From an uncultured Gammaproteobacteria bacterium (GTDB lineage Bacteria > Patescibacteriota > Microgenomatia > Levybacterales > UBA12049): DNA of 64,000 nucleotides. Shown here piece after piece: positions 1 to 64,000 of the stretch; the stretch's first letter is position 1; every line of letters begins with the position of its first letter. The notes under the pieces were generated by a model. The model saw only the letters and a list, made by a program, of their open reading frames with translations, made no database searches and had not been told where the DNA came from. Location of the stretch: contig CAZFRF010000001.1 in assembly GCA_964521295.1 (NCBI GenBank), positions 705,016 through 769,015 of the forward strand. The letters run 5' to 3'. The position numbers were made by a program, and so were the translations under genes.

Positions 1-1659
1 GATTCATTTCAGAATTAAGAAACACAGCACTTGCAGCAGCACTTTTTGAAAAATCAATATCAAAGTTACTGTCTCTTAAGTACCAATTAACTGAGGGCAA
101 ATACCTTCTAACTGCAAATGGTGGCTCAACATGTGTTTTTAATTGCCCGTCCGCATCGTATACATCATAAATTTTAAACTCCTTAACTTTTCCGCTATCT
201 AGTTTTAATATTCCATATGAGCCTATAAATCCTCCGGTTGGTCTCAATTCCATGTTGTTCTGCAAAAGCACCATGTAGGTTTTGGGCTTATTAAAACCTA
301 GTATCTCTGGCCACAAGTCAACGGTTGTCGAACCAAGTTTTATTATTCCACCCAACTTTTCATCAATAGACTTTGGTATATTCCCATTCTCTTTTTGTTT
401 TTGATAAGTGATTAATGAGATTTTTAAATTTTGTAAGAGTTCTAGAAATTCTTCTTTATCATTTGCGCTTTTAGTAAACAAAGACTTCAACTTATCAACT
501 CCTGACAAAAGCGAAGCAGCAGAATTTGAAAGCTCAATTCCCTGATCCAGCTTGTCTGACACTTGCTCCACTTCAGACTCCTTCCCTATAATCCTTGCCT
601 CTTTTATTAAAAGCGTTGTTGAAAGCTTGGCATAGCTCAAAAATTGACTAGCCATAACAGCATCGTTTTTTGCATAATTTAACTTTTGATATTGAATATT
701 TGTTTTTAGATTTTGCAAACTATATAACCCAAGTGCGGAAAAAAGTGCAGTAGACAACAACGGAATTAAAATAAAAAAACCCATGATAAGTATTGTTGCT
801 GAAAATAAATACTTTAATTTAAAATCATACACAACCCCCTTTTGCTCCCTCACTCTCCTAATTTCAGTTATTACATTTGATGACAAATCTAATTTTTTAA
901 TTTTACTTGCTAAATCATATTCATCTCCAAACAGATATTCTCCTTCTGGCAATATATTTTTACTTATTTTTATTTTTTTTGCCTTTATAAAATCTATTTT
1001 TATATCGGGATTTTGCTTTTGAAATATATGCGCTAAGGTTAATAATGTGGGCCGATTTTTTGGCATCAACCAATAATAATTATTACTATCATTTTCTACG
1101 AATCCTATCTGCAAAATACCATCTACAGCATCGTCAATAAAAACAGGTTCCGTTTGCCTTGTCCCGTCTCCCTCTACCTCTATTTGTCGATTGGTTTTTA
1201 TTTGCTTAATAAATTTATTTATATCCGTAGTAGAATCAAAAAGAATATCTTTGCTAAAAATGTCCCCTACTACAATTAGTTTTGCATTTTTGTAAAATGA
1301 AATATACTTTCTAACAAATTTTTCGTCTATACAATACTTATTTGTAACTAATATCAAACGCGAGGCATCATGCTCGGCCTTATCCAAAAAAGAGCCAATA
1401 AAACTATTGGAAATTTTGCCATACTCGTCAATTACAAAGATATGGGAATAAGAATTATCAGGAATTGTAGGAACAGACTTTATAAAAGGTACGTGGACAA
1501 CATTATCCAGATCAATTTTTTTAGAACTAACAAAAATTACTAAAGCCTGTTTATTTAGAAGTAATGCTAATTTTTCTCCCAATTCCCCAACCTTATCTAC
1601 TATTAAAATTGGCAAATCTTGTTTTTTTGATAAAAAAGTACTGGCAGAAATACTCACAT
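1..1659 (-). CDS. DUF4012-like membrane protein, 3' partial (runs off the window start). It has a cytoplasmic N-terminal domain, one TM, and an extracellular domain with an RPTGGFIGSYG motif.
   Basis: Hand translation of the minus strand from the ATG at 1659 gives one uninterrupted frame down to position 1. The motif LLQNNMELRPTGGFIGSYG is recalled as typical of DUF4012. A TM segment ILIMGFFILIPLLSTALFSALGLY sits mid-protein. The ORF is absent from the ORF track because it is open at the window edge. Confidence 0.55.
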
Positions 1660-1675
1660 AAATATTGTAATTTTT

Positions 1676-2098
1676 CTAAATTACATTGTCCAGCGCGAGG
1701 TTAACAAGACGATCAGCTTTTTTGTTATTTTCCCTTGGCACATGCGCATAATTGACTTTTAAGCCAAGTTCTTTTTCCTTTGCTTTTATTTGTAATAATA
1801 TTTCCCTTAATTTCAAATTTTTAACTCTATATAATCCGATAAGCTGAGAATACGCTAACTGTGAATCCATAAAAAAATAAATTTCAGCTCCAGGACCCAG
1901 ATTTACTACGTTACTCAAAAGCCAGTCAAAAGCTTCAAGTATCGCTGAGTACTCAGCGATATTATTGGTGGTTATTCCAAGCCTCTTACCGATTCCAGCA
2001 AGCGTTTTTCCAGATTCGTCCTCAATATGAACTCCCAAAGCGCTTGGACCTGGATTTCCGCGTGATCCCCCATCCGTATAAATATAAACTTTATTCAT
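1676..2098 (-). CDS. rnhA: Ribonuclease HI
   Basis: N-terminus is YIYTDGGSRGNPGPSALGV, the canonical RNase H fold start with catalytic Asp. The length of about 140 aa fits. Confidence 0.8.
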   Translation of the reverse strand: MNKVYIYTDGGSRGNPGPSALGVHIEDESGKTLAGIGKRLGITTNNIAEYSAILEAFDWLLSNVVNLGPGAEIYFFMDSQLAYSQLIGLYRVKNLKLREILLQIKAKEKELGLKVNYAHVPRENNKKADRLVNLALDNVI

Positions 2099-3314
2099 TA
2101 AAATATTTTCTTTCCTGTATCAATTTAATAAAAAGCAAACTCAAGACTATTCCCTCTGACAACACTGTAATTATAGCTGATCCCATGTAGGAAAATACAG
2201 GGATATAGATAATATTTAAAACTATATTCACGATCAAAGATAGACCGTAAATATATAACAAATATTTTTGTTTTTCCAAAGCAATTAATACCCACTGCAA
2301 AAAACTGGATAAGAAAAAAAGCGGCAAAGATAAAAGTAAAACCTTAAACGGAAGTGAACTTTCCAAAAACTCTGGCTTAATTAAACTAAACAACGGAGTC
2401 GCAAACCAGAATGGAACTATTAATAGCATTGAGGACAATAAAAATACAAACATATATTTCTTGACAAAATTCATAAACATAAGTTTGTTACTCCTGTAGG
2501 CTAACAAATGAGGATAAATCGAATTGGATAAAAACAATGGAATAGCAATTAAAAAATCAAAAAACTTATACGCCAGGCCATAAACCCCCACCGCACTCGA
2601 ATCAGACAACACTGACAATAAAACCGTATCAATTCTAAAATAAATAAAATTAAAAACCAACATTAATCCAAGTGGTATGGCGGAAAAAATTTCCTGCTTG
2701 TATGCTTTTATATTTAAAGTTATTTTTAGTTTTTCTTCTTTTATGAACAGGAAGAATAATAAGCTACTGATTATTCCTCCGAATAAAAATGCAATGAAAA
2801 CGTAAAAAAGAGAAAAATTTAAGAATGCAAATGTGAAAACTAGTATTAGATTAACCAATGCTCCCCCTACTACTCCTAGAAGATAATGGAGATAACTAAG
2901 TTTCTTTTGAAAGTAATACCCCGCGCTATACAAAACACTTTGTGCAAAAAAAGAAAACGAATATATAAAGATGGCCATCTTTAATGTTAATGAAAATCCC
3001 TTACCCAACTCACCATCATAGGGTAAAAATAAAACAGAAAGATTACAAATCAAAAACAAGACAAGTGCAAAAATTAACCTTACTGACAAAATATCCTTAA
3101 ACTGTTTCGCATTGTCTTTTAAAAAGACTGCATTCAAACCGAAGTCTACAAACAAATAAAAAACAGATACAAAGGCTGTGACCTTTGTAAAGTCTCCATA
3201 ACCTAATACGCCAAACTCTCTTGCTATAATTAGAGTTATTAAAAATCCTACAAATGAGGTTATTAGTCTTGCAAGTGCCTGATAGAAAGTGTTAGTAAAT
3301 ATAAGCCTATGCAT
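2091..3314 (-). CDS. Polytopic membrane protein, probable Wzx/MOP-type oligosaccharide flippase
   Basis: 407 aa with 10 to 12 hydrophobic helices. It sits beside an O-antigen ligase-like gene and a DUF4012 gene. Confidence 0.4.
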   Translation of the reverse strand: MHRLIFTNTFYQALARLITSFVGFLITLIIAREFGVLGYGDFTKVTAFVSVFYLFVDFGLNAVFLKDNAKQFKDILSVRLIFALVLFLICNLSVLFLPYDGELGKGFSLTLKMAIFIYSFSFFAQSVLYSAGYYFQKKLSYLHYLLGVVGGALVNLILVFTFAFLNFSLFYVFIAFLFGGIISSLLFFLFIKEEKLKITLNIKAYKQEIFSAIPLGLMLVFNFIYFRIDTVLLSVLSDSSAVGVYGLAYKFFDFLIAIPLFLSNSIYPHLLAYRSNKLMFMNFVKKYMFVFLLSSMLLIVPFWFATPLFSLIKPEFLESSLPFKVLLLSLPLFFLSSFLQWVLIALEKQKYLLYIYGLSLIVNIVLNIIYIPVFSYMGSAIITVLSEGIVLSLLFIKLIQERKYFNE

Positions 3315-3331
3315 GCTTTTATAATAACAGA

Positions 3332-4657
3332 TTATCCTTCGTCTGACATTATGATCGCAACTGCTAACACAAAGAGGAGTTGTCCTTGTTGAAGAGTTAA
3401 TAAATAGTGATCAAAACTGCCTAATACAATAAGTGAAATAATGAGCATTAGAAAGTAAATATTTTTAGCATTACTAATCACTTTTTTAAAAAGAAAAATA
3501 AAAGCTGCAAATCCAACAATACCTGTTTCAGCTAAAATTAAAAGAAAAATATTATGAACCGGCTGCAATTGTCCGGGAGACAAAAAAGCTTTCCCTAAGT
3601 TAGGAATAAAATTTCCCAGACCTACTCCAAACACTGGGCTTTTAAAAAACATCTCAAGCGCTTCTTTTACAAAAAGGGTTCTTTGCAATATTGATTCATC
3701 AGTTAACCTGATGCCTAAAAATCTTTGAATAAATAAATTATTATTTTCAAAAATAAAATAAACAAGAGCTAGAGAAAGCCCGGCCATTAAGGCATAAATC
3801 AAATACCTAGGATTTGATTTACCTTTCTTATATTTTTCGAAAATCGTAATGCAAAAGAATATCGCAATACTGATTAGAAAAACCAATATACCCACACGCG
3901 ATAAGGAGACAAAGATTCCTATGGCGGCAAATAAAATAACTATAATATTTATCTTCTTAACTGAGCGCTGTAAGAAAAACAAATAAAACACAACAACTAT
4001 GTTTAAATATCCTGCCAAAACATTGGGGTGGGAAAATGTTGCATAGGGCCTGAGGACTAATGCTCCATTTATCGATGCGTTTGCGACTCCCGGCGTCTGA
4101 CCATTAAAAACTCTTTCTCCTAATATATAAAATATGCCTTGAAAAGATCCTTGATTTAAATACTGAAAAATTGCAAGTAAAGACTCAGATACAACCCCCA
4201 CACCAAAGCATGTTGCCAAAACCCGCTTACTTAAACTCTTGAAATTAATTACCGCAAAAAAACCTAAGTAACTAAATTCGATGAATTTTATTAAAATATA
4301 TAATCCAGCCTGATAATTTATTGACGCAAAAACTCCAACTAGTAAAAATAGCAAAAGAAGTAAATATAAAAACAAATTTTTTTTATATTTATTAAGGAGT
4401 ATGTGCAGAATATTTTTAAAGCTGAAAAGAAAAATTCCTAAAATTAAAATGTCGGTAAAATAAAAAGTAGGGGAGAGATAATCGATTCTTAATCCTTTTA
4501 CAAAAGAGAAGTCCATAAAAAAATGCTTGCCAAATTGTGTTGGTAAAAAAAGAACTAAGAGGTAAAAAAGAAGTCGAGAAACCTTATCTTGGTCTAATAA
4601 CCAAAACCCTGTCTCTACCTTCGCCGTTAGATTCTGAAACAACTTCTTTATCATCAA
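3332..4657 (-). CDS. O-antigen ligase (Wzy_C) family membrane protein. The start is uncertain because it overlaps the jag 3' end.
   Basis: Polytopic membrane protein with PTQFGKHFF near the N-terminus and a RPYATFSHPNVLAGYL loop. The H-N-x-x-L motif is typical of the O-antigen ligase family. Confidence 0.5.
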   Translation of the reverse strand: MMIKKLFQNLTAKVETGFWLLDQDKVSRLLFYLLVLFLPTQFGKHFFMDFSFVKGLRIDYLSPTFYFTDILILGIFLFSFKNILHILLNKYKKNLFLYLLLLLFLLVGVFASINYQAGLYILIKFIEFSYLGFFAVINFKSLSKRVLATCFGVGVVSESLLAIFQYLNQGSFQGIFYILGERVFNGQTPGVANASINGALVLRPYATFSHPNVLAGYLNIVVVFYLFFLQRSVKKINIIVILFAAIGIFVSLSRVGILVFLISIAIFFCITIFEKYKKGKSNPRYLIYALMAGLSLALVYFIFENNNLFIQRFLGIRLTDESILQRTLFVKEALEMFFKSPVFGVGLGNFIPNLGKAFLSPGQLQPVHNIFLLILAETGIVGFAAFIFLFKKVISNAKNIYFLMLIISLIVLGSFDHYLLTLQQGQLLFVLAVAIIMSDEG

Positions 4658-5012
4658 CTAGTAACATATGTATAACTCTTCTCTCCCAAGCTTTCAAGTC
4701 AGAAAGCACAACCTCTCTTTGTTGAGAAATTGCTTTTTCCTTAGAAGATGCAGCAAGATTATTTAGCCAATCTTCACGATTCTTTTTATAGTCTCCAACC
4801 TCAATTGACACTCTCTTAAAAACACCGTTGCTTTTAGCAAGCATAAGAGAAAGCACAAGCTGCAAAGCCTCTAGGGTTTCCCCATGATATCCAATAATCA
4901 TTCCACTATCTTCTGTTTCTAATACCAAGCTAATTTCTTCCTCGGTCTCAGAAAGATCAAAATTAGTATCGATTCCTAAGTTAACAAAAAATTCTTTTAT
5001 TTGTTTTTCCAT
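4584..5012 (-). CDS. jag: Jag/KhpB-like RNA-binding protein (KH plus R3H)
   Basis: It sits immediately downstream of yidC, the canonical position. It has IIGYHGETLEALQ and R3H-like motifs. Confidence 0.6.
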   Translation of the reverse strand: MEKQIKEFFVNLGIDTNFDLSETEEEISLVLETEDSGMIIGYHGETLEALQLVLSLMLAKSNGVFKRVSIEVGDYKKNREDWLNNLAASSKEKAISQQREVVLSDLKAWERRVIHMLLVDDKEVVSESNGEGRDRVLVIRPR

Positions 5013-5794
5013 TTTTTAATCCAATCCTCAAGGCCACCTAGCCCTGAAATTTTGTATTGCTGTATGATACCAAAAATCGTGAAAGTATTCCAGTATAAAG
5101 ATAAACCGATAGGGAAGTTATAAGACAAGAATCCAATCATTACAGGGAAAATATAAAGAGACTGTGTTTGGAATGCAGTTGCAAAATCATCTGGCTTTTT
5201 CTTCTCTTTGGGATCTTTCTTAACACCTGCTGGCATCATCATCTTTGACTGAATAAACTGGAAAACGCCTGTTAAGATTGGTATTAACAAAGCAACTCCT
5301 CCTAGTTGAGCAGGTGTCCCAGCCAAAGAAAGTCCAAAAAAATTAGTGTCCCATGGTTTTGTTAATCTGAGAGAGTCTGAATAAAGAACATGATTAATTT
5401 GTGTTGTTGAATATTTAACTATATCCTGCAAAACACCATACAAAGCCCAAATTAATGGTAGCTGCAAAAGAATAGGTAAACAGCCTGCGGCTGGATTTAT
5501 TCCAAATTCTTTATAAAGCTTCATTGTTTCTGCTTGCAATGTTTTTGCATCGCCCTTATGTTTTTCTTTTAACTTGGCAATATGAGGGGCAACTTCCTGC
5601 ATTTTTTTAGATGCTTTTAATTGAGATGCTGTAAGAGGATATAAAACAATTCTAATAAAAATTGTTAAAACTATTATTGAAAAACCAAGTGCAAAGGGAA
5701 CATGTAGGAAAAAGAGGGCGTGATAAATTAATACCAAGATATTTAGTATTGGGTGAGATAAAAATAAAAAATTTGATATGGTTGCTTCTGTCAT
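4997..5794 (-). CDS. yidC: Membrane protein insertase YidC (short Gram-positive/CPR type)
   Basis: Motif KLYKEFGINPAAGCLPILLQLPLIWALY. Several TM helices. Operon context rnpA-yidD-yidC-jag. Confidence 0.85.
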   Translation of the reverse strand: MTEATISNFLFLSHPILNILVLIYHALFFLHVPFALGFSIIVLTIFIRIVLYPLTASQLKASKKMQEVAPHIAKLKEKHKGDAKTLQAETMKLYKEFGINPAAGCLPILLQLPLIWALYGVLQDIVKYSTTQINHVLYSDSLRLTKPWDTNFFGLSLAGTPAQLGGVALLIPILTGVFQFIQSKMMMPAGVKKDPKEKKKPDDFATAFQTQSLYIFPVMIGFLSYNFPIGLSLYWNTFTIFGIIQQYKISGLGGLEDWIKKWKNK

Positions 5795-6006
5795 ACTGCT
5801 TTATTATAAAATGGCTGGCATTTTAATAATCTTATTAACGAAAGGTACCCGCCATAGATTATACCTTTTTCTTGAATTTTTTGCTTTGCGTATTCTGAGC
5901 AGGTGGGCGAGAACCTACAGATCTCATTTTGTCCAAAGACTTGCTTTAACAAATTTGAAAAAAGCGCCTGATATATGTTTATTAAAAAAACTGCAATTTT
6001 TTTCAT
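5791..6006 (-). CDS. yidD: Membrane protein insertion efficiency factor YidD
   Basis: Motifs CRFSPTCSEYA and GGYLSLIRLLKCQPF are typical of YidD. It is 71 aa and lies between rnpA and yidC. Confidence 0.85.
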   Translation of the reverse strand: MKKIAVFLINIYQALFSNLLKQVFGQNEICRFSPTCSEYAKQKIQEKGIIYGGYLSLIRLLKCQPFYNKAV

Positions 6007-6326
6007 TTCAAAAGCTTTAATTTTATAAATCCTTCTTCCAAAATTTTGTCAAGCTCCTGTTCCTTTTCCAGAATCTGGGCCCTTGCGACTATTACCACTT
6101 TGGATCCTTGATTAAAATTAGGCAGCATCTCTTCGACAAATCTTGCCATTTTCCTTTTAAGCCTATTTCTAACCACCGCTCTTTTATCTATCTTTTTAGA
6201 AATAATAAAACCAAACTTTGAATCTCCTGTTGCTTGGGTAGAGCTAATAGTCAAAAAAGGGGAGCTATATATTCTTGCTCCCGCTTCCTTTTTAAAACTT
6301 ACAAGACGACTAGATTTTTTTAACAT
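6003..6326 (-). CDS. rnpA: RNase P protein component
   Basis: 107 aa basic protein containing RLKRKMAR. It sits between rpmH and yidD. Confidence 0.8.
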   Translation of the reverse strand: MLKKSSRLVSFKKEAGARIYSSPFLTISSTQATGDSKFGFIISKKIDKRAVVRNRLKRKMARFVEEMLPNFNQGSKVVIVARAQILEKEQELDKILEEGFIKLKLLK

Positions 6327-6329
6327 TTA

Positions 6330-6464
6330 TTAAACCGTTAAGCTTAGTCTGCCTTTTTTCCTTCGATTTTTTAAGGTTTTTCTTCCGTCATTAGACTTGG
6401 ATCTTTTTAAGAATCCGTGTGTTCTTGCTCTTTTGCCTTTTTTAAGAGTTCTAAATTTTTCCAT
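6330..6464 (-). CDS. rpmH: 50S ribosomal protein L34
   Basis: Hand translation gives MEKFRTLKKGKRARTHGFLKRSKSNDGRKTLKNRRKKGRLSLTV (44 aa), the classic L34 sequence. It falls below the ORF-track length cutoff. Confidence 0.85.
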   Translation of the reverse strand: MEKFRTLKKGKRARTHGFLKRSKSNDGRKTLKNRRKKGRLSLTV

Positions 6465-6552
6465 TAAAGGTAATTATAGCAAAAACTGCTTAAATATTAA
6501 AGGTATTTTAAAAACGATCTAGTTTTATCTACTTATTCATCTTGACAAAAAG

Positions 6553-6561
6553 TTATCCACA
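6553..6561 (+). promoter_or_regulatory. Perfect consensus DnaA box TTATCCACA upstream of dnaA, in the oriC-side rpmH-dnaA intergenic region
   Basis: Exact 9-mer TTATCCACA sits 20 bp upstream of the dnaA ATG in an AT-rich stretch. A TTGACA -35-like hexamer lies at 6542-6547. Confidence 0.6.
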
Positions 6562-6580
6562 TTATTAAACTGCCACTACT

Positions 6581-7939
6581 ATGGATCTTAACCAAATTTG
6601 GAAAACTGTGCTCTCAGAAATCGAAATTGAAATTTCAAAAGCCAATTTTTTAACACTTTTTAAATCAACCTCGCTTTTATCTCTTGATGACAACGTCGCA
6701 ACAGTTGCGGCGCCATCCGTGATGATTATTGATCTTTTACAGAGAAAGTTCTATGGAATAATTAAAGCCTCGCTCGATAAACACACGGGAAAAGATGTAA
6801 AAATTACCTTTGTTCCTAAAGCTGCTGTGAACATTATCAAAACAGAGGAGGGGACAGACACTTTGTTCTCTACGCAATCGGCTGATAAACCAAAACAAAC
6901 AGTTGGTCATCTCCCTAGAGTCAGAGCGGATTATACTTTTGAAAACATGGCCGTTTCTTCAAGCAACCAACTCGCTTTTGTTTCAGCCACAACCGTTGCT
7001 AAAAACCCCGGAACAACCTATAACCCTCTTTTTATCTACGGCCCTGTAGGAGTAGGAAAAACTCATTTAATGCATGCCATTGCAAACGAGGTTTATGTCA
7101 ATAACCCACAAAGTAAAATCGCATATATTACCAGCGAGGAATTTACGAATGACGTAGTAGAGGCAATCAGGGGCAACAGCACAGCAAGCATGAAAAGAAG
7201 ATTTAGAGAACTTGATCTTTTAATCATCGATGATATTCAATTTGTCGCAGGCAAAGAAAGGGTTCAAGAGGAGCTTTTCCACACTTTCAACGCCCTGGTC
7301 GATCAAGGTGCACAAATCGTTTTATCCTCAGACAGACCACCTTCGGAGATAAAACAGGTAGAAAAAAGGCTTTTATCCAGATTCTCAGGGGGACTTACTG
7401 TTGATGTTGAATCCCCAGATTTTGAACTAAGAACCGCAATCCTTTTAATAAAAGCAAAAAAATATGGCGTTGGACTATCCATTGAACTAGCCAAGTTAAT
7501 TGCGCAAAAATCTCAAGACGCCCGAGGAATTGAGGGACTCTTATTAAGAATAATGACACAGGCTCAAGCTGAGGGAGAGAACAATATTACAGAAAATGCT
7601 GTTTACTCTGTACTCGCCATCTCAAAAGAAGAAAAGCCTGCTAATCAGCATCCCGATGAAATCATTGAGGGCGTTTGCTCCTTCTACAATGTCAAATTAA
7701 CTCAAATAAAAAGCGCCAAAAGAGACGCTTTCCTTGTAAGACCTAGGCAGGTGGCAATGTTTCTATTAAAGAAAAAGCTTAACCTAACCTTCGTTGAAAT
7801 TGGCAACCTTTTGGGCGGCAGAGATCATACCACGGTTATGCACGGTGTGGAAAAAGTGGAAAAAATGTTGGAAAGTGCACAAATCTCGGAGGATATCTTG
7901 GGGATTGCTAATCTACCAATGGGGAAAACTGTAAATTAA
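6581..7939 (+). CDS. dnaA: Chromosomal replication initiator DnaA
   Basis: Walker A GPVGVGKTH, the box VII region, and a C-terminal DNA-binding domain ending VMHG. Length is 452 aa. Confidence 0.95.
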   Translation: MDLNQIWKTVLSEIEIEISKANFLTLFKSTSLLSLDDNVATVAAPSVMIIDLLQRKFYGIIKASLDKHTGKDVKITFVPKAAVNIIKTEEGTDTLFSTQSADKPKQTVGHLPRVRADYTFENMAVSSSNQLAFVSATTVAKNPGTTYNPLFIYGPVGVGKTHLMHAIANEVYVNNPQSKIAYITSEEFTNDVVEAIRGNSTASMKRRFRELDLLIIDDIQFVAGKERVQEELFHTFNALVDQGAQIVLSSDRPPSEIKQVEKRLLSRFSGGLTVDVESPDFELRTAILLIKAKKYGVGLSIELAKLIAQKSQDARGIEGLLLRIMTQAQAEGENNITENAVYSVLAISKEEKPANQHPDEIIEGVCSFYNVKLTQIKSAKRDAFLVRPRQVAMFLLKKKLNLTFVEIGNLLGGRDHTTVMHGVEKVEKMLESAQISEDILGIANLPMGKTVN

Positions 7940-7952
7940 AAGCAGCATGGGT

Positions 7953-7984
7953 TTATCAACAATTTGTCCACATTTTTATCCACT
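7953..7984 (+). promoter_or_regulatory. Cluster of three DnaA-box-like 9-mers in the dnaA-dnaN intergenic region, a candidate oriC core
   Basis: TTATCAACA (7953-7961), TTGTCCACA (7964-7972) and TTATCCACT (7976-7984) follow head to tail. Confidence 0.5.
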
Positions 7985-8065
7985 CCTTTTCAACAAAAAT
8001 TTAGGCACGGCTCCTTGCTTTTTTCCACTTTTCCATATACACTACAACAACTACAAAAATATATT

Positions 8066-9169
8066 ATGTTAGTTTCCGTTCTTTCTGAAAACCTTTCCAA
8101 AAAAATTTCTTTTTTAAACCATGCAATCTCTTCCAGAGCTCAACTCCCTATACTCTCTAATTTTCTAATTGAGGCAAAAGACAATAAATTGGTACTTAGT
8201 GCAACCGATCTAGAGATAGGAATAATCGTAAGTTTTGCGGCAAATGTTGAGAAAGAGGGAAGCGCTGTTATTCCAGCGAGGAACTTCTTGGATTTAGTCA
8301 CAAATATTGGAAATAAAAAAATTACTTTAGAATTAATAGACGGTGTGGTTAAGTTAAAAGGGGATAAGGTTAAGGCATCTTTTCCAACCGTTCCTGCAGA
8401 AGACTTCCCAAAGATATATGAATCTAAGGGTAGCCATTTTCTAAAACTTAGCAAAAAAGACATTGAGACATTCTTTCTAAGAACAGCTTTTTCAGTTTCT
8501 GTTGATTCTTCAAGGGTTTCTTTAACAGGGCTTTTGCTGGAAGCTCAGAAGGAGGGTTTAGTCTTGGTGTCGACTGATCAGTATAGGTTGTCTATGCAAA
8601 AAACACCGTTAACGGCTAAGGAAGAGCTTGAGAAGCCTATTATAGTTCCGGGTAGAGTAATAAAAGAAGTCATGTCAATGAAAGATGATGGAGATGTTGA
8701 TTTTTATATAGCTAAAGACAGTAATCAGATAACTGTTTCCCAAGAAGACGTAATTTTAGTTGGTAGAATAATTGATGAAGATTTCCCTCCATACGGGAAA
8801 ATAATTCCGGCAGAACTGGCAACAAAAACAGAGTTTAATAGAGAAGAGCTTTTAAATGCGGTTAAGATCTGTTCTGTTTTCGCAAGAGAGACGGCAAATG
8901 TAGTAAAGATGTCATTAGAAAAAGATAAAATTATTGTTTCAGCAAACACTCCGGCAGCAGGGGAAGATAGCGTAGAGGTTGATGCTAAAACAACCGGAGA
9001 AGCTAACGAAATTGCTTTTAACGCCAAATATTTGATTGACGTATTGTCTGTTCTAGTTGAGGACGATTTAACCTTCGAGATGAACGGTCCATTGAATTCA
9101 GGAGTTTTTCGAATCGTAAAAGATACTACTTATCTTCATTTAATAATGCCTATTAAGATTCAAGAATAG
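8066..9169 (+). CDS. dnaN: DNA polymerase III beta sliding clamp
   Basis: The beta-clamp three-domain fold begins MLVSVLSENLSKKISFLNHAISSRAQLPILSNFLIEAKDNKL. The ORF-track start at 7964 would read through the DnaA boxes. The internal ATG at 8066 gives a typical 367 aa protein. Confidence 0.85.
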   Translation: MLVSVLSENLSKKISFLNHAISSRAQLPILSNFLIEAKDNKLVLSATDLEIGIIVSFAANVEKEGSAVIPARNFLDLVTNIGNKKITLELIDGVVKLKGDKVKASFPTVPAEDFPKIYESKGSHFLKLSKKDIETFFLRTAFSVSVDSSRVSLTGLLLEAQKEGLVLVSTDQYRLSMQKTPLTAKEELEKPIIVPGRVIKEVMSMKDDGDVDFYIAKDSNQITVSQEDVILVGRIIDEDFPPYGKIIPAELATKTEFNREELLNAVKICSVFARETANVVKMSLEKDKIIVSANTPAAGEDSVEVDAKTTGEANEIAFNAKYLIDVLSVLVEDDLTFEMNGPLNSGVFRIVKDTTYLHLIMPIKIQE

Positions 9170-9604
9170 TTATTTTGAAGAGATTGATAGGTTTTGCAAG
9201 TCTTCTTTTGTTAGATCAAGAGGCTTTAAGAAGGTTTCAAGGTCGCCATCTGCTTGCTGAGGATTGCTAGCATCAAGAGTAAGGTTAAAACTGTCTGTTT
9301 CATATTCATAACTTAGCTCAAAAAATACCCCTTTATGCGGCAATTTTAGCAGAAGACTTCCCAGGTTTCTTTCTTTTTTTGTTTCTTCTACTTCTTGGTT
9401 GGTAAAGTCAACAGAGCTATTTTGATTTGGGACGCTGTTAGGGTTTGTTTGAATCTCTACGCTGGTTGGGGTAGGGAGCGAGGGGTTTTTTGACAAAATA
9501 GGATTATTTGACTGCGAGTTAAAGAATATTAATATCATTAATATTAAATAGACAATTACAATAGTCGAAGCGATAATTAAGAATTTTTTGTTAATATTTA
9601 TCAT
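9170..9604 (-). CDS. Small single-pass membrane or secreted protein, hypothetical, at the last position of the T4SS-like operon
   Basis: N-terminal TM, then a Pro/Ser/Asn-rich segment. No recognisable domain. Confidence 0.3.
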   Translation of the reverse strand: MININKKFLIIASTIVIVYLILMILIFFNSQSNNPILSKNPSLPTPTSVEIQTNPNSVPNQNSSVDFTNQEVEETKKERNLGSLLLKLPHKGVFFELSYEYETDSFNLTLDASNPQQADGDLETFLKPLDLTKEDLQNLSISSK

Positions 9605-10356
9605 TTTAATTTAACTGGAACTAAAGACATAAACGTGGTTCCTTTTCTATTCAAAGCAGGGATTGTTGTGGAGAATTTCCAGCCATTGCCTTGCTCATAG
9701 CAATCGCTTGGGGAAGCAGTAATGATTTTGTCTGTTGCTGGATCAGCGTCTACTATAACAAAGGTGTGAGCGCAAGAATTGCAACCAATCCAGTTCTTGG
9801 TAGAGGCAAGTATATACCAGCCCGCATTCGTAAAGCTACGAATCTGCATAATATCGGTGTGGGTTAAGGGTTTACCATCAACGGTATATTCACCCATGAT
9901 ATCCATTTGAGCTCTTTTGAGACCAACCGAGGAGAGAAAGCTTGGTTCAGTCATTTTTCGAGGACTAGATCCAACGCAGTCAATCCCCCCAGTACAGCTG
10001 CGGTTTCCCGGAAACCAAGCGATGCCCTTTTCTTCAAAAAGCCTAGATACAGTAACCGGGTTAGCTATGTTTGCATCAGATTGCTTTGCTTTTAGGCCAT
10101 ATGTCGCAAGAACCATAGCTACGCTTGATGGTCCACAACCAGAGCTTGCTATTGTGCCCGAATCGTATTTATTTGAATAATTAGACTGACAGTAAAATTT
10201 GAAATCTCCGTCTGCGTTTCCGCCAGAGCCGATGATAATTTCAAGGTCGGAAGATTGTGCAAAAACACGTTGAATAAGAAAAGCAGAGGAAAGGATTACT
10301 CCAACCAGGAATAGTATGGTAAAGACAGCAATTTTGTTTTTCATATTATCTGCCAC
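9601..10356 (-). CDS. Secreted peptidase C39-like (Peptidase_C39_2/CHAP-like papain-fold) protein, a putative cell-wall hydrolase of the T4SS-like locus
   Basis: Signal peptide, then SSGCGPSSVAMVLATYG, which closely matches the catalytic-Cys motif of the C39_2 family. A His-containing downstream motif (CAHTFVIV) follows. Confidence 0.5.
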   Translation of the reverse strand: MADNMKNKIAVFTILFLVGVILSSAFLIQRVFAQSSDLEIIIGSGGNADGDFKFYCQSNYSNKYDSGTIASSGCGPSSVAMVLATYGLKAKQSDANIANPVTVSRLFEEKGIAWFPGNRSCTGGIDCVGSSPRKMTEPSFLSSVGLKRAQMDIMGEYTVDGKPLTHTDIMQIRSFTNAGWYILASTKNWIGCNSCAHTFVIVDADPATDKIITASPSDCYEQGNGWKFSTTIPALNRKGTTFMSLVPVKLK

Positions 10357-11746
10357 TAATGGCTGGACAGCTATTATTACAATTATATCTTATATAGCTG
10401 CAGCTTGAAGCTTTATTGTTTTTTTCGCAAGTCCTTTGCTTCTCCCAGAGTTTTGCACATACGGGTTGGTCTTTGTATTTTTTAGTTCCGCACATGCATC
10501 TTGCGGTTCCCCAGTATTCAAAACTGTTGTCTTGTTGCTTGTTGGTCCAGATTGCATTTTGAATTTGTCTTTGCCATGTAACATCTCCTCTGTAGGAAAG
10601 CTTCTTCCAAGGCTGACCAGGGGGATTATTGCTGCACATTTGAAATCTTCCCCAAGTTCCTAGCGCAGCGCAGTTTCCGCTGGAATTATGATTTCCGGCA
10701 TCATGTCCATTTGGACTACCAGATTCGCAGTCTGCAAGATCAGACCAAAAGTCAACCATGGAGTCAGTAATTGGCTTATTTAAAGTATCTGCTATTACTT
10801 GCTTAAATTTTTTTTCTGTGTAGGTGCATTCAGGGTCGCCAAAATTTGCTGGTTTAAGTTGCTCTTTGAAAGGCGAAAGCTTGGTGTCTACCTCAATGAT
10901 GTTCATTATTCCACCATACTTATTGCAGGTCTTATCTGAAGGAGGGCTATCCATACCAGAGTACAGATCTCCTTCGGTGGTATCTATGTCATCGGTTGCC
11001 GTTACATCACCAAACCCACTTAACTTAAGAGAGACAGTTGTTGTTCCGTTCTTAACGCCAGGAGCAATTTTGTCAGAAATTGAGATTAAATAACTGTTGC
11101 CTGGACCCTTTTGTAGGGTACTTAGTTTCCAGCCATATCTAAATTGATTTTTAGCGCTAATTATTCCTCCAGAAGAAAGACTGTCGTATGCGGGATTTGT
11201 GCTATTTTTAGTTAAACTACTAAAGAACGCGGTGTTAATCGTGATATATACCCAGGCTTTATTTGGATCTACCTTTATTTTACTTTTATCAGCAAACACA
11301 AAGGCATACACGGTTATGTTTAAATTTCCTGTTTTGTTGTCTAGTACAGGGCAGTTCGTTCGAGAAGAGCTGCTGCAGCTAAGATATGCGTATCCACCAT
11401 TGAAGGTGAGTATTTTGGGTAGATTGGACGGAGGATTGTTTTGCGAGGATTCTGTTGTTTGTTGGGTAGTGCCTAATCCTCCTCCGCCGCCAAGTATGCT
11501 TAATAGCAGGGTGGTTACAAATAGAGCTACAAATACCCCTATTACTCCCCAAACCGCTGGAGAAAGTCCTGAGACAAGCGATTGAACGGTCTGTGCAGTA
11601 GAGTAAGCTCTTTGAGTGCTTTTAACAAATCTCCAGGCATTTCGTGCTTGTTTGGCTCTGTTGAGATTTTGTTCTAAAAACGATTTGTCATTTTGATTAG
11701 AGCCTTTATCTTCCTGAGCGTTTATTTTTATCTCATCGTCTTGCAT
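10346..11746 (-). CDS. Membrane-anchored protein with a C-terminal lysozyme-like/SLT (GH23-like) motif, a VirB1-like lytic transglycosylase candidate
   Basis: Cytoplasmic N-terminus, one TM followed by a Gly run, and a large Cys-rich ectodomain. CESGSPNGHDAGNHNSSGNCAALGTWGRFQM resembles the ES-x-NP...S-x-GA-x-GLMQ catalytic signature of SLT domains. Confidence 0.4.
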   Translation of the reverse strand: MQDDEIKINAQEDKGSNQNDKSFLEQNLNRAKQARNAWRFVKSTQRAYSTAQTVQSLVSGLSPAVWGVIGVFVALFVTTLLLSILGGGGGLGTTQQTTESSQNNPPSNLPKILTFNGGYAYLSCSSSSRTNCPVLDNKTGNLNITVYAFVFADKSKIKVDPNKAWVYITINTAFFSSLTKNSTNPAYDSLSSGGIISAKNQFRYGWKLSTLQKGPGNSYLISISDKIAPGVKNGTTTVSLKLSGFGDVTATDDIDTTEGDLYSGMDSPPSDKTCNKYGGIMNIIEVDTKLSPFKEQLKPANFGDPECTYTEKKFKQVIADTLNKPITDSMVDFWSDLADCESGSPNGHDAGNHNSSGNCAALGTWGRFQMCSNNPPGQPWKKLSYRGDVTWQRQIQNAIWTNKQQDNSFEYWGTARCMCGTKKYKDQPVCAKLWEKQRTCEKNNKASSCSYIRYNCNNSCPAISGR

Positions 11747-11748
11747 TG

Positions 11749-13530
11749 TTAAGCCTCCTTATTTTTCAGTATTTCTTGCGGGTTTGACGTAATCATTTCA
11801 TGCTCAAAAGGAGCTGCTACGATTTGTATGGCTACATGATTTTGTCCTGCGAAAAACAACCCTTCTCCAATATTGGCAGAGAGAAGTAGTTCTTTTTCAC
11901 CTTGAGTTAAGTAAAACACGTCTGAAACTAGGTCAATTTCTGATGGACTTTGCTTTAAAATCATTTGGATAGAAGAGTTAGACAAAACAGCCTTTCCATA
12001 GTCTGTGGAAAGGAAGTCCTGAACGTCCTGTGTGGCAGTAGTAAGCCCCAGGTAGTACTTTCTCGATCTTTTGGCAATAGAATACACAAATGAGGCAGAG
12101 TCTTCATATTTCATCATGTACCAGGCCTCATCTAGTATTAATAACCTTTTTTTTAGATCTTTTCTAACCTTTGTCCAAACAAAGTCTAAGATTATATGCA
12201 TCGCAATTGGCCTTAACTCCTCTTCTAGTCCGCGCAGGTTAAAAACGGTGAAGGGGTTAGAGATGTCAAAGTTTGACTGTTGGTTAAAAATCCCGGACAA
12301 AGAACCCTTGATAAATTTTTCAAGCATTAGGGCGAGTTCTTTGGCTTTTTCTTCTTCCATCCCAAGCAAGACTTTGTATAGATCCTCCATGATTGGCGGC
12401 GTCCTCTTTTGGGTGGATGGTTCAACCGTAATGCCTTTTTGCCTATATGTTTCAACAAGCGCTCTATCTAGTATTGCATCGTGGGCTGGGTCTAGTTTGC
12501 CTAGAACTATTTTTAATAATCCATGGAGACTAAGTATTTTGAGCCCCAGTTCGTTTTCGCCCTCTTCGTAGAGACCGGTTAAATCAAAGGGGTTAATTTT
12601 AATAGCCGATGAGGCATTAAAGCTAACTTGTTCTCCGCCTAGGGTCTGAGCTAATTTTTCATACTCTCCTTCGGGATCGATGATTATGACTTCTGTTCCA
12701 AAGATAAACTGGCGCATTGCTTCAAGTTTAATTAAGTAAGATTTTCCGGATCCAGATTTGCCGAGAACAACCTCGTTGGCATTTTCTAGGCTAAATCTGT
12801 CAAAGATAATTAAGGATCCGTTTTGTTGATTTATTCCATACATTATTCCTCTATCTTGAGTAAGGGTTGCAGATGTAAAAGGAAAAGTAGACGCAAGTGA
12901 GGTCGTGTCCATATTGTGGGTAATCAATAGTTTATCTGATGCAATTGGAATTGAAGACTTAAACCCATCCTCCATTTGTAACGTGGCAGTTTTGGATAAA
13001 AGGAGGAGGGAGCTAAGCGTTGAATTTAGATTTTTTGACGCTTCGTGTAGTTCCTCTAATGAATCAGATGCAAGGGATACGTATAGGCTAACCTGGAAAA
13101 ATCTTTCCATCCCTTTTGCTAATTCTTCTTGTACGCTAAGCGCGTCTTCCAACGATGCTTGAACAGTAGGGTTTGTCTCTAATCCTTCTTCCTCGTCGGA
13201 GGCAAGGGTCGCTTCCATTTCAGCAATTTTTCTTCTTAAATCAGATAAAACATCTGGCGTCGAGGAGGGGTAGATGAACATAGAGACGTTCATTGAATGA
13301 TCAAAGTTTATTAGTGGTGCAAGCCAGTTTGGATTAACATACCTTGGGTAGCCTGCTATAAACAAAGTTTTGTGAACCTTTTCTCCTACTCGAATATTGT
13401 TGAAATCAACCTCAACAGATGAAGGGGCAATAATATCTGGGATTGAGTTTGTCCCTCTTTGTAGCGCTTGGAGTCGAGGATCTGTTACGACCTGATTTGT
13501 TTCTTTATTTTGCTTTTTTTTGCCAAACAT
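11749..13530 (-). CDS. VirB4/TrbE/CagE-family T4SS ATPase (C-terminal ATPase domain)
   Basis: Walker A GKSGSGKS and Walker B LLILDEAW. The DEAW motif is characteristic of VirB4. Confidence 0.8.
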   Translation of the reverse strand: MFGKKKQNKETNQVVTDPRLQALQRGTNSIPDIIAPSSVEVDFNNIRVGEKVHKTLFIAGYPRYVNPNWLAPLINFDHSMNVSMFIYPSSTPDVLSDLRRKIAEMEATLASDEEEGLETNPTVQASLEDALSVQEELAKGMERFFQVSLYVSLASDSLEELHEASKNLNSTLSSLLLLSKTATLQMEDGFKSSIPIASDKLLITHNMDTTSLASTFPFTSATLTQDRGIMYGINQQNGSLIIFDRFSLENANEVVLGKSGSGKSYLIKLEAMRQFIFGTEVIIIDPEGEYEKLAQTLGGEQVSFNASSAIKINPFDLTGLYEEGENELGLKILSLHGLLKIVLGKLDPAHDAILDRALVETYRQKGITVEPSTQKRTPPIMEDLYKVLLGMEEEKAKELALMLEKFIKGSLSGIFNQQSNFDISNPFTVFNLRGLEEELRPIAMHIILDFVWTKVRKDLKKRLLILDEAWYMMKYEDSASFVYSIAKRSRKYYLGLTTATQDVQDFLSTDYGKAVLSNSSIQMILKQSPSEIDLVSDVFYLTQGEKELLLSANIGEGLFFAGQNHVAIQIVAAPFEHEMITSNPQEILKNKEA

Positions 13531-14183
13531 TATTTTACCTCCTTTCCTTTTACAATCGCCTTACCCTCTGTTTCATGTTTGGGGGTAAGGGACATCTCAT
13601 TGAAAATGTCATAATAGAGCTTTATTAGCTTATTTCGATCTAATATTTCCGATTTTAAGCCAATTCGTCCAAGTTGATTTCGAACGGTTTCTGCTTTAGA
13701 TCTTAAAACAGGCCCTGCTTGTTTGGAAAACTCTTCTAGAGCGCTAAGTCCAGCTACTTGCTTTGCTCCAAACACGCCTTTTTCTAAAGAAGAATAGGGA
13801 ACAACAATATAAAAGTTCTTGTCTAGTACGGAATTAACCTTAATTAGTTCTGCGACAAAATTTCTATACATCTGAATATGCTGAGAGAAGTTAGGGTTAA
13901 GTGTTTTTCTGGCCTCTTCGGTTAGCGCGTCCAGATAGCTTGAGATATTTAAAAGCTTGCTTCTTACAACTATTTGAATAGAAAAAGAAAGAGAGTTTAA
14001 CAGAGCTGAGTATGCATAGATTTTGGCATTTTGTTCTTGTTCCGATAGTAAATCGAAGTTAGTTGCTTCTACTTTTATTACCATGCAGGCGTTTCCGCCT
14101 GGAAGCACAACTACGTCATCAAATATATCTTGAATCTCAATAAATTTTTGGGTTGAGTTTGGTTTTATGCTTGCTTTGCCCAT
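13530..14183 (-). CDS. Hypothetical 217 aa soluble protein translationally coupled to VirB4. It is probably the detached N-terminal domain of VirB4.
   Basis: Its stop overlaps the VirB4 ATG (TAATG). 217 + 593 = 810 aa, the canonical VirB4 size. No TM. Confidence 0.35.
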   Translation of the reverse strand: MGKASIKPNSTQKFIEIQDIFDDVVVLPGGNACMVIKVEATNFDLLSEQEQNAKIYAYSALLNSLSFSIQIVVRSKLLNISSYLDALTEEARKTLNPNFSQHIQMYRNFVAELIKVNSVLDKNFYIVVPYSSLEKGVFGAKQVAGLSALEEFSKQAGPVLRSKAETVRNQLGRIGLKSEILDRNKLIKLYYDIFNEMSLTPKHETEGKAIVKGKEVK

Positions 14184-15361
14184 TAGTTAAAAAGAGACCT
14201 CCTTAGCTCTTCTCTTTGATCGGTAGAGATAACCTCAATAGGCATAATTACTTCTCCTTTGGTTTCAAATGCAACAGAGTCAAATCGATTTTGTCCTTTT
14301 GGATCCTCAAAACTAATGGTATATTTCCCATTGTTAAGAGCTGTGGCTGAGGCAAAATGTCCTAGGGCATTAGTTTTAAAAGCTCTTACAGCGTTTCCTT
14401 CTTCATCTTTAACCTCGACTAAAACATTAGCTAAGGGGTTTCCCCTAGGATCTTTAATGATTCCCGTAAGTAAGTTGGGGAATTCAGGGACACTTGGAAG
14501 TCCTACACTTTGGCTCATTGAATGAGGAATACTTCTTACAAATTTAGTCTCTTTTGCAGGAGCAGTCGTAGCAGTAGAAGGAGTAAAAACAGGCGAGCTT
14601 GAGCTATTCATATTTTTTTGAATCTCAATTAGTTTTTTCTCTAATTCTTCTTTTTGAGTTAGCATCTCATTCATTTGTTTTTGCAATTCCAAGACCTTTT
14701 GATGTGCGTCTAAAAGAGCTTGGGGATCAGCTTGGGCCTGTTTTTGTTCATTTACCTTTGCTTGAGCAAGCTCTTTTTCGAGTAAAGCAGCTGTTTTAAT
14801 TAATTCTTGGTTTTCTTCTGGCGCTTTAATTTTCTCTGGAGCTTGGGAAGAAGGCATTGGTTGGGCCACGGGTTGTCCTTGCCTAGCGTAGTAGTGCGAG
14901 GGAATACTGTTGGGAACGTTAATGTTGGAAGTTTGAGCTGAATATGCATTTAGATTTTGAAAAAATACAGATTCTTTTTGATCTAGTTTATTTTTTGGCT
15001 TATTTTTTATAAAGTTTTTAAACTGTTGGCTAGCTAGGGCATTTGGGTCTTCTTGTTTTGCCCATAGGCTTGCTCCCTGTTTTTGATATATATATTGAGT
15101 TGGGCTAAACACGGCTTTAAAAAAATGGGCAATCATTAAGTCTAAAGGCCGCCCAGATACTTGTAAAAAGGCAAAGCCTGCGCCAATTGCTCCAAAAGCT
15201 ATAGCTAAAGGAGCCTTGATAACAAAAGGCAAGGGCAAGATGTATGTAATCCAACCAATAATAGCCCCAGCTGCAATATAGGCAAACTGCTTTACCGTCA
15301 TGTCTCCAATTAGCTTGAATTGAAAACCTGTAATGTCTTGTGGAATAGGATGATTTTCCAT
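14183..15361 (-). CDS. Two-TM, VirB3-like membrane protein fused to a long coiled coil and a C-terminal CarboxypepD_reg-like beta-sandwich domain
   Basis: Two N-terminal TM helices lie directly upstream of VirB4, the usual VirB3 position. A Gln/Glu/Lys-rich coiled coil follows. The C-terminal region GIIKDPRGNPLANVLVEVKDEEGNAVRAFKTNALGHFASATALNNGKYTISFEDPKG matches the CarboxypepD_reg pattern. Confidence 0.4.
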   Translation of the reverse strand: MENHPIPQDITGFQFKLIGDMTVKQFAYIAAGAIIGWITYILPLPFVIKAPLAIAFGAIGAGFAFLQVSGRPLDLMIAHFFKAVFSPTQYIYQKQGASLWAKQEDPNALASQQFKNFIKNKPKNKLDQKESVFFQNLNAYSAQTSNINVPNSIPSHYYARQGQPVAQPMPSSQAPEKIKAPEENQELIKTAALLEKELAQAKVNEQKQAQADPQALLDAHQKVLELQKQMNEMLTQKEELEKKLIEIQKNMNSSSSPVFTPSTATTAPAKETKFVRSIPHSMSQSVGLPSVPEFPNLLTGIIKDPRGNPLANVLVEVKDEEGNAVRAFKTNALGHFASATALNNGKYTISFEDPKGQNRFDSVAFETKGEVIMPIEVISTDQREELRRSLFN

Positions 15362-15463
15362 AATAAATACCTCTATTTCTAGTATTTACCGTGAAAAATA
15401 TCATTTCAAGGTTATCAAAATATAACAAACCTCAAATTAAGTGGATCTACTTTTGCGTGAAAA

Positions 15464-15784
15464 CTATTTAAAGGAAAAATTATCTAAACCAGAAACTCCA
15501 GTTATGCGACCAATTAAATTGACGATAGCAAAAGAAGCAAAAATTAAAATCAGCCCAAGTAGAGAGTAGAGGAAGGTTTTTCTTGCAGAGTCAATGGATT
15601 TTGAATCTCCTCCTGAATTGATAAATTTAATTCCTGAATAAATTATCATAAATAGAGCAATAGTTCCTGCGCCAGCAAGTAGCCAATTTACAGCTAGGGC
15701 TATTAAATCAGGAATACAAGTAAGGTTGGGGATACCATGTCCTCTGCCTGCCATTTGAGTGCAAGACCAATCCATCTTAAACAT
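15464..15784 (-). CDS. VirB2/TrbC-like T4SS pilin (two-TM hairpin), paralog 1
   Basis: 106 aa. A hydrophobic helix, then the loop YSGIKFINSGGDSKSIDSARKTF, then a second helix. The same architecture is seen in the three neighbours. Confidence 0.5.
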   Translation of the reverse strand: MFKMDWSCTQMAGRGHGIPNLTCIPDLIALAVNWLLAGAGTIALFMIIYSGIKFINSGGDSKSIDSARKTFLYSLLGLILIFASFAIVNLIGRITGVSGLDNFSFK

Positions 15785-15828
15785 AATAAATATACAATAT
15801 CATTCCTAAGTAGTTTTAACAATAGATT

Positions 15829-16251
15829 TTAACGGCCGATTGATGGAAGGACAAAGAAGTTTGCTGTTTGTCCAGGAATAAAGAATCCAAGTAAGATATT
15901 CAATATAAAGTAGGATAAGAATATTATGACTAAGCCAATTACGGCTGCAATAATATGCTCTCTCGCTGCTCCAACTGCAGATTTGTCTCCACCTGAGGTT
16001 AACCATTTAAATCCACCCCAGATTAGGTAGAAAAGAGCAACAATTATTGAGATAACAAAGATAAAAGAAATGATTGCTGGAATAGCATTACTAACGGAGA
16101 ATCCACATAAAGGATTAAATTGCCCAGCTGGGCAAAGCTCAACTCTGGTTGCTCCTGCTGGAACAGTTGGGGTAGGGGTAGCCGCCATTGCTACGTTAGC
16201 TAATAATAAATATGCTGGCGTTAGGACTGAGGTAGATAATAATTTTTTCAT
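15829..16251 (-). CDS. VirB2-like T4SS pilin with signal peptide, paralog 2
   Basis: Signal peptide ending AMA, a Cys pair in the N-terminal segment, and the core LYLIWGGFKWLTSGGDKSAVGAAREHII between two TM helices. Confidence 0.5.
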   Translation of the reverse strand: MKKLLSTSVLTPAYLLLANVAMAATPTPTVPAGATRVELCPAGQFNPLCGFSVSNAIPAIISFIFVISIIVALFYLIWGGFKWLTSGGDKSAVGAAREHIIAAVIGLVIIFLSYFILNILLGFFIPGQTANFFVLPSIGR

Positions 16252-16294
16252 GTATATATTTAGACTAAACAGTTTTTAAATAATTGTCAAGAGT

Positions 16295-16810
16295 CTATTT
16301 ACAGCTATATGCAATAGCTCCGCCGGTAACGTTAGATGCTTGACATGTTTGTCCTGCGTTACAGCATTTTGGTCCACAAGCAAACTTTGACCCTGTACAT
16401 GTTGCACCGCTTGTTGTGCTATTCGTTATTGAGGGTATGGTAAAGTTGCTCAAACTAAAGCCTGGGATAAAGAAGTTTATTACAATATTTAGGATTAAAT
16501 AAGATAAAAAGATAACAATAAGGCCAATGATTGATGCAATAATATGCTCTCTCGCTGCTCCAACTGCAGATTTGTCTCCACCTGAGGTTAACCATTTAAA
16601 TCCTCCCCAGATTAAATAAAGCAGGGCAACAATTGTTGAGAGAACGAAGATAAAGTTTATAAAACTAGCTATAAGTTTCGCAGGGTCTCCCGCTGCATTA
16701 CAGATTACACCAAAGCTTCCAGTTGGGCATAATGTGCTAGCTGCAAAAACAGGAGAGGTTAATCCAAAAAAGCTGAAGGAAAAGATAAGGCCTGTGAGTA
16801 GTTTTTTCAC
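16295..16810 (-). CDS. VirB2-like T4SS pilin with signal peptide and a C-terminal Cys-rich extension, paralog 3
   Basis: Its core is identical to paralog 2. The 16541-16610 nt stretch is nearly identical to 15951-16020. It adds a tail with 7 Cys. Confidence 0.5.
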   Translation of the reverse strand: MKKLLTGLIFSFSFFGLTSPVFAASTLCPTGSFGVICNAAGDPAKLIASFINFIFVLSTIVALLYLIWGGFKWLTSGGDKSAVGAAREHIIASIIGLIVIFLSYLILNIVINFFIPGFSLSNFTIPSITNSTTSGATCTGSKFACGPKCCNAGQTCQASNVTGGAIAYSCK

Positions 16811-16851
16811 CTTAAATAAATCTTAGGCACAATTTACTGGTTTGTCAAGTC

Positions 16852-17199
16852 CTAGGGTAGTTTTAGTAAGTTTACCCCAAAATAGACGCCTAAAATATTT
16901 AGTATAAAGTAGGAAATAAAAACAATTACTAATCCTACAATCGTAAATCCGATTCTTTGTCTTGCCTGTTGAACTTTTTGCTTGTCTCCAGCGGAGGTCA
17001 TCCATTGCCAGCCTGAGTAAATTAATATTATTAATCCAAAAACAATAGCAAAGAGCGTGATAAATGCAAGGCCTGTTTTAATTGCCTTAATTAAAGTATC
17101 AAGTCCTCCCGTCGGCATACCACTTACACTTTGAACCTTTATTGGTTGCTTATCTGGGCCCATTATTGAGAGCGCAATTAGTTTCATGTTATTTTCCAA
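16852..17199 (-). CDS. VirB2-like T4SS pilin, paralog 4
   Basis: Core motif IYSGWQWMTSAGDKQKVQQARQRI flanked by two TM helices. Confidence 0.45.
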   Translation of the reverse strand: MENNMKLIALSIMGPDKQPIKVQSVSGMPTGGLDTLIKAIKTGLAFITLFAIVFGLIILIYSGWQWMTSAGDKQKVQQARQRIGFTIVGLVIVFISYFILNILGVYFGVNLLKLP

Positions 17200-18379
17200 A
17201 TCCAGGCAATCTTAGTATGTCATATCCAATAGTTTGTAATATCACTAAGGAAAAGATTGTAAAAAGAAGACCGATAATGGCAGCGGTTAGTTGGTCTTTC
17301 GCTCCTTGTATTTTTTCAGGATTTCCCTGCGAAACCATGAGTCTGTAGCCTGAAAAAATAATTAAAATAGTGGCAATTCCGCCAATGACGCCAAATAAAA
17401 TTCCCATTAAAGTTTTTATAAACTCTCCAGGTCCACCTGTAAAGTTTATTTTTATGCCTAGGCCTGTTTGTATTTGGCAATTCTTATTTTTTACCTGATC
17501 TTCGCTACAAATGGGGGTAGGCGTGTTGTATCTGTATTTTGGACTTTCAAATGTAATTGCGGATTTAACAACAGAGCACTTTTCCTGTCTATCGTTAGCG
17601 CATCTGCATTCGTAGTTGCTGCATACGCTGGTGGATTTTCCGCAGGTACCGGAGGTTATGCATCCTTTTAGACATTTTCCTGATATGCAGGCATCTCCTA
17701 ATGATCCTCCCGTTTGGCAGTAGTAGCCAGAAGCGCAATTTCCTCTAGGCTTAGAGTTGCCTGCTCCGTTTTGACTGCACATGTTGTAGTCTTCGGAGTC
17801 TGGAGTGATCCTGCAATCTTGATTATTTCCTTGTCCATCTCCTGGGGGAGGCTTGGGCTCCGAGCCATCTGAATTATTAATAGTTAGGCTGCTTTTGCAG
17901 ATAGCAAATCCTTCGTCATCGCAGGTTGCTGGAGACGTGTTTTGTCCAAATACAGCATTGCAGAGCTTAAGAGTGTATTTGCCGCTTTTAAGAGTGTTAA
18001 TGTCTTGTAGGGTGTCTGTACGGAAAACCAAAGGCTCCCCAGATTGCTTGTCTTCCACCCACGTTGCACATCCTAAGCCAAACTGATCTGACAGGTTGGG
18101 GTTTGGAGTGCAAAACTCCCCGGTAGCATCCCCAATGATAACTGCGAAGTACTGGTTTCCATTAGAATCATTATCCGAAATATTGTTAAAAGTAAGCTCT
18201 TTAACAGATCCTGGATTTATTTTGGAGTTTTTAGTATTAGGGTTAAAAGAAAAAGAGCATTCGCTTATTGCAAGAGCCTGATCTTTTAAAACAAAGAATA
18301 GGCAAGAAACAAAAAAGAATAATAAAAAAATTTTTCTTAACACCTTTTTATCGTAACGCAACAATGAGGTAAATTTCAA
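17189..18379 (-). CDS. Large secreted Cys-rich protein with a C-terminal VirB2-like pilin module, a putative pilus-associated adhesin or minor pilin
   Basis: Signal peptide, then about 300 aa with more than 30 Cys. The C-terminal 75 aa (IFSGYRLMVSQGNPEKIQGAKDQLTAAIIGLLFTIFSLVIL) repeat the pilin hairpin architecture. Confidence 0.45.
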   Translation of the reverse strand: MKFTSLLRYDKKVLRKIFLLFFFVSCLFFVLKDQALAISECSFSFNPNTKNSKINPGSVKELTFNNISDNDSNGNQYFAVIIGDATGEFCTPNPNLSDQFGLGCATWVEDKQSGEPLVFRTDTLQDINTLKSGKYTLKLCNAVFGQNTSPATCDDEGFAICKSSLTINNSDGSEPKPPPGDGQGNNQDCRITPDSEDYNMCSQNGAGNSKPRGNCASGYYCQTGGSLGDACISGKCLKGCITSGTCGKSTSVCSNYECRCANDRQEKCSVVKSAITFESPKYRYNTPTPICSEDQVKNKNCQIQTGLGIKINFTGGPGEFIKTLMGILFGVIGGIATILIIFSGYRLMVSQGNPEKIQGAKDQLTAAIIGLLFTIFSLVILQTIGYDILRLPGFGK

Positions 18380-18380
18380 G

Positions 18381-19739
18381 TTAACTTGTGAATCTGAATC
18401 CCCTGCCTTTGATTGTTTGGATTAGTTTAGGCTCATTTGGATTATCTTCAATTTTTTTTCTAAGTCGGAAGATTAATTGATCTACGGCTTGATCTGTGAC
18501 TCCTAAAACTGTTTTTTGATCTCCCCAAACAGCGCTAATTACGTCTTCTTTTGTGACAAGAGTGTCTTTTTGGGTAATTAGGAATTTTAGTAATTTATAT
18601 TCTAAACTGGTTAGGAGTTCAGAAATGATGGTCTCGCCTTTTAATATTTCTCCTCTTTCATTTAAATTAATTTTGGTAAGTTCTGGGGGAATAGATTTAT
18701 CTTTAATATAATCAGCAAGTAGAGAAATGGTTAATAAATTATTTTTAACCAATCCTACGCTTTCTAGGTATTCAGCATTGTCTATTTTCCCTTTCATGAT
18801 CATAATTTGCTCTGATGGAGAGAGAAAGTTCCAGATTGCAAACAATGCACTTCTTATTGGTTTTTGTTCAATTAAATATTTTCTAAGTTCTAGTTTATTT
18901 TTAAAATTTTGTCCAGAGGAGAGGAGGGTCTCTGCGGAAAGGCGCATTAGATTACTGTGTCCTCCTGTTAGCTCGAAAACATTTTCTCTAAGTTCCTGAT
19001 CTATTTTTTTACCTGTAATTTTTTCTAAATATTCTAATCTAAAATTAATTCCAATTTCATTATAAATAGGTAGGTAAATAATTTTTCCGGCAACAAAATC
19101 ATAAAAATCTGCAAATAAAGTGGGTTCTAGAATTTCTTCGAGTGGACGGTTTAAGCTAAAAACTGCAGAAAACTTATACTTAGCTCTATTTCTGAGAATT
19201 CTTAAATTTGCAAAAAATTCGCTATCTAATACGCTGATATAATCTTCAAACCTATCAAAAAGCAAAACAATTGTTAGTCCCTTTTCTAGGGCTAAATAAT
19301 CTATTGCCTTTTTTAATCCAGCAAAGATAACTAAATCATCCTTAATCTGCATAGACTCCTTAAAAATTTTATTAATTTCTTCATAATCTTTTTGCATTTG
19401 CCTTTCTCTTAGCGAATCGATAATTCCTAGAAATATAAATTTAGTTGTTTCAGCAAGGGGCTTTTTGCGAATTTCAGAAAAATTTAAATAGACAAAATGG
19501 AAAAGCTTGTTGTCTTCATCCAAATGTTTTACGCGAACATTTTTGTTGTAGGACAAAAGTCCTAAAATATTAGATCTCCCAACTCCAGGAAGGGAAACAA
19601 TTTGACAAGAATTCCCTTCTTTTATGTAGTTTAGTATTTTTTCTATTTCTTGATCTCTTGTTCCATCTGGATAGAGGGCTTCAAAGTGTTGATCCATAAG
19701 TTTATTGTAATTTTTTTGTAAGGCAAATATCAAGCTCAA
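18381..19739 (-). CDS. Transcriptional regulator with an N-terminal ATPase-like domain and a C-terminal OmpR/PhoB-type winged helix
   Basis: C-terminus ...VWGDQKTVLGVTDQAVDQLIFRLRKKIE...IQTIKGRGFRF is the Trans_reg_C signature. A degenerate P-loop-like SLPGVGRSN lies near the N-terminus. Confidence 0.5.
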   Translation of the reverse strand: MSLIFALQKNYNKLMDQHFEALYPDGTRDQEIEKILNYIKEGNSCQIVSLPGVGRSNILGLLSYNKNVRVKHLDEDNKLFHFVYLNFSEIRKKPLAETTKFIFLGIIDSLRERQMQKDYEEINKIFKESMQIKDDLVIFAGLKKAIDYLALEKGLTIVLLFDRFEDYISVLDSEFFANLRILRNRAKYKFSAVFSLNRPLEEILEPTLFADFYDFVAGKIIYLPIYNEIGINFRLEYLEKITGKKIDQELRENVFELTGGHSNLMRLSAETLLSSGQNFKNKLELRKYLIEQKPIRSALFAIWNFLSPSEQIMIMKGKIDNAEYLESVGLVKNNLLTISLLADYIKDKSIPPELTKINLNERGEILKGETIISELLTSLEYKLLKFLITQKDTLVTKEDVISAVWGDQKTVLGVTDQAVDQLIFRLRKKIEDNPNEPKLIQTIKGRGFRFTS

Positions 19740-19769
19740 AAGGCATTTTAGGCTTAAACTGCAAGTGTT

Positions 19770-22700
19770 ATGAGAGTAGAGATATATAGAAGATTAAATC
19801 AAGCTAATCCAGAATTGACAATAGGCTCAGTTAAACCTAAACTGGAATCAGGAGATATTTTTATGGCAAAAGTAGATGGTGGTGGAGAGCAGCCAGGTCA
19901 AATTCCAGAGAAAAAAATAACACAAGAAATTGTTCCTCCTCAGGGTAGAGTTGGAAGGGCAAGGCGGGCATTGAGTTCTCGAGCAGAGCCTCCTCGAATT
20001 GCCCATGCATTGCTGGATGATCCATCAGAGCCAATTGTGCCCCCCGTCGCTCCCTTGTCTAGTCCAGATATTCCCGTAATTCCCGACGAAGCTCCAGGGG
20101 TTCCAGAGCATGGAGCCCCTATCCCAGCAGCTCCCGAAGAGGGATCTATTCCAGAGCAAATAAGGTTAGCTTGGGAATCGGCAGTACCAATTTCTGATCA
20201 AGCATCTGAGACCGAAAGAAAAGTAAGAGATGTAATTATAGAGGCGGCAGTGCTAAGAGGGTTTAGTCCCGTGGATCAAGCGGAGACTGTCAGAAGATTA
20301 AAAAGTTATTTAAGAACTAAGCAGACAGGAAGAGAGGCGGGTTTTGATGAGATTCCAGAAAATGAAGAGAGAATAACTAAAGAAGTACTTAAGGAAATAA
20401 TCAAAGTTATGACGAGTGGATTTAGCTTTACCGAAGAGGAGCTCGATGCTTACTCCGGTATGATAGAAAGTCTTGATACTAATGCCCCTGATTATGTAGA
20501 GAGAGCAAAAAAAATAATTCAAGTAATCCATTCTAAGCAAGAAGAATACGCAATTGATGAAGATACTAATTTGAACGAGGAGCAGGGAGAGGAAGGTTTT
20601 TATGAAGAGTCTGCAGAGGGACGATCTCAAATTGAGGGTGAAGAGCGGGTCTCACTTTTCGATGGTGTTTATAGAGCTCTGGATGCGTTAGAGGATGCTC
20701 CAGATGATGCAACGAGAGAGAGTATGGAGAGAGGAATACGCAGGGCTTTAGCTACGGACTTAACGGTTAATGGCGCATTAATTGAATCTTCTGCAGTCAG
20801 GCCCGGGGAAGGTGTAAGGTTAAGGAATGGAAGATGGGTTCATCCAGAAGATTACGAAAGATATAGGGCAACTTGGGCAAGTATAACAGCAGATCCGAAC
20901 CTTGATTCTATGCGCGCAAGGGCAAAGAAATTTATTAATGAACTAGAATTCAAGCTAGACGAGAGGGGTCGAGAGGTTGCCGGAGACAGAATTCAAAACG
21001 TTCAAGATCTTGCAAAATTTATTGTTACAAAACAAAATGCTGAAATATATGGAGTAGGTAAGAGGTTTGAGCTTGTAGATTCTGAAGGAAATTTTCATCC
21101 AGAAAACTTTTTAATTTGGCTTAGGGAACAATCAATTGCAATTCATAACGATAACAAGAATGATCAGCTTAGTCCATTGACATCTGTAGTTATTGAAACC
21201 ACATTCAGAACCATTTCTATTTATATGATGACACGTTTTAGAGAGCAGTATTTTAGAGATAAAAAAAGCGGCGAGGTTATGCATGATCTCGCAAATAGGG
21301 TTCTGATGGAGGCTTTTATGTTTGGAGTTTTCAGAAATTCAGATATTGCATATAGGTCAGTTATGGGTGAGGACAAAAGATTACCTGAGGCTTTGCCGCA
21401 AATTCATTCCAGAAATGATTTGACCAGTTCAGACAATTGGCAATATATGCTAAATGCTCCAGCTGAATTTGGCACTGAACATGATATGCGAGTTGGCGAA
21501 GCTGTAATGTTTTGTAACGATTTTTATTACAACATTTCAGATAAAGAGGAATTAATTAAGCTATTGGGCGACCGCCCGATTACAAGGCAAGATTTTGAAG
21601 ATGCTTTATTGCTACTTAGCGGTAAACATGAATGGGAACGAGACCAAATTAAATTTGATGCTCATTTTGATCCTGAGGATCCAAATGGACCTTTTTATCT
21701 AAACGATGATAAACAAAGAGTTTATTTCTTTATGGACTCTAATGGACAAATGCAAGACACTGTAAATATTGATGCTTTTATTGATGGGTTAAATACCTTC
21801 AATATGGCAACGCCTAAGACTAGCACGGTAAATTTATTAAGGGAAATTGTAAGAGTTAAAGCGGCTCAGAAGTATGGGTTAAACGATGGAATAGCTAGGG
21901 GAGAAAAAGCAGAAGAGAAAAAAAGACAGTATGACGAGGCAGTTGCGCGTCATAAAGTCATTCTGAGAAGAATTACTCGAGATGGTCAAGAACTGAGTCA
22001 AGCTGAAATTGATAGAAGAGCAAAAGATAGGGCAAACTCAGAATTTAAAAAGGAACAGAGCGCAGACAGAACAAATCTTGAATATGCTGAAACAACCTCT
22101 TGGATTTTTCAAAGACCCTATGGAATTGCAGCTAGAAACGATACTTTACGAAGGGGCTTTGATGCAGCGACGAAATTATATTTATATGACTATATTCTTA
22201 GGCAATCAAAAGAAGGAACTGGTGGTCCGATAGGTATTCCAGAAATGATGGGAATCTTTAGGCTTTTGAGCCCAGATCTAGTAGAGGGTTTACTTACTGA
22301 GTCAGGGGTTAGTCCAAGACAGTTAATGCTTCAAATTAGAGAGGTAGATTTGATGCCAGGAGGTACCCCAGAGCAAGAAGCTGAGAAAGCTAAGAAAAAA
22401 GCAGAAATATTGTCACATTTAAGATTTGCTGAAAGAGCTGAGATGGATTTCACATCAAACCAGCAATCTAGAGGATTTCAAATATACCATTCCTTCACGG
22501 AAGGAGATGATCTTGATTTACACGATGTTATAACCCATAGCTTCTGGGAAGGAATAAAAGTAAAACTGAGTAAGGCCGAAGAGGTTGTAAAAGATAAATG
22601 GATGAAGCCTGTGAGATATTTGCTTTCTTCAAATAATGCTTTGAATTTTGCTGCAAAAGCAAGAATGCTAGATTTTGTTAAAACGGGTAAATTAAAGCCT

Positions 22701-23303
22701 GCAGCAGCTCCAGAGGCTATTGTTCAAGAAAGAAATGCTTTAAATCAGCAAAGAGTGAAGGAAGGTAAGGCTACATTGCCACAGGTGGCAATGCCCAAGC
22801 CTGCTCCTATATATTCTACGGTTACTCTTGCTGAAAAAATGCTGAGTCCGGATGTTACAGACAGGGATTATATATCAGATGACGGTAAGGTAATAAAGAT
22901 TAGGGAGGCTTTAATGGACCCGGCAAAATATGAGCAAAATAGAGCCAATGTTAGAAAGGCATTAGCAAAAAATGCCATTACAACAAGAATAGCATTCGTT
23001 TTGAAATTTCATAGAGAATTGTATGGATTAGGAGAAAGATGGGGCTATGAAAGAGTTCAGGCGCTTTACCATTATCTTCACAGAATAAGAGAATGGGAGC
23101 CAGTTGAGGGTAAGCCAGGTCGGGTAAAGGAAAATCCCGAAAAGGGTTTTTTCTCTCACCATGATCTAGAATGGATGAGAGGGCTTAGTAATACTAAAGA
23201 GTATAATATGATCATGGAAGAGCTTGGTAAGCAAGGTGGCGTAGCAGCTCTTGGCGCAGGAAAAGATGCATTGTCAGCGTTTATACAAGCTATATTAAAA
23301 TAA
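19770..23303 (+). CDS. Large (1177 aa) acidic hydrophilic protein with a proline-rich N-terminal region and no TM or recognisable catalytic motif. Hypothetical, possibly a T4SS substrate.
   Basis: Long uninterrupted ORF. PxxP-rich tract near residues 60-130. No Walker motifs and no His-triad relaxase motif were seen. Local GC is above the window average. Confidence 0.4.
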   Translation: MRVEIYRRLNQANPELTIGSVKPKLESGDIFMAKVDGGGEQPGQIPEKKITQEIVPPQGRVGRARRALSSRAEPPRIAHALLDDPSEPIVPPVAPLSSPDIPVIPDEAPGVPEHGAPIPAAPEEGSIPEQIRLAWESAVPISDQASETERKVRDVIIEAAVLRGFSPVDQAETVRRLKSYLRTKQTGREAGFDEIPENEERITKEVLKEIIKVMTSGFSFTEEELDAYSGMIESLDTNAPDYVERAKKIIQVIHSKQEEYAIDEDTNLNEEQGEEGFYEESAEGRSQIEGEERVSLFDGVYRALDALEDAPDDATRESMERGIRRALATDLTVNGALIESSAVRPGEGVRLRNGRWVHPEDYERYRATWASITADPNLDSMRARAKKFINELEFKLDERGREVAGDRIQNVQDLAKFIVTKQNAEIYGVGKRFELVDSEGNFHPENFLIWLREQSIAIHNDNKNDQLSPLTSVVIETTFRTISIYMMTRFREQYFRDKKSGEVMHDLANRVLMEAFMFGVFRNSDIAYRSVMGEDKRLPEALPQIHSRNDLTSSDNWQYMLNAPAEFGTEHDMRVGEAVMFCNDFYYNISDKEELIKLLGDRPITRQDFEDALLLLSGKHEWERDQIKFDAHFDPEDPNGPFYLNDDKQRVYFFMDSNGQMQDTVNIDAFIDGLNTFNMATPKTSTVNLLREIVRVKAAQKYGLNDGIARGEKAEEKKRQYDEAVARHKVILRRITRDGQELSQAEIDRRAKDRANSEFKKEQSADRTNLEYAETTSWIFQRPYGIAARNDTLRRGFDAATKLYLYDYILRQSKEGTGGPIGIPEMMGIFRLLSPDLVEGLLTESGVSPRQLMLQIREVDLMPGGTPEQEAEKAKKKAEILSHLRFAERAEMDFTSNQQSRGFQIYHSFTEGDDLDLHDVITHSFWEGIKVKLSKAEEVVKDKWMKPVRYLLSSNNALNFAAKARMLDFVKTGKLKPAAAPEAIVQERNALNQQRVKEGKATLPQVAMPKPAPIYSTVTLAEKMLSPDVTDRDYISDDGKVIKIREALMDPAKYEQNRANVRKALAKNAITTRIAFVLKFHRELYGLGERWGYERVQALYHYLHRIREWEPVEGKPGRVKENPEKGFFSHHDLEWMRGLSNTKEYNMIMEELGKQGGVAALGAGKDALSAFIQAILK

Positions 23304-23308
23304 AGCTT

Positions 23309-25150
23309 TTATGAATGAGGCGGTGGTGGAGGAGTTCCTCCAGTATTTCCGGGATTTTGTGGATTATTATCTTCGTCTTGAGCATTATCTATGCCTAGTT
23401 TAGTTCTTATCTGTTTTCTTCTTCGATTTGCCGCATCGTCAACTCTTTCCCTAAACTGTCCAAAGCGAAGACCCACTCTGCTTTCAGCAAATTTATTAGA
23501 AATAACTGCTCTACCAATCTTTGCTTCTCCTCTTCTATTTTCGCCAAAGATTTCATGATTTATTCTTCTAATAGGAGCGGCAATTATTCCAGTTGCAGGG
23601 CCTAGTGCTCCTCCTAAGCCAAAGCCAGTCTTGGGAGCCTTAATTGCAGATTTAATCATCTTAGCTGCTTCAGGAGTCATGAAGAGTAGCCCGAGGCTTG
23701 TAATTGCTCCTAAAAATCCTGGCGCAAGACTATTGCCTAATAAGGGTGGGGTAAATGAACCATTTGGAGCAGCGTTGCTTGGGCCCGCGGACATAGCTGC
23801 TCCAATTACGTTTGCGAGCAGAATCATTCCATATACTGTTGGAAATACTGCTAAATTAGCAACTACGTCTTTTAGCCATGGGCCAAAGCCTAAAGATGAA
23901 TTTCCTGGAATTAAGGCTCCGATTATCCAAATTGGAGCAAAGACTACGTCAAGTAAAAGAGAAACATAAGAACGAAGTAGCATCAGTAGGATTCTAAAGA
24001 GTGTAATTAAGACACCTACGATAACAATGAGCCATATTATTAAGAATGGCAAAATATCTGTAAAAAAGAAATGAATTCCTAAAAATGCTCCAGTTGATTC
24101 TATTGCTGTTTGTCCTGTGCAAAGAAGTCCCCCTACAAATGGGACTCCTGATCCTGCGCAGGGTATTAGTGAGGAAAATTTGAGAGCTCCATATATGCTT
24201 GCAACGTTATACAACATGTCAACAACGCTAAAATTAATCCAGTCCCCGACTCCAAAATTAAAAGCTTTTCCTATCATGTCCATGATACTTCCTGCTCCAC
24301 CAGTAAGTCCGGAATGAGAGCTTGGTCCGATCAGTATTGCATTGAGGCTATCTTTTCCGGCAACGGCAATATTGTTAACTATTCCAAAGATATTTAAATT
24401 ACCAGCAGCATTAAGAATCGTTTGCCCTTCGATGCTAGCTGGAGAAAGGCTTGTATTTAATCCTGGAAGTCCTGAGAAAAGACTATAGATTAAATACATA
24501 GAGAAAAACATTAAATCAATCAAAAGGCCAACTATTGCAAACGAAAAGGTGATAAGAATGAGTGCAATTATTATTTTAGGAATTTGATTTTGAATTCCCA
24601 TGACTGTTCGGGGATCAATCCTTGCTCTTAACATGATTCCTACGCCAATTAATATAAAAGCAATAACAAAAATAAGATAAGTTAAATTTCTAAAAATTGT
24701 CCAAATATTAATAAGCGGAGATAGGGCTTTAAAGCCTATTCCTTGCGCATAGCTTGGCTTCGCAACTCCAAAGCTTTGAGTTGCATAGGAGATAAAATCT
24801 GAAGTATGTACTGGAGGAGTAAATAGCATTCCGATTCCTTGAATGGTCAATCCCAATGCTCCTCCGCCTTTTTCCGTATAGCCAATTTTATTTGTTTTTG
24901 GATTGATACCCAAACACCCTTGTTTTGGATTAATAGGATCGATTCCTGATAGTTGACATATAAATGCTGACATGGTTTCGATTAGGGCACTTTGTGTATA
25001 GTTATGAAGATTTTTAGATACATTCGCATCTGTATCTGGGGCTAAATAATTGTTTGACTGAGTTGTCTCTTGCGCAAATGAAGGCTTTAAAAAGCTAAAA
25101 ATTAAGACAAATGCAAAAAAAACTGCAAGGATTCGAGCAGGAAATTTCAT
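23309..25150 (-). CDS. Polytopic membrane protein, VirB6/TrbL-like T4SS channel component candidate
   Basis: Signal peptide, at least 8 TM helices, a Gly-rich periplasmic loop and a hydrophilic proline-rich C-terminal tail (TPPPPPHS). This is the architecture of the TrbL/VirB6 family. Confidence 0.4.
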   Translation of the reverse strand: MKFPARILAVFFAFVLIFSFLKPSFAQETTQSNNYLAPDTDANVSKNLHNYTQSALIETMSAFICQLSGIDPINPKQGCLGINPKTNKIGYTEKGGGALGLTIQGIGMLFTPPVHTSDFISYATQSFGVAKPSYAQGIGFKALSPLINIWTIFRNLTYLIFVIAFILIGVGIMLRARIDPRTVMGIQNQIPKIIIALILITFSFAIVGLLIDLMFFSMYLIYSLFSGLPGLNTSLSPASIEGQTILNAAGNLNIFGIVNNIAVAGKDSLNAILIGPSSHSGLTGGAGSIMDMIGKAFNFGVGDWINFSVVDMLYNVASIYGALKFSSLIPCAGSGVPFVGGLLCTGQTAIESTGAFLGIHFFFTDILPFLIIWLIVIVGVLITLFRILLMLLRSYVSLLLDVVFAPIWIIGALIPGNSSLGFGPWLKDVVANLAVFPTVYGMILLANVIGAAMSAGPSNAAPNGSFTPPLLGNSLAPGFLGAITSLGLLFMTPEAAKMIKSAIKAPKTGFGLGGALGPATGIIAAPIRRINHEIFGENRRGEAKIGRAVISNKFAESRVGLRFGQFRERVDDAANRRRKQIRTKLGIDNAQDEDNNPQNPGNTGGTPPPPPHS

Positions 25151-25228
25151 ACAATACCAGTTTCTATTATTTTGGAATTGATGTCAAGTTTGTTAAAACC
25201 TCTAAATTGAAGTAAAATAGCCTTAGAA

Positions 25229-25301
25229 GTGCCCGTAGTTCAACGGATAGAACACCTGGTTGCGGTCCAGGCGGTTGGAGGTTCAATTCCTCTCGGGCAT
25301 A
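25229..25301 (+). tRNA. tRNA-Arg, anticodon GCG
   Basis: Hand-folded cloverleaf: acceptor GTGCCCG/CGGGCAT, D stem GTTC/GAAC, anticodon stem CCTGG/CCAGG, loop TTGCGGT, T arm GGAGG-TTCAATT-CCTCT. Confidence 0.6.
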
Positions 25302-25302
25302 C

Positions 25303-25386
25303 GGAGGGTTCGCATAGTGGCCAATTGCACGAGTTTCGAAAACTCGAGGACTTAGTCCTCCGCAGGTTCGAATCCTGCACCCTCCG
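25303..25386 (+). tRNA. tRNA-Ser, anticodon CGA (class II, long variable arm)
   Basis: Acceptor GGAGGGT/ACCCTCC, anticodon stem-loop CGAGT-TTCGAAA-ACTCG, T arm GCAGG-TTCGAAT-CCTGC, discriminator G. Confidence 0.65.
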
Positions 25387-25395
25387 CTTTTACTT

Positions 25396-25833
25396 ATGCT
25401 ACAGACAAAACAAATGAAAATTCAAATTAGCGCTGGTGGGGTGGTATATAAAAGAGAAAAAGGTGATTTGTATATTTTAGTTTCCCAACATTCTGGTCAT
25501 CATGGTTGGGTTTTTCCCAAGGGTTTAATAGGGGACAAAGTTGAAAACGAAGATAAGGAGACAACAGCTTTAAGGGAAGTTAGGGAAGAGACTGGTGTTA
25601 ATGGAAAAATTATTCAACCTTTAAAACCAGTAGTTTTTTGGTTTGTAATGGATGGGGTAAAAATTAAAAAAACAGTCCATTACTTTCTAATGGAATATGT
25701 CTCGGGAGAAATTACAGATCATGACTGGGAAATGGAAAATGTAGAATGGCTAGAAGAGTCAAAAATATTAGAGCGCTTAACTTATCCTTCAGATAAAAAA
25801 GTTTGGCTGGAGGCACAAAAACTCCTTAGTTAA
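25396..25833 (+). CDS. NUDIX hydrolase
   Basis: Nudix box G...ETTALREVREETGV. Confidence 0.75.
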   Translation: MLQTKQMKIQISAGGVVYKREKGDLYILVSQHSGHHGWVFPKGLIGDKVENEDKETTALREVREETGVNGKIIQPLKPVVFWFVMDGVKIKKTVHYFLMEYVSGEITDHDWEMENVEWLEESKILERLTYPSDKKVWLEAQKLLS

Positions 25834-25851
25834 TGTTATAATACTTCTCGT

Positions 25852-25941
25852 GGAGAGATCGCATAGTGGCCTAGTGCGTTCGCTTGGAAAGCGGATGTTG
25901 TCGTGAGACAACCGGGAGTTCGAATCTCCCTCTCTCCGCCA
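25852..25941 (+). tRNA. tRNA-Ser, anticodon GGA, with encoded CCA
   Basis: Acceptor GGAGAGA/TCTCTCC, anticodon loop TTGGAAA, long variable arm, T arm GGGAG-TTCGAAT-CTCCC, G73 then CCA. Confidence 0.65.
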
Positions 25942-25942
25942 A

Positions 25943-26458
25943 TTATTTTTCCATCGGAAAATTTCTTGATAACCAATCTGCAGATTTTTCTACAAATGTC
26001 GGTTTAATAACTTCCCTAAAGGGTAAAAATTGAATTATGGCTTTTTTGACATTTTCTTTATCTAGTGGGTTTAATGTTAAAATTATTTCTCCAGGGAAAA
26101 AATCCTCTGTTCGTATATGAACAGTCTCGACTCCATCAGTTTTTTTAAAGTAAAAATCATACAGCTCTTTCCATAAGAAGAATCTATCTTCGATCATTAT
26201 TCCTTCAGAGCTAATTTTATAATGAAAATCCTTAGGAGGAACAATGGTTAAGGCAAAAGAGACAAAGACAAGAGAAATAACTACGACCATGAGCATATAT
26301 TGAGAAAAAAGAAACAGAATGAGTTCAACAAAGACCATTAGAAGAAGTGCTGTTAAAAAATATTGCTTAGTTCTTTTTTTATATGGTCTGCCTGCAGAAT
26401 GCCATTCAAAAAGAGTAACTACGTCATGAATATTGTTGTTATTTTCTTCGTGGGGCAT
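25943..26458 (-). CDS. Hypothetical two-TM membrane protein
   Basis: 171 aa with two adjacent hydrophobic helices. No motif recognised. Confidence 0.3.
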   Translation of the reverse strand: MPHEENNNNIHDVVTLFEWHSAGRPYKKRTKQYFLTALLLMVFVELILFLFSQYMLMVVVISLVFVSFALTIVPPKDFHYKISSEGIMIEDRFFLWKELYDFYFKKTDGVETVHIRTEDFFPGEIILTLNPLDKENVKKAIIQFLPFREVIKPTFVEKSADWLSRNFPMEK

Positions 26459-26496
26459 AAATTAACTCTACGAGATTTTGGGGTTTTAGTCAAATG

Positions 26497-26584
26497 CGGA
26501 GAGGGCGAGATTCGAACTCGCGAAGAGCAAAAAACTCTTAGCGGTTTTCAAGACCGCCGCACTAGTCCACTATGCGACCTCTCC
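26497..26584 (-). tRNA. tRNA-Ser, anticodon TGA
   Basis: Reverse complement folds as acceptor GGAGAGG/CCTCTCC, anticodon stem-loop GCGGT-CTTGAAA-ACCGC, long variable arm, T arm GCGAG-TTCGAAT-CTCGC. Confidence 0.6.
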
Positions 26585-26633
26585 GTAAGTGTAATTATAA
26601 TTGAATTTAAGGCTAATTACTAGTTTTAGAAGG

Positions 26634-28460
26634 TCATCTACTTGATCTTAATGCGTTGATAATAACTGCGACATCAATTGCTTCTTGTAAGAATGCTCCT
26701 CCAATTGGAGGGATTAAGCCAACAGAGGCAAATATCATGCCAACAACGCTTATGCCAATTCCCCACATGATGCTTTGTTTGGCAATTTTTATTGTCCTCT
26801 TAGCAATACTTAGGCTCTCTATTACCAAAGAGAAATTGCCTCCTAAAAAGACAATATCTGCTGCCTCAGAGGCTGCAGTTTGTTCTTCATTGCTAAAGAC
26901 CATTCCAACATCAGCAAGAGCTAAGGCAGGAGCGTCATTTATACCGTCTCCAACCATAACGGTTACTTTGCCTTGTTTTTTAAGTTCAGCAATTCCTTTT
27001 TGTTTATCTTCTGGAAGAGCTTCTGCTTTTATAATTATATTTTCACCTAAGGTTTTAGTTACTTTTTCAGCTGCTTCTTTTTTGTCTCCAGTAAAAATAA
27101 ACAAATCAAAACCTAACTTTTTAAGATCTTGAATGCTTTGCCTAGAGTCCTCTTTGATTTCATCTTCAAAAATAAAATGAGCAATTTCAGTTTTGCCTTC
27201 AAAAAGTCCAATATTCATTCCTTGAAGAGAAGGGAGTTTAGAGAGTGTATAGGTTTTAGAATTTACTTTTCCGGAAATTCCATGTCCAATTTTTTCCTCT
27301 ATGTTTTCTGCATGTAATAATTTAGCTTTATTGTCTTTTGCAAAATCAACAATTGCTTTAGCTAAGGGATGCAAAGAGTTTCTTTCAATAGCTTCAGCAA
27401 TTGCTAAAAGGTCTGCTTTTGAATCTTTAGAATTTAGAATTTTAAATTCAGTAACTATTGGTTTTCCTAAAGTAATTGTTCCTGTTTTGTCAAAAATTAA
27501 ACTTTTTGCTCTTGATAGCATTTCTAGGCTAGCTAACTTTTTAACAATAATATTTTTCTTTGAAGCTTTATTTACTCCTCCTAGGAGGGCAATTGGAGTA
27601 GCGATAATTAAAGGACAAGGGGTGGCAATAGCTAGTACTGCTAAGGCTCGGGTTAAGTCAAAGCCAGAGAAAATATAAGAAAACCCTGTAATCAATAGGG
27701 TTGTGATTGTAAAAAAACCTGAGTATTTATCTGCAAGTCGAATAAATGGCGATTTTTCTTCCTGAGCTTTCTTAACCATCTCAACAATTTTATTGTATGA
27801 AGAATCTTTTTGAGTCTTAGTAATCTTAACTATAATTAGCTCTCCCACATTAATAGTTCCGCTTCTAATTGGATCGTTTTTTATTTTTTCAATTGCATAT
27901 GGCTCTCCGGTTAAGGATGATTCGTCGGTTAAGCCAGATTCTGAGATTAAAATTCCATCTAGGGGTATGACTTCGCCTTTTCTAACTATTATTTCTTGAT
28001 CCTTAGTAACATCGTCAATACTTTTTTTATCGCCTATTTTCCCATTTTCGCAAAGTGTAACTTCATTGGGTATTCTTTCTGCTAGTTTAGTTAGAGATTT
28101 TTTAGCTTGAGCAATACCATAGTCTTCTAAGGTCCTACCACTTGAGATCATAAGAGCTAATATTTGAGCAACTAAATACTCTTTGGTAAAAAGGGCTACA
28201 ACAATGGCTAGAATTGCAATGTAGTCAAGGGCAAAGTGCTTCTTAAGAAGAGAGGCAATTGTTTCCTGAAAAAGCCTATATGATCCCAGGAGTGTTGCTA
28301 AGATTCCTACTAAGGCCGCCAAATTATTTTGCTTTAACACTGATAGGGCGATATACAGAAAAATTAAACTAAGAATAAGAGTCGGAATTTTAAAGGTCGA
28401 CAGGAGGCTAACTTTTTGCTGCATACACAAAGAGTATACATCTTTTAATATGCCTAGCAA
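26634..28460 (-). CDS. P-type cation-transporting ATPase, compact (probably P1B-like with a CPx-type TPCPL motif)
   Basis: DKTGTIT phosphorylation motif and GDGINDAPALA hinge motif. About 8 TM helices. Length is 608 aa. Confidence 0.75.
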   Translation of the reverse strand: MLGILKDVYSLCMQQKVSLLSTFKIPTLILSLIFLYIALSVLKQNNLAALVGILATLLGSYRLFQETIASLLKKHFALDYIAILAIVVALFTKEYLVAQILALMISSGRTLEDYGIAQAKKSLTKLAERIPNEVTLCENGKIGDKKSIDDVTKDQEIIVRKGEVIPLDGILISESGLTDESSLTGEPYAIEKIKNDPIRSGTINVGELIIVKITKTQKDSSYNKIVEMVKKAQEEKSPFIRLADKYSGFFTITTLLITGFSYIFSGFDLTRALAVLAIATPCPLIIATPIALLGGVNKASKKNIIVKKLASLEMLSRAKSLIFDKTGTITLGKPIVTEFKILNSKDSKADLLAIAEAIERNSLHPLAKAIVDFAKDNKAKLLHAENIEEKIGHGISGKVNSKTYTLSKLPSLQGMNIGLFEGKTEIAHFIFEDEIKEDSRQSIQDLKKLGFDLFIFTGDKKEAAEKVTKTLGENIIIKAEALPEDKQKGIAELKKQGKVTVMVGDGINDAPALALADVGMVFSNEEQTAASEAADIVFLGGNFSLVIESLSIAKRTIKIAKQSIMWGIGISVVGMIFASVGLIPPIGGAFLQEAIDVAVIINALRSSR

Positions 28461-28464
28461 AGTT

Positions 28465-28552
28465 TGGCGGAGAAGGTGGGATTCGAACCCACGAAATCTT
28501 GCGATTTGGCGGTTTAGTAAACCGCTACACTAGGCCACTATGTGACTTCTCC
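28465..28552 (-). tRNA. Class II Ser-type tRNA with apparent anticodon ACT (A34)
   Basis: Reverse complement is GGAGAAGTCACATAGTGGCCTAGTGTAGCGGTTTACTAAACCGCCAAATCGCAAGATTTCGTGGGTTCGAATCCCACCTTCTCCGCCA. Perfect anticodon stem GCGGT/ACCGC with loop TTACTAA, G73, and encoded CCA. Confidence 0.5.
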
Positions 28553-28568
28553 AATTGTTGTGTTTGTG

Positions 28569-28653
28569 CGGAGGGTACAGGATTCGAACCTGTGGGCGGC
28601 TATTCACCGCCACGGCTTAGCAAGCCGCTCTATTACCACTCTAGCAACCCTCC
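28569..28653 (-). tRNA. tRNA-Ser, anticodon GCT
   Basis: Reverse complement is GGAGGGTTGCTAGAGTGGTAATAGAGCGGCTTGCTAAGCCGTGGCGGTGAATAGCCGCCCACAGGTTCGAATCCTGTACCCTCCGCA. Anticodon loop TTGCTAA, long variable arm. Confidence 0.6.
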
Positions 28654-28693
28654 TTGTGTGAATTATACCAATCTAAGCTCTTGGGCTCAACCT

Positions 28694-29254
28694 TTAAGTA
28701 GTGTATTCGTAGATTTTGCCAGGGATGTTTTCATAGGAGCACATCTCCTCAATCGTTAAATGTTCAAAGAATCTACGCATTGGTCTGATTGAATTTCCAT
28801 GAGCAGACATAAAGATAATATCGTTTTCTTTCCATTTGGGCATTTCCTCTTCTAAAAATTCTAAAACTCTTTTTTCAACATCTTTAATACTTTCTCCATT
28901 GGGTGGGGGAACATCATAGCTTCGATGCCATAATTTATAATCTTCTGGATCAATTGCTTCTAATTCATCCTTATTTAGTCCAGTTAAATCTCCATAATCT
29001 CTTTCTCTGATTCTTGGATCCGTTACGATTTCTATATTTGAGTTATGTCCAGACAGGACTATATCTAAGGTGTGTTGTGAGCGTATTTGATTTGATTGAT
29101 AGGCTATCGTGACTAGTTCGTTTCTTAATTTTTCTCTAATTCCTTCGGCTTCTTTTATTCCAGCTTGGGTTAAATCAGCGTCGTGGACGCCTGAAAAATC
29201 ATGTTTAAGATTGTCTGTAGTTTGTCCGTGTCTAAAAATATAGAGTTTAGCCAT
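28694..29254 (-). CDS. Histidine phosphatase family protein (phosphoglycerate mutase-like)
   Basis: N-terminal LYIFRHGQTTDN (RHG catalytic motif) and a downstream His motif (SAHGNSIR). Confidence 0.7.
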   Translation of the reverse strand: MAKLYIFRHGQTTDNLKHDFSGVHDADLTQAGIKEAEGIREKLRNELVTIAYQSNQIRSQHTLDIVLSGHNSNIEIVTDPRIRERDYGDLTGLNKDELEAIDPEDYKLWHRSYDVPPPNGESIKDVEKRVLEFLEEEMPKWKENDIIFMSAHGNSIRPMRRFFEHLTIEEMCSYENIPGKIYEYTT

Positions 29255-29310
29255 ATATTTACTTATTACAATTTAACACTTACTATTTAATTAATAAATA
29301 GGTAAATAGG

Positions 29311-29919
29311 ATGGGAATTTTAGATTTTATTTTTCCCAAAAGGTGTATTAATTGTCAAAAGATAGGGGAGTATGTCTGTTCTGGTTGTTTTGTCTTTTTA
29401 TCTTTTGATACTAAATCTCAATGCTTAGTTTGTAGAAGACAAAGTTTAAATAATTTAACTCATAAAGCTTGCTTAAAGAAAGACAAAATAGACGGATATT
29501 TTAGTGGAATTGCTCCAAATAGATTAAGCTATAAATTACTTTCTCGATTTAAGTCAAAACCATATCTAAGTGATTTGGCTGATTTTTTAAGTGAACTTTT
29601 TTATGAGAGCTTAATTCAAAATGAAAATTTCATGAATTTAATTGAAAAAGATAAATTTGCAATGTCTTCTGTTTCGCTTAATAGCTCAAAGCTTAAAAAA
29701 CGTGGGTATAACCAAGCAACGTTACTCGCTAAAAAACTGAGTAAAAAATTAAATATTCCTTTTGTAGAATTATCTCAAAAAGCTAAAATTAGAGGTAATA
29801 ATATTTTAATTGTTGATGATATTGTTAAAACTGGATCTACTTTAAAAGCTATAGCGTTTGTCTTGAAACAAAGTGGAGCAAGAAAAGTGTTTGGTTTAAC
29901 TTTAATTGGGATAAAATAA
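29311..29919 (+). CDS. comF: ComF-family protein (double zinc ribbon plus phosphoribosyltransferase domain)
   Basis: N-terminal CxxC...CxxC...CxxC pairs. C-terminal PRTase motif ILIVDDIVKTGSTL. Confidence 0.65.
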   Translation: MGILDFIFPKRCINCQKIGEYVCSGCFVFLSFDTKSQCLVCRRQSLNNLTHKACLKKDKIDGYFSGIAPNRLSYKLLSRFKSKPYLSDLADFLSELFYESLIQNENFMNLIEKDKFAMSSVSLNSSKLKKRGYNQATLLAKKLSKKLNIPFVELSQKAKIRGNNILIVDDIVKTGSTLKAIAFVLKQSGARKVFGLTLIGIK

Positions 29920-29945
29920 AAACCGCCTTGCGGCGGTTTATTTGT
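29919..29945. terminator. Bidirectional rho-independent terminator between comF and the tmRNA 3' end
   Basis: Hairpin AACCGCC-TTG-CGGCGGTT is followed by a T-run on the plus strand and by TTTTTATTTT on the minus strand. Confidence 0.6.
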
Positions 29946-30306
29946 GGAGATGTCCGAGAGTGACTCGGAGTCCAAGAAAGTTTTTTAAAAAATTCTACAA
30001 GCTTAGTTTATTATTTTTTTGATTACTTTACCCGTTAGTAATAAACAACTGTAAGTAAAGCCAAGGTTATAAATTCGAATAAGGTTCTAACCAGTTTCCT
30101 TATTTATTCTTAGGCTAAGTTTGTGCCTAAAATGTCTCACCTAAGAAAAACATTAAAGACAGCTTACTTAAGCGTATAAAGGCTGTGCGTAAGCATAAGC
30201 TGGAGTTTGAGCTCTAGCATTTATTTTTTGACCTGAGTTTACGGCATTAGGTCTTGCCGGCTTGCAGTTTTTAAAGTGCGAATCTTGTCGATGCAATTGC
30301 ATCCCC
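29945..30306 (-). ncRNA. ssrA: tmRNA (ssrA), about 362 nt, adjacent to smpB
   Basis: The minus-strand 5' end GGGGATGCAATTGCATCGACAAG resembles the conserved tmRNA start GGGG.UG...GGAUUCGAC. The 3' end ...CATCTCC-A pairs with the 5' GGGGATG to form a tRNA-like acceptor. An internal AAAAAATAAAT-GCT AGA GCT CAA ACT CCA GCT TAT GCT TAC GCA CAG CCT TTA TAC GCT TAA is a tag-like ORF ending in a stop. It lies immediately beside smpB. Confidence 0.6.
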
Positions 30307-30345
30307 GTGAATAAATATTACCATTTTTAGCTTCAAAAGTCAAGT

Positions 30346-30798
30346 TTATGAAGCTAATTCTTGCTCTAAGTTGCGCTCAATATCTTTCTTTTTAATACTT
30401 TGTCTCTTATCAAATTGCTTTTTGCCCTTTCCTAAAGCAATTTCAAGTTTTACAAAACCATTTTTAAGATACATACTAACTGGAACTAGTGTTAAATTTG
30501 CCCCCTCCACTCTTGATTTAAGGGTAATAATTTCTTTTTTGTGAAGCAAAAGCTTTCTTGTTCTGTGCTCGTCGTAGCCTTCGACCTGGCCTGGTTGGTA
30601 AGGGAATATTTTTGCATTAACCAAGTATGCTTCAGAACCAATAATTCTGACAAAGCTACTTGATAAATCTGCTTTACCAAGTCTAATAGATTTAACTTCA
30701 TGGCCATACAAATTAATTCCGGCTTCAAAGCGGTCGGTTAATTCGTAATTAAAAAAAGCCTTTTTATTGCTGATTTTCATGTCCTCATCATAAAACAA
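30346..30798 (-). CDS. smpB: SsrA-binding protein SmpB
   Basis: The FNYELTDRFEAGINLYGHEVKSIRLGKADL region is the canonical SmpB core. Confidence 0.85.
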   Translation of the reverse strand: MFYDEDMKISNKKAFFNYELTDRFEAGINLYGHEVKSIRLGKADLSSSFVRIIGSEAYLVNAKIFPYQPGQVEGYDEHRTRKLLLHKKEIITLKSRVEGANLTLVPVSMYLKNGFVKLEIALGKGKKQFDKRQSIKKKDIERNLEQELAS

Positions 30799-30838
30799 AT
30801 CACTTTAAATGTAAATTAAAGGTGATATAATTCTTCGA

Positions 30839-31426
30839 ATGAGAAGAATTGAAGCTAAGTCAAGGTTTATTTCAGCAGTGAAAAGGCATCAAGCCGCTCT
30901 TGAGGCAGCTGTTACTTCGGTACAGACTGAGCCTGCTATGTTAAGAGTTGATCCGGCAGTTGAGGAAGCTAGGCTGCGTTCTTTATTTTTCCTAAACACT
31001 AGTGGGATTCCAGAATTAATGGATAGGTTTACTGAGTTGGTTGATGGCCAAGTTGCTAGAGGGAGAGAGTGTTTGACTAGAATGCCCGTTATTGAAGAAG
31101 ATAAGGATGATGTTAGAGAAGCGGTTGAATTGAATTGGCCAGTTTCAGATACCAGCTCATTGCTTATTGCCCTATGGAACCCTGAAGGAGAAGAGGAATA
31201 TTTTGATTCCAATGCGATTATTGTTGAGGCAATGTCTCAGGGCGGAATAATAATCCATGGAGATGAACAATTTGGTACAACCTTTTTAGATTATGATCAG
31301 TGGAGAAAAAAACCTATCTTGATAGAAAAAGCATTAGAAAGAGCCTATCATGTTCCTAGGGTAATTAGCTGCGGGAAAGAAGAAGGTCAAGTATTCGTAT
31401 ACGGTAATTCTGGCTCTAAAGATTAA
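30839..31426 (+). CDS. Hypothetical protein (195 aa) in a locally GC-elevated segment
   Basis: ORF only. No motif recognised. Confidence 0.3.
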   Translation: MRRIEAKSRFISAVKRHQAALEAAVTSVQTEPAMLRVDPAVEEARLRSLFFLNTSGIPELMDRFTELVDGQVARGRECLTRMPVIEEDKDDVREAVELNWPVSDTSSLLIALWNPEGEEEYFDSNAIIVEAMSQGGIIIHGDEQFGTTFLDYDQWRKKPILIEKALERAYHVPRVISCGKEEGQVFVYGNSGSKD

Positions 31427-33254
31427 TTTTGTAGATTTTTCCAGAGGATAATACGTAAGCTATTTTACCAGCCTCATCAATATCAAAATCTACGGCTCCT
31501 TTTATGATACTTGCAACAATCTCACCTTTAAAGCTACCTGTTTTATCCAATTTTACAATTCTTGAGTTACCCAAATCCAAGACATAAAGATAATCAAAGT
31601 CAGGAGTTGAGTAAATTTTTGTCGGATTTACTAATTCTTTATTTAATCCTTTAACGCTAAAGTCAACGCTATTGCCTTTGAAATATTTATCAATGCTTCC
31701 ATCGGAGTAGAGAACATAGATATTATTATCAATGGTTGCGCTAACAGCTTTTGCAAAATCTGCTTTTACATTAGCGGTTAAGTAGTCAGACTTTGTGTAT
31801 GCTGCACCATTATTTAGGAATTTATAGATTTGATTATCGCTTTTATCTAAGACATACATATTTGTATTGTATGTCGCTAGTCCGCCAACCTTTGTCCAAT
31901 CATCGTCATTTTTGATAATCTCACTAGTTGAGTTAGAGCCATTTTTAACTGAGTAAATTCCTTTGGAGTTAATAAAGTAGGTAAATTTATCGTCTTTTGT
32001 AAACGCAGTTCCGGTTTGAGATTTTACGGTTTCAAGGTATGGACTATCTCCATTTTTGGCGGTTTCAGTAGTTGCTGTTGTTGTTTTTGGAGCTTGACCT
32101 AAGGCTTGGTTAACTTTTGTTAAAAGTTCATTTATTTGTTTTGCTTGATCTGAATCAGCGGGGAATTTATCTTTACCATTTTCTAAGATTTTTTTAGCTT
32201 CTACAAAGCTATCTTGGGCAAGGGATTGGTTAAGATCAGTTAGGCTTTGACCTTCTTCAAACTTTTTCTCCGCTTGAGGATAAACTGTTGAAAAATCTTG
32301 AGTTAGTTTTTGCGTATCTTGTTTTTTAAGTGCAAAGAAAAGGCTAGCGGCAAAAATTAAAATAATTAATACCACAACTAATAAGATCATTTTACGAGTT
32401 TTGGTAAGGCCTTTGGGATTAAGATTACCAAGTTTTGATCCTAAAGAGCCGAAGAAGCCAAAAAAAGAACCTATGATATTGATGCTTGGCTTGGTATTCT
32501 CATATGTATCAAAAGGTTGTTCTGCGTTAACATATTCTGCTGGTTTTTCGACTGGGAGCTCTGATCTCGTTTCATTAATTGCTTCAACTTCTTCCGTCTC
32601 GTCCAATGAAGCGAATAATTGATTTTTGACTGGTTGCGTATATTGAATAAGAATCGCTGCTGCGGTAGGATTTTCTTTTTCATGAACTAAAGGAGCAAGA
32701 TTTTCAGCTGCCTCTGAGATTGCTGGGTTGTCTAGAAACTCGGAGAGAGTAGTGTCTGAAATTGTTTCACTAAAATCTTTAGTTTGCAGAATAATTACGT
32801 CTTCTTCTTGAAGATAGCCTGAAGCTTCTTTTAGAGAATTATTCATTTGATCTTTAACTTCAAGTAAGGTGCCAATTGTTCCAACTCTTTTAATGCTTAC
32901 TTTGCCGTTGCCTAAGATATAGAGGTAGAGAATATTGCCAATAACAGCGCCGATAACAAAAGAAAGATTTACATCGGTTGGGATTTTTTCAGAGGTTGTT
33001 AAGACAGCTTGCCTAATTGATTCAAGATCTTTGGTTTCCAGGGTAAAGAATTCTTGCTCTAAGTTGTTTAGTATTTCTTTACCTAAGATATTTAAATGAT
33101 CTTTTTCTTGATTCTCATCATTTTTTAAAAGTGAAATAGCAGCAAATAATTTTCCAGCACTATAAACTTGAGACCAGCCAGAATTGGTAGGACTAGCTAC
33201 GATTTTTGCAACATGTAAGTTAGAGTCGCTCATTTTACGCTTATAGTATAACAA
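31416..33254 (-). CDS. Single-pass membrane protein with a cytoplasmic N-terminal domain and a large extracellular C-terminal repeat (beta-propeller-like) domain, hypothetical
   Basis: TM helix MILLVVVLIILIFAASLFFAL at about residue 290. The C-terminal half has repeated YVLD/YKF-like segments. Confidence 0.3.
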   Translation of the reverse strand: MLYYKRKMSDSNLHVAKIVASPTNSGWSQVYSAGKLFAAISLLKNDENQEKDHLNILGKEILNNLEQEFFTLETKDLESIRQAVLTTSEKIPTDVNLSFVIGAVIGNILYLYILGNGKVSIKRVGTIGTLLEVKDQMNNSLKEASGYLQEEDVIILQTKDFSETISDTTLSEFLDNPAISEAAENLAPLVHEKENPTAAAILIQYTQPVKNQLFASLDETEEVEAINETRSELPVEKPAEYVNAEQPFDTYENTKPSINIIGSFFGFFGSLGSKLGNLNPKGLTKTRKMILLVVVLIILIFAASLFFALKKQDTQKLTQDFSTVYPQAEKKFEEGQSLTDLNQSLAQDSFVEAKKILENGKDKFPADSDQAKQINELLTKVNQALGQAPKTTTATTETAKNGDSPYLETVKSQTGTAFTKDDKFTYFINSKGIYSVKNGSNSTSEIIKNDDDWTKVGGLATYNTNMYVLDKSDNQIYKFLNNGAAYTKSDYLTANVKADFAKAVSATIDNNIYVLYSDGSIDKYFKGNSVDFSVKGLNKELVNPTKIYSTPDFDYLYVLDLGNSRIVKLDKTGSFKGEIVASIIKGAVDFDIDEAGKIAYVLSSGKIYKINL

Positions 33255-33471
33255 GAGCTGTCAAAAAAAGCGAAATGGAAATTATTAATAAGGCTCCTGC
33301 GCTAAAATTTAATATTCTGTCATCGCTTTTATCTTTAATTAGTTTTTCCATTGATAGAGTTTGTTTGTAAACTACTACTAAAAATAAAGTGAATAAAAAG
33401 ACAACAACTAAAAAGAAGATCTTAGCTAATAAAAGCTGTACAGTAGTTCCAAAAATAAATCCTAAATTCAT
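33241..33471 (-). CDS. Small hydrophobic membrane protein (76 aa)
   Basis: Two predicted helices. Overlaps neighbouring genes by a few bases, operon-like. Confidence 0.3.
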   Translation of the reverse strand: MNLGFIFGTTVQLLLAKIFFLVVVFLFTLFLVVVYKQTLSMEKLIKDKSDDRILNFSAGALLIISISLFLTALVIL

Positions 33472-34127
33472 AGATTATTCTCCTGTCCTATTAAATCTTC
33501 GATAATATGAACGGCTTTTCCGGGTTGGGGGATTGCTAAGAATTCAAAATTTTCCATAGTTCCCGCTGTTTGAACATAGACATCTCCGTAATCAAGCAAA
33601 GTTCTTAGGGCTCCCACCTGTTGATAACTAACGTCTTGGACAAGATTTAATTTTGTGGCTGCAAGATTTTTATATATTAAATTAGAAAAATCGATATCAA
33701 TTACTCTTATATTAGTAACCAGAGAAACATTAAAATACCAGGTTATGAAGCTAATATGAATGTAAGTAAAAACTATTAGATAATAAAAAATTACAAAAAA
33801 CAAAACATATCGAAAAGGAAAACCAAATGGTGAGCTGAAGGGATTAATGAATAATGATAATAAAAGAGGAACTGTTAATAAGATAATTGATCCGATTACC
33901 CATTTGATATTAGTAAACAAGGATTTTCGTAAAAAAAGAAGTATTTCTTCATCTTTTTCTTGATTTATGACTCGAATATATTTGGGTTTTTCATGAAAAG
34001 CAGTAAATAAATGCATTCCTCCTTCTGATTCGTGTTTAGTGGTTGTTTCCTCATTAGAACTTAAATAAGTTGGATACTCATTGGGAACAGGTTTTGCTTC
34101 TGATTTGGCTAAAAAAATATCTGGCAT
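33468..34127 (-). CDS. Hypothetical membrane protein (219 aa)
   Basis: Two central TM helices. No motif recognised. Confidence 0.3.
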   Translation of the reverse strand: MPDIFLAKSEAKPVPNEYPTYLSSNEETTTKHESEGGMHLFTAFHEKPKYIRVINQEKDEEILLFLRKSLFTNIKWVIGSIILLTVPLLLSLFINPFSSPFGFPFRYVLFFVIFYYLIVFTYIHISFITWYFNVSLVTNIRVIDIDFSNLIYKNLAATKLNLVQDVSYQQVGALRTLLDYGDVYVQTAGTMENFEFLAIPQPGKAVHIIEDLIGQENNL

Positions 34128-34130
34128 AAT

Positions 34131-35867
34131 TTATCGTTGCTCTACATTATACAACGGACCAACGATCTGTATATTAGATGGCGCACGTAGGTTGAAGTAA
34201 GTTTTGAAAAAGTCTCCAGAAAAACTTTTTGAACCAGCATCACCATTAATTGTTACATTAGTTGTTTTGCCGCTGCCAAAGTCAGCGCTAACACTTACTG
34301 AAGATACAGAATTAAATGGCGTTTGATTTCGATTCCTAAGCTCAGACTTAACCTTGTCAGCATTCCAAGTTTCTGTTCCAGCGGGATTTGGTTTATCGGG
34401 TTGATATAAATGTTCTTTGGTTGAAGAATCCGCTTGAACTAAGAGCATGACGTTGGCCATGTCGGCAACTTCCTCACTTTTTAGCCAAGCAGTTTTATTG
34501 TAGTCACTTCTGGATCCCCAGTCGCAATAAAACCAAGGGGAGTCTTTATCGTATGCATTGTTATTTAAGTCAGAAAAACTATTAATGCTTCCGCTGGCAT
34601 CTTGAGCATTTTTTGTCCAACCCGTGTCGGACCAGCCAATATCTCCAGATGAATGTACATAGCCACCATGAGTAGAAGAGAACCAGGCTTTAATAGGCGT
34701 TCCTCCTTGAGTCATAACTTTTCCTGCAGTATCATTAACTGCTTGTACCCAAGCATCTGAATTTTGCTCTTGTTTAACTACTTGGCAACTCTGGCTTGGG
34801 CAGATTGAGCCGCTACCGTTATTTGTATATGAAAGAGCATAAGACCTAGCAGCAATTGCCTGTGCTCTCAGGGCTTTAATGTCCCAATTGGTTGGCATCT
34901 CGTAGATGTGTTTAACGTAAGTTTCAATATCCCAGTTAGTATCAAAAGATTGACCGTATTCATTTGAACCCACAACATGGATATTGGTAGATGTACTTAC
35001 GGTGTCAAAAGACACATTGTTGTAATAAGCGCTAAGAATGTCTTCTGCGCTTTGACCGTTTTCAGCTCTTTTTTTAGCTCCGTATTGATTTAAGCCAACT
35101 CTATTTGGGACTCCATAGCTAAAAAAACCTAGAGCAGGACTAAATCCCGGGCTTTTAAAGGGGCTTATGTCCGAAGAGCATCCTCCTTGAGTATTATATG
35201 CATATAAAGGGATATTAAGGCTTGCAAGTCTTTGTGCGAGTAATGACTTTTGAACAGCAGATAGTGATGAGATTTGACTAGATAATTTTGCTTGATAGGC
35301 TTTTGCATCAGTGACTACTTTAGAAAGTTTTTCTTTAACAATAACAATGTTAGCTTTTTCATCCTCTAATACTTTTTTTCGTTGCTCAAGAGTCGTTACG
35401 GAGATAACGATACTAGTAATAATTGCTTTATCTCTGTCAGCTGTAGCTTTTTGGTACCCGAGTATTTGAGTAAGTTCTTGAGCAGATTTTGCAGTAAGTA
35501 AGATGAGGAGTGGGGAATTGTAATAGCTCTTAATATAATAATCCCTAATTGTTTGATTTAATATTTGTTGTTCTCTTTCTAAATTTTTATATCCATCATT
35601 AATACTTTTTTCTTTATTAGCAACATCTCTTTCAATAAAATTAACCCTTTGGCTAATTGCATTTACCTGGTCTTCTAGGGGCTTTGTTGCTTTTTCAGAT
35701 TCATTTTTAGCTTGATTTAGAGTATCAAGGCAGGTATTGATTTGATCAAGACTAAGTGAGCTTGGATTAGTACAGTCTGGAGTTTGCGCATTAGATAAAT
35801 GAACAGATACAAGTAAGATAGCAATACTAAGAATGATTATGGAGAATATTTTTTTCACTAATTTCAT
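34131..35867 (-). CDS. SpoIID/LytB-domain protein with an N-terminal coiled-coil region
   Basis: RAQAIAARSYALSYT...CQVV...AVNDTAGKVMTQGGTPIKAWFSSTHGGY matches the SpoIID/LytB amidase-enhancer signature. Confidence 0.65.
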   Translation of the reverse strand: MKLVKKIFSIIILSIAILLVSVHLSNAQTPDCTNPSSLSLDQINTCLDTLNQAKNESEKATKPLEDQVNAISQRVNFIERDVANKEKSINDGYKNLEREQQILNQTIRDYYIKSYYNSPLLILLTAKSAQELTQILGYQKATADRDKAIITSIVISVTTLEQRKKVLEDEKANIVIVKEKLSKVVTDAKAYQAKLSSQISSLSAVQKSLLAQRLASLNIPLYAYNTQGGCSSDISPFKSPGFSPALGFFSYGVPNRVGLNQYGAKKRAENGQSAEDILSAYYNNVSFDTVSTSTNIHVVGSNEYGQSFDTNWDIETYVKHIYEMPTNWDIKALRAQAIAARSYALSYTNNGSGSICPSQSCQVVKQEQNSDAWVQAVNDTAGKVMTQGGTPIKAWFSSTHGGYVHSSGDIGWSDTGWTKNAQDASGSINSFSDLNNNAYDKDSPWFYCDWGSRSDYNKTAWLKSEEVADMANVMLLVQADSSTKEHLYQPDKPNPAGTETWNADKVKSELRNRNQTPFNSVSSVSVSADFGSGKTTNVTINGDAGSKSFSGDFFKTYFNLRAPSNIQIVGPLYNVEQR

Positions 35868-35894
35868 TATAGCAAATTGAAGCTAATTTAATAA

Positions 35895-36539
35895 TTGAAA
35901 ATATATTTTCGTTGTGTTACTCTTGGTTACGCAAACATGGAAGAAAATCAATTTGAAGCCTCTCCACAATTTGCATCTGCCCCAAAGAAGAAGATTAATA
36001 AAAGATTTATCTATCTTCTAGCTGCATTTGGTTTTATTGTAATAGCGATTATTGGCTATAAATTAATTGGTGGTTCAGCAAAGTCAGATAATTTTCCTCA
36101 AGAACCTGTATCATTAACCCCAACTCTCGGTGAAGCTCCTACAGATACCCCAACTCCAACTATTGAAGAAACCCCAACAACTGCTCCTACTGGTGAGCCA
36201 ACAGATACCCCAACTCCTAAAGTTACATCTGCTCCAGTTGATAACGCTTCTGGTCTTGATAGGAGCGATTTAACTATTACCGTTCAAAACGGGAGCGGAG
36301 AAGCAGGAGTAGCAGGGACTGCAAAAGATTTTTTAACGGAACTAGGTTATACAGTATCTTCAACTGCAAATGCTGATAATTATGATTATGTAAATGTATC
36401 AATAAGAATTAAAAAATCTTCCCAAGAATTTTTATCTTTGCTTAAAAAAGATTTAAATACTAAATATACAGTTGGAGATACGGCTACTGATTTGGAAGAT
36501 AGCAATTCTTCAGATGCATTGGTTATAATAGGTAAATAA
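35895..36539 (+). CDS. LytR_C (LytR cell-envelope-related attenuator C-terminal) domain protein with TM and a Pro/Thr-rich linker
   Basis: N-terminal TM, a PT-rich linker, and a C-terminal LTITVQNGSGEAGVAGTAKDFLTELGY...VNVSIRIKK LytR_C-like domain. Confidence 0.5.
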   Translation: MKIYFRCVTLGYANMEENQFEASPQFASAPKKKINKRFIYLLAAFGFIVIAIIGYKLIGGSAKSDNFPQEPVSLTPTLGEAPTDTPTPTIEETPTTAPTGEPTDTPTPKVTSAPVDNASGLDRSDLTITVQNGSGEAGVAGTAKDFLTELGYTVSSTANADNYDYVNVSIRIKKSSQEFLSLLKKDLNTKYTVGDTATDLEDSNSSDALVIIGK

Positions 36540-36979
36540 TGAAAGTTTATCTTGCATCAGACCACGCAGGATTTAAATTAAAAAATAAAGTTTTAGATTA
36601 TTTGAAATACAATAATATCTCCTTTGAAGACTGTGGTGATTTTAATCCAGAACCGGGCGATGATTACCCTTTGTTTATAGCTAAAGCAGCTGAGAAGGTG
36701 TCTCAGAGTAAAGATGCAAAAGGAATTGTTTTTGGAAAATCAGGAGCTGGAGAAGAGATTGTGGCAAACAAATTTCCAAACGTAAGAGCAGTGCTAGGGT
36801 TTAGTAAGGAAAACGTTAGGCTTGCCAGGGAAGATAATGATGCAAATGTTTTGTCTTTAGGGAGTGAATTTATAAGCGAAGGTGAAGCTTTAGAGTTGGT
36901 TGAAATATTTTTAAATACTCCATTTTCAAATCAACAAAGACACATTAGAAGAATTGAGGAAATTAAAGATTTAGAATGA
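36539..36979 (+). CDS. rpiB: Ribose-5-phosphate isomerase B
   Basis: N-terminus MKVYLASDHAGFKLK is the RpiB/LacAB family start. Length is 146 aa. Confidence 0.8.
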   Translation: MKVYLASDHAGFKLKNKVLDYLKYNNISFEDCGDFNPEPGDDYPLFIAKAAEKVSQSKDAKGIVFGKSGAGEEIVANKFPNVRAVLGFSKENVRLAREDNDANVLSLGSEFISEGEALELVEIFLNTPFSNQQRHIRRIEEIKDLE

Positions 36980-37599
36980 TAATTCCTGGAATATTAGAAA
37001 AAGAAGAAGAAGCAATTGCTGAGAAAATAAATCAAGTTAGGCATTTTGCAAAAACTTTACACATAGATTTAATCGATGGAGTATTTTCCCCACAAGCAAC
37101 ATTTCAAGATCCTCAGGCCTTTAGTAAATATAAAGAAGAATTTAATTTAGAAGTTCATTTAATGGTTAATAACCCTCTAGAATATTTAGAGTCTTTTGCG
37201 AATGCTGGATTTAGGCGTTTCATAGGCCATATTGAAATGATGCAAGATTTAGAAGAATTTATTGCAAAAGGGCAAATTTTAGGAGAAGTAGGGCTGGCTT
37301 TAGATTTAGATACAGATTTAAGTAAAATCACTGTTTCATTAGAAGATTTAGATGTAATTTTACTTATGAGTGTGAAAGCCGGAGCATCAGGTCAGGAGTT
37401 TAATAAAAGTGTTCTAGAAAAAATTAAAGCCTTAAGAGAAAAAAGCTTTATACCTATTGAGATCGATGGGGGAATAACTGATGATACTATAGTTTTAGCA
37501 AAAGAAGCTGGCGCGAATAGATTTGTAACTACAAGTTTTCTTTTTTCCCAAAATCCAACTGAAGCATTTGAAAAATTAAATCGAGCTCTTAATTCTTAA
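36976..37599 (+). CDS. rpe: Ribulose-phosphate 3-epimerase
   Basis: LHIDLIDGVFSP (HxD..DG.F.P), VHLMV, MSVKAGASGQ and IEIDGGI motifs in RPE order. Confidence 0.7.
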   Translation: MIIPGILEKEEEAIAEKINQVRHFAKTLHIDLIDGVFSPQATFQDPQAFSKYKEEFNLEVHLMVNNPLEYLESFANAGFRRFIGHIEMMQDLEEFIAKGQILGEVGLALDLDTDLSKITVSLEDLDVILLMSVKAGASGQEFNKSVLEKIKALREKSFIPIEIDGGITDDTIVLAKEAGANRFVTTSFLFSQNPTEAFEKLNRALNS

Positions 37600-39883
37600 A
37601 GCTTGCGCTTGGCGTTGCGCTGGAAATACATGAACCCTCTGTTCCTTTAATAAAGTATTCAATTCCTCCAAAGCAATTTCTAGTAACAATATTTTCAGGC
37701 ATTCGAGGTGGTACAGTATTTTGATTTGCAAGCAGATTGGTCATCAACTTATTCCAAATAGGAGCAGCGCCTGTTATTCCAGAGGCTAGATTTTGACTCA
37801 TAGGTGTGTTGTCATTATTTCCAACCCAAACCGCTACTAGATAAGAAGGCGTAAAGCCAATAGTCCAATTGTCTCTTTTGTTATCTGTAGTTCCGGTTTT
37901 AACAGATACCACTTTTCCGGGAATATTAAGTGGAGAATTTGAGCCAAACTCCATTGATCTTGCCTTATTATCAGCCAAAATATTTGCAAGAATATAGGCA
38001 ACTGATTCATCTAAAATCTTTTCACCACTTGGGTTGTTTTTTTGATATAAAACATTTCCAGAATAATCACTGACTTTAAGTAAGGGATTGACTTCGACCT
38101 TTTTACCTAAGTTGGCAATAGTTCCATATACGGTAGCCATGTCAGTCATTTTTACTTCTGCAGCGCCTAGGGTAATAGAGAGTCCGTAATTTTGTGAATC
38201 TTTCCAAGTGGTAATGCCCATTTTTTTAGCTAAATTTACCATTGTTGGTACTCCCATTTTATTTAAAAGTTTTACAGCAGGAATATTGAAGGAATTTGCA
38301 AGTGCAAGTCTTAAGGGAACTCTTCCGTGAAAGGCGCCATCATAGTTTACAGGTGAGTAAGAAGGTCCACCAGGGTTAGTAAAGGTAATGGGTGTATCTT
38401 CTAGAATTGAAGCAGCAGTGTAGCCATTAGATAAGGCTGCGGCATAAGTTATTGGTTTAATAGATGATCCAGGTTGTCTTAGAGATGTAGTTAAATTGAC
38501 AGCTCCAAAGCTAGGTTCATTATAATCTTTTGATCCCACCATGGCTAGAATGTCTCCGTTTTTGGGATTTGTAATTAAAGCTGCTCCGTTAGATATGTTT
38601 AGATTAAAGTCGTTATCGATTTCTTCTTTAACAATATCCTCAGCTACATTCTGAGTATTTAAATCAAGACTGGTGATTACATTTAAACCACCTTTTTCAA
38701 CTATGTTTAGGCCATATTTTTTAATTAGTAAGTCCTTAACATACATTACAAAATGGGGTGCATAAATTGGGGTTTGGGGTGATTCAAAGATTAATTCTTC
38801 GGTTTCAGCTTGTTCCTTTTCTTGTTTAGTAATGTATTTTAATTCATACATTTTTCTTAAAACATCTAATTGTCTTTTTTTCCATAAGTTTGGGTTTTGT
38901 CCATAAGGTGAATAGTCGCTTGGTGCTTGGGGCATTCCTGCTAGAAATGTACTTTGGGCTAGGTTTAGGTTTTTGACGGGTTTACCAAAGTATGTTTCAG
39001 CTGCAGACTCTACTCCCCAGGCAGTTCCTCCATAAGGAACTTGATTAAAATACATTTCCAAAATTTGATTTTTGGTATAAATTTTTTCTGCCCAGAAAGC
39101 TAATACAATTTCCTTAATTTTTCTTTCTATGGTAATTTCTGGTGTAAGTAGAGTTGATTTAATTAACTGTTGCGTTATTGTTGATCCTCCTTGAATTGGT
39201 TTACCAGATAAGTCGGCAATGGCTGCTCTAGTTATTGCGTTGATATCGAATCCGGGGTTTTTATAAAAATCTTTATCTTCAATAGCAATAGTTGCATCAA
39301 TTAAGTCCTGGGGAAGAGTAGATAAAGGCACTAAAGTTCTATTTTCATTAGCATAAATTTGATACAAAAGCTTACCATGACGATCATAAATCTTGGTAGT
39401 TTGAGGAATTGCCCTTTCAGATAGTTGTTTTGGGTTAGGAAGTGAGTTTAGGAAAAAGTAAATATAAACAGGAATTAAAACAAATATGAAACAAACTAGA
39501 AAACCAAAAAAGAAAAATTTAAATTTTAGTTTTAAATAGCGAGGAACAGGATAAATTGTAATTTGATTTCTTTCAATTTCTTTCTCAAGTTTAGTTTTTT
39601 TTAAGTTTTTCTTTTTCTGATTTACATTCCTTTTGAAGGACTTAAATGACAAAAATAGTCTAAAACTTGCCATTTTAGTTTTTGTATCAATAGCTTTAAT
39701 AGCATTTACAAATGCATTAATTGTGTTTTTTATTAATCTAAAAAATCCAAGTATTTTACCGAAACCAAATTTTATTATGGAAAAAATGAGGCTAAATATT
39801 AATTTTGCTAGCAAAATCACAACCTCGCCTATGGTTGATAAAACCACAAGAATGATATTCAAAATTAAGATTAAGATTTGCAT
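37589..39883 (-). CDS. Class A penicillin-binding protein (glycosyltransferase GT51 plus transpeptidase)
   Basis: GT51 motifs EDKDFY, GGSTITQQL. Transpeptidase motifs SxxK (SSIKP), KTGTT. Confidence 0.85.
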   Translation of the reverse strand: MQILILILNIILVVLSTIGEVVILLAKLIFSLIFSIIKFGFGKILGFFRLIKNTINAFVNAIKAIDTKTKMASFRLFLSFKSFKRNVNQKKKNLKKTKLEKEIERNQITIYPVPRYLKLKFKFFFFGFLVCFIFVLIPVYIYFFLNSLPNPKQLSERAIPQTTKIYDRHGKLLYQIYANENRTLVPLSTLPQDLIDATIAIEDKDFYKNPGFDINAITRAAIADLSGKPIQGGSTITQQLIKSTLLTPEITIERKIKEIVLAFWAEKIYTKNQILEMYFNQVPYGGTAWGVESAAETYFGKPVKNLNLAQSTFLAGMPQAPSDYSPYGQNPNLWKKRQLDVLRKMYELKYITKQEKEQAETEELIFESPQTPIYAPHFVMYVKDLLIKKYGLNIVEKGGLNVITSLDLNTQNVAEDIVKEEIDNDFNLNISNGAALITNPKNGDILAMVGSKDYNEPSFGAVNLTTSLRQPGSSIKPITYAAALSNGYTAASILEDTPITFTNPGGPSYSPVNYDGAFHGRVPLRLALANSFNIPAVKLLNKMGVPTMVNLAKKMGITTWKDSQNYGLSITLGAAEVKMTDMATVYGTIANLGKKVEVNPLLKVSDYSGNVLYQKNNPSGEKILDESVAYILANILADNKARSMEFGSNSPLNIPGKVVSVKTGTTDNKRDNWTIGFTPSYLVAVWVGNNDNTPMSQNLASGITGAAPIWNKLMTNLLANQNTVPPRMPENIVTRNCFGGIEYFIKGTEGSCISSATPSASFKN

Positions 39884-39943
39884 AAAAAATAATAAAACCT
39901 GAAGCTAACCTATTATACTATAGGTATAAAAAAAATTAAAGTA

Positions 39944-42154
39944 TTATTGTCCTGGGGTCGGAGAAGGCGATGGACTAGGGTGGGGGCAGGTTAAACAGTA
40001 TTGATCTCCTGTTGGATCAGTATAAATAACTTGATCTTTTTGCTCAAGATTATCGGTCTGGCCTTTTTTAGGAAGATCTTGGGTATTTTTATCAACAAAA
40101 ATTGGCGTGCTGGCAGAAGCACCTGTTTTGGGCTCACTTCCTTTAATAAAATATTCCTGCTTTGTTGGGCAAGATGAACTTGATCCAGGTGGTGGCGGGA
40201 GTAGTCCAGTGTCTGAGCAAATGGTTTTTTGAATTACATTGGCTGGTTGAGGTATGGATTCTGGGGTTTTACCCCTTAGAAGATAGGACATAATGTCATT
40301 CCAAATAGGGGCAGCGCCTGTGACTCCTGAAACAACCCCGTTCATCTGACTATTGTCGTTATTTCCCACCCAAGTTGCTACGAGTACGGATGGTGTATAG
40401 CCAATTGTCCAGTTATCGCGATAATCGTTAGTAGTGCCAGTCTTAACAGATACAATTTGACCTGGAATTCTTAATTCCGAACTAGGACCAAAGGCAGCTA
40501 ATCTTGCTCCGTTGTCAGCTAACATGTCAGAAATAATAAAAGCAACTCCATCCGGTAAAACTTTTTTACCAAAAATTGGACTTTTTGGTGCGTCATATTT
40601 TTCTAAAACTTTACCATTTTTGTCTACAATTTTAAGAACTGGATGTAGATTGACTTTGTAGCCATTATTGGCAAAAACTCCAAAGGCCTGTGCCATATCA
40701 AGCATTCTTACTTCTCCTCCTCCTAGGGTTAACGATAGGCCATAGTCAGTAGAGTTGTTGAAGGTGGTGATTCCCATCGCTGAAGCTGTTGCAATCATTG
40801 CTTTTAAGCCATTTAGTTTTAGCATTTTTACAGCTGGTATATTGAAAGAATTCCCTAGAGAAATACGCATTGAGGCTAATCCATGCCATTTACCATCATA
40901 ATTCGCAGGGCAATATTCTTTTCCTCCTTGATTAGGGAAGCAAATGGGTTGGTCTATAAAGGTTGTGGCAGCGCTGTAATTATTAATAAGTCCAACAGCA
41001 TAATTAACTGGTTTAATTGAAGATCCGGGTTGTCTAAGTGCTGTTGTAATATTTACATTACCATCAATACTTGTGTCAAAATAGTCTTTTGACCCAACCA
41101 TAGCTAAAATTTCTCCAGTTGCTGGATTGGTCACGATCGCAGCACCATTTGTAACATGATAATAATTAGGTAAAGAATTAACTTCTGCAGCAACTGAAGC
41201 TTGTGCCATATCTTGAATATCTAAATCTAGGCTGGTTGTAACCTTAAGTCCACCTTCTTCGACAACTTTTTCACCATATTTTTGAATTAATAGATCTTTA
41301 ATATATAAAACAAAATGTGGCGCCTCAATACTATTAGAGATTTTTTTATATTTTAAATTAGCGGTAGCAGCTTTTTTCTCTTGTGCAGCAGTTATATAAC
41401 CTTGTTCTCGCATGGCTTTTAAGACTTCAAGTTGCCTTCTTTTAGCCAAATCTGGTCTTGACCCAAAAGGAGAGTAATAAGTAGGAGATTGGGGAAGTCC
41501 AGCAAGAAGTGCAGATTCTTCCAAATTTAATTCTTTAGCATGTTTGCCAAAATATGTCTGAGATGCTGCCTCTATTCCGTAGGCGGGTCCACCGTAAGGA
41601 CTTTGATTTAGATACATTTCTAGAATTTGATTTTTAGAGTAAATAAATTCAGTAGCAAAAGATAATAAAATTTCTTTGGCTTTTCTAGGCAATGTCCGTT
41701 CCTGAGTTAGCAAGCTGTTTTTAACGAGTTGCTGGGTTAGAGTAGACCCTCCTTGAACTTGTTTGTGAAGAATCGTTGAAAAAAATGCTCTAGTAATTCC
41801 CCTCAGATCGATTGCGCCGTGTTGATAAAAATTTCTGTCCTCAATTGCAATTGTTGCTTGCTGCATATATTTAGGAATGGTTGAGAGCGGAATAAAGGTT
41901 TGATTCTTTTTGTCATAAATATTGTATAAAAGTTTTCCATTACGATCATAAATTAATGTTGATTGCGGAGCAGAGTTGCTGCTTAGCTTAGTAGGAAGTG
42001 GTAAGTCTTTTAAGATAAAAAAATAGAAACCTACGCAAAAAGCAATTATAAGTATTGCGAAGATTATCTTAAATTTATTGTTAACAATTGTTTTTAAATT
42101 AATTTTTGTATACGTTTTAATTGATAAATACTTAGATTTTGTTAGTTTTTCCAT
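39944..42154 (-). CDS. Class A penicillin-binding protein, second tandem paralog
   Basis: EDRNFY, GGSTLTQQL, SSIKP, KTGTTND. Confidence 0.85.
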   Translation of the reverse strand: MEKLTKSKYLSIKTYTKINLKTIVNNKFKIIFAILIIAFCVGFYFFILKDLPLPTKLSSNSAPQSTLIYDRNGKLLYNIYDKKNQTFIPLSTIPKYMQQATIAIEDRNFYQHGAIDLRGITRAFFSTILHKQVQGGSTLTQQLVKNSLLTQERTLPRKAKEILLSFATEFIYSKNQILEMYLNQSPYGGPAYGIEAASQTYFGKHAKELNLEESALLAGLPQSPTYYSPFGSRPDLAKRRQLEVLKAMREQGYITAAQEKKAATANLKYKKISNSIEAPHFVLYIKDLLIQKYGEKVVEEGGLKVTTSLDLDIQDMAQASVAAEVNSLPNYYHVTNGAAIVTNPATGEILAMVGSKDYFDTSIDGNVNITTALRQPGSSIKPVNYAVGLINNYSAATTFIDQPICFPNQGGKEYCPANYDGKWHGLASMRISLGNSFNIPAVKMLKLNGLKAMIATASAMGITTFNNSTDYGLSLTLGGGEVRMLDMAQAFGVFANNGYKVNLHPVLKIVDKNGKVLEKYDAPKSPIFGKKVLPDGVAFIISDMLADNGARLAAFGPSSELRIPGQIVSVKTGTTNDYRDNWTIGYTPSVLVATWVGNNDNSQMNGVVSGVTGAAPIWNDIMSYLLRGKTPESIPQPANVIQKTICSDTGLLPPPPGSSSSCPTKQEYFIKGSEPKTGASASTPIFVDKNTQDLPKKGQTDNLEQKDQVIYTDPTGDQYCLTCPHPSPSPSPTPGQ

Positions 42155-42201
42155 TTCTAAATAATACCATTTGAGCTATACTTAATTCAATTAAGCTAAT
42201 T

Positions 42202-43233
42202 ATGGACTTTAATTTACTAACTAACATCTTGTCTATAGGAAAATATGGTGTTAATTGGATTGATATTCTACTTATATTAATTATTCTGGTTTTTGTAGTT
42301 GAGGGTTATTTTTTGGGTTTTTTTTCGGCTTTAATAGATTTTGTTAGTTTTATTTTGTCTTTTGTTTTAGGTCTGGCTTTGTATAGCGTAATTGCTAAGC
42401 TTTTAGTTCAGTTATTAAATATTCCTCAGGGTTTTGCAAACGCAATAGGATTTTTGGTAATCGCAATTTTGTTTGAAATTTTACTTAATGTAATTTTAAA
42501 AAAAGTAGCTTTAAATATTCCCATTTTTATTAAAAATAATCCTAGAACAAATAATCTAATGTTTGTAGAGAAATTGTTGGGCACTATTCCTGGATTTTTT
42601 TCGGGTTTGGTTTTGTCAGCTTTTATTTTTAGTTTACTAATCGCTTTGCCATTTTCAGTTTTTCTAAAACATTCAGTAACAAATTCAAGGTTTGGTAGTT
42701 TAGTAGTAGCTAACACCCAGGTATTTGCCAAAAGCTTAAGTGAAGTTTTTGGTGGAGCAGTGAATGATACACTTTCTTTTTTAACAATAGAGCCCAAAAG
42801 TAATCAAGTTGTTGATTTAAAATTCAAATTAAAACCAAAAGAGATAACAATCGACAAAGAGGCTGAGAAAGAGATGCTGGTTTTAGTTAATAAGGAAAGA
42901 AAATTAAGAAATTTAAAAGAAGTTACTTTTTCTGAATCATTAACAAATTTAGCCAGAATACACTGTAAAGATATGTTTGTCAGGGGATATTTTTCTCACT
43001 ACACTCCAGAAGGATTGACTCCCTTTGATCGTATGACGCAGTATGATATTGCCTTTAATTTTGCTGGAGAAAATTTAGCGCTAGCTCCTAATACAGACTT
43101 GGCCATGCGAGGCTTAATGCAGAGTCCTGGGCACAAAGCTAATATCTTGTCCTCAGATTTTGCTAAGCTAGGAGTAGGAGTATTAGATGGTGGAATTTAT
43201 GGACAAATGTTTTGTCAGGAGTTTACAGATTAA
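42202..43233 (+). CDS. CvpA-like membrane domain fused to a C-terminal CAP/SCP (PR-1-like) domain
   Basis: Four N-terminal TM helices of CvpA type. The C-terminal portion has HYTPEG...GENLA...SPGHKANIL, characteristic of CAP domains. Confidence 0.5.
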   Translation: MDFNLLTNILSIGKYGVNWIDILLILIILVFVVEGYFLGFFSALIDFVSFILSFVLGLALYSVIAKLLVQLLNIPQGFANAIGFLVIAILFEILLNVILKKVALNIPIFIKNNPRTNNLMFVEKLLGTIPGFFSGLVLSAFIFSLLIALPFSVFLKHSVTNSRFGSLVVANTQVFAKSLSEVFGGAVNDTLSFLTIEPKSNQVVDLKFKLKPKEITIDKEAEKEMLVLVNKERKLRNLKEVTFSESLTNLARIHCKDMFVRGYFSHYTPEGLTPFDRMTQYDIAFNFAGENLALAPNTDLAMRGLMQSPGHKANILSSDFAKLGVGVLDGGIYGQMFCQEFTD

Positions 43234-44267
43234 TGAAGCTTAAAAAAATACAAGAAACAGATGTAGCTGGAAAAATTGTCTTACTCAGGGCTGATTTAGA
43301 CGTGCCGATTGAAAACGGTGATATTGTTGATGATTCAAGATTAAATGCTTGGTTTCCAACTCTTGAGTATTTAGTAAGACAAGGTGCCCAGGTTGTTGTC
43401 GCTGGTCATTTAGGAAGACCTGAGGGGGTTTACGATAAATATTCCCTAGCTCCTGTTGCGTTGTGGATTGCTAAAAAGATTAATTCTCATGCAGAGGAAG
43501 TTGACTTGGAAGGTTTTAAGGCTTGGAAGTTAGCGCAAAATGTTTTTGTTTTAGAAAATTTAAGGTTTTATAAAGAAGAAGAGGAGAATGAAGTTGAATT
43601 TAGTAAAAAACTTGCTTCTCTTGCGCAGGTTTTTGTTAACGATGCTTTTGCTTCCTCGCACAGAAAACACGCCTCAGTAGTTGGAATTACAGAGTATCTA
43701 CCTTCATTTGCAGGCTTAAGGTTAGAAAAGGAAATAGAAGAACTATCAAAAGTAATAACAAATCCTGCTAGACCCCTAACTATTATTATAGGTGGAGCAA
43801 AAATAGAGACAAAACTTCCTTTGGTTGAAAAAATGCATCGTTTTGCAGATTTAGTTGTGGTAGGTGGAGAGCTTGCTGAGAATACTAAGGTTTTAGCTAA
43901 AGTAGCTCATGAGAAAATTGAAGGGCAAAAATCTGAGTTATTAATCGGAGACTTAATTACAAACGGAAAAGATTTGACGATTGAAAGCGTAGAAAAATTT
44001 ATAGAAGCAGCTTCTAAATCTGCGACAATTGTTTGGAATGGTCCCATGGGCTTAATAGAGGCTGAAGATTATGCAGGAGCAACCCATGTTCTAGCAGAGG
44101 GTATTTCAAAGTTAAGTGCATATAAGATAGTTGGGGGAGGAGATACCGTAGCGTTTTTACAAAAACAAAATTTACTGAGTCTTTTTGATTTTGTTTCTAT
44201 TGGCGGAGGAGCGATGCTTGAGTTTTTGAGTGGAGAAACCTTGCCTGGAATAGAAGTCCTGCAATAG
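43212..44267 (+). CDS. pgk: Phosphoglycerate kinase (compact form)
   Basis: N-terminus ...GKIVLLRADLDVP and an overall PGK layout. Adjacent to gap. Confidence 0.8.
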   Translation: MSGVYRLMKLKKIQETDVAGKIVLLRADLDVPIENGDIVDDSRLNAWFPTLEYLVRQGAQVVVAGHLGRPEGVYDKYSLAPVALWIAKKINSHAEEVDLEGFKAWKLAQNVFVLENLRFYKEEEENEVEFSKKLASLAQVFVNDAFASSHRKHASVVGITEYLPSFAGLRLEKEIEELSKVITNPARPLTIIIGGAKIETKLPLVEKMHRFADLVVVGGELAENTKVLAKVAHEKIEGQKSELLIGDLITNGKDLTIESVEKFIEAASKSATIVWNGPMGLIEAEDYAGATHVLAEGISKLSAYKIVGGGDTVAFLQKQNLLSLFDFVSIGGGAMLEFLSGETLPGIEVLQ

Positions 44268-44309
44268 GCTGCTTGTTTAGATTTTAAATCCTTTGTATAC
44301 TTAAATTAT

Positions 44310-45392
44310 ATGATCCGCACTGCCATTAACGGATATGGAAGAATTGGAAGGGTTGCTCACCGAGTAATTCTTGAAAAATACCTAGATCAGGTTGAAATAG
44401 TTGCTATTAATGCTGGATCCTCTACTGATATTAAGGGATGGATGTATCTTTTAAAATATGATACTTCTTATGGTCCTATATATAGTATGGATGTTACATA
44501 TCAGGAGAAAGAAGAGAACTCTAAGTATCCTGATTTAATAGGATACCTTCTTATAGATAATAAAAAGATACCTGTGTTCTCCCAAAAAGATCCAACTCTT
44601 CTTCCCTGGAAAGATTTAAATGTGGATGTCGTAATTGAATCAACTGGGCATTTTACGAGCGAAGAAGATTTAAAAAAGCATTTGGGAGCAGGAGCAAGAT
44701 CGGTTGTTTTATCCGCGCCTGCTAAAGAGGGAAATGTGCCTACGTATGTAATTTCTGTAAACGAAAAGAAGTATCAAGGTGAAAATATTATCAACAATGC
44801 TTCATGTACGACTAATTGTATTACTCCGGTTGCTAAAGTGATTTCTGATACCTTTGGGGTGGAGAAGGCAATGATGACAACTATTCATGGTTATACCTCG
44901 GATCAGGAGCTGCAGGATGGTGGGCATAAAGATTATAGAAGAGCCCGGGCTGCCGCGCAAAACATAGTACCAACAACGACAGGCGCAACCATTGCAGCTG
45001 CTCAAGTCTTACCAGAGCTTTCAGGTTTATTTAATGGCTTATCAGTTAGGGTTCCCGTTGCTGTTGGATCTTTGTCAGATTTTACTTTTCTACTTAAAAG
45101 AGAAACAACTAAAGAAGAGGTAAACAGCGCTTTAAGAAATGCTGCTAAATTACCTGCTTTTTCAGGTATTTTAGCCGTGACAGACGACCCATTAGTATCA
45201 GCTGATATTATTGGTAGTCCATATTCTTCGATCGTTGATCTGTCTTTGACTCAGGTTGTTGGTAATATGGTAAAAATTGTGGCTTGGTATGACAATGAAT
45301 ATGGCTATGCAAATAGATTAGTGGAGGAAGTTATAATGCTTGGGCAAAGCAGGTCAGAACTTGAGCCCAAAATTGCTCCTTTATCTGCCTAA
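44310..45392 (+). CDS. gap: Glyceraldehyde-3-phosphate dehydrogenase
   Basis: INGYGRIGR NAD-binding start and the ASCTTNC catalytic Cys motif. Confidence 0.9.
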   Translation: MIRTAINGYGRIGRVAHRVILEKYLDQVEIVAINAGSSTDIKGWMYLLKYDTSYGPIYSMDVTYQEKEENSKYPDLIGYLLIDNKKIPVFSQKDPTLLPWKDLNVDVVIESTGHFTSEEDLKKHLGAGARSVVLSAPAKEGNVPTYVISVNEKKYQGENIINNASCTTNCITPVAKVISDTFGVEKAMMTTIHGYTSDQELQDGGHKDYRRARAAAQNIVPTTTGATIAAAQVLPELSGLFNGLSVRVPVAVGSLSDFTFLLKRETTKEEVNSALRNAAKLPAFSGILAVTDDPLVSADIIGSPYSSIVDLSLTQVVGNMVKIVAWYDNEYGYANRLVEEVIMLGQSRSELEPKIAPLSA

Positions 45393-45434
45393 GATTCTTC
45401 TTGAATCACTTTTGAAAAGATGTATAATGAGTGA

Positions 45435-45971
45435 GTGAAAAAGCTCTTCTTAGCCTCATTATTATTCTTTCTGCTCTTTTTAAAAAGTGAAGTTGTTGTG
45501 GCTAAGGAAGCAACTGCTTCAGCAGCTCCTGTGCGCGTAGAATATGAGCTTCCTTATCCAGGACTTCTTCCTGATAATCCTTTATATTTCTTAAAAGCTA
45601 TAAGAGATAATTTGCAGAAGTTTTTTATCTCTGACCCCTTAAGAAAAGCAGAATTCGACTTATTACAAGCAAACAAGAGACTCAAAGCGGGGGAAATATT
45701 AATAATGAAGGGTAAATTTGATTTAGGTTTTACAACTTTATCTAAAGCAGGAAATTATTTTGAAGATGGATTAGTGAAAGTTCAACTTGCAAAAAAACAA
45801 GGAAATGATGTTAATTCACTTCTTTCAGAAATGTTTACTGCAGCAAAAAAACAACAAGAAGTAATGCAAAATTTAGAAAAAAATAAAAAAGGGGATGAAT
45901 TAAGAAACTTAAGATTCTTGGAAGAACGGGCTAGAGACTTTTCAGAAAGGGTATTAATAATTAAGTCTTAA
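45435..45971 (+). CDS. Secreted hypothetical protein (178 aa)
   Basis: Signal peptide. No motif recognised. Confidence 0.3.
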   Translation: MKKLFLASLLFFLLFLKSEVVVAKEATASAAPVRVEYELPYPGLLPDNPLYFLKAIRDNLQKFFISDPLRKAEFDLLQANKRLKAGEILIMKGKFDLGFTTLSKAGNYFEDGLVKVQLAKKQGNDVNSLLSEMFTAAKKQQEVMQNLEKNKKGDELRNLRFLEERARDFSERVLIIKS

Positions 45972-46134
45972 ATATATTAATAATTTATATTTTAGAACAC
46001 ATTTTTTGTACTTATTTTTTAAGACTTTTAAGCATCTAGAATATCTTTTTTATCCTATTTTTTGGTCTTCTAAAAACGGCTAAAAAATCGAGGCTAAAAA
46101 AAATACTGACTCTTTTTGATATAGAAATTTATAG

Positions 46135-46190
46135 TTGACACCCTGTTACTAGTGCCATATGATTTTTTTGGCACTAAATATAGGGATCGA
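46135..46190 (+). promoter_or_regulatory. Putative sigma70-type promoter (TTGACA-17-TATGAT) overlapped by two NrdR-box-like palindromic elements upstream of nrdR-nrdJ
   Basis: TTGACA at 46135-46140 and TATGAT at 46158-46163. Elements TAGTGCCATATGA and GGCACTAAATATAGGG resemble the NrdR box consensus (acaCwAtATaTwGtgt). Confidence 0.4.
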
Positions 46191-46211
46191 AAAATTCAGT
46201 GCAAAAAATAT

Positions 46212-46661
46212 ATGAAGTGTCCATATTGCGGTAGTAAAGAGACGGAAGTAGTTGAGACCAGAGATAGCGAAGATTTAGAGACGATACGCAGAAGAAGAGA
46301 ATGCACGAAGTGCAACAAGAGATTCACTACTTACGAGAGGATTGAAAACGTTCATTTAATAGTAATAAAAAAAGACGGAAAAAGAGAGCAGTTTGACCGC
46401 GATAAGTTAAAAAGAGGAATTTTAAGTTCTTGTCAGAAAACTAAAATTACCTTAGCGGATGTAGAAAGAATAGTAGTCGAAATTGAAAGAGAGCTGAGGA
46501 CAGCGGATAGCGTTGAAGTAGAAAGTAAGAGAATCGGACAAATGGTTGCAACTAGACTAAAATCTCTAGACAAAGTTGCTTATATCAGATTCTCAAGTGT
46601 TTTTAAAAGATTTGTAGACATAGAAGACTTTGAAAAAGAAGTCAAAAAATTAATTAAATAA
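46212..46661 (+). CDS. nrdR: Transcriptional repressor NrdR (zinc ribbon plus ATP cone)
   Basis: MKCPYCGS...ECTKCNKRFTTYERIE zinc ribbon and an ATP-cone region. The internal ATG at 46212 gives the canonical 149 aa. Confidence 0.85.
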   Translation: MKCPYCGSKETEVVETRDSEDLETIRRRRECTKCNKRFTTYERIENVHLIVIKKDGKREQFDRDKLKRGILSSCQKTKITLADVERIVVEIERELRTADSVEVESKRIGQMVATRLKSLDKVAYIRFSSVFKRFVDIEDFEKEVKKLIK

Positions 46662-46666
46662 ATATT

Positions 46667-49099
46667 ATGAAATTAGACGGCGTAAGACAAAAAGTATTTT
46701 TAGACAGATATAGCTTAAAAGATGTAGCTGGTAGTCCAATGGAAAAAACACCAGAGGAAATGTGGAGAAGAGTAGCTAAGGGAATTGCAGGTGTTGAAAA
46801 GCCAAAGGATCGCAAAAAATGGGAAGATAAGTTTTTCGATGTAATGACAGATTTCAAATTTCTTCCCGGTGGTAGAATTTTAGCAGGAGCAGGTACTGGT
46901 TTTGATGTTACCTATTACAACTGTTTTGTTATTCCAAATCCTCCAGACTCAAGAGGTGGAATCATGGAAAATCTAACTCAAATGATTGAGATCATGGCTC
47001 ACGGTGGAGGCGTAGGTCTTAATCTTTCTTCTTTAAGACCAAGAGGTTCAAGAGTCAAGAAAGTAAATGGTTTTTCCTCAGGTCCTATTAACTGGGCAGA
47101 GCTTTATTCACTAGCTACTAAAGATATAGTCCAGCAAGGTGGATCAAGAAGAGGAGCTTTAATGTTAATGCTTCATGATTGGCATCCAGATATCGAAGAA
47201 TTTATTACTGTTAAAGAGGATTTAACTAAAATTAACGGTGCTAATCTATCAGTTTGCGTGTCTGATGGTTTAATGGAAGCAATAAAAAAAGATGCAGATT
47301 GGGATTTGGTATATCCAGAATTAGATGATCCAAAATATGATAAAAAATGGGCAGGCGATATAAATGAATGGAGAAAAATTGGGGGTAAAGTAAAGGTTTA
47401 TAAAACAGTTAAGGCTAGATATTTATGGGATTTAATTTGTACAGCAGCTTGGAGATCAGCTGAGCCTGGTCTTCACTTCTTAGAAAGATCAAACAAAAGA
47501 TCAAATACTTGGTATTTTGAAACCTTAACAGCAACAAATCCTTGTGGAGAGCAGCCACTTTCTCCTTGGGCAGTTTGTAACTTAGGAGCAATGAATTTGT
47601 CTGCTTATGTTAAAAAAGGTGAATTTGACTATGATAATTTTGGTAAAGATGTTCAAGTAGCTGTAAGATTCTTAGATAACGTTATTGATGATACCCATTA
47701 TTTCTACAAAGAAAACGAAAAGGTAGCCAAAGATATTAGAAGACAAGGATTGGGAATAATGGGACTAGCTGATGCGCTTATAAAAATGAAGGTCAGATAT
47801 GGCGCAGAAGAGTCTTTACCAGTTATTGAGAAAATCTTTAAGACCTTAAGAGACAATGCATATATTGCTTCTTCAAATATTGCAGCAGAAAAGGGAAGCT
47901 TCCCTAAATTTAATAAAGAAAAATATTTACAAGGTTTCCATGTCCAAAGACTTCCCGAAGATATTAGAAAAAGAATTGCCAAACAGGGAATGAGAAACGC
48001 AGTCGTCTTGACTATCGCTCCAACAGGCTCAACTGGTCTTTTAGCTGGTGCATCTTCTGGAGTAGAGCCAGTTTATGAATTTGAATTCATCAGACGCGAT
48101 AGGCTGGGTGAACACAAGATGTATCATCCTCTTTTTGATGAGTGGAGAGCGGCAAATCCAAATGATGAGAGACCAGGCTATTTTGTTTCAGCAAATGATT
48201 TAACCCCTGAAGATCATGTAAAAGTTCAGGCTATTGCCCAGGATTATATTGATTCATCAATTTCAAAAACAGTTAACGCACCAAAAACTCATACAGTTGA
48301 TGATGTAAAAAGACTTTATGAAATGGCATATGACTCTGGTCTTAAAGGAATTACTTATATGAGAGATGGTTCAAGACAGGGAGTTTTGGAAAGAATTGAT
48401 GATAAAAAAGAGGAGAAGAAAATTATTCCTCAAGTTCAAACCAGTATGCCAATTTTACCAAGGCCAATGATGGTTGAAGGAGTAACTTATGGAACTGATA
48501 CTCCAGTTGGAAAAACCTACATTACTATTAATCATGATGAAAACAAACAACCATTTGAAGTATTCATCACAGTAGGCAAATCAGGATCAGATGTTGCAGC
48601 TATGGCTGATGCATTAGGCAGAATGATTTCTCTTAATTTAAGAGTAAATGGAGTTCTTGCTCCAAGAGATAGAGTTAAACAAGTTGTTGCTCAGCTTATT
48701 GGAATTGGCGGGGCAAGAAGCGTAGGGTTTGGGGAAAATAGGGTAAGATCCTTACCGGATGCAATTGCCAAAGTATTATCTAGACATTTTGAATTCAGAG
48801 TAAATGGTGTAGTAGAGGATAAGAAGGTAGCTCTTAATGGAGCAACTAATGGAAATTCCTTACCAAGCAATTTGACTGCCAATACTCACGTCCCAGTCGC
48901 AGCTGATTCTGGAGTAGAGGAAAAAACAGAACAAATTGTAAAAATTGAGCAATTAAGCTTGTCTGCAAAACCAATGCAAGCAAGTGAAGCAATGACAACA
49001 ACTGGACTTTATGATTTCTGCCCAGACTGCGGTGGAGCATCTCTTGCCTATGAAGAAGGCTGCAAGAAATGCTATGCTTGCGGTTACTCCGAGTGTTAG
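46667..49099 (+). CDS. nrdJ: Adenosylcobalamin-dependent ribonucleotide reductase (class II, NrdJ)
   Basis: VFLDRYS N-terminus, active-site TNPCGEQPL, and a C-terminal Cys-rich tail CPDCGG...CKKCYACGYSEC. Confidence 0.85.
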   Translation: MKLDGVRQKVFLDRYSLKDVAGSPMEKTPEEMWRRVAKGIAGVEKPKDRKKWEDKFFDVMTDFKFLPGGRILAGAGTGFDVTYYNCFVIPNPPDSRGGIMENLTQMIEIMAHGGGVGLNLSSLRPRGSRVKKVNGFSSGPINWAELYSLATKDIVQQGGSRRGALMLMLHDWHPDIEEFITVKEDLTKINGANLSVCVSDGLMEAIKKDADWDLVYPELDDPKYDKKWAGDINEWRKIGGKVKVYKTVKARYLWDLICTAAWRSAEPGLHFLERSNKRSNTWYFETLTATNPCGEQPLSPWAVCNLGAMNLSAYVKKGEFDYDNFGKDVQVAVRFLDNVIDDTHYFYKENEKVAKDIRRQGLGIMGLADALIKMKVRYGAEESLPVIEKIFKTLRDNAYIASSNIAAEKGSFPKFNKEKYLQGFHVQRLPEDIRKRIAKQGMRNAVVLTIAPTGSTGLLAGASSGVEPVYEFEFIRRDRLGEHKMYHPLFDEWRAANPNDERPGYFVSANDLTPEDHVKVQAIAQDYIDSSISKTVNAPKTHTVDDVKRLYEMAYDSGLKGITYMRDGSRQGVLERIDDKKEEKKIIPQVQTSMPILPRPMMVEGVTYGTDTPVGKTYITINHDENKQPFEVFITVGKSGSDVAAMADALGRMISLNLRVNGVLAPRDRVKQVVAQLIGIGGARSVGFGENRVRSLPDAIAKVLSRHFEFRVNGVVEDKKVALNGATNGNSLPSNLTANTHVPVAADSGVEEKTEQIVKIEQLSLSAKPMQASEAMTTTGLYDFCPDCGGASLAYEEGCKKCYACGYSEC

Positions 49100-49102
49100 C
49101 TT

Positions 49103-49651
49103 ATGTCTATATATACTAAGTTTGGTGATAAAGGTAAGACCTCTTTGTATGGCGGTAAAACCGTTTCTAAAGGCAGCGTTAGAGTAGAAGCTTATGGAAA
49201 CCTAGATGAATTAAATAGCTTCTTAGGAGTCGCTGTAAGTCTTTTAAAAGATAAAGAGGTAAAAAAGGAAATTATCAGTATTCAAAACGATCTATTTGAG
49301 ATTGGATCGTCAATTGCCTCAACTGCAACCAATAAGCATAAGATTTTAGGTGTATATTTGAAGCAAAGAGTTATTGAATTTGAAGAGGAAATTGATAAAA
49401 TAACTAAAAAATTACCAGAGCTTGAAAATTTTATCTTACCAGGAGGCTCAGAAACAGGTTCAAGGTTACATTTTGCTAGAACCATAGCTAGAAGAGCAGA
49501 GAGAAGGATAGTAACTTTAGCTGAAAAAGAAAAAGTTTTATCAGAAGTACTTATTTATTTAAATAGAGTTTCAGATTTGTTATTTATGTACGCAAGACTT
49601 ATAAATTTAAAAGAAAAGAAAAAAGAAATAATTTGGAAAACTAGAGATTAG
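49103..49651 (+). CDS. ATP:cob(I)alamin adenosyltransferase, PduO-type
   Basis: MSIYTKFGDKGKTSL...EAYGNLDELNS is the PduO/MMAB family start. Confidence 0.75.
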   Translation: MSIYTKFGDKGKTSLYGGKTVSKGSVRVEAYGNLDELNSFLGVAVSLLKDKEVKKEIISIQNDLFEIGSSIASTATNKHKILGVYLKQRVIEFEEEIDKITKKLPELENFILPGGSETGSRLHFARTIARRAERRIVTLAEKEKVLSEVLIYLNRVSDLLFMYARLINLKEKKKEIIWKTRD

Positions 49652-49782
49652 TTTTCAACGGGTGAAAGCAGGCGAAAATCCTGCGCTGTGCCGCAACTGT
49701 ATAGTCAGAGCCCCGAATATAAATCTTCCGAGCAGAAGTATGTTTTTTAGCATACAACTTCTCGGAGACGAGGAGTTTTTTT

Positions 49783-51084
49783 ATGCACGAATTACCAAGA
49801 ACAGAGGCAAAATTACAACCAGCCTTCAGAGAACCAGGTTCACAAGTTTTAAGTGCTCCTTCATTTGAAGGATCGGTTAAAAGAGCAAAGACTCTAGTAT
49901 ATGAGCCTGAATTTGATAGGCAAATGTACAGGGCTTACTCAGGATTGTCTCCTGAAGATCAACGAATATTAAGACAATATACGACTCAGCAAGTAGAGAC
50001 TTATGTTGGAGAAAGATTAGGCGTGGTTGAATCAAGAATTAGGTGGAATATTGTTGAGGGAAAAATTATTCCCGAAGGAGTTGATACGCCTCTAGAAACA
50101 ATTATTGCTAATGGTGTTAACTGGAGAAGGTCATTTAACGAAAACGGAGAATTAAATGGAAACCCTGTAGATTTTACTAGGGAAGAGGCAGAGTATGAAG
50201 GTTTTTTAAAAAGCCAAGCTAGACTTACTGATCCCGAAACACCAGTTGGCGCAATTGACCTATCTGTTTCTCCTCCCGGCGGAGAAGGGTCAGATTATAA
50301 GCATAAATTTTTTGATGTTCGGGTTGTAAAAGAAGATGCAAGCGGGACAAGATATATTGAAGCAACTCGTTTTCTTTCAGATTTAAATGTCGAGGGATAT
50401 AGAGAGCAATTGGCTCCAGTTAAAGAATTTGCTGAGACCCCAACTCCTGAAGATTTCTTGAAAGACCCAATAGTTTTAGATGGAATATTTAGCGATGCTT
50501 CTGAGGTTGGTACATATTTATCAGGTGGAGTAAGAGCATTGGAAGTTCAAAGATTTGCTGAAATAAAATCCTTACTTAGGCCTTATATAATAAGTTACAT
50601 TAATTCTTTAATTAATAATCCTTACGCTATTTTAGATCATAATTTACGTTTAAATGCTATTGTTAATGAAGCTGATGCTGTTCATGATGCACAAGAATTA
50701 AAAGACCATCTATTGTTAAGAGCTAAGCGTCATTTTGCAGATTTTGCACCAAGCTCAATGGTTGAGCAAGCCGTTCAGATTCTTGGGCGTCAGAGGGTGA
50801 GACAAGCTGTAGTTCCTTGTCCGGGTGAGAGTGGCGGTTTAGATGTTGGCGGAGATCCTAATTTGGTTAGGGATCCTTTTTCGGTCGGAGATTTCGGTAA
50901 ACCGCCAATGAGCGAAGTGGAAAAAGCTAAGAAAGATCCTAATTTATGTAAGTGCTTAGGAAAGGACAATCCCCATTTTCATTGTCCTGGAAAAACCGAG
51001 GCTGGGAAAAAGTGTGAATCTGTAATTATAGTTGGCCAAGGTGTTTCAAGATGTCTAAAGTGTGGAGAAGGAAAGAAATGTTAA
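49783..51084 (+). CDS. Hypothetical protein with a C-terminal multi-Cys zinc-ribbon-like tail
   Basis: 433 aa ending CKCLGKDNPHFHCPGK...CESVIIVGQGVSRCLKCGEGKKC. Confidence 0.3.
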   Translation: MHELPRTEAKLQPAFREPGSQVLSAPSFEGSVKRAKTLVYEPEFDRQMYRAYSGLSPEDQRILRQYTTQQVETYVGERLGVVESRIRWNIVEGKIIPEGVDTPLETIIANGVNWRRSFNENGELNGNPVDFTREEAEYEGFLKSQARLTDPETPVGAIDLSVSPPGGEGSDYKHKFFDVRVVKEDASGTRYIEATRFLSDLNVEGYREQLAPVKEFAETPTPEDFLKDPIVLDGIFSDASEVGTYLSGGVRALEVQRFAEIKSLLRPYIISYINSLINNPYAILDHNLRLNAIVNEADAVHDAQELKDHLLLRAKRHFADFAPSSMVEQAVQILGRQRVRQAVVPCPGESGGLDVGGDPNLVRDPFSVGDFGKPPMSEVEKAKKDPNLCKCLGKDNPHFHCPGKTEAGKKCESVIIVGQGVSRCLKCGEGKKC

Positions 51085-51218
51085 AAAAAGATAAAGATTG
51101 TACTGAGTGCTATAAAATAAAGTGTAGAAATTGTGGCTGGGAACCGACAGTCGAACAAGAAAGGCAAGTTTTAAGCGGTTTACTAACTAAGTGTCCAGAC
51201 TGTGGTGGGGGAAAATAA
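51078..51218 (+). CDS. Small zinc-ribbon protein (46 aa) overlapping the preceding stop
   Basis: Hand translation gives MLKKDKDCTECYKIKCRNCGWEPTVEQERQVLSGLLTKCPDCGGGK with three CxxC pairs. It is below the ORF-track cutoff. Confidence 0.3.
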   Translation: MLKKDKDCTECYKIKCRNCGWEPTVEQERQVLSGLLTKCPDCGGGK

Positions 51219-51280
51219 TATAAGGAACTTGTTAGGTTAATTTAATTGTTCAAAGTTTGCCAAAATGCTATTATTAACCT

Positions 51281-51685
51281 ATGGATAATAGTTCAAAACA
51301 AAAACCAATTTTTGATCCTAATCAACAAGCTACTAACCAGTCACAGTCTAATAGCTTTATTCCGGGAGTAAACAAGGAGCATGAAGTAAGTGGTGGAAAT
51401 TTTATTAGAGCTTCTGAGCCAGAGCATGTTTTGGATCAAGAAGTAAGAGAGATAGGCGTGCAAACGGTTTCTGATAAGCCTAATTTAACAGATGTACATT
51501 CTCAAGTTGGAATATCACATTCTTTACAAAATACAGATCCAGTTACTAAAAATCCTAAAACAATAGAGTTTCCCTTAAATGATAGCGAAGTAGGAGGTTT
51601 GTTGCAAAACAAAGATGAAAAATCATCAGCCTATTGGTTAGCAGTGTTAATAGATAAAGTAAAAAAAGTATTGACTTTAAAATAA
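51281..51685 (+). CDS. Hypothetical Gln/Asn-rich protein (134 aa)
   Basis: ORF only. Confidence 0.25.
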   Translation: MDNSSKQKPIFDPNQQATNQSQSNSFIPGVNKEHEVSGGNFIRASEPEHVLDQEVREIGVQTVSDKPNLTDVHSQVGISHSLQNTDPVTKNPKTIEFPLNDSEVGGLLQNKDEKSSAYWLAVLIDKVKKVLTLK

Positions 51686-51686
51686 T

Positions 51687-54059
51687 ATGTTTATTTTTAA
51701 TCAAGTATTGCTATTAATTTACGCACTAATAATAACCATTATTTTAATGGGTATTCTTGCTATATTTGGTGCTGTTTTGGGTTATTTATTTGTATTGTGG
51801 CAAAGAAATAAAGATAAAGAAAAATATTCCTTAGATTCGATTCTTTTGCAAATCGCTCTTCCTAGGGATAATGAGGTTAAGATAGATGCTGCAGAGCAGT
51901 TCTTTAATGCTTTTGCCGGCATTAAAATAGGTGGTAGATTTGCTTCATTAAAATATCGACCCCATATTTCGTTTGAAATTGTAGGAACCCCTGGAGATAT
52001 TAGGTTTTACGTGTATGTTCCAAATAAGTATCGAGACATGCTAGAAAAACAAATTAACGCTTCGTATCCCGATGCAGAAATCTCAGTAGTTGAAGAAGGT
52101 GCTTCTAAAAGCGTTAGGGAGGGTCAAATTATTGGTAATGAATATAATATATTTTCTTCTCAAGGTCATGTTGCTCATAAAACTCTAAAGTTAAAAGATT
52201 CAAACTATAAACCGATTAAAGTTTTTAAAGAATATGCAGTCGATCCTTTATCTGCTTTAACTTCTGTTTTGGCTAAAATGGGAGAGGGAGAAGGGGCAGC
52301 GGTTCAGATTTTAATTACCGGAGCAGACTCTAAATGGAGTAAGTTAGGTAGGGCTCATATCGCTGAAACTAAAAAAAGAGAATCTAATCCAGAAACTGCT
52401 AAATATTCTTCAGACCCTAAAGAGCTCGAGGGAATTGAAAATAAGATTTCTAAGCCAGGTTTCTATGCAGTTGTTAGATTAGTTGTTTCCTCAACTAGTA
52501 AAGAAGCAGCTGAGGCTCATTTAAATAATTTAGAAAATGCTTTTGAACAGTTCGGCGGCGTAAATTCATTTACTAAAGATAAAACCAGATTCCAGGGAAA
52601 TTTTGTAACTGAGTTTATTTATCGTCATTTTCCAACAAGAGGAACGTTATCTGTATTAACAAGCGAGGAATTGGCAACGATTTGGCACTTACCAAACAAA
52701 TCCATTTCTACACCTAATATTTATTGGCTAAATGCTAAAAGAGCGCCAGCGCCTGCTCAGATTCCAACAAGTGGTTTGTATCTAGGAATGAGTAGTTTTA
52801 GAGGAATAGCCAAGCCAGTTTATATGACTGAGGATGATAGACGAAGGCATATGTATATTATTGGTAAAACTGGTGTTGGTAAGTCTCAGCTTTTAAAACA
52901 GATGGTAATTCAAGATGTTCAGGAGGGTAAAGGAGTTGCGGTTATTGATCCCCACGGAGATTTAATTGAAGATATTTTGTTAAGAATTCCTCCTGAAAGA
53001 GCAGAGGATGTTATTTTATTTGATCCATCCGACACGGATAGACCTCTTGGCTTGAATATGCTAGAGGCACAAACCGAGCAGGAAAAACATTATATCGTCA
53101 GCTCAATCGTTGGGCTCATGTACAAGCTGTATGATCCGAATAAAACAGGTATTATCGGTCCAAGATTTGAGCATGCAATTAGAAACGCAATGTTAACCGT
53201 TATGAGTGAACGTGGTAGTACTTTTATTGAAGTTGTTAGAGCTTTAACAGATTCTAATTTTGTTCAAGAATTATTGCCTAAAGTTCAAGATCCAATTATT
53301 AGACGTTACTGGACAGATCAGATTGCTCAAACTAATGATTTTCATAAATCTGAAACTTTAGACTACATTGTTTCTAAATTCGGTAGATTTGTTACCAATA
53401 AAATGATTAGAAATATTATTGGCCAAAGTAAATCATCTTTTGATTTTAGAAAAGCAATGGATGAAGGAAAAATCTTATTGGTTAATTTATCTAAAGGAAA
53501 AATCGGAGAAGAGAACGCAGCTTTCTTAGGTTTAGTTTTAGTTCCCAGAATTTTAGTTGCTGCTATGAGTAGGCAAGATATTCCTCAAGAACAAAGACGA
53601 GATTTCTATCTTTATGTTGATGAGTTCCAAAATTTTGCTACTCCAGATTTTGCTCAGATTTTGTCTGAGGCAAGAAAATATCGCTTGAATTTAATCGTTG
53701 CTAATCAATTCGTAGGCCAGATGGATGAAGAGGTTAAAAACGCTATTTTTGGAAACGTAGGTACAATTATGGCTTTTAGAGTTGGTGTTACTGATGCAAA
53801 TTATCTGCAGCATGAATTCCAGCCTGTTTTCTCAGAGGCTGATTTAATCAATATCGACGTCTTTAACGCTTACGTTAAAACGATCGTAGGTAATGCTCCC
53901 GTTACGCCTTTTTCGATGGACACGACTAAAGATATTAGTAAAGAACAAGCCTTGGACAATCCTAGAGTTGCAGAGCTAATCAAGGAACTTTCAAGAATTA
54001 AGTATGGAAGAGATGTAAACGAACTTGAGATTGAGATTGCCCAGAGAGCAAGGCTTTAG
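51687..54059 (+). CDS. Membrane-anchored P-loop ATPase, VirD4/TraG/TraD-like type IV coupling protein candidate
   Basis: N-terminal TM helices. Walker A GKTGVGKS followed by VIDPHGDL (the T4CP-like DP.G motif). Walker B LYVDEFQNF. Length is 790 aa. Confidence 0.5.
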   Translation: MFIFNQVLLLIYALIITIILMGILAIFGAVLGYLFVLWQRNKDKEKYSLDSILLQIALPRDNEVKIDAAEQFFNAFAGIKIGGRFASLKYRPHISFEIVGTPGDIRFYVYVPNKYRDMLEKQINASYPDAEISVVEEGASKSVREGQIIGNEYNIFSSQGHVAHKTLKLKDSNYKPIKVFKEYAVDPLSALTSVLAKMGEGEGAAVQILITGADSKWSKLGRAHIAETKKRESNPETAKYSSDPKELEGIENKISKPGFYAVVRLVVSSTSKEAAEAHLNNLENAFEQFGGVNSFTKDKTRFQGNFVTEFIYRHFPTRGTLSVLTSEELATIWHLPNKSISTPNIYWLNAKRAPAPAQIPTSGLYLGMSSFRGIAKPVYMTEDDRRRHMYIIGKTGVGKSQLLKQMVIQDVQEGKGVAVIDPHGDLIEDILLRIPPERAEDVILFDPSDTDRPLGLNMLEAQTEQEKHYIVSSIVGLMYKLYDPNKTGIIGPRFEHAIRNAMLTVMSERGSTFIEVVRALTDSNFVQELLPKVQDPIIRRYWTDQIAQTNDFHKSETLDYIVSKFGRFVTNKMIRNIIGQSKSSFDFRKAMDEGKILLVNLSKGKIGEENAAFLGLVLVPRILVAAMSRQDIPQEQRRDFYLYVDEFQNFATPDFAQILSEARKYRLNLIVANQFVGQMDEEVKNAIFGNVGTIMAFRVGVTDANYLQHEFQPVFSEADLINIDVFNAYVKTIVGNAPVTPFSMDTTKDISKEQALDNPRVAELIKELSRIKYGRDVNELEIEIAQRARL

Positions 54060-54073
54060 TATAATGCACCCAC

Positions 54074-54145
54074 GCGTCTGTAGCTCAGTGGTAGAGCGCT
54101 ACTCTTATAAAGTAGATGTCCTTGGTCCGATCCCAAGCAGACGCA
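54074..54145 (+). tRNA. tRNA-Ile, anticodon TAT (UAU)
   Basis: Acceptor GCGTCTG/CAGACGC, D arm GCTC-AGTGGTA-GAGC, anticodon stem-loop CTACT-CTTATAA-AGTAG, T arm CTTGG-TCCGATC-CCAAG. Confidence 0.6.
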
Positions 54146-54160
54146 CTTTATAGCCTCAAA

Positions 54161-54493
54161 TTAACGAAGAATAATTTTTTTATTAAACCCAGGTAAAACA
54201 AACCCTTTTTCCATTTGAATTTGACCTAACAAAATATCATCAATTGGAAACATCCTGGGTGTTTGGTCTGGTTCTTTAATTGCTGACCATGTCGCCATTG
54301 CCTGAACCCTTGGTCCATCAGGAGCAATGAGAACTGTTCTAATTTCATCGTATCTTGCGCCTGGATCTTTTTTGGCCTTAGAATACCAATGCCTAGAAAA
54401 GGTAAGAGAGTTATCGGGTGTTACTTCTTGTGGTCTTTTTAGAAATCTTCCTAGAAATCCAGTATCGACCACATATAGCGATCGTTCATTCAT
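54161..54493 (-). CDS. Hypothetical protein (110 aa) co-oriented with the recombinase
   Basis: ORF only. Confidence 0.25.
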   Translation of the reverse strand: MNERSLYVVDTGFLGRFLKRPQEVTPDNSLTFSRHWYSKAKKDPGARYDEIRTVLIAPDGPRVQAMATWSAIKEPDQTPRMFPIDDILLGQIQMEKGFVLPGFNKKIILR

Positions 54494-54494
54494 T

Positions 54495-55355
54495 TTATAA
54501 TTCTGTTAATGTAGAGGTTTCTTTACCTCTTTCTGGTACATATTGGAGATATCTTTCAGTTGTGGAGAGTCTTTTATGGCCTAAAACCTTAGATAAGACT
54601 AGGAGTGATACTCCATGTTTTAGGTGATGGGCAACAAAGGTATGTCTTAAATCATTTACTTTAGCACTTTTAATTTCAGCTAGCCTAAAATATCTCTCAA
54701 CTGCGGTTCTGATGTTTCTAATTAGGAAAGGTTTACCACTTTTAGTAACAAAAACATGCTCATCGGTTACTTTTGGTCTTAATTCTAAATATCTATCTAG
54801 AGCTTCTTTTGCTCTTTTATTTAAAGGAACATTTCTTTCTTCGTGTTTTTCGAATGGGGAAATGTGCAAAGTATCTTTATTAATATCTGAGAGTTTTAAA
54901 TTAGCGAGTTCGCCAATTCTAATACCGGTTTGTAGTAAAAGCTCAATAACAGCAAACATTCTAGCGTCATTTCTAGCAGCGTCTCTTAAGGCTCTGTATT
55001 CGGTTGGAGTTAATATTCTAGGTGGTGCAAGCTGGTACTTAGGGTGTGAGACTAAAAGTGAAGGATCATCGGTTATATATTCGCTGATTTTTAAGAATCT
55101 ATAGAAGGTTCTGGTTGAGTTAATTTTTCTAGATACTGATTTAGGAGTATATCCTTCCTGAGCAAGCTTTGCTAAAAAGGCATCTAAATCTTCCTTGGTA
55201 ACTTCATGAATATTAGCTCTTTTGAGCTCTTCTAAGAAGGAAATTAACTGATCAATATCCTTGCCGTAAGCAACAATTGTTGAATTGGATTTCTGATTAC
55301 CATGAAGGTAATTTTTGAATTCATCGTGGGCATTTCTTAAGCCAATTTGCTTCAT
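54495..55355 (-). CDS. Tyrosine site-specific recombinase (XerC/XerD-like or integrase)
   Basis: C-terminal RHTFVAHHL...LGHKRLSTTERYLQ catalytic R-H-R-Y region. An N-terminal SAM-like core-binding domain. Length is 286 aa. Confidence 0.75.
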   Translation of the reverse strand: MKQIGLRNAHDEFKNYLHGNQKSNSTIVAYGKDIDQLISFLEELKRANIHEVTKEDLDAFLAKLAQEGYTPKSVSRKINSTRTFYRFLKISEYITDDPSLLVSHPKYQLAPPRILTPTEYRALRDAARNDARMFAVIELLLQTGIRIGELANLKLSDINKDTLHISPFEKHEERNVPLNKRAKEALDRYLELRPKVTDEHVFVTKSGKPFLIRNIRTAVERYFRLAEIKSAKVNDLRHTFVAHHLKHGVSLLVLSKVLGHKRLSTTERYLQYVPERGKETSTLTEL

Positions 55356-55469
55356 AATAAAATAAGATCCTTACTAAAAGTTTGGATCACAATGTCCTAT
55401 AATATCACCAATTTAAATACACGTCAAGCACGAAATTGATCAAAATATGTTAAGATAAATGTACTTCAA

Positions 55470-55802
55470 ATGAAAAAAGCTGCGTATCTAATCGTAATAA
55501 TTGGACTCTGTTTAGTTATAAATAGTTTAGCTCACTCAATCTATAATTTGTGGCACAAGCAAGATCTTTTAGTTTCAGCACAGAGAAATTTAGCTTTAGC
55601 AAAGCAAAAAAACCAAGAACTTAAGGCTAAATACAAAATTGTTACGACTAAGGAATTTGTTGAAGAGGAGGCGCATGACAAGTTATTTATGGTTAGAAGT
55701 GGGGAACATCAAGTTATTATTACTGACAAAGCTAAAACTAACGCTAAGAAAGAATTTGCTCCTCATCCAAATTGGCAACAGTGGTTAGATTTATTTTTGT
55801 AA
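55470..55802 (+). CDS. FtsB/DivIC-like septum formation initiator (TM plus coiled coil)
   Basis: N-terminal TM, then a short leucine-zipper-like coiled coil (LALAKQKNQELKAKY). Confidence 0.35.
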   Translation: MKKAAYLIVIIGLCLVINSLAHSIYNLWHKQDLLVSAQRNLALAKQKNQELKAKYKIVTTKEFVEEEAHDKLFMVRSGEHQVIITDKAKTNAKKEFAPHPNWQQWLDLFL

Positions 55803-55804
55803 AG

Positions 55805-55876
55805 TACCAGGGGCGAGGATCGAACTCGCGACCACCGGGATATGAATCCGGAGCTCTACCACTAAGCTACCCTGGC
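55805..55876 (-). tRNA. tRNA with CAT anticodon (elongator Met or Ile2)
   Basis: Reverse complement is GCCAGGGTAGCTTAGTGGTAGAGCTCCGGATTCATATCCCGGTGGTCGCGAGTTCGATCCTCGCCCCTGGTA. Anticodon loop TTCATAT, T arm GCGAG-TTCGATC-CTCGC, G1-U72 wobble. Confidence 0.55.
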
Positions 55877-55916
55877 GCACACTGTATTTTATCATCTGAA
55901 TTAAAATGAGGCAAAT

Positions 55917-56339
55917 TTAGGGCATTACGCAGTTTAAATCAACAATCAAATGCGTTGTTTCCTGGGCTCCTTTGGATACAGCAATATTATAATGAATATT
56001 GTCTTGATTATAAGAAAAATTTCCTGTTGCTGAATCAAAAATTACTTCAGGTGGAACTTGCAAAAAAGAAAATAATCCATTGCCTTTAGATGTAATGGCA
56101 ACATCTGCTATTGTTGTTCCCCAACCTCTATGATTGCTTATTTCTAAGGATTTACCTTCAGGCAAATCGAATGTTTGAGAATTGGTTAGTGGGCCTTTCT
56201 GGCAATCAACTAAATCGGTTGAGCCAACTTGTCCGTCAGCAGCTCCTTTGCACCCAGCTGCTACCAAAGCAAGACTAGCTAATGCAATCCCTGCTTGCCT
56301 ACGATTAACTCTGTTTTTAAATCTTTCTAGGCCAACCAT
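55917..56339 (-). CDS. Secreted or lipoprotein-like hypothetical protein (140 aa)
   Basis: Signal peptide with an AAGC lipobox-like segment. Confidence 0.3.
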   Translation of the reverse strand: MVGLERFKNRVNRRQAGIALASLALVAAGCKGAADGQVGSTDLVDCQKGPLTNSQTFDLPEGKSLEISNHRGWGTTIADVAITSKGNGLFSFLQVPPEVIFDSATGNFSYNQDNIHYNIAVSKGAQETTHLIVDLNCVMP

Positions 56340-56424
56340 AATTAAGATTTATTATAAATCTAGTTTTATAAAAGTCAATTAAAGATTGATCTGAAGCTAA
56401 AAATAAAGTATAATAGCTTTTACG

Positions 56425-56493
56425 CGCGGGGTAGTGTACAGTGCACGTGAGGCTCATAATCTCACAGGCTAGGCGCAACTCCTAGCCCCGCAA
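56425..56493 (+). tRNA. Initiator tRNA-fMet (CAT) with C1-A72 mismatch and an atypical T loop
   Basis: CGCGGGG...CCCCGCA-A acceptor with the C1xA72 mismatch typical of bacterial initiators. Anticodon loop CTCATAA. T arm CTAGG-CGCAACT-CCTAG lacks the usual TTC. Confidence 0.5.
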
Positions 56494-56511
56494 CATAGTC
56501 CCCAAATCTAT

Positions 56512-57294
56512 ATGAATAATAATCCAATTGGCATAATTGACTCAGGTCTGGGTGGTTTATCTATAGCCTCAAATTTAATTACTAATTTATCTTCGGAAAG
56601 TTTTATTTATCTTGGTGATTCTTTAAATTGTCCGTATGGTCAAAAGAGTAGGGAGGAGATTCTAAGCTTGACAAAAAAAATGATTGATTTTTTAGTTTGC
56701 CAAGAGATTAAGCTTTTGGTTGCAGCATGCAATACGATTACAGTTACCTGTATTGAGGACTTGAGAAAAGCTTATCCAAATTTTCCAATCGTAGGTATAG
56801 TTCCAGTAATAAAAACAGCAGCTAAAGTTTCTAAGAATAAAAAAATAGGCATCTTTTCAACTAAAGTAACTGCAGATAGTAAATATCAGCTAGATCTAAT
56901 TGAGAAGTTTCATAATGGTTGTGAAGTAGTAAATATTGGTTCAAGTGATTTAGTTAAGGCTATTGAAGCTTTAGATTTTGAATATGTTGATAGGGTTTTG
57001 GATCAAGAATTGGCGGTTTTCAGAGAAAAAGAAATCGATACTTTAGCCTTAGGCTGCTCTCATTTTCCGCTAATTAAGGCTAAAATTAAGGCAGATTTAC
57101 CAGGAGTTGCGATCTTAGACTCTGGCGAAGCAGTTTCGCATCAAGTTAAAAGAATATTAGAGCATAATCAACTGGTATCAAAACAAACAAATCCGAGCTA
57201 TAATTTTTATACAACTGGGAATCTGGAGCCAGTAACATATTTTGTTAATAAATTGACAAATAAGGCTAAAATCTCTAGAATTACGCTTCAATGA
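56512..57294 (+). CDS. murI: Glutamate racemase
   Basis: IGIIDSGLGGLS N-terminus and second catalytic Cys motif GCSHFP. Confidence 0.85.
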   Translation: MNNNPIGIIDSGLGGLSIASNLITNLSSESFIYLGDSLNCPYGQKSREEILSLTKKMIDFLVCQEIKLLVAACNTITVTCIEDLRKAYPNFPIVGIVPVIKTAAKVSKNKKIGIFSTKVTADSKYQLDLIEKFHNGCEVVNIGSSDLVKAIEALDFEYVDRVLDQELAVFREKEIDTLALGCSHFPLIKAKIKADLPGVAILDSGEAVSHQVKRILEHNQLVSKQTNPSYNFYTTGNLEPVTYFVNKLTNKAKISRITLQ

Positions 57295-58586
57295 AAGACT
57301 TTAAAGGATTAAAAATTGCAGTATTAGGCGCAGGGGTAGAGGGTTTATCTAGCGCAAAATACTTAGAAGCTAAAGGCGCGATAGTTGCCTTATTAGATGA
57401 AAAAGAAAATAAGGATTATTTAAGTGACCTAGAAAAGTATGATCTGATTGTTAGAAGTCCTGGTGTGAATCCTAAGCTTTTAAAAGATCTTCCCAAAGAA
57501 AAAGTTACCTCTCAAACTCGTCTTTTTATGGAACTTTGTCCAGCAAAAATCATCGGTGTAACTGGCACGAAAGGTAAGGGAACAACATCCTCGCTTATTT
57601 ATGAAATGCTTAGAAAGCAAGGATTTGATGCATATCTAGGAGGTAATATAGGAAAACCCCCATTTGACTTTTTGGACAATTTAAATGTTCACTCAGTAGT
57701 AGTACTAGAGCTCTCTAGTTTTCAATTAATTGATGTAGATAAAAGTCCAAATATCTCTGTTATGTTAATGATTACGTCAGAACATCTAAATTGGCATAGT
57801 GATTTAGAAGATTATATTTCTGCTAAGAGAAATATTTTTAGATTTCAGACGGAAAAAGACTTTGCAATTATTAATAAAGATTATCCAGAAAGTAGAGAAT
57901 CAGATATGGAGACTAATGGAAAAGTTTATTTTGTTTCTACAGAGGACGAATGTGAGAGAGGTGCTTTTATTAGACAAAATAGTGTTTGGATTAAGGATCA
58001 GGATCTAGAGGAAATGGTTATAAATACTAAGGATATTTTGCTTCCTGGTACCCACAATCTAGAAAATGTAACAGCAGCTTCAATGGCAGCGTATTTAGCA
58101 GGCGTTTCTATAAATAATATTGCGTATGTTTTGAAAAATTTTAAAGGCCTAGAGCACAGATTGGAATTAGTAGCAACAGTAAATGGAGTTAAATATTATG
58201 ATGATTCATTTTCAACTACTCCAGAAAGCACTATTGCTGCCATTAAAGCTTTTAAAAATCCAGAGATTTTGATTCTTGGTGGAGCTTCTAAAAATTCAGA
58301 TTTTGCAGAATTAGGAAGAGTAATAACAGAGGCTACAAATATTAAAGCAATTATTGGAATTGGAGAAGAATGGGAAAAAATTAAAGCACATTTAACCAAC
58401 TTAAATCAGGATGTTTTAGTTTTGGAAGGCGCAAAAGATATGGAAACAATTGTTTCGGCTGCTTCTAAATTAGTGGTTCCTGAAGATGTTGTTATTTTAA
58501 GTCCAGCCTGTGCTTCATTTGGAATGTTTAAAGATTATAAAGATAGGGGAAATCAATTTAAACTTCAAGTCTCTTCACTTAAATGA
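57291..58586 (+). CDS. murD: UDP-N-acetylmuramoylalanine--D-glutamate ligase
   Basis: Rossmann N-terminus IAVLGAGVEGLS and Mur ligase P-loop GVTGTKGKGTT. Adjacent to murI. Confidence 0.8.
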   Translation: MKDFKGLKIAVLGAGVEGLSSAKYLEAKGAIVALLDEKENKDYLSDLEKYDLIVRSPGVNPKLLKDLPKEKVTSQTRLFMELCPAKIIGVTGTKGKGTTSSLIYEMLRKQGFDAYLGGNIGKPPFDFLDNLNVHSVVVLELSSFQLIDVDKSPNISVMLMITSEHLNWHSDLEDYISAKRNIFRFQTEKDFAIINKDYPESRESDMETNGKVYFVSTEDECERGAFIRQNSVWIKDQDLEEMVINTKDILLPGTHNLENVTAASMAAYLAGVSINNIAYVLKNFKGLEHRLELVATVNGVKYYDDSFSTTPESTIAAIKAFKNPEILILGGASKNSDFAELGRVITEATNIKAIIGIGEEWEKIKAHLTNLNQDVLVLEGAKDMETIVSAASKLVVPEDVVILSPACASFGMFKDYKDRGNQFKLQVSSLK

Positions 58587-59758
58587 ATAAAGTAACTTTT
58601 AAAATAGTTAAAAAAGATTCTCAAACTAAAGCTAGGGCAGGTGTAATTTCAACTCCACATGGTGATGTTCACACTCCAATTTTTGTTCCTGTTGGTACTA
58701 AGGCAACTGTTAAGGCATTGTCGAGTAGAGATTTAAAAGAACTAGGAGCAGATATGGTTTTGGCTAATACATATCACTTACATTTAAGACCAGGTGAGGA
58801 TTTGGTTGATAGATTTGGAGGTCTAGCTAAATTCATGAGTTGGAATGGTCCAACTATGACAGATTCAGGAGGGTTCCAGGTTTTTTCCTTAGGAGTTGGT
58901 CTTGAGCATGGAGTAGGAAAGCTTTTGAGAGAAGAAGAGGCAGAGGCAAAACCAAGGCTTAATAAAATAACTCCAGAAGGTGTTACTTTTCAATCGCATA
59001 TTGATGGAAGCAAGCAATTTCTGTCTCCTGAGGTTTCAATTGCCATTCAAGAGAAAATTGGAGCAGATTTAATTGTGGCTTTTGATGATTTAGAGTCGCC
59101 TAAATACTCATATGAAGATACCGAAAAGTCTTTAAGGCTCACAGAGGAATGGTTAGTTAGATCAAAAAAAGCTCATAAAAGAACAGACCAGCTTTTATAC
59201 GGAGTAACTCATGGAGGAAGTTTTAAGGATTTAAGAGAAGAAAGCGCTAAGTTTAACAATGAGCATTTTGACGCTATAGCTTTAGGTGGAGCACATAGAA
59301 ATAAAGAAAATTTATATGAAGTTTTGGATTGGACAGTCCCACACTTAGACGAGGATAAGCCAAGACATCTGCTTGGTATTGGTGAAATTGATGATATATT
59401 TGAAGGCGTTGAGAGGGGAATGGATACTTTTGATTGTGTTATCCCAACTCGTATAGGTAGAGCAGGGTACTTTTTTGTGTCTCCAGATTTGGGAAATGTA
59501 AAAAATAGATTTAGATTAAATATTAATAAACCTGAATTTAAATTAGATGAAAAACCTTTAGATGCAAATTGTGCATGCTATACGTGTCAAAATTACACTA
59601 GAGCTTATCTGCGTTACTTATTAACAAGTAGAGAGCTTTTAGCATATAACTTAATTAGTTTGCATAATGTTCATTTCTTAGTTAACTTAACTAAAAAGAT
59701 AAGAGAAGCTATTATTGACGGTAAGTTTTCAGATCTCAAAAAAGAGTGGTTGCCTTAA
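58583..59758 (+). CDS. tgt: Queuine tRNA-ribosyltransferase
   Basis: FVPVGT, LANTYHLHLRPG, and zinc site CxCxxC...H (CACYTCQNYTRAYLRYL). Confidence 0.85.
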   Translation: MNKVTFKIVKKDSQTKARAGVISTPHGDVHTPIFVPVGTKATVKALSSRDLKELGADMVLANTYHLHLRPGEDLVDRFGGLAKFMSWNGPTMTDSGGFQVFSLGVGLEHGVGKLLREEEAEAKPRLNKITPEGVTFQSHIDGSKQFLSPEVSIAIQEKIGADLIVAFDDLESPKYSYEDTEKSLRLTEEWLVRSKKAHKRTDQLLYGVTHGGSFKDLREESAKFNNEHFDAIALGGAHRNKENLYEVLDWTVPHLDEDKPRHLLGIGEIDDIFEGVERGMDTFDCVIPTRIGRAGYFFVSPDLGNVKNRFRLNINKPEFKLDEKPLDANCACYTCQNYTRAYLRYLLTSRELLAYNLISLHNVHFLVNLTKKIREAIIDGKFSDLKKEWLP

Positions 59759-59769
59759 CCCCATAACCC

Positions 59770-59798
59770 TTGACATCCGCATTAAATATCAGTATACT
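59770..59798 (+). promoter_or_regulatory. Putative sigma70-type promoter TTGACA-17-TATACT for the yerC-like gene
   Basis: TTGACA at 59770-59775 and TATACT at 59793-59798 with a 17-nt spacer. The ATG follows at 59802. Confidence 0.45.
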
Positions 59799-59801
59799 AG
59801 T

Positions 59802-60092
59802 ATGATGATATTTAAGAAAAACAGTGTAAATATTAACAAGGATATTTCAAGTCAGTTTGATAACCTTATAAATAAGTTTTTAGAGATTGATTCTAAAAAG
59901 GAAATGGAAGATTTTTTAAGAGGAATTTTAACTGATAAAGAATTAAGAGAAATACCTAATAGATTGGAAATAATTAAACTGTTAAAAAAAGAAATATCTC
60001 AGCATGAAATTGCTAGTCGTTTAGGAGTTGGAATTGCGACTGTTACCAGAGGATCAAAAGAATTAAAAAAAGGAAGATTTAAGTATGTTTAA
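59802..60092 (+). CDS. YerC/YecD-family (TrpR-related) DNA-binding protein
   Basis: LTDKELREIPNRLEIIKLLKKEISQHEIASRLGVGIATVTRGSKEL matches the YerC/YecD family. The ORF-track start at 59715 lies inside tgt. The internal ATG gives about 96 aa. Confidence 0.65.
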   Translation: MMIFKKNSVNINKDISSQFDNLINKFLEIDSKKEMEDFLRGILTDKELREIPNRLEIIKLLKKEISQHEIASRLGVGIATVTRGSKELKKGRFKYV

Positions 60093-60115
60093 GATTTTGA
60101 TAAATAGAATTTGGC

Positions 60116-60202
60116 ACAAGCCTCTTTTGGGGGCTTGTATTTGCATGGAATAAAATCATTTTCTATCTGAAAACAAACCTCCAATAAATGGAGGTTTTTT
60201 TA
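60116..60202 (+). terminator. Two rho-independent terminator-like hairpins downstream of the yerC-like gene
   Basis: ACAAGCC-tcttttgg-GGCTTGT followed by ATTT. AAACCTCC-aataaat-GGAGGTTT followed by TTTTTT (60175-60202). Confidence 0.55.
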
Positions 60203-60219
60203 TTGGAAAGGAGGTGAGT

Positions 60220-61119
60220 ATGATAGAAAATATTTTTAAAACAAATTTGGAGATTGCAAAGAGGGTAGAGGTGCCAACAGAGTGCCCGTTTATTTTAGTT
60301 GCAGTCGCTCCATGTAGGAGTGGAACAACTGCGCAGCTAAGGGTATTTGCTGAGGCTGGTGTTCCAGCTCATTATCAACCACTTAAGGCAATACTTAGAG
60401 ATTTGGAGCAGGGAAAAGAATCTGCGTTTAGGATTCCTGAGGATAAGCCTAAGATCTTTATTAAAGAGACAGTTGGGCCATATACCGTAGGAGAATCAAC
60501 GCTTGATCCTTTAGCAATTTTGCTGAATGCGGGCGTGCCTAAAGATAGGATACATTTAATTCCGATGTTAAGGCAGCCTATGGCAACATTTGCGTCGTGG
60601 ATTAAGGTGAATCAAGCTGTCGAACGCTTTTTTGGTGGGGCTATTCCGACTGATGATTTATTGTCTAATTTAATAACTTCTTATGAAACAGTAGAGCAAA
60701 TTAGGCAGCAGGCATTAGATTTAGGCATTCCAACAACTACATTTGTGCAAGAATCGTTAAGAGATAATTCGCCAATAGATGTTGTTGAGTCTCTATTAAA
60801 TAAGACAGGCTTAAGTTTTAATAAAAATTCTGTTGAAGGATGGAGATCTTTGCCTCAAATGGGGTCTATGGGATCAAATATAATTTTTCATCCTGTAGAT
60901 AGTGAGCCAGAAAAAGACGAGGGTGCTCAGATAATTCATAAAATTTTGTTAAATTCCGATGGGTTGCAATATATCGCTAAGGAAGATAACGATGCTAGGA
61001 TAATTCAACCAGAGCAGAGAAGAAGACTTTTGGGCTCAAGGCTGGGGTCTATTTATGAAGGATTCAGGGGCGCTTCGGAAATTGATCTAGGGTTAAAGAT
61101 CAAGCCATTTAGAGTGTGA
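60220..61119 (+). CDS. Sulfotransferase-family-like protein (P-loop-like PCRSGTT PAPS-binding motif). Local GC is elevated.
   Basis: FILVAVAPCRSGTTAQLRVF resembles the sulfotransferase 5'-PSB motif (PKSGTT). An RBS GGAGGTGA lies 6 nt upstream of the ATG at 60220. Confidence 0.35.
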   Translation: MIENIFKTNLEIAKRVEVPTECPFILVAVAPCRSGTTAQLRVFAEAGVPAHYQPLKAILRDLEQGKESAFRIPEDKPKIFIKETVGPYTVGESTLDPLAILLNAGVPKDRIHLIPMLRQPMATFASWIKVNQAVERFFGGAIPTDDLLSNLITSYETVEQIRQQALDLGIPTTTFVQESLRDNSPIDVVESLLNKTGLSFNKNSVEGWRSLPQMGSMGSNIIFHPVDSEPEKDEGAQIIHKILLNSDGLQYIAKEDNDARIIQPEQRRRLLGSRLGSIYEGFRGASEIDLGLKIKPFRV

Positions 61120-61194
61120 TAATTAGAGGAAGCATTAATGCTTCCTCTAATTTCCTATGTTTGCTAATTAAAAGGTTGTGTATATAATAAGCGT

Positions 61195-62181
61195 ATGAGT
61201 AAAGTAATTTTTTCAGGAGTTCAACCGAGTGGCAATTTGCATATTGGTAATTTAATTGGAGCATTAAATCAGTGGAGAAATGTCCAAGAAGGAAATGATG
61301 CCTTGTTTTGTATTGTAGATTTGCATGCAATTACTGTTTATCAAAATCCAGAAGAATTAAGACAAAAAATTGAAGAAGTAGCTGCTTTATATATTGCTTG
61401 TGGTATTGATCCAGAAAAAGCCCATATTTTTGTACAAAGTCAAAATCCAGACCATGCAAATTTAGCCTGGATTTTAAACTGCATAACTCCTTTTGGTCAA
61501 CTTGAAAGAATGACTCAGTTTAAAGACAAGAGTCAATCTCAAGCTGATTCTACTACCGCAGGTTTGTTTGATTATCCAGTCTTAATGGCAGCAGATATTC
61601 TTTTATATCAAACTGATGAGGTTCCAGTTGGTGAAGATCAAAAGCAACATTTAGAATTAACGCGTGATTTAGCAGAAAAGTTTAATTCTAAATATGGTCA
61701 AGCGTTTAAATTGCCTAATCCAGTAATAAATAAAGATGTTGCTAGAATAATGAGCTTAACAGATCCAACAAAGAAGATGAGTAAATCCGATGAGAATCCA
61801 AATAGTAGAATCAATATTCTAGATACAGAAGAAGAGATTAGAGAAAAGATTAAAAAAGCAGTTACTGATTCTGGTTCTCAAATCTCAAGAGATAGTGGTT
61901 CAGAAGCAATCTCCAATTTAGTTGCTATTTATGCAGCTTTTGCAGGAGTAAGTTTTGATAAAGCCTATGAAGAGCTAGAGGGTAAATCATATGGAGAATT
62001 TAAGTCACTCCTAGCGGATTTAGTTGTTCAAAAATTATCTGATATTCAGAAAAAATATTCAGAAGTCATAAATAAACCAGAATATATTAAAGAGGTTTTA
62101 GAAAAGGGAAGAGAATATGCGGTATTTAAATCGTCTGAAACTTTAATTAATGTCAAGAAACTTGTTGGCCTCGTGTATTAG
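61195..62181 (+). CDS. trpS: Tryptophanyl-tRNA synthetase
   Basis: GVQPSGNLHIGNLIG (HIGH) and KMSKS motifs. Length is 328 aa. Confidence 0.9.
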   Translation: MSKVIFSGVQPSGNLHIGNLIGALNQWRNVQEGNDALFCIVDLHAITVYQNPEELRQKIEEVAALYIACGIDPEKAHIFVQSQNPDHANLAWILNCITPFGQLERMTQFKDKSQSQADSTTAGLFDYPVLMAADILLYQTDEVPVGEDQKQHLELTRDLAEKFNSKYGQAFKLPNPVINKDVARIMSLTDPTKKMSKSDENPNSRINILDTEEEIREKIKKAVTDSGSQISRDSGSEAISNLVAIYAAFAGVSFDKAYEELEGKSYGEFKSLLADLVVQKLSDIQKKYSEVINKPEYIKEVLEKGREYAVFKSSETLINVKKLVGLVY

Positions 62182-63043
62182 CTGCAAAAAAATCTTTTAA
62201 TTTATCAGCCCAAGCTTTGCTTTCATAATCCATTCCTGTGTCAATGAATAGCTGCGCAATGTCATCTGTCGCCATCTCGTCTATTGAATAATCATTATTT
62301 AGTAGGCCTGTTTCTGTAATAACAGATTTTGATAATCTTCCAAACAGTTCTGCTTGATATGCATCTGGTGTATTTTGAAAAGCAGTAATTCTAGCTTCTT
62401 TTTCAGCTAGGGAAAGGCTGTCTGGAAGAGATTTGAAATAATCCTCAATTATTTCCATACTTATGTTTGCAAAAGCAAAAGAATCTGCTAGAGTTAGGCT
62501 ACTTGATCCATCAATTATCTCCTGATATGACAGGCTTATTCCAAAATAGAGTTGTCCCAAACTATCAATTTGTCCTGTTGTAACAACTTTCATGTCTGGA
62601 TCGTTAACCACCTCTAAAACTACACGATCGTTATTTGATCCAATAAGAATATTTTCACCAGCTTGGCTATATTCTGCATTATCTGATTGAGGCATTTTAG
62701 AAAGAGTGTCAATTATTCTTGCTTCAGCTAGTTGACCTGCTTGATCTTCTGTTTGCAAGGCGAGTGAGGTATTTGGGTCAAATGAGTATCCATCTTTCCA
62801 AAGTTTTTTTTCAGATGCGCTAGGATTTACTCCTAATTCACGAGCTGCTTGTAAAAATACCTCAGCTTGGGTATGGGAGTTTGCTTCAGGCTGTACGGCA
62901 GCAGGATTAATGTCGGGATTATTCGGAGGAGTTGAGCAGGCTGCTAGATCTAATCCTGCTGAAAATATTAAAGTAGCAGCTATTCCCAAATTCCTTACTC
63001 TTTCTCTAGTTCTAATGTTTACTCTGTTTTTAAGTCTTTCCAT
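62153..63043 (-). CDS. Secreted or lipoprotein hypothetical protein (296 aa)
   Basis: Signal peptide with a LAACS lipobox. Acidic Asp/Glu-rich mature part. Confidence 0.3.
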   Translation of the reverse strand: MERLKNRVNIRTRERVRNLGIAATLIFSAGLDLAACSTPPNNPDINPAAVQPEANSHTQAEVFLQAARELGVNPSASEKKLWKDGYSFDPNTSLALQTEDQAGQLAEARIIDTLSKMPQSDNAEYSQAGENILIGSNNDRVVLEVVNDPDMKVVTTGQIDSLGQLYFGISLSYQEIIDGSSSLTLADSFAFANISMEIIEDYFKSLPDSLSLAEKEARITAFQNTPDAYQAELFGRLSKSVITETGLLNNDYSIDEMATDDIAQLFIDTGMDYESKAWADKLKDFFAANTRGQQVS

Positions 63044-63131
63044 CTTGGGTGGAAGTATAGCAGATAAGTAACTAAAAACAAAGCTCAGCAGCCTAGAAAA
63101 TAAAAGTATATTGTGCTATACTTTCCAGACT

Positions 63132-64000
63132 ATGGCAGGTATAAAAAGACCCAAGAAACTAAAGCAAGTTAAGGTGAAGATGAAGTTCTCCTGGAAAAAT
63201 ATAATTATTTATTTTGCCTTAATTTTATTTACTGGTTTCTTGTTTTTCGGCATTACTTCTCCTAATGGAACTAATTCTTTAGATGCAAATACGAAAACAG
63301 TTTCCTTATCCACTCTTATTGCCGATGTTAAAAATGGAAAAGTAAAATCAATTGAAGTATATCCGAATAAAATTGTTGCTAAAGAGGGAAAGGTAACTTT
63401 AGAAAGTTTCAAAGAGACAAGCTCTAATGTGTATCAGCTTTTTAAAGATGCTGGTGTTAATTTAAATAAAACTAATGTTGTTATTAAAGACGATACAACC
63501 TTAAATAATTGGTTGAATATTTTATCGGGTGTTTTACCAATAGTTTTAATGGTCGCATTCTTTTGGTTTATTTTTAGGCAAGCAAGGGGAGCACAGGAAA
63601 ACATTTTTAGTTTTGGTAAATCTAGTGCCAAGCTTTTTAGTAAAGATACTCCAAGAACTACATTTTCTGATGTAGCTGGTGTTGATGAGGCAAAGCAAGA
63701 ATTAACTGAAATAGTAGATTTCCTTAAAAATCCAGGTAAATACAAAGCTATGGGCGCAAGAACTCCAAAAGGTGTTTTGATGGTTGGCCCATCAGGAACT
63801 GGAAAAACACTACTTGCTAGAGCAACTGCTGGCGAAGCAGGAGTAGCTTTCTTTTCAATGGCAGGATCAGAATTTATGGAAATGTTGGTTGGAGTTGGCG
63901 CTTCAAGAGTTAGAGATTTGTTCAACAATGCTAAAAAAGCTCAGCCTGCAATTATCTTTATTGATGAGATTGATGCAATCGGAAGACAAAGAGGTAATGG
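63132..64000 (+). CDS. ftsH: ATP-dependent zinc metalloprotease FtsH, 3' partial
   Basis: Hand translation from the ATG at 63132 gives two TM helices and then the AAA module ...[35 protein letters not shown]...[15 protein letters not shown]. It is open at the window end. The two minus-strand ORFs in the track here are antisense artefacts. Confidence 0.85.

Follow-up and report, generated by a model that had tools for sequence, protein, structure and literature searches.

What kind of secretion machinery does a Levybacterium (Microgenomatia) genome carry beside its replication origin, and what would it do there? An earlier note had proposed a Gram-positive-type T4SS or conjugative-pilus-like locus just downstream of the origin. 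All the open reading frames it had listed were found in their places in the window, which is the whole 64,000-nucleotide stretch of DNA analysed, and 9170-19739 on the minus strand is a contiguous T4SS gene array. The features are:

6553-9169, plus strand: origin context (dnaA, dnaN, DnaA-box cluster), marking the replication origin
6581-7939, plus strand: dnaA (open reading frame; 60-77% DnaA identity to Levybacteria relatives, same place)
7964-9169, plus strand: dnaN (open reading frame; 44-63% DnaN identity to Levybacteria relatives, same place)
9170-9604, minus strand: bitopic membrane protein by hydrophobicity, 144 aa, closing the array and abutting dnaN
9601-10356, minus strand: probable papain-fold (C39-like) cysteine peptidase, secreted or anchored, 251 aa (via a homologue)
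10346-11746, minus strand: candidate wall hydrolase, membrane-anchored, 466 aa (transitive lysozyme/SLT-clan evidence)
11749-13530, minus strand: VirB4-family ATPase, 593 aa, usual N-terminal domain missing (CD1110 family and Pfam matches)
13530-14183, minus strand: TrsD-like protein, 217 aa (NCBIfam VirB4_plasma and TrsD matches)
14183-15361, minus strand: PrgI/VirB3-like two-TM protein with Gln/Glu/Pro-rich linker and C-terminal Ig-like domain (Pfam)
15464-15784, minus strand: VirB2-like pilin, 106 aa (PF18895 T4SS_pilin, 2.3e-6, 28.0 bits)
15829-16251, minus strand: VirB2-like pilin, 140 aa, signal peptide (PF18895, 9.4e-9, 35.7 bits)
16295-16810, minus strand: VirB2-like pilin, 171 aa, variable Cys-rich C-terminal tail (PF18895, 1e-9, 38.8 bits)
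16852-17199, minus strand: VirB2-like pilin, 115 aa, uncertain start codon (PF18895, 4.9e-5, 23.8 bits)
17189-18379, minus strand: signal/anchor, ~280-aa Cys-rich hypervariable ectodomain and C-terminal VirB2-like pilin core, 396 aa
18381-19739, minus strand: regulator, 452 aa, OmpR/PhoB-type winged helix at the C-terminus (Trans_reg_C, 5.2e-19, aa 376-450)
19770-23303, plus strand: acidic protein, 1177 aa, no TM, flanked by the VirB6-like gene and the regulator
23309-25150, minus strand: polytopic membrane protein of VirB6-like fold, 613 aa, signal peptide, conserved Cys in the N-terminal ectodomain
51687-54059, plus strand: VirD4/TraD-like coupling-protein (T4CP) homologue, 790 aa, N-terminal TM (Pfam, NCBIfam)

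That the locus lies near the origin of a CPR genome is confirmed by dnaA and dnaN, by a cumulative GC-skew minimum at 6-8 kb of the window and by the DnaA boxes, one of which is perfect (TTATCCACA at 6553), while 8 of the 31 near-perfect ones lie within 6553-7984. A chromosomal T4SS or pilus cluster beside the origin is common to most ultra-small CPR (Patescibacteria) bacteria.

HMM searches of the open reading frames at 9170-25150 directly matched the regulator, the pilins, PrgI and the VirB4 parts. The ATPase 11749-13530 matched NCBIfam conju_CD1110, a VirB4-like family, at 5.2e-116 (388.7 bits; cut-off 325), and P-loop_TraG (3e-27), AAA_10 and DUF87 in Pfam. Because the CD1110 alignment spans profile positions 178-734 of 752, this VirB4 is without its N-terminal part. 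The adjoining 13530-14183 matched VirB4_plasma at positions 100-236 (2.4e-10) and TrsD (8.9e-6), and its 93.5% identical orthologue in locus L082 has a precomputed PF26593 TraC-like match. Judged by these profiles, it corresponds to the detached N-terminal VirB4 domain; the matches fall in the N-terminal part of VirB4 models, and the proposed two-part VirB4 is therefore right. The two genes adjoin in 77 of 80 loci, and VirB4 is 56-84% identical to its counterparts at 80 CPR loci. The predicted VirB3-like fusion was likewise recovered, with PrgI at aa 5-92 (4e-10), a hydrophobic hairpin at aa 26-70 and CarboxypepD_reg at aa 298-356 (8.6e-8); both ends are kept in 75 loci. The reading as a Gram-positive-type T4SS is supported.

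Five VirB2-like pilins had been proposed. Four score above the PF18895 gathering score of 26.6 bits; the fifth, 16852-17199, falls just under it and has the two-helix core and GD/AR motif of the others. The pilins at 15464-15784 and 15829-16251 each have two hydrophobic segments; the former can be aligned with the other four, and the latter is 99% identical in the closest relative. The 171-aa pilin, with 8 Cys, shares only 57% identity with the closest relative, and the nucleotide match is interrupted at 16303-16470. In the 396-aa protein (21 Cys), PF18895 matched at aa 314-383 (6.6e-9, 36.2 bits), as did the Mbov_0395 pilin-like family of a mycoplasma ICE (2.7e-7). Compared with a relative, its pilin core is nearly identical and its ectodomain is swapped, and the protein is a candidate tip or adhesin pilin.

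The SLT-like hydrolase and C39-like peptidase predicted downstream of virB4 found support through their families. No direct match to 10346-11746 was obtained in Pfam, NCBIfam or PDB. The protein comprises a charged cytoplasmic N-terminus, one TM segment, a DUF11-like beta-sandwich and a Cys-rich C-terminal domain (~aa 264-466), and its AF2 model has a beta-sandwich and a helical C-terminal domain. The family profile gathered 751 cluster representatives at E ≤ 1e-3; 59 distant members gave Pfam matches to SLT (10; best 4.2e-6), Phage_lysozyme2 (3), C-type lysozyme (Lys; 3), Transglycosylas (1) and DUF11 (30). Within the family E341 is invariant in a CES motif, which is followed by GxWGxFQM; in hhalign, this motif aligned weakly with an Rpf domain (E 0.0017, probability 15%). 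Membership of the C-terminal domain in the lysozyme/SLT clan is thus supported indirectly, and the protein occupies the VirB1/PrgK position. Similarly, 9601-10356 itself stayed below the Peptidase_C39_2 cut-off (0.0039, 18.2 bits; cut-off 24), and its homologue L009:11839-12714 (1.3e-16) passes it (4.8e-7, 30.9 bits). In the family alignment Q57, C74 and H197 never vary, giving indirect support for a C39-like peptidase; the protein contains 7 Cys and, N-terminally, a hydrophobic segment. The small membrane protein 9170-9604 is indeed bitopic, with a single N-terminal hydrophobic segment, and at least 8 other loci have a homologue in that position; it matched no Pfam or NCBIfam family and showed no similarity to pCF10 PrgL/VirB8 beyond the TM helix. 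Open reading frames in the virB4-dnaN gap of relatives matched SLT (6), SLT_3 (2), Peptidase_C39_2 (4), CHAP (3), Amidase_2 (2) and M23 (1).

At the other end of the array, the predicted regulator was confirmed by its Trans_reg_C domain. Its PDB matches were to PhoB/OmpR DNA-binding domains only, and its ~370-aa N-terminal part showed no receiver domain and received no assignment; in 17 loci, reading in one direction or the other, the regulator adjoins the pilin array. The 1177-aa protein, described earlier as unannotatable, had no match in Pfam, NCBIfam or PDB and only 2 among 5.8e9 proteins. It has no TM segment or signal peptide, 1 Cys and a net charge of -32. In all 11 loci with sufficient sequence a large opposite-strand open reading frame takes its place, and one profile iteration joined 7 of these 11 and P0143, from the closest relative's contig. 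The protein belongs to a fast-evolving family whose members always have the VirB6-like gene on one side and the regulator on the other; it shares 39% identity with the closest relative, against 96-98% for DnaA and VirB4. For 23309-25150, the VirB6/TrbL reading failed at the level of HMMs, which matched neither the protein nor 39 relatives, and held at the level of fold, where a search ranked TrwI/VirB6 first. A VirB6-like protein is thus supported indirectly, by modelling; its gene lies 5.8 kb upstream.

About 50 independent genomes share this gene order (regulator, pilin array, prgI, trsD, virB4, variable hydrolase region, dnaN, dnaA), which is therefore more than chance. None of the 80 related loci is labelled cultivated non-CPR; the named ones are mostly Levybacteria or other Patescibacteria, and ~25 bear the catch-all title 'uncultured Gammaproteobacteria bacterium'. 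Nucleotide collinearity extends into housekeeping genes; combined with the same position beside dnaN/dnaA in ~50 genomes, this points to vertical inheritance. It is the surface-exposed parts that evolve fast. In close relatives, the first open reading frame past virB4 keeps its anchor and differs in its C-terminal domain, which is lysozyme-like here, SLT (Pfam) in locus L017 and, by eye, CHAP-like or HExxH elsewhere. Predicted extracytoplasmic parts contain 7-21 Cys, cytoplasmic parts 0-1.

Wang et al. 2023 showed a Patescibacteria-clade T4SS to be essential in Southlakia epibionticum (PMC10633639). Its genes SEML1_0004-0019, beside dnaA/dnaN/recF, encode a lysozyme-like protein, VirB4, TrsD-like, PrgI and VirB6-like proteins and six PF18895 pilins, and nearly all, pilin array included, are essential by Tn-seq (PMC10633639). 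The cluster of S. epibionticum ML1 has the same parts as the Levybacterium locus: each is chromosomal, adjoins dnaA/dnaN and encodes VirB4 (613 aa there), TrsD-like as a protein apart, a C-terminally extended PrgI, a TrbL/VirB6-like polytopic protein, PF18895 pilins (six there, five here) and large unannotated ~1000-aa proteins; 3' of virB4 come lysozyme-like and further exported proteins, and neither cluster has a relaxase or T4CP. The pilin array, however, diverges from the rest in S. epibionticum and is co-oriented in Levybacterium; an OmpR-type regulator is present here, whereas none is listed there; the NTF2/VirB8-like SEML1_0012 has no counterpart here, no VirB8-like component having been found at the locus; and the phage-tail-lysozyme/glucosaminidase hydrolase there contrasts with an SLT-clan domain plus separate C39-like peptidase here. 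The essentiality shown is that of the S. epibionticum system.

Quiñonero-Coronel et al. 2025 found that VirB4 of Patescibacteria forms a clade within MPF_FATA, that TrsD adjoins virB4 in 1,664 cases, that arrays of 2-11 pilin genes, 441 in all, are enriched in Microgenomatia, and that relaxases are absent and dnaA/dnaN nearby (PMC12102498). All general features of that catalogue are present here: an MPF_FATA-like VirB4, TrsD beside virB4, PrgI/VirB3, the VirB2 array frequent in Microgenomatia, no relaxase, a T4CP far from virB4 and dnaA/dnaN nearby. VirB6 is called 'scarce' in Microgenomatia there, whereas a 397-member family of VirB6-like fold fills the position here; VirB1 homologues are rarely beside virB4 there, whereas a variable hydrolase module lies directly 3' of it here. 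In searches of its text neither the regulator nor the PrgI fusion domain came up, and its gene-repertoire and chromosomal-context sections describe no syntenic 1000-aa family and no ectodomain-pilin fusions.

The pCF10 (E. faecalis) order PrgH(VirB6)-PrgI(VirB3)-PrgJ(VirB4)-PrgK(hydrolase) parallels prgI-trsD-virB4-hydrolase here, Gram-positive conjugative T4SSs have VirB4 in the same NCBIfam family (CD1110), and TrsD, a component of the pGO1 subclass (pGO1 Trs, S. aureus), is present. Unlike the Levybacterium locus, pCF10 carries a relaxase, the adhesin PrgB and a T4CP but lacks pilins; functions united in its 871-aa multi-domain PrgK are here split over two genes, and no sequence relation to PrgH, PrgK or PrgL was detectable. 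Likeness to the Gram-negative MPF_T VirB/Trw system (R388, 7O3V/8RT9) lies in the VirB2-type two-helix pilins and in the 23309-25150 model, which superposes best on TrwI/VirB6; by contrast, VirB5, B7, B9, B10 and B11 are missing here, the envelope is monoderm and the pilins are PF18895, not PF04956. The locus is a Patescibacteria-clade T4SS, VirB4 being placed by best hits, and is very probably a derivative of monoderm MPF_FATA conjugation machinery that gained VirB2-like pilins.

In sequence, VirB4, its detached TrsD-like N-terminal domain and the PrgI/VirB3 anchor make up a cytoplasmic-membrane module, with five co-oriented pilin-domain genes directly 5' of prgI, two predicted wall-degrading enzymes (lysozyme/SLT clan; C39-like cysteine peptidase) 3' of virB4 and the OmpR-type regulator at the head of the array. 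How these parts may work can be drawn from VirB/Trw systems and from the S. epibionticum system, which is essential. VirB4, docked on PrgI and VirB6, would draw two-helix pilins out of the membrane and polymerise them into a pilus or conduit across the cell wall. To our knowledge, no pilus of a patescibacterial T4SS has been seen to date. The membrane-anchored hydrolases would open peptidoglycan, the cell's own or the host's, and the variable Cys-rich ectodomains of the 396-aa and 171-aa pilins may contact the host surface.

Four other readings were weighed. The machine might be an importer, a ComB-like or Ced-like conduit for host DNA, nucleotides or other molecules in a biosynthetically poor epibiont, as proposed for Saccharibacteria (PMC11665869, PMC12857230). 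VirB4 weakly matches the archaeal DNA-import ATPases CedB (9.8e-17) and CedD, the window has no relaxase and the locus no coupling protein, and in S. epibionticum ComEC competence is dispensable and the T4SS essential. The CedB/CedD scores are far under those of conjugative VirB4 families, however, the locus has no recognisable DNA-binding or nuclease component, and sequence gives no transport direction; this reading is unlikely. Equally doubtful is a translocator of effectors or toxins aimed at the host bacterium, with the 1177-aa protein as substrate and swapped hydrolase domains acting on the host wall. Such delivery has been speculated for Saccharibacteria (PMC10633639, PMC11665869), and it would suit an acidic family free of TM segments and signal peptides that is syntenic with the T4SS in all 11 loci, evolves far faster than its neighbours and accompanies a hydrolase with exchanged C-terminal domains. 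Against this, we identified no translocation signal, effector-like domain or evident immunity gene, relaxed constraint also fits the hypervariability, and the CHAP and HExxH domains of relatives are by-eye readings.

Whether the system still conjugates, or did so recently (ICE or Hfr-like), bears on the earlier statement that relaxase and coupling protein are absent. That statement holds for the locus: Pfam and NCBIfam searches found no coupling protein inside it and no relaxase family match anywhere in the window. But 51687-54059, which lies beyond the locus with 26.5 kb between it and the VirB6-like gene and 38 kb to virB4, matched Pfam TrwB_AAD_bind (8.2e-10; 38.5 bits vs 20.5) and TraG-D_C (4.8e-6), and NCBIfam SXT_TraD (4.6e-14) and conju_CD1115 (2.2e-9), both under family cut-offs. 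Its lack in the locus thus counts for less against substrate transfer than had been assumed, and transfer of a DNA or protein substrate is possible. This distant VirD4-like protein, a VirB4 of conjugative family CD1110 and a tyrosine recombinase two genes downstream of the T4CP homologue (54495-55355) speak for conjugation, and the cytoplasmic 1177-aa protein might conceal a novel relaxase ('very different relaxases' are left open in PMC12102498). Conjugation is nevertheless quite improbable, as the 1177-aa family resembles neither the pCF10 relaxase nor PcfD nor any PDB chain, the recombinase is XerC/D-like, the site beside dnaN/dnaA is fixed in ~50 genomes and collinear into housekeeping genes, and the S. 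epibionticum t4cp is non-essential, unlike its T4SS (PMC12102498). That the short two-TM proteins, whose TrbC/VirB2 (PF04956) matches are marginal (0.024-0.086), belong to an unrelated family such as holins and lie near VirB4 by coincidence is barely credible, since four of five pass the curated PF18895 threshold, one also matches the mycoplasma ICE pilin-like family, no holin family was matched, in 37 loci the array keeps synteny with prgI-trsD-virB4, and the homologous array is essential along with the T4SS in S. epibionticum (PMC10633639).

Taken together, a pilin-bearing derivative of MPF_FATA machinery accounts best for the locus. This kind of T4SS is already known from papers of 2023-2025, including its origin proximity and the Microgenomatia pilin arrays. 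Added here are the VirD4-like coupling protein 26 kb off, a structural VirB6 candidate for Microgenomatia, and the cassette-like hypervariability of two pilin ectodomains, of the hydrolase domain and of the syntenic unannotatable ~1000-aa family. Lying near the origin may raise gene dosage. The earlier preference for a pilus or host-interaction role over plasmid transfer agrees with the literature on Patescibacteria (PMC10633639, PMC12102498, PMC12857230), and the machine would serve epibiotic interaction rather than plasmid conjugation, be it by attaching to the host, by exporting effectors or by taking up host molecules.

Twelve co-oriented genes, closely packed or overlapping, run along the minus strand of the window from position 19739 down to 9170, and an ORF listing recovered every reading frame described in the earlier note at its coordinates. 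The last gene of this array ends at 9170 and dnaN at 9169, one base apart. The neighbouring replication genes are as follows.

6581-7939: dnaA, upstream of dnaN
7964-9169, plus strand: dnaN, after dnaA

The cumulative GC skew of the window has its minimum at 6-8 kb, and DnaA boxes are concentrated at 6553-7984, with one perfect box, TTATCCACA, at 6553. We found 31 near-perfect boxes in the window, a number that all shuffled sequences fell short of; eight of the 31 lie within these 1.4 kb. The skew minimum and the box cluster, together with the dnaA and dnaN neighbours, place the locus next to the replication origin, as had been claimed. The remainder of the window outside the locus consists of housekeeping genes, and scanning the locus for promoters and terminators did no better than on shuffled sequence. 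The dnaN ORF (401 aa, TTG start) exceeds the gene called in the relative (367 aa) by 34 aa, and its opening codons coincide with DnaA-box-like sites at 7964-7984; the real start probably lies further downstream than this TTG.

The comparison of the product of 11749-13530 with VirB4/TraC models yielded significant matches to conju_CD1110 (NCBIfam, 5.2e-116, 388.7 bits against a cut-off of 325), TraC-F-type (NCBIfam, 1.3e-52) and P-loop_TraG (Pfam, 3e-27). CD1110, which scored best among the curated models, belongs to MPF_FATA, and the match spans its profile positions 178-734 only. The neighbouring 217-aa protein (13530-14183) matches VirB4_plasma at positions 100-236 (2.4e-10) and TrsD (8.9e-6), and its orthologue has a PF26593 TraC-like match. 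Because the 217-aa protein matches the N-terminal region that is missing from 11749-13530, the description of a VirB4 in two parts is correct; judged from these matches, the smaller part is the TrsD component reported for Patescibacteria. The proposed VirB3-like fusion at 14183-15361 combines PrgI/VirB3 (PF12666, 4e-10, 40.5 bits against 27) with a CarboxypepD_reg Ig-like domain (8.6e-8).

The PF18895 T4SS_pilin domain is present in five proteins of the locus, in agreement with the five VirB2-like pilins predicted from the DNA; four score above the curated threshold, and the 115-aa pilin (16852-17199) reaches 23.8 bits against a cut-off of 26.6. All five are two-helix hairpins with a conserved GD...A(R/K) loop. 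The earlier note had named an unrelated family, for example holins, as the case that would speak against it, and a holin identity was ruled out by these Pfam results. The 396-aa pilin (17189-18379) comprises a signal or anchor, an ectodomain of ∼280 aa that holds most of its 21 cysteines, and a C-terminal pilin core that also matches a mycoplasma ICE pilin-like family (NCBIfam). The predicted regulator (18381-19739) carries a C-terminal OmpR/PhoB winged-helix domain (Trans_reg_C, 5e-19); Pfam, NCBIfam and PDB searches found no receiver domain in it. Its N-terminal part of ∼370 aa contains a degenerate P-loop-like motif, PGVGRSN, spotted by eye, and its start codon is uncertain (452 aa in the window, 438 aa in the relative).

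The 466-aa protein (10346-11746), which had been described as an SLT-like hydrolase, has a charged N-terminus, one transmembrane segment, a beta-sandwich and a Cys-rich C-terminal domain. A word-indexed search gave 21 relatives and a full HMMER profile search 751 cluster representatives. Among 59 distant family members, ten matched SLT (best 4.2e-6), three Phage_lysozyme2, three C-type lysozyme and one Transglycosylas, and 30 carried DUF11. One glutamate, E341, is invariant across the family; it belongs to a 'CES' motif with GxWGxFQM after it and, in the predicted model, sits where helix 328-341 ends. On the basis of the distant-member matches and the invariant glutamate at a helix end, we accepted the protein as a candidate VirB1-like peptidoglycan hydrolase of the lysozyme/SLT clan, with no specific family assigned. 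The SLT-like description is thus probable at the level of the clan, through family members, whereas the protein itself has no direct match in Pfam, NCBIfam, phmmer or profile searches against the PDB. Foldseek matches of the whole model were Ig-like or CBM-like and all to the middle beta-sandwich domain, and hhalign of the hydrolase domain against pCF10 PrgK gave nothing. An Rpf-like identity was dropped: against a Micrococcus luteus Rpf domain sequence, which matches PDB RpfB at 2.7e-22, hhalign aligned the catalytic motif only (probability 15%, E 0.0017). In a protein search with the exact 466-aa product the best match was 91%, and for the 613-aa and 1177-aa proteins, encoded on the same contig, exact matches were returned; public annotation may give the 466-aa gene another start or leave it out.

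The second putative wall enzyme, the 251-aa protein (9601-10356), scores 18.2 bits for Peptidase_C39_2, under the cut-off of 24, but is homologous (1.3e-16) to a protein of the related locus L009 that passes the model with 30.9 bits. Gln57, Cys74 and His197 are invariant in the family alignment. The protein is a putative C39-like peptidase by way of this homologue and the invariant residues. No PDB relative was found by sequence search, and neither this protein nor the 144-aa bitopic protein (9170-9604) has a significant direct match in Pfam, NCBIfam, phmmer or profile searches against the PDB. We found no VirB8-like (NTF2-fold) protein, and hhalign of the 144-aa protein, whose ectodomain measures only ∼70 aa, against PrgL gave nothing. 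Since VirB8 is rare outside ABY1 (Quiñonero-Coronel et al. 2025, PMC12102498), the Patescibacteria T4SS as published does not require it.

The gap between virB4 and dnaN that holds these genes ranges from ∼0.06 to 6.2 kb across genomes, and its ORFs match SLT, SLT_3, Peptidase_C39_2, CHAP, Amidase_2, M23 and other Pfam families. In the closest relatives, the first ORF 3' of virB4 retains the charged N-terminus, the transmembrane segment and the Ig-like module while the C-terminal domains differ; this domain is SLT by Pfam in L017 and lysozyme-like in the window. Motifs read by eye in further loci are listed below.

First ORFs 3' of virB4 with swapped C-termini in related loci (L numbers) from other genomes, with motifs read by eye
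L001, 4554-6119: CHAP/NlpC-like Cys...His motif
L006, 12504-13196: CHAP/NlpC-like Cys...His motif
L007, 11903-13660: CHAP/NlpC-like Cys...His motif
L003, 11852-13111: HExxH (LLLHETGH or LLIHESGH)
L004, 4480-5880: HExxH (same forms)
L005, 4789-6021: HExxH (same forms)
L008, 11824-12762: HExxH (same forms)

The polytopic 613-aa protein (23309-25150, minus strand) belongs to a family of 397 members without a Pfam domain and has no significant direct match in Pfam, NCBIfam, phmmer or profile searches against the PDB. Foldseek with its model returned TrwI as the top three matches, individually not significant. Hhalign of the family against pCF10 PrgH gave nothing, and Pfam scans found no TrbL match in the VirB6-like homologues of more distantly related CPR loci; in L061-L077, whose labels vary between WWE3, Saccharibacteria and Nomurabacteria, the homologue is encoded 5' of prgI. 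The model-based fold search suggests that the 613-aa protein is a probable VirB6 component; the earlier TrbL/VirB6-like label thus agrees with the fold but finds no VirB6 or TrbL sequence model to match.

These parts bear out a Gram-positive-type T4SS or pilus locus in a CPR genome, and this kind of system is already published. Wang et al. 2023 (PMC10633639) described an 'apparent T4SS', SEML1_0006-0019, as essential for epibiotic growth of S. epibionticum; it is closest to Gram-positive conjugative systems and has an essential pilin series, with neither coupling protein nor relaxase. According to the tables of that paper, it shares with our locus a lysozyme-like protein, VirB4 with an adjacent unannotated protein, PrgI, a TrbL/VirB6-like protein and PF18895 pilins, six of them, beside dnaA, dnaN and recF. 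The survey of 3,035 genomes by Quiñonero-Coronel et al. 2025 (PMC12102498) reported that the VirB4 proteins of Patescibacteria form a monophyletic clade inside MPF_FATA, that TrsD adjoins virB4 in 1,664 cases, that there are almost no relaxases, and that pilin genes occur in 441 arrays of 2-11 genes, with enrichment in Microgenomatia and Saccharimonadia; T4CPs were mostly distant from virB4, and Paceibacteria and Microgenomatia had dnaA/dnaN close to virB4. Our locus resembles this clade in having TrsD by virB4, PrgI/VirB3, a pilin array, a candidate VirB1-like hydrolase, proximity to dnaA/dnaN and no relaxase. A 2025 review restates these findings and speculates on a pilus conduit, and the patescibacterial system was the first T4SS found to be indispensable to its own carrier organism (PMC12857230, PMC11665869). 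In view of PMC10633639 and PMC12102498, the first interpretation was right and had been made before.

The best 80 genomic matches of the VirB4 query share 56-84% identity, and none is labelled as a cultivated non-CPR organism. Most named matches are Levybacteria or other Patescibacteria, the closest being Levybacteria/Levyibacteriota at up to 82%. Judged from these matches and the curated model, the VirB4 probably belongs to the Patescibacteria clade within MPF_FATA. About 25 of the 80 loci (e.g. L001, L003, L014, L022-L024) are titled 'uncultured Gammaproteobacteria bacterium' and one 'Methylomirabilota'; on Levybacteria-type loci such titles are probably mislabels or placeholders. In ∼50 loci the genes follow one another as in the window: regulator, pilin array (4-6 genes), prgI, trsD, virB4, variable gap, dnaN, dnaA. 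Nucleotide collinearity with the closest relative extends through the locus into rnpA/yidC and further. This synteny and collinearity argue for vertical chromosomal inheritance and against a recent mobile element.

An ICE reading was set aside on account of the position beside dnaN and dnaA, which is conserved across loci. Family models detected no relaxase domain in any ORF of the locus, as had been noted, nor in the window's large ORFs; recognition of an oriT presupposes a known relaxase family. The absence of a coupling protein is true of the locus itself but not of the window, which contains the following genes.

31416-33254, minus strand: 612-aa ORF, no family match
49783-51084, plus strand: acidic 433-aa protein with a Cys-rich, zinc-ribbon-like C-terminus, just 5' of the T4CP-like gene, no family match
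51687-54059, plus strand: VirD4/TraD-like coupling-protein homologue, 790 aa, N-terminal transmembrane segment (TrwB_AAD_bind, 38.5 bits against 20.5)
54495-55355, minus strand: XerC/D-like tyrosine recombinase, two genes downstream of the coupling-protein homologue

The homologue lies 26.5 kb from the VirB6-like end of the locus, in keeping with the published Patescibacteria pattern of distant T4CPs (PMC12102498). With it in the window, the lack of a coupling protein in the locus counts for less against substrate transfer.

The 1177-aa protein (19770-23303, plus strand) is acidic (net charge −32), with no transmembrane segment and one cysteine. It had been called unannotatable, and Pfam, NCBIfam and PDB searches with the protein and its family, including phmmer and profiles, were indeed empty; hhalign of the family against the pCF10 relaxase PcfG and the ArdC-like PcfD gave nothing. 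All 11 loci with enough sequence have a large ORF of 562-1402 aa on the opposite strand, upstream of the regulator and in some cases truncated at the locus end; wherever the VirB6-like gene falls inside the locus, it borders this ORF on the other side. One profile iteration joins the window protein with the ORFs of seven of these 11 loci and with P0143, a protein encoded on the contig of the closest relative.

ORFs of the 1177-aa family in related loci
L003, 3-3491
L006, 539-3742
L016, 3-3734
L041, 2170-5166
L050, 1147-4854
L053, 1-2844

Identity to the closest relative is 96% for DnaA and 98% for VirB4, and falls to 50% for the 396-aa pilin, 57% for the 171-aa pilin (16295-16810) and 39% for the 1177-aa protein. 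The nucleotide match to a relative ∼85% identical to the window is interrupted at two precise places in the pilin genes, the ectodomain of the 396-aa protein (17528-18332) and the Cys-rich tail of the 171-aa one (16303-16470), and in the 1177-aa gene it is lost past the first ∼95 codons, beyond 20054. The pilin cores of the 396-aa and 171-aa proteins are nearly identical to those of the relative despite the replaced ectodomain and tail. It is conceivable, though we think it rather unlikely, that the Levybacteria T4SS locus holds an undescribed, cassette-swapping host-specificity layer of three parts. Pilin-core proteins with replaceable Cys-rich ectodomains may form the first; the second may be the anchored protein at the 'VirB1 position', with an enzymatic C-terminus that is lysozyme-like, CHAP-like or HExxH metallopeptidase-like depending on the relative; and the third may be the hypervariable cytoplasmic family of ∼900-1400 aa, as a new core component or a translocated effector.

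Taken together, family matches show that the locus encodes a regulator, a pilin array and predicted wall hydrolases alongside a VirB4/VirB3/(VirB6) membrane module. By analogy with VirB/Trw biology and S. epibionticum genetics, VirB4 would extract pilins and polymerise them into a pilus or conduit that crosses the wall, the hydrolases would open the peptidoglycan, and the variable ectodomains would touch the host. Such a machine could serve the epibiotic interaction by effector export, import of host molecules or mainly attachment, and the conserved regulator could control it.

The locus brings no new kind of system and is a clean, complete Microgenomatia example; the interest lies in the side observations, namely the hypervariable modules, the syntenic ∼1000-aa family and the Microgenomatia VirB6 candidate, which represents a large VirB6-like-fold family in a class where HMM surveys called VirB6 scarce. 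Near-identical genomes differ in their pilin ectodomains, in the hydrolase domain and in the ∼1000-aa neighbour, and these parts are the likeliest to contact the host. If the three-part layer exists, it would mark the site of an arms race with the host bacterium, and a patescibacterial T4SS would have its first candidate substrate.

Follow-up and report, generated by a model that had tools for sequence, protein, structure and literature searches.

A five-gene array of VirB2-like pilin homologues beside the replication origin genes of a Levybacteria-like CPR bacterium, with probable gene conversion between two adjacent members

Why do two adjacent pilin-like genes share a stretch of identical DNA while their ends differ? 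The question is posed by a locus in the window, by which we mean the whole 64-kb stretch of DNA analysed; among named genomes, Candidatus Levybacteria come nearest to it. The original prediction described four tandem VirB2-like paralogs, two of them with a common core, and proposed recent duplication or gene conversion, possibly serving antigenic variation. The four small minus-strand ORFs are present as described, but the array comprises five genes; the ORF at 17189-18379 had been missed (Table 1). A scan of all stop-to-stop ORFs with hidden Markov models finds exactly five pilin hits in the window, every one a full-length gene. We consider it likely that this is a chromosomal, origin-proximal type IV secretion system (T4SS) pilin array of a Levybacteria-like CPR (Microgenomatia) bacterium, that its paralogues are old, and that the 69-nt identity between two of them arose by gene conversion.

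Table 1. Predicted genes of the array and its surroundings, and the two copies of the identical tract (window coordinates).
Feature	Coordinates	Strand	Description
Three conserved genes (466, 251 and 144 aa), last of the cluster before dnaN	9170..11746	-	One N-terminal hydrophobic segment each
VirB4-type T4SS ATPase, 593 aa	11749..13530	-	NCBIfam conju_CD1110 E = 5.2e-116, 388.7 bits (cutoff 325); Pfam P-loop_TraG E = 3e-27
Split VirB4 (TrsD/TraC-like), N-terminal part, 217 aa	13530..14183	-	NCBIfam; Pfam of orthologues
VirB3/PrgI-like membrane protein with C-terminal beta-sandwich (CarboxypepD_reg / SdrD_B-like)	14183..15361	-	Pfam PrgI E = 4e-10; CarboxypepD_reg E = 8.6e-8
p1	15464..15784	-	106-aa pilin-like protein; two-helix hairpin; 2 Cys in N-terminal segment; obvious signal peptide absent
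p2	15829..16251	-	140-aa putative pilin; Sec-type signal peptide (…AMA/AT), Cys loop C40-C49, hairpin
Exact 69-nt shared tract, p2 copy	15946..16014	-	p2 codons 80-102 (G-F-K-W…H-I-I-A)
p3	16295..16810	-	171-aa putative pilin, GTG start; signal peptide, Cys loop C28-C37, hairpin
Exact 69-nt shared tract, p3 copy	16535..16603	-	p3 codons 70-92
p4	16852..17187	-	111-aa pilin-like protein; no Cys; probable ATG start at 17187, 1 nt past the p5 stop codon
p5	17189..18343	-	Signal/anchor helix, ~280-aa Cys-rich ectodomain (20 Cys), C-terminal pilin hairpin
452-aa regulator, C-terminal OmpR-type winged helix	18381..19739	-	Pfam Trans_reg_C E = 5.2e-19; directly upstream of p5, same strand

Are these genes pilins? 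Four of the five predicted proteins score above the curated 26.6-bit cutoff of the Pfam T4SS_pilin family (PF18895): p1 (E = 2.3e-6, 28.0 bits), p2 (E = 9.4e-9, 35.7 bits), p3 (E = 1e-9, 38.8 bits) and p5 (E = 6.6e-9, 36.2 bits, over residues 314-383 of its 396-aa ORF). The fifth, p4, falls just below (E = 4.9e-5, 23.8 bits); it aligns with the other array members and has pilin orthologues. All five align over the hairpin with the 80-residue model of the Mbov_0395 pilin-like family (NCBIfam NF045849; E from 2.5e-8, for p4, to 1e-3), with scores of at most 33.5 bits that all lie under that family's cutoff of 40. A definition of the PF18895 type, at least two tandem pilin genes near virB4 and virB3/prgI, describes the five genes at 15464-18343, which lie directly upstream of VirB3-like and VirB4 genes. 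From homology and gene context, p1 to p5 are thus identified as VirB2-like T4SS pilin homologues, as originally proposed.

The predicted common two-helix hairpin is borne out as well. A hydropathy scan finds two hydrophobic segments in each of the five proteins (residues 21-39 and 69-98 in p1), and in p1 to p4 a short loop of the S-G-G-D-K type joins the long helices. An AF2 model of p2 places these helices at residues 53-85 and 90-124 with pLDDT >90. Such a two-helix fold is too simple to discriminate between families, and a Foldseek search of the p2 model against the PDB yielded nothing but generic helical hairpins, every one at E > 1. Searched against PDB sequences, a family profile had no match below E = 0.34 and did not recover the solved VirB2, TraA or TrbC. 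Against TrbC/VirB2 (PF04956) p2 reaches 13.5 bits (E = 0.086; cutoff 27.9 bits), and each of the 37 aligned relatives has a match at E ≤ 1 (1.7e-6 at best). The relation to PF04956 is remote and falls short of membership.

Some gene boundaries and features differ from those first described. The TTG-extended ORF of p4 reaches 17199, the start initially assigned, but the orthologues begin MKL… and the start is most likely the ATG at 17187. For p5, the GTG at 18343 is the probable start, and the database entry (P0140) has 384 aa. Beyond its hairpin, p3 continues through a Ser/Thr/Gly linker into a C-terminal knob; this Cys-rich tail had been correctly recognized, with 6 rather than 7 Cys (8 in the whole protein).

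The genes p5-p4-p3-p2-p1 are co-oriented and are followed by the VirB3-like gene, the split VirB4 and three unassigned genes, and dnaN, dnaA, rnpA and yidC adjoin this T4SS cluster. The VirB3-like gene follows the array in the same way in two related loci (L001 and L002). The 217-aa VirB4 part matches VirB4_plasma at residues 100-236 (E = 2.4e-10) and TrsD (E = 8.9e-6), both under the NCBIfam cutoffs, and its orthologues have Pfam TraC-like on record. The 466- and 251-aa proteins have no Pfam or NCBIfam matches and the 144-aa protein has none in a Pfam scan; all three have counterparts in L002, the nearest relative, at 79-91% amino acid identity.

The nearly identical DNA reported for p2 and p3 proved to be an exact 69-nt match, within ~6 nt of its predicted position. 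It encodes the end of helix 1, the loop and the start of helix 2, and its copies lie 589 nt apart, start to start. With one mismatch allowed the match grows to 80 nt (15946-16025 on the p2 side). The flanks are 60-65% identical (43-77% in separate 30-nt windows). The corresponding amino acid core is also present, as an identical run of 28 rather than 27 residues, YLIWGGFKWLTSGGDKSAVGAAREHIIA; the leading L of the core as first described belongs to p3 only, and p2 has F in its place. These two are the most alike pair in the array, with 59% amino acid identity over aligned positions and a 194-nt repeat at 81%, and the longest exact match in any other paralogue pair is at most 12 nt. Degenerate codons coincide at 23 of 26 positions inside the identical amino acid run and at 14 of 32 in its flanks (Fisher p = 7.6e-4).

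So, how did two otherwise divergent genes come by the same 69 nucleotides? The identity is best explained by short-tract gene conversion, one of the two origins first suggested, because several lines of evidence point to DNA exchange. Over this stretch the p2 and p3 paralogues have 0 differences, compared with 4, all synonymous, between p2 and its L002 orthologue. The probability of 23 consecutive coincident codons under this genome's codon usage is 7.7e-10, so the match is not a short chance resemblance of the kind that could have undone the original observation. A Sawyer-type permutation test, which handles site-to-site rate variation only through restriction to polymorphic sites, gives p ≤ 2e-4 for a difference-free run of 34 polymorphic sites, and within-genome pairs take ranks 1, 2 and 4 among 66. 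Long exact p2/p3 tracts also occur elsewhere (62 nt in L029 and 113 nt in L004); in L004 the two hairpins are 94% identical and the pair agrees at 101 of 132 amino acids. Finally, trees of different parts of the proteins conflict. Hairpins of p2 and p3 intermingle by lineage, whereas those of p1, p4 and p5 form clean orthologous clades; in the N-terminal tree p2 and p3 separate, and the p2 N-terminal parts make one clade across six genomes. Certain lineage-specific residues are common to p2 and p3, such as DKT (L001, L029), GGLKW (L003, L005) and YLVW (L005). The locus thus combines the features expected of concerted evolution: paralogue similarity in excess of orthologue similarity, a significant permutation result, and conflict between the hairpin and N-terminal trees. 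The exchange would be non-reciprocal homologous recombination between the adjacent genes, apparently recurrent in the lineage and confined to the hairpin, usually to the loop and the adjoining ends of the two helices. Despite it, p2 and p3 would each retain an N-terminal Cys-loop segment and a C-terminal tail of their own.

The members of the array evolve at very different rates. Relative to the nearest relative, the background amino acid identity is 90-98%; p1 stands at 94% and p4 at 83%. The most constrained gene of the locus in this comparison is p2, identical at 139 of 140 amino acids (dN = 0.003, dS = 0.62, dN/dS = 0.005). Its neighbor p3 has only 57% amino acid identity to its orthologue (33% in the tail) and a dN of 0.41; by segment, dN is 0.53 in the signal peptide and N-terminal segment, 0.16 in the hairpin and 0.81 in the tail. 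In p5 the C-terminal 112 aa are 96% identical, whereas the ectodomain can barely be aligned (31% over aligned columns). This ectodomain retrieves only itself in a word-indexed search and 6 weak relatives in a full HMMER scan, and an AF2 run of p5 made without an alignment has a mean pLDDT of 42 (~30 in the ectodomain), too low to be informative. By sequence comparison, p3 and the p5 ectodomain are hypervariable between species. Per-codon difference profiles over seven genomes place the variability in the N-terminal Cys-loop segment and the C-terminal tail, while the 28-aa core is almost invariant as protein in p2 and p3 of all seven. The suggested diversification of surface-exposed parts thus agrees with p3 and p5, which change fast, but not with the near-identical p2. 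Since dS relative to the nearest relative is near saturation (~1-1.8; for p3 and the p5 ectodomain either near saturation or not defined), diversifying selection is inseparable from allele replacement, and we do not claim positive selection.

Could the shared tract instead serve antigenic variation, as first imagined, with the core a homology anchor for shuffling variable segments between pilin cassettes, or a site of unequal crossover that yields chimeric or deleted copies? A perfect 69-nt direct repeat at this spacing has sufficient length for RecA-type recombination, p3 and p5 are hypervariable between species in their exposed parts, and the authors of a survey of such arrays raise host-range versatility (PMC12102498). 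The array itself looks unlike a cassette system: all five genes are complete with start codons, no truncated or promoterless copies occur in the 64-kb window, and five copies in a fixed order recur in seven genomes. No second copy exists of the segments in which p2 and p3 vary, and the exchange involves the conserved portion. The Neisseria pilE/pilS system resembles the window array in conversion between pilin gene copies and in conserved segments that flank variable ones. It belongs to the type IV pili, an unrelated pilin superfamily, and there promoterless silent cassettes donate variable segments to one expression locus, whereas in the window all copies are complete and it is the conserved core that is converted. 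We regard cassette-type variation or template recombination as improbable here.

A second alternative dispenses with DNA exchange. Purifying selection on the peptide, together with codon bias or a nucleotide-level element (RNA, regulatory, or a recombination site), might have produced the same nucleotides twice, and both the near-invariance of the 28-aa core and the dS of p2, which is the lowest in the locus and could stem from selection on codons under high expression, would suit such convergence. Against it stand the codon odds given above. In the same stretch orthologues carry synonymous differences, which shows that selection does not fix its nucleotides. The predicted RNA fold of the tract is unremarkable (z = -1.04; matched or bettered by 26 of 200 shuffles), and the position and length of the tract vary among genomes (62, 69 and 113 nt). 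Convergence therefore seems very improbable.

Recent tandem duplication, the other origin first proposed, would make the identical core a remnant of a young gene pair whose ends diverged fast. The adjacency of p2 and p3 and their standing as the most similar pair are what it would predict. However, the same p5-p4-p3-p2-p1 array, with gene sizes and order alike, is present in six other genomes (L001-L005 and L029), where p2 and p3 have distinct orthologues with matching tails; for the two of these with a DNA comparison, identity to the window is 84% and ~71%. The presence of the array in six other genomes indicates that the paralogues are old rather than recent duplicates, each with its own orthologues across the family. 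The single clade of p2 N-terminal parts speaks against recent duplication too, as do the flanks of the core, which differ at most synonymous sites, and the tract itself, within which p2 orthologues differ and the p2/p3 paralogues do not. We judge recent duplication highly improbable. An assembly or binning artefact, in which the reads of one paralogue built both copies, is conceivable given the metagenome-type source but scarcely credible, as the tract is shorter than ordinary reads and lies within unique flanks, the contig is a single 936-kb piece, and the pattern recurs, in sequences of their own, in assemblies made independently from other samples (L029 and L004).

Copy number is fixed at five in the seven Levybacteria-type loci (window included), compared with 3-12 in other Microgenomates; two related loci (L011 and L014) have 12 tandem copies each. 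Two further loci (L030 and L031) were left out of the comparison because their p2-like genes, at 75-78% identity, sit in another gene context. A metagenome scan with p2 recovered only distant relatives (48-55% identity) and none at strain level.

How does this array compare with known systems? It is of a known kind and reveals no new kind of system. Tandem VirB2-like pilin arrays in Patescibacteria have already been published, with 2-11 genes each and a particular abundance in Microgenomatia (Quiñonero-Coronel et al. 2025, PMC12102498). Those arrays and the one in the window both consist of PF18895/TrbC-like two-helix tandem pilins beside virB3/virB4, are chromosomal, adjoin dnaA/dnaN and have no relaxase nearby. 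The published within-array identity averages 25% with a maximum of 54%, recombination between members is not mentioned, and adhesins were not found (PMC12102498). In contrast, p2 and p3 in the window share 59% of their amino acids and an exact 69-nt tract, and the L004 pair is closer still; p5 carries a hypervariable ~280-aa Cys-rich ectodomain, and p3 a Cys-knob tail. What is new is that adjacent p2 and p3 probably keep copying their inner core onto each other, and that the presumably outward parts of two members change very fast. Two published generalities are thereby slightly amended: within-array identity can pass 54%, and adhesin-like modules exist, fused to pilins.

Parallels extend beyond the Patescibacteria. 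Anaplasma phagocytophilum, A. marginale and Bartonella likewise have several virB2 paralogues beside virB4, with two hydrophobic helices and a signal peptide on each, and their diversity is concentrated ahead of an N-terminal cysteine and close to the C-terminus (PMC3556328). The window array displays the same pattern, with conserved helices. Unlike these diderm intracellular animal pathogens, in which copy number varies from 8 to 15 between strains, the window belongs to a monoderm CPR host with five copies fixed across the family and two of the five members hypervariable. The Mbov_0395-family pilin-like conjugal transfer proteins of Mycoplasma integrative elements (ICEs) belong, like the window array, to a monoderm T4SS of the MPF-FATA type; the ICE systems are mobile and single-copy, in contrast to the chromosomal five-gene array. 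The TrbC/VirB2/TraA conjugative pilins (F, T and pKM101) share with the window array the helix-loop-helix, a short loop that is polar and positively charged, signal-like segments at the N-terminus (on three window members) and a gene position upstream of virB3/virB4. They differ in that the window host is monoderm and in that large terminal extensions, N-terminal in p5 and C-terminal in p3, are unusual for VirB2. F and T pili have the loop at the lumen and the termini on the outer surface. With that topology, the converted tract would sit inside and the variable parts outside.

These considerations suggest a working model, in which a T4SS filament or channel has p2 as its candidate major subunit. 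p3 would co-assemble with p2 through their common packing and lumen-facing core and display its variable disulfide-rich knob on the outside. By the same hairpin p5, a candidate pilus-anchored adhesin, may anchor its hypervariable adhesin-like ectodomain, and p1 and p4 could be conserved minor subunits. Conversion would hold the p3 core compatible with p2, and meanwhile the exposed modules would diversify through selection or allele replacement, probably for recognition of host cells. Tentatively, and with considerable doubt, we extend this to a single heteropolymeric T4SS filament of all five hairpin proteins, a modular display scaffold in which conversion keeps the p2/p3 core interchangeable and the outer modules (the p3 knob and the p5 ectodomain) are quickly replaced to fit host surfaces. 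Should this hold, conversion would be no by-product of adjacency, and would let a fast-evolving receptor-binding pilin stay competent for assembly. To our knowledge, a T4SS pilus has never been seen in any CPR bacterium, and even for Saccharibacteria its polymerisation is raised only as a possibility (PMC12857230).

T4SS pilin arrays are among the few gene sets shown to be needed by a cultivated CPR bacterium to live as an epibiont, the pilin series of Southlakia epibionticum being essential (Wang et al. 2023, PMC10633639). The present locus offers a testable division of labour, with an extremely constrained p2, a p3 whose core would be repeatedly overwritten from or onto p2 as its exposed ends diverge, and a p5 that would anchor a hypervariable ectodomain by the same hairpin. 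This indicates which subunits to seek in filaments and which are candidates for determinants of host recognition.

The regulator gene immediately upstream of the array keeps its position in L002 and L029. Scanning for promoters and terminators gave no excess over shuffled sequence (24 promoter-like sites, compared with 20.7 ± 3.3 expected). A TTGACA-17-TAAGAT site lies 9 nt upstream of the p3 start, which we record as a lead only.

The interval 15464-17199 carries four co-oriented minus-strand ORFs (106, 140, 171 and 115 aa, p1 to p4 from the low coordinate), each with two long hydrophobic segments in a hydropathy scan. All four align over one helix-loop-helix block, in which the pattern G…S.G…A…GL…S..I is invariant, and AlphaFold2 modelling of p2 with 37 relatives places helices at residues 53-85 and 90-124 with pLDDT >90. 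The original prediction of a four-gene hairpin family therefore holds for p1 to p4, but p4 probably starts with the ATG at 17187, as in its orthologues, and the array has a fifth, unlisted member. This gene, p5 (ORF 17189-18379, minus strand, probable GTG start at 18343), lies directly upstream; its product carries the pilin hairpin at the C-terminus, behind a ~280-aa ectodomain (20 Cys), and also has a signal or anchor helix. An HMM derived from the hairpins matches exactly five ORFs in the 64-kb window, p1 to p5, and the spacers read from the sequence are 1, 41, 43 and 44 nt.

All five proteins match PF18895 (T4SS_pilin, Pfam), four above the curated cutoff and p4 just below. The classical TrbC/VirB2 model is touched at E ≤ 1 by 37 of 37 aligned relatives (best 1.7e-6), and p2 itself reaches only 13.5 bits where the cutoff is 27.9. 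All five also align, below cutoff, with the Mycoplasma-ICE 'Mbov_0395 pilin-like' model. These profile matches bear out the VirB2-like pilin annotation as far as membership of PF18895 goes.

Within their hairpins, p2 and p3 have an identical peptide (YLIWGG…EHIIA) of 28 aa rather than the 27 first proposed. The near-identical DNA predicted for this core is in fact exact over 69 nt (15946-16014 and 16535-16603, within ~6 nt of the coordinates first given), with 23 identical codons in a row, whereas 30-nt windows flanking the tract are 43-77% identical and other pairs in the array have at most 12 exact nucleotides in common. A short chance match can be dismissed: the two proteins align over the hairpin, and with codon frequencies taken from 35 long window ORFs, 23 coincident codons have a probability of 7.7e-10. 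Moreover, identical degenerate residues use the same codon in 23 of 26 cases within the peptide and in 14 of 32 in the rest of the hairpin (Fisher p = 7.6e-4). RNA folding of the tract showed nothing unusual (z = -1.04).

Could the tract be a relic of recent duplication, as had been proposed? The same array occurs at six other loci (L001-L005 and L029), always in the order 365-509, ~110, 150-174, 130-140 and 104-114 aa. DNA of the nearest relative, L002, is 84.5% identical to the window over 10 kb, and that of L001 ~71.6%. Neighbour-joining of the 72-aa hairpins gives clean clades for p1, for p4 and for p5, with matching internal branching. The N-terminal half of p2, which comprises the signal peptide and Cys loop, likewise groups across six genomes into one clade apart from p3. 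The duplication that gave rise to p2 and p3 is thus older than the split of these lineages, a recent duplication is rejected, and the orthology of all five members is ancient.

Gene conversion, the other explanation offered for the core, is borne out. Within the tract, p2 and p3 of the window are identical, yet p2 differs from its L002 orthologue at four synonymous sites and p3 from its own at three. In the flanks the relationship is reversed, with orthologues 89-92% and paralogues 62-65% identical. In a Sawyer-type permutation analysis (133 polymorphic sites in a 12-sequence, 216-nt codon alignment), the window pair agrees at 34 consecutive sites, a run equalled in none of 5000 permutations (p ≤ 2e-4, ~0.013 corrected for 66 pairs), and within-genome pairs from the window, L003 and L004 rank first, second and fourth. 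Long exact p2/p3 matches recur in L029 (62 nt) and L004 (113 nt; hairpin DNA 94% and 71 of 72 residues identical), whereas the remaining four genomes have only 13-32 nt. Consistent with this, p2 and p3 are intermixed by lineage in the hairpin tree, and lineage-specific residues appear in both: DKT in L001 and L029, GGLKW in L003 and L005, and YLVW in L005. Together, these observations show recurrent, short and non-reciprocal exchange between p2 and p3, confined to the hairpin and mostly centred on the loop. The near-invariant peptide may keep nucleotide similarity high enough to re-seed recombination repeatedly. Template recombination between pilin cassettes had also been suggested. A cassette system of the pilE/pilS type finds no support: silent copies are absent, the number of genes does not vary, and the segment exchanged is the conserved one, not the variable one.

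Diversification of surface-exposed parts had been predicted for the paralogues, and the picture is mixed. Compared with L002, proteins of the locus are generally 90-98% identical (dN 0.015-0.05), with the exception of a 144-aa gene at 79%. Against this background p2 is under extreme constraint, whereas p3 and p5 are hypervariable outside the hairpin (see table). In fact, p3 resembles its L002 orthologue (57%) no more closely than that of the far more distant L001 (54%). Its tail has six Cys, not the seven originally counted; in the p3 tails of the other genomes, 0-6 Cys follow a Ser/Gly-rich linker. As dS is near saturation, these rates do not separate diversifying selection from allele replacement. 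A word-indexed search of 5.8 billion proteins with the p5 ectodomain returned only itself; full HMMER scanning added three further pilin fusions (29-33% identity) as well as two giant multi-repeat proteins, of which one carries bacterial Ig-like domains.

Features of the pilin locus and the wider window, with amino acid identities to the nearest relative, L002
Feature	Coordinates	Strand	Remarks
VirB4 ATPase, CD1110-family, 593 aa	11749-13530	-	388.7 bits (cutoff 325)
VirB4 N-terminal part, TrsD/TraC-like, 217 aa	13530-14183	-	next after VirB3-like gene
PrgI/VirB3-like + CarboxypepD_reg/SdrD_B-type beta-sandwich fusion	14183-15361	-	downstream of pilin genes, same strand
p1	15464-15784	-	94%
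p2	15829-16251	-	99%; dN 0.003, dN/dS 0.005, lowest dS of locus
p3	16295-16810	-	57%; dN 0.53 in signal peptide and N-terminal segment, 0.81 in tail
TTGACA-17-TAAGAT site	16820-16848	-	ends 9 nt before p3 GTG start
p4	16852-17187	-	83%
p5	17189-18343	-	
p5 ectodomain			barely alignable
p5 C-terminal 112 aa			96%
1177-aa ORF	19770-23303	+	40% (L002 counterpart 1353 aa)
Eight tRNA genes	25229-25938, 26497-26584, 28468-28653, 54074-54145, 55805-55876		
tmRNA gene	29942-30306	-	
Class II-type ribonucleotide reductase	46667-49099		
Cobalamin adenosyltransferase	49103-49651		
AdoCbl-II riboswitch	49651-49720	+	41.2 bits (cutoff 36.5)
790-aa protein, T4SS coupling-protein domains	51687-54059	+	TrwB_AAD_bind E = 8e-10; TraG-D_C E = 5e-6

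From what is known of F and T pili, the loop joining the two helices points to the cytoplasm in membrane-inserted subunits and to the lumen in the assembled polymer, with the termini outward. By analogy, the converted tract would belong to the inward-facing, packing region of the subunit, and the variable parts would be on the surface. We suggest that p2 may be the major subunit and that p3 may co-assemble with it via the common core, displaying a disulfide knob; conversion would keep the fast-evolving p3 compatible with assembly. The p5 hairpin could anchor an adhesin-like ectodomain, and p1 and p4 may be conserved minor subunits. To our knowledge, a pilus has been observed for no CPR T4SS, so this assembly model is offered as a hypothesis.

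Tandem VirB2-like arrays are already known from Patescibacteria: 441 arrays with 2-11 genes each, commonest in Microgenomatia and Saccharimonadia and often near dnaA, with a mean within-array identity of 25% (maximum 54%) and no adhesins detected in that 2025 survey (PMC12102498). In Southlakia epibionticum the pilin series is essential (PMC10633639; reviewed in PMC12857230). Anaplasma virB2 paralogues were already described as combining conserved helices with sequence variation near the N-terminal Cys and the C-terminus (PMC3556328). What is modestly new is the evolutionary detail: the searchable literature on Patescibacteria pilins and gene conversion yielded no report of concerted evolution of two array members, nor did searches find an orthologue-by-orthologue rate contrast for such arrays or a pilin-anchored hypervariable ectodomain. 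Two related Microgenomates loci (L011, 1813-8908; L014, 1372-8464) each have 12 consecutive ORFs matching the hairpin HMM, one above the published maximum; one is labelled Woesebacteria and the other mislabelled Pseudomonadales. The closest named genomes to the window are Candidatus Levybacteria MAGs. Three MAG records with the CPR-type array (L004, L007 and L020) bear the title 'uncultured Gammaproteobacteria' or 'Pseudomonadales'; these contigs probably belong to Patescibacteria and were mislabelled or mis-binned.

Directly upstream of the pilin genes is an OmpR-type regulator. Divergent from the regulator and pilin operon is the 1177-aa ORF, which has no Pfam domain or hydrophobic segment, is far below the locus background in identity to its L002 counterpart, and has a large ORF at the same position in L029; its product seems to be a second cluster-linked hypervariable protein. 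Besides the site before p3, the 43-44-nt spacers before p2 and p1 have, by eye, similar TTGACA or TTGTTA boxes and no obvious Shine-Dalgarno, and p3, p2 and p1 may have individual promoters with very short leaders. Overall, promoter-like sites are no more numerous than in shuffled sequence.

On the other side of the array, the PrgI/VirB3-like protein has a long low-complexity middle before its C-terminal beta-sandwich; such an extracellular-type module is unusual for a VirB3 homologue, and it is kept in L001 and L002. VirB4 appears split between two abutting genes, as in the same two relatives, and is followed by three unknown genes and then dnaN, dnaA, rnpA and yidC. The coupling-protein gene lies ~35 kb from virB4, so a VirD4-like ATPase is encoded in this genome outside the main cluster. 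Five of the eight tRNA genes cluster at 25.2-26.6 kb, just past the T4SS-associated region. The AdoCbl-II riboswitch sits just after the ribonucleotide reductase and cobalamin adenosyltransferase genes and upstream of a 433-aa ORF without a Pfam match.

What the first reader, a model, noticed from the sequence alone, without database searches (positions are those of the whole stretch)
17189..18379. Pilin module fused to a 300-aa Cys-rich ectodomain, a candidate pilus tip adhesin
The C-terminal 75 aa reproduce the two-helix pilin architecture of the neighbouring genes. A signal peptide and a large domain with more than 30 cysteines precede it: Asn/Gly/Ser-rich, with knottin- or EGF-like spacing CxxxxC...CxC. 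Fusing an adhesin-like, disulfide-rich domain to a pilin is what a minor or tip pilin would look like. It is a candidate host-recognition determinant.
Basis: inference. Interest (0 to 1): 0.6.

Follow-up and report, generated by a model that had tools for sequence, protein, structure and literature searches.

The report
Secretion-system pilin carrying a swappable cysteine-rich head
This gene from an ultra-small Patescibacteria (Levybacteria-like) bacterium fuses a conserved type IV secretion (VirB2-like) pilin to a large, disulfide-rich outer domain that is replaced wholesale between related genomes. That makes it a good but unproven candidate for the part of the pilus that recognises the host cell.

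Summary
The ORF is real: 17189-18379, minus strand, 396 aa from TTG, or 384 aa from the GTG used in the database.

**Anatomy**
- A Sec-type signal peptide.
- A 276-aa ectodomain with 20 cysteines (21 in the whole ORF, not more than 30).
- A C-terminal two-helix module that passes Pfam's threshold for PF18895 T4SS_pilin.

**Context**
- It is the first of five pilin genes upstream of PrgI/VirB3-like and VirB4 genes, next to dnaN and dnaA. This is the published Patescibacteria T4SS layout.
- This "lead" pilin is the 5'-most pilin gene in 74 of 74 complete related loci.
- An N-terminal region of at least 150 aa occurs in 69 of 78 lead pilins and in 6 of 218 other pilins.

**Variability**
- In a fully collinear relative, the pilin module is 98.8% identical (dN/dS 0.01). 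About 800 bp encoding the ectodomain are not alignable.
- Relatives carry fn3, PKD or Kelch/DUF2341 heads instead.

**Verdict**
- The fusion and its outside location are well supported.
- A role as tip adhesin or host-recognition element is plausible but inferred.
- EGF or knottin identity is unsupported.
- This is a new variant of a known kind.

The parts
17189..18379 (-). Whole ORF of the lead long pilin: 396 aa from TTG, stop codon included.
   Evidence: Identical to database protein P0001 over its 384 aa.
18341..18343 (-). Alternative GTG start, giving a 384-aa protein. It is probably the true start.
   Evidence: The NCBI call P0001 starts here. Homologues begin MxRKI.
18269..18379 (-). 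Signal peptide, residues 1-37 of the 396-aa ORF. The predicted cleavage is after ALA.
   Evidence: Hydropathy and sequence. Read by rule, not with a predictor.
17876..18268 (-). Head domain, residues 38-168: a beta-sandwich with 6 Cys.
   Evidence: AlphaFold2 gives 7 strands, pLDDT mostly 70-86. Foldseek against the PDB gives only generic Ig/FN3/cupredoxin-like hits, E>=0.015. The six Cys are invariant in P0003, P0118 and P0119.
17816..17875 (-). Pro/Gly-rich linker, residues 169-188 (NSDGSEPKPPPGDGQGNNQD).
   Evidence: pLDDT below 50.
17576..17815 (-). Cys-rich region, residues 189-268. Module A is 189-236 with 6 Cys. Module B is 237-268 with 6 Cys.
   Evidence: Cys positions. The Cys of module A are mostly invariant in the three relatives (five of six; P0001 Cys219 is absent from P0118), while module B is variable. 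The region is not modelled and has no Pfam match.
17432..17575 (-). Conserved junction, residues 269-316: NTPTP, then the C291-x9-C301 loop, then a small beta-hairpin. It corresponds to the mature N-terminus of a short pilin.
   Evidence: C279 and C289 (P0001 numbering) are invariant or nearly invariant in 67 family members. The junction is 90% identical to L003. Three of the four short pilins of the window also have a C...C loop before helix 1 (16852-17199 has none).
17216..17431 (-). Pilin hairpin: helix 1 (residues 317-349), loop SQGN, helix 2 (residues 354-388).
   Evidence: PF18895 at 36.2 bits, above the 26.6 cut-off. AlphaFold2 pLDDT 80-91. 98.8% identical to L003 with dN/dS 0.01.
17192..17215 (-). 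C-terminal tail LRLPGFGK. It carries the family-wide [IL]L-x-[LI]-PGF motif 0-2 residues from the end.
17529..18331 (-). Cassette with no DNA similarity to the otherwise collinear relative L003. It runs from about codon 17 (inside the signal peptide) to about codon 284.
   Evidence: blastn shows collinear blocks of about 84% identity on both sides and a gap here. The gap is 803 bp in the window and 914 bp in L003. No protein similarity over the first 240 residues.
15464..17199 (-). Four short pilin paralogues: 16852-17199, 16295-16810, 15829-16251 and 15464-15784. The first overlaps the long pilin by 11 nt.
   Evidence: PF18895, family HMM. Their modules are 22-30% identical to the lead module.
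11749..15361 (-). T4SS core genes: PrgI/VirB3-like with a CarboxypepD_reg domain (14183-15361), TraC-like/TrsD-like N-domain protein (13530-14183), and VirB4 ATPase (11749-13530).
18381..19739 (-). 452-aa protein with a C-terminal OmpR-type winged helix (Trans_reg_C), directly upstream of the lead pilin.
   Evidence: It holds the same position in the loci, and in 36 of 64 testable GTDB loci.

Best explanation
The gene encodes the lead member of a VirB2-like pilin array belonging to a chromosomal Patescibacteria type IV secretion system.

**Proposed mechanism**
1. The protein is exported by Sec and its signal peptide is cut off.
2. The 276-aa ectodomain folds outside the membrane and is stabilised by up to ten disulfides. 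It consists of a beta-sandwich head, a Pro-rich linker, two 6-Cys modules and a conserved 2-Cys loop.
3. The C-terminal helical hairpin sits in the membrane with its short basic loop on the cytoplasmic side, as VirB2-type propilins do.
4. The VirB3/VirB4 machine extracts the hairpin and co-assembles it with the short pilins encoded downstream.
5. A 30-kDa head on every subunit would crowd a VirB2-type filament. The lead pilin therefore most likely enters in few copies as a minor pilin, at the distal end or sparsely along the fibre, and presents a variable binding head to the host cell surface.
6. The head is exchanged as a cassette between lineages while the pilin anchor is kept.
7. These systems have no VirB5, so the lead pilin may also take over VirB5's role as tip or nucleator.

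**Shown:** the anatomy, the family, the genomic context, the fixed lead position, and the contrast between a hypervariable head and a conserved anchor.

**Inferred:** the topology, disulfide bonding, incorporation into a pilus, tip position, and adhesion or host recognition.
For: - **Pilin identity.** PF18895 scores above its cut-off, and four paralogues follow. The hairpin is modelled at pLDDT 80-91. NCBIfam's Mbov_0395 pilin-like conjugal transfer family matches at E 2.7e-7, below its cut-off.
- **T4SS context.** PrgI, a TraC-like N-domain protein and a VirB4 of the CD1110 family (388.7 bits, cut-off 325) lie next to dnaN and dnaA. This layout is published for Patescibacteria (PMC12102498).
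- **Conserved lead position.** The order regulator, long pilin, short pilins, then (where the contig reaches them) PrgI and VirB4 holds in all 7 loci fetched by exact protein look-up, 6 contigs and 1 shorter duplicate (L004 shows no PrgI/VirB4 within 10 kb). The lead type is the 5'-most pilin gene in 74 of 74 complete GTDB loci.
- **Fusion is specific to the lead pilin.** An N-region of at least 150 aa occurs in 69 of 78 lead pilins and in 6 of 218 other pilins. Bare lead pilins of 138-163 aa also exist, so the ectodomain is an add-on.
- **Outside location.** There is a signal peptide, Cys are enriched ten-fold, and the Cys count is even in 95 of 107 ectodomains. CPR genomes are enriched in an MdbA-like oxidoreductase with VKOR (bioRxiv 10.1101/335083).
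- **Exposure and variation.** Against the collinear relative L003, the pilin module is 98.8% identical with dN/dS 0.01. The ectodomain is not alignable at DNA or protein level.
- **Mosaicism.** Among family pairs whose pilin modules are at least 90% identical, 31% have no detectable ectodomain similarity. The only relatives of this ectodomain (about 30% identity) sit on pilin modules that are about 60% identical.
- **Binding-type heads.** Other members carry fn3, PKD, or Kelch with DUF2341.
- **Vacant tip role.** The reviewed literature reports no VirB5 and no PrgB-like adhesin for these systems (PMC12857230, PMC12102498).
Against: - No pilus has been seen for any Patescibacteria T4SS. Its existence is speculation in the literature (PMC12857230).
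- Fold search of the hairpin against the PDB returned nothing specific (all E>=1.3). Profile searches against solved structures found no VirB2, TraA or TrbC.
- This protein shows no PF04956 TrbC match, not even a sub-threshold one. Some relatives reach only E 5e-4.
- The Cys-rich half of the ectodomain could not be modelled, and no ligand-binding family was recognised in this protein.
- Nothing locates the protein at a tip rather than at a base, along the shaft, or in the cell membrane.
- The variability could reflect pressure from phages or grazers rather than host choice.
Confidence: 0.5

Rival explanations
1. The protein is a membrane-anchored surface protein or channel collar, not a filament subunit. 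As in other monoderm T4SSs, no extended pilus is made. The two-helix module only anchors the ectodomain beside the VirB3/VirB4/VirB6 channel. There it spans or binds the cell wall, or contacts the host at a tight cell-cell junction.
For: - Gram-positive-type T4SSs generally lack pili, and no pilus has been demonstrated here (PMC10633639, PMC12857230).
- Fold and sequence searches did not tie the hairpin to any solved pilus subunit.
- PrgI in this locus also carries an external Ig-like domain.
Against: - Arrays of 4-5 divergent VirB2-like genes are conserved, with a fixed lead gene. They are essential in S. epibionticum (PMC10633639). This is hard to explain for simple anchors.
- The hairpin is under very strong constraint: 98.8% identity and dN/dS 0.01.
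- A membrane-proximal 276-aa domain would barely clear a peptidoglycan layer. This last point is inference.
Confidence: 0.22
2. The protein is a precursor that is processed. The ectodomain is cut off near the NTPTP/C-loop junction and released as a soluble, variable exoprotein or effector. The freed hairpin then becomes an ordinary, possibly major, pilin.
For: - VirB2, TrbC and TraA propilins are all processed from long leaders (established knowledge).
- The junction reproduces the mature N-terminus of a short pilin: TPTP followed by a C...C loop.
- Bare lead pilins exist.
- The lead module is among the most conserved of the array.
Against: - There is no hydrophobic core or AxA site at the junction that would allow a second signal-peptidase cut (sequence).
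- The only protease-like match in the cluster is a sub-threshold Peptidase_C39_2 hit on the 251-aa ORF (18.2 bits, cut-off 24).
- A 280-700 aa leader has no precedent.
- Physical fusion in 69 of 78 species argues that linkage itself is selected.
Confidence: 0.1
3. The protein is a pilus terminator or basal anchor. It is the last subunit added at the base, and its bulky domain stops growth and ties the fibre to the cell wall. This would resemble PapH or the basal pilins of sortase pili.
For: - A bulky subunit used in low copy number fits a terminator as well as a tip.
- There is one lead gene per array in most loci.
Against: - A domain that binds the cell's own wall should be conserved. Here it is replaced between genomes whose other T4SS proteins are 90-99% identical.
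- The heads in relatives are lectin-like or adhesin-like, for example the Kelch propeller.
Confidence: 0.08
4. The anatomy is the same, but the variability is defensive rather than adaptive for host choice. The exposed head is a target of phages or predators, or a shield for the pilus, and it diversifies to escape them.
For: - Conjugative pili are classic phage receptors (established knowledge).
- Exposed parts are replaced wholesale. This also applies to the Cys-rich C-terminal tail of the third pilin.
- AbiEii-like genes sit inside the cluster in a relative.
Against: - Escape alone does not explain why a large head is kept in 69 of 78 species when bare lead pilins are viable.
- It does not explain why binding-type modules are recruited.
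- This pressure is compatible with, rather than exclusive of, an adhesin role.
Confidence: 0.1

Closest known systems
VirB2/TrbC/TraA conjugative pilins, including Pfam PF18895 T4SS_pilin
   Same: - A leader followed by two hydrophobic helices joined by a short basic loop.
- Encoded next to VirB3-like and VirB4 genes.
- PF18895 scores above its cut-off.
- Nine of 67 relatives give weak TrbC matches.
   Different: - Known pilins are about 70-120 aa when mature and carry no extra domain. Here 276 aa of disulfide-rich ectodomain sit between the signal peptide and the pilin.
- The module ends in a conserved LPGF motif.
- There is no detectable similarity to solved pilins and no homologue in 72,556 plasmids.
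Patescibacteria T4SS pilin arrays (Wang et al. 2023, PMC10633639; Quinonero-Coronel et al. 2025, PMC12102498)
   Same: - A chromosomal, MPF-FATA-like T4SS near dnaA, with no relaxase-type genes seen nearby.
- Tandem arrays of 2-11 divergent VirB2-like genes, especially in Microgenomatia.
- The window is a textbook example.
   Different: - Those papers treat the pilins as small proteins and report that no adhesins were detected.
- I found no description of a lead pilin with a fused, hypervariable ectodomain in the papers I could search.
VirB5 / TraC pilus-tip adhesin of Gram-negative T4SSs
   Same: The proposed role is the same: few copies at the distal end, contact with the target cell, and possibly nucleation of assembly. 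VirB5 is absent from these systems (PMC12857230).
   Different: - The two are not homologous. VirB5 is a separate helical protein, not a VirB2 fusion.
- No VirB5-type family matched.
- The resemblance is in proposed function only.
Type IV pilus minor pilins with large added domains (for example CofB and TcpB; from my own knowledge)
   Same: The design principle is shared: a pilin anchor plus a bulky domain, used in low copy number at the tip to initiate assembly and bind targets.
   Different: - It is an unrelated pilin fold with a different assembly machine.
- Those pilins have a class III signal peptide and place the extra domain C-terminal to the pilin.
- Here the signal is Sec type and the extra domain is N-terminal.
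Bartonella Trw T4SS with multiple variable TrwL (VirB2) and TrwJ (VirB5) copies (as reviewed in PMC12857230)
   Same: A conjugation-derived T4SS without a coupling protein. Its amplified, sequence-variable surface subunits are thought to set host-cell specificity.
   Different: Variation there comes from paralogue amplification of small pilins and VirB5. Here a whole ectodomain cassette is swapped on a single conserved pilin.

Membership tests
Pfam PF18895 T4SS_pilin | Profile score at or above the curated gathering cut-off (26.6 bits). | tested here: met
   36.2 bits, E 6.6e-9, residues 314-383 covering profile positions 2-70 of 71. All 67 aligned relatives also match.
Pfam PF18895 T4SS_pilin | Two long hydrophobic helices forming a hairpin with a short polar loop. 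| tested here: met
   AlphaFold2 helices 305-337 and 342-376 (P0001 numbering), pLDDT 80-91. Hydropathy peaks.
Pfam PF18895 T4SS_pilin | Encoded within a T4SS gene cluster that contains VirB3-like and VirB4 genes. | tested here: met
   PrgI, TraC-like N-domain protein and VirB4 lie 1.8-5.4 kb downstream on the same strand. The same order appears in related loci.
TrbC/VirB2 pilin (Pfam PF04956) | Profile score at or above the gathering cut-off (27.9 bits). | tested here: not met
   No PF04956 match for this protein at E<=0.1. The four neighbouring short pilins score 13.5-15.3 bits. Nine of 67 relatives reach E<=0.01, best 5e-4. Remote relatedness is plausible but not demonstrated here.
TrbC/VirB2 pilin (Pfam PF04956) | Structural match to solved conjugative pilins (TraA, VirB2, TrbC, CedA1). 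| tested here: inconclusive
TrbC/VirB2 pilin (Pfam PF04956) | Polymerises into an extracellular pilus. | not testable with these tools
   This needs microscopy or biochemistry. It has not been shown for any Patescibacteria T4SS (PMC12857230).
VirB5-type pilus tip adhesin | Sequence or fold membership in the VirB5/TraC family. | tested here: not met
   No such family in the Pfam or NCBIfam scans. The model shows a beta-sandwich plus hairpin, not the VirB5 helical fold. The analogy is functional only.
Type IV pilus (T4P) pilins and minor pilins | Class III signal peptide: a short basic leader, G at -1, then a hydrophobic helix with E at +5. | tested here: not met
   The N-terminus is MLRKIFLLFFFVSCLFFVLKDQALA|ISE. 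It has no G|F..xE motif and an A-x-A type site. No T4P pilin family matched.
EGF-like or knottin cystine-rich domains | Match to an EGF or knottin profile, or a modelled cystine-knot/EGF fold. | tested here: not met
   No such Pfam match at E<=0.1. The only PDB sequence hit was Delta-like 4 at E 6.5, which is noise. The region has pLDDT below 50, so its fold is unknown.
C-terminal sorting signals (PGF-CTERM/archaeosortase, LPXTG/sortase) | The motif is followed by a transmembrane helix and a basic tail. | tested here: not met
   LPGF lies 2 residues from the end with no helix after it. No sorting-signal model matched in NCBIfam.
Diversity-generating retroelement target, or pilE/pilS-type silent cassettes | A second, near-identical template or silent copy of the variable region nearby. 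| tested here: not met
   blastn (word size 7) and tblastn of the gene against the 64-kb window found no second copy beyond chance. bAvd-like genes lie in the clusters of relatives L001 and L004, but no reverse transcriptase was seen. Only part of the window was scanned for families.

The most novel reading that the evidence does not exclude
The lead pilin is the missing tip and nucleator of a VirB2-type pilus built by a monoderm T4SS. A ring of lead pilins would start the fibre in place of VirB5 and carry swappable heads that decide which host cell an ultra-small episymbiont can attach to. Head type would then predict host range across Microgenomatia, and head cassettes would move by recombination between lineages.
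Probability: 0.3. Interest if true: 0.8.

Novelty: new variant of a known kind. Interest (0 to 1): 0.6.

Why it matters
- The role of the essential T4SS of Patescibacteria is unknown, and no adhesin has been assigned to it.
- This is a conserved, fixed-position pilin whose outer domain is exchanged between otherwise near-identical loci. It gives a concrete, testable candidate for host recognition in a very large uncultivated bacterial group.
- It would also be the first VirB2-family pilin described with a fused ectodomain.
- It would suggest how a pilus tip can be built without VirB5.
- Practically, head type could serve as a marker for pairing these episymbionts with their hosts in metagenomes.

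Tried and rejected
2. **Fold identification of the ectodomain.** Only generic beta-sandwich hits appeared for the head. The Cys-rich half was not modelled.
3. **Sequence links to solved structures.** None found.
4. **Exhaustive search with the ectodomain alone.** Only 7 of 1.84 billion representative proteins matched. Two of them are weak matches to Ig-like repeat proteins. Strain-level dN/dS on the head is therefore impossible. The forced alignment with L003 is not meaningful.
5. **Silent cassettes or DGR template in the window.** None found.
6. **PGF-CTERM or sortase signal reading of the LPGF end.** Rejected, because no helix follows the motif.
7. **Type IV pilus reading.** Rejected, because there is no class III signal peptide.
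8. **Plasmid-borne homologues.** None found.
9. **Exact look-up of P0001's contig.** It was not on record, so the organism name rests on the relatives: Levybacteria/Levyibacteriota, Daviesbacteria and Microgenomates.
10. **Profile-profile comparison with verified VirB2, TraA and TrbC sequences.** Considered but not run.
Full report
**What is at the coordinates**

A 396-aa ORF runs from a TTG at 18379 to the stop at 17189 on the minus strand. The same protein is in the public collection as P0001. That entry is 384 aa and starts at the GTG 12 codons further in. Relatives start MxRKI..., so the shorter form is probably the real one. Either start gives the same signal peptide.

The protein has 21 cysteines, not more than 30. 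One lies in the signal peptide and 20 in the mature ectodomain. That is 7.2% Cys over 276 residues, against 0.70% in the other 56 ORFs of the window (binomial P about 2e-14). The ectodomain is also rich in Asn, Gly and Ser, each about 10%.

**Anatomy**

Residue numbers refer to the 396-aa ORF.

| Residues | Element | Evidence |
|---|---|---|
| 1-37 | Sec-type signal peptide ending ALA\|ISE | Read by rule |
| 38-168 | Beta-sandwich head with six Cys | AlphaFold2 pLDDT mostly 70-86 |
| 169-188 | Pro/Gly-rich linker | |
| 189-268 | Two 6-Cys modules | Not modelled, pLDDT below 50; no Pfam family at E<=0.1 |
| 269-316 | Conserved junction: NTPTP, a C-x9-C loop, a small beta-hairpin | |
| 317-388 | Two long helices | pLDDT 80-91 |
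| 389-396 | Tail LRLPGFGK | |

Foldseek placed the head only among generic Ig, FN3 and cupredoxin-like domains (E>=0.015). The six head cysteines are invariant, and those of the first module mostly so, in the only three proteins that share this ectodomain type: P0003, P0118 and P0119, at about 30% identity.

**The pilin module**

Residues 314-383 pass Pfam's curated threshold for PF18895 T4SS_pilin (36.2 bits against 26.6). The four ORFs directly downstream match the same family, three of them above the cut-off. A profile built from the family's C-terminal modules finds these five ORFs and nothing else in the window.

NCBIfam's Mollicutes ICE "pilin-like conjugal transfer protein" model also matches, at E 2.7e-7 but below its cut-off. 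The link to classical TrbC/VirB2 (PF04956) is weak. This protein gives no match, and some relatives reach E 5e-4.

Fold and sequence searches against solved structures gave nothing specific for the hairpin. I therefore file the protein under PF18895. Membership of the VirB2 superfamily is likely but was not demonstrated here.

**Context**

On the same strand, downstream, lie these genes:
- a PrgI/VirB3-like protein with an Ig-like CarboxypepD_reg domain;
- a TraC-like/TrsD-like N-domain protein;
- a VirB4 ATPase of the CD1110 family (388.7 bits, cut-off 325);
- three exported or membrane proteins of unknown family;
- then dnaN and dnaA.

Upstream lies a 452-aa protein with an OmpR-type winged helix. 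This is the chromosomal, origin-proximal, MPF-FATA-like T4SS with a VirB2-like pilin array that has been described for Patescibacteria, especially Microgenomatia (PMC12102498). In Southlakia epibionticum the pilin array is essential (PMC10633639). Those papers and a recent review (PMC12857230) say three things: the function of the system is unknown, a pilus is only suspected, and no VirB5 or PrgB-like adhesin was found. I found no description of pilins fused to large ectodomains in the papers I could search.

**A conserved lead pilin**

The full-length query retrieved 117 proteins. All have a C-terminal PF18895 module, and all are 225-652 aa long. The module is highly conserved and ends in [IL]L-x-[LI]-PGF within two residues of the C-terminus.

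Six longer contigs, plus one shorter duplicate of the first, fetched by exact protein look-up start in the same order: regulator, one long pilin, then two to four short pilins. Five of them continue with PrgI or a CarboxypepD_reg protein, the TraC-like N-domain gene and VirB4.

A scan of one genome per GTDB species found 180 stretches encoding relatives of the module. The 80 best are from Levybacteria/Levyibacteriota, Daviesbacteria, Microgenomates and unclassified Patescibacteria. In those loci:
- the LPGF-type pilin is the 5'-most pilin gene in 74 of 74 complete cases;
- the commonest array is the lead pilin plus three short pilins, in 47 of 74 cases;
- the N-terminal region of the lead pilin has a median of about 310 aa and a range of 25-711 aa;
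- that region is at least 150 aa in 69 of 78 lead pilins and in 6 of 218 other pilins.

Bare lead pilins of 138-163 aa exist. They consist of a signal peptide, the C-loop and the hairpin. The ectodomain is therefore an insertion between the signal peptide and the mature pilin N-terminus.

**Conserved anchor, swappable head**

Locus L003 is collinear with window 7201-20054. Its proteins are 90-99% identical for VirB4, PrgI, the regulator, dnaN and two of the short pilins.

Within the long pilin, the hairpin is 98.8% identical (dN/dS 0.01) and the junction is 90% identical. The 803 bp from inside the signal peptide to codon 284 (17529-18331) have no DNA or protein similarity to the 914 bp at the same place in L003.

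Across the family, 31% of pairs whose pilin modules are at least 90% identical have no detectable ectodomain similarity. The rest share about 39% identity over about 120 residues.

The relatives of the window's head sit on pilin modules that are only about 60% identical. The closest pilin module (P0002) carries an unrelated head. That mosaic pattern points to cassette exchange.

Other members carry fn3, PKD, CarboxypepD_reg or FlgD-Ig domains. In L077 the head is DUF2341 plus a Kelch propeller. Most heads match no Pfam family.

No silent copy or template repeat of the head exists in the window.

**Topology**

With a cleaved signal peptide the ectodomain is exported. Helix 1 then acts as a stop-transfer segment. 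The loop, which contains R, K and K, faces the cytoplasm. Helix 2 returns the short tail to the outside. This is the arrangement known for VirB2-type propilins (established knowledge).

In support, 95 of 107 family ectodomains have an even number of Cys. CPR genomes are also enriched in an MdbA-like oxidoreductase with VKOR (bioRxiv 10.1101/335083).

**Mechanism**

I think the most likely reading is a minor pilin that uses a conserved hairpin to enter the fibre built by the T4SS and displays a variable binding head. It would sit at the distal end or sparsely along the shaft. A 30-kDa head on every subunit would crowd a VirB2-type filament, in which the termini are on the outer surface (inference from published F- and T-pilus structures). 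Because VirB5 is absent, it may also stand in for VirB5. I put about 0.5 on this whole chain. The anatomy and family assignment are close to certain, while tip position and host recognition are inferred.

The rivals are:
- a membrane or channel-associated surface protein, with no pilus made (0.22);
- a processed precursor that releases the head (0.10);
- a basal terminator (0.08);
- variability driven mainly by phage escape (0.10), which is compatible with an adhesin role.

**Verdict**

The Cys count was wrong and the EGF/knottin suggestion is unsupported. The fusion and the outside location hold, the pilin belongs to a T4SS rather than to a type IV pilus, and the tip-adhesin role remains a hypothesis.

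The thing itself is a new variant of a known kind: a VirB2-like pilin with a fused, hypervariable, disulfide-rich ectodomain, conserved as the first gene of the pilin array in many Microgenomatia.

Noticed in passing
window 16295-16810 (-): The third pilin has a C-terminal extension of about 50 aa after the IPGF motif, with 6 Cys. Against L003 this tail is only 32% identical, while the pilin part is 67.5% identical, and blastn shows a gap at 16303-16470. In the GTDB loci, 31 of 218 non-lead pilins have C-terminal extensions of at least 40 aa, and 25 of these have at least 4 Cys.
   Followed up: partly
window 19770-23303 (+): A 1177-aa ORF is transcribed divergently from the regulator and pilin operon. 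It has no Pfam or NCBIfam match and no hydrophobic segment. It is very variable against L003: 31-76% identity in pieces, and 1353 aa there. A large opposite-strand ORF of 740-1353 aa lies upstream of the regulator in all seven loci fetched by protein look-up, directly adjacent in three of them.
   Followed up: partly
window 11749-14183 (-): VirB4 appears split into a 217-aa TraC-like/TrsD-like N-domain protein and a 593-aa ATPase. The stop and start share a base. The same split is seen in related loci.
   Followed up: partly
window 9601-11746 (-): The exported or membrane proteins downstream of VirB4 are also Cys-enriched against the 0.70% background: 3.0% in the 466-aa protein and 2.8% in the 251-aa protein. 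The 251-aa protein gives a sub-threshold Peptidase_C39_2 hit and may be a wall hydrolase or protease.
   Followed up: no
L001 5565-5948, 16262-16633 and 17784-18146; L004 8125-8490, 11425-11799 and 13077-13448: Small four-helix-bundle genes (PF05635 23S_rRNA_IVP, with bAvd-like hits) are interspersed in the T4SS pilin clusters of relatives. L001 also has AbiEii-like genes. No reverse transcriptase was seen in those loci, and no such genes were seen inside the window's cluster.
   Followed up: no
L066 5767-6258 and L077 969-3365 (same MAG, JAHIGH01): One genome bin carries both a bare lead pilin (163 aa) and a 798-aa lead pilin with DUF2341 and a Kelch propeller. Their pilin modules are very similar. 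Four other loci have two lead-type pilins in tandem.
   Followed up: partly
window 25229-28653 and 54074-54146: Five tRNA-Ser genes cluster within 3.4 kb. ARAGORN reads one of them with anticodon ACT (28465-28552), which is unusual. There is also a tRNA-Ile with anticodon TAT.
   Followed up: no
window 42202-43233 (+): A CvpA (Colicin_V) membrane domain is fused to a CAP (cysteine-rich secretory protein) domain. A CAP-domain membrane family was reported as nearly CPR-specific (bioRxiv 10.1101/335083).
   Followed up: no
L008, L011, L012 and many other GTDB loci: Many MAG records that carry this clearly Patescibacteria-type locus are titled "uncultured Gammaproteobacteria bacterium" (binchicken and SRP co-assemblies). 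The titles look like placeholder or wrong taxonomy.
   Followed up: no
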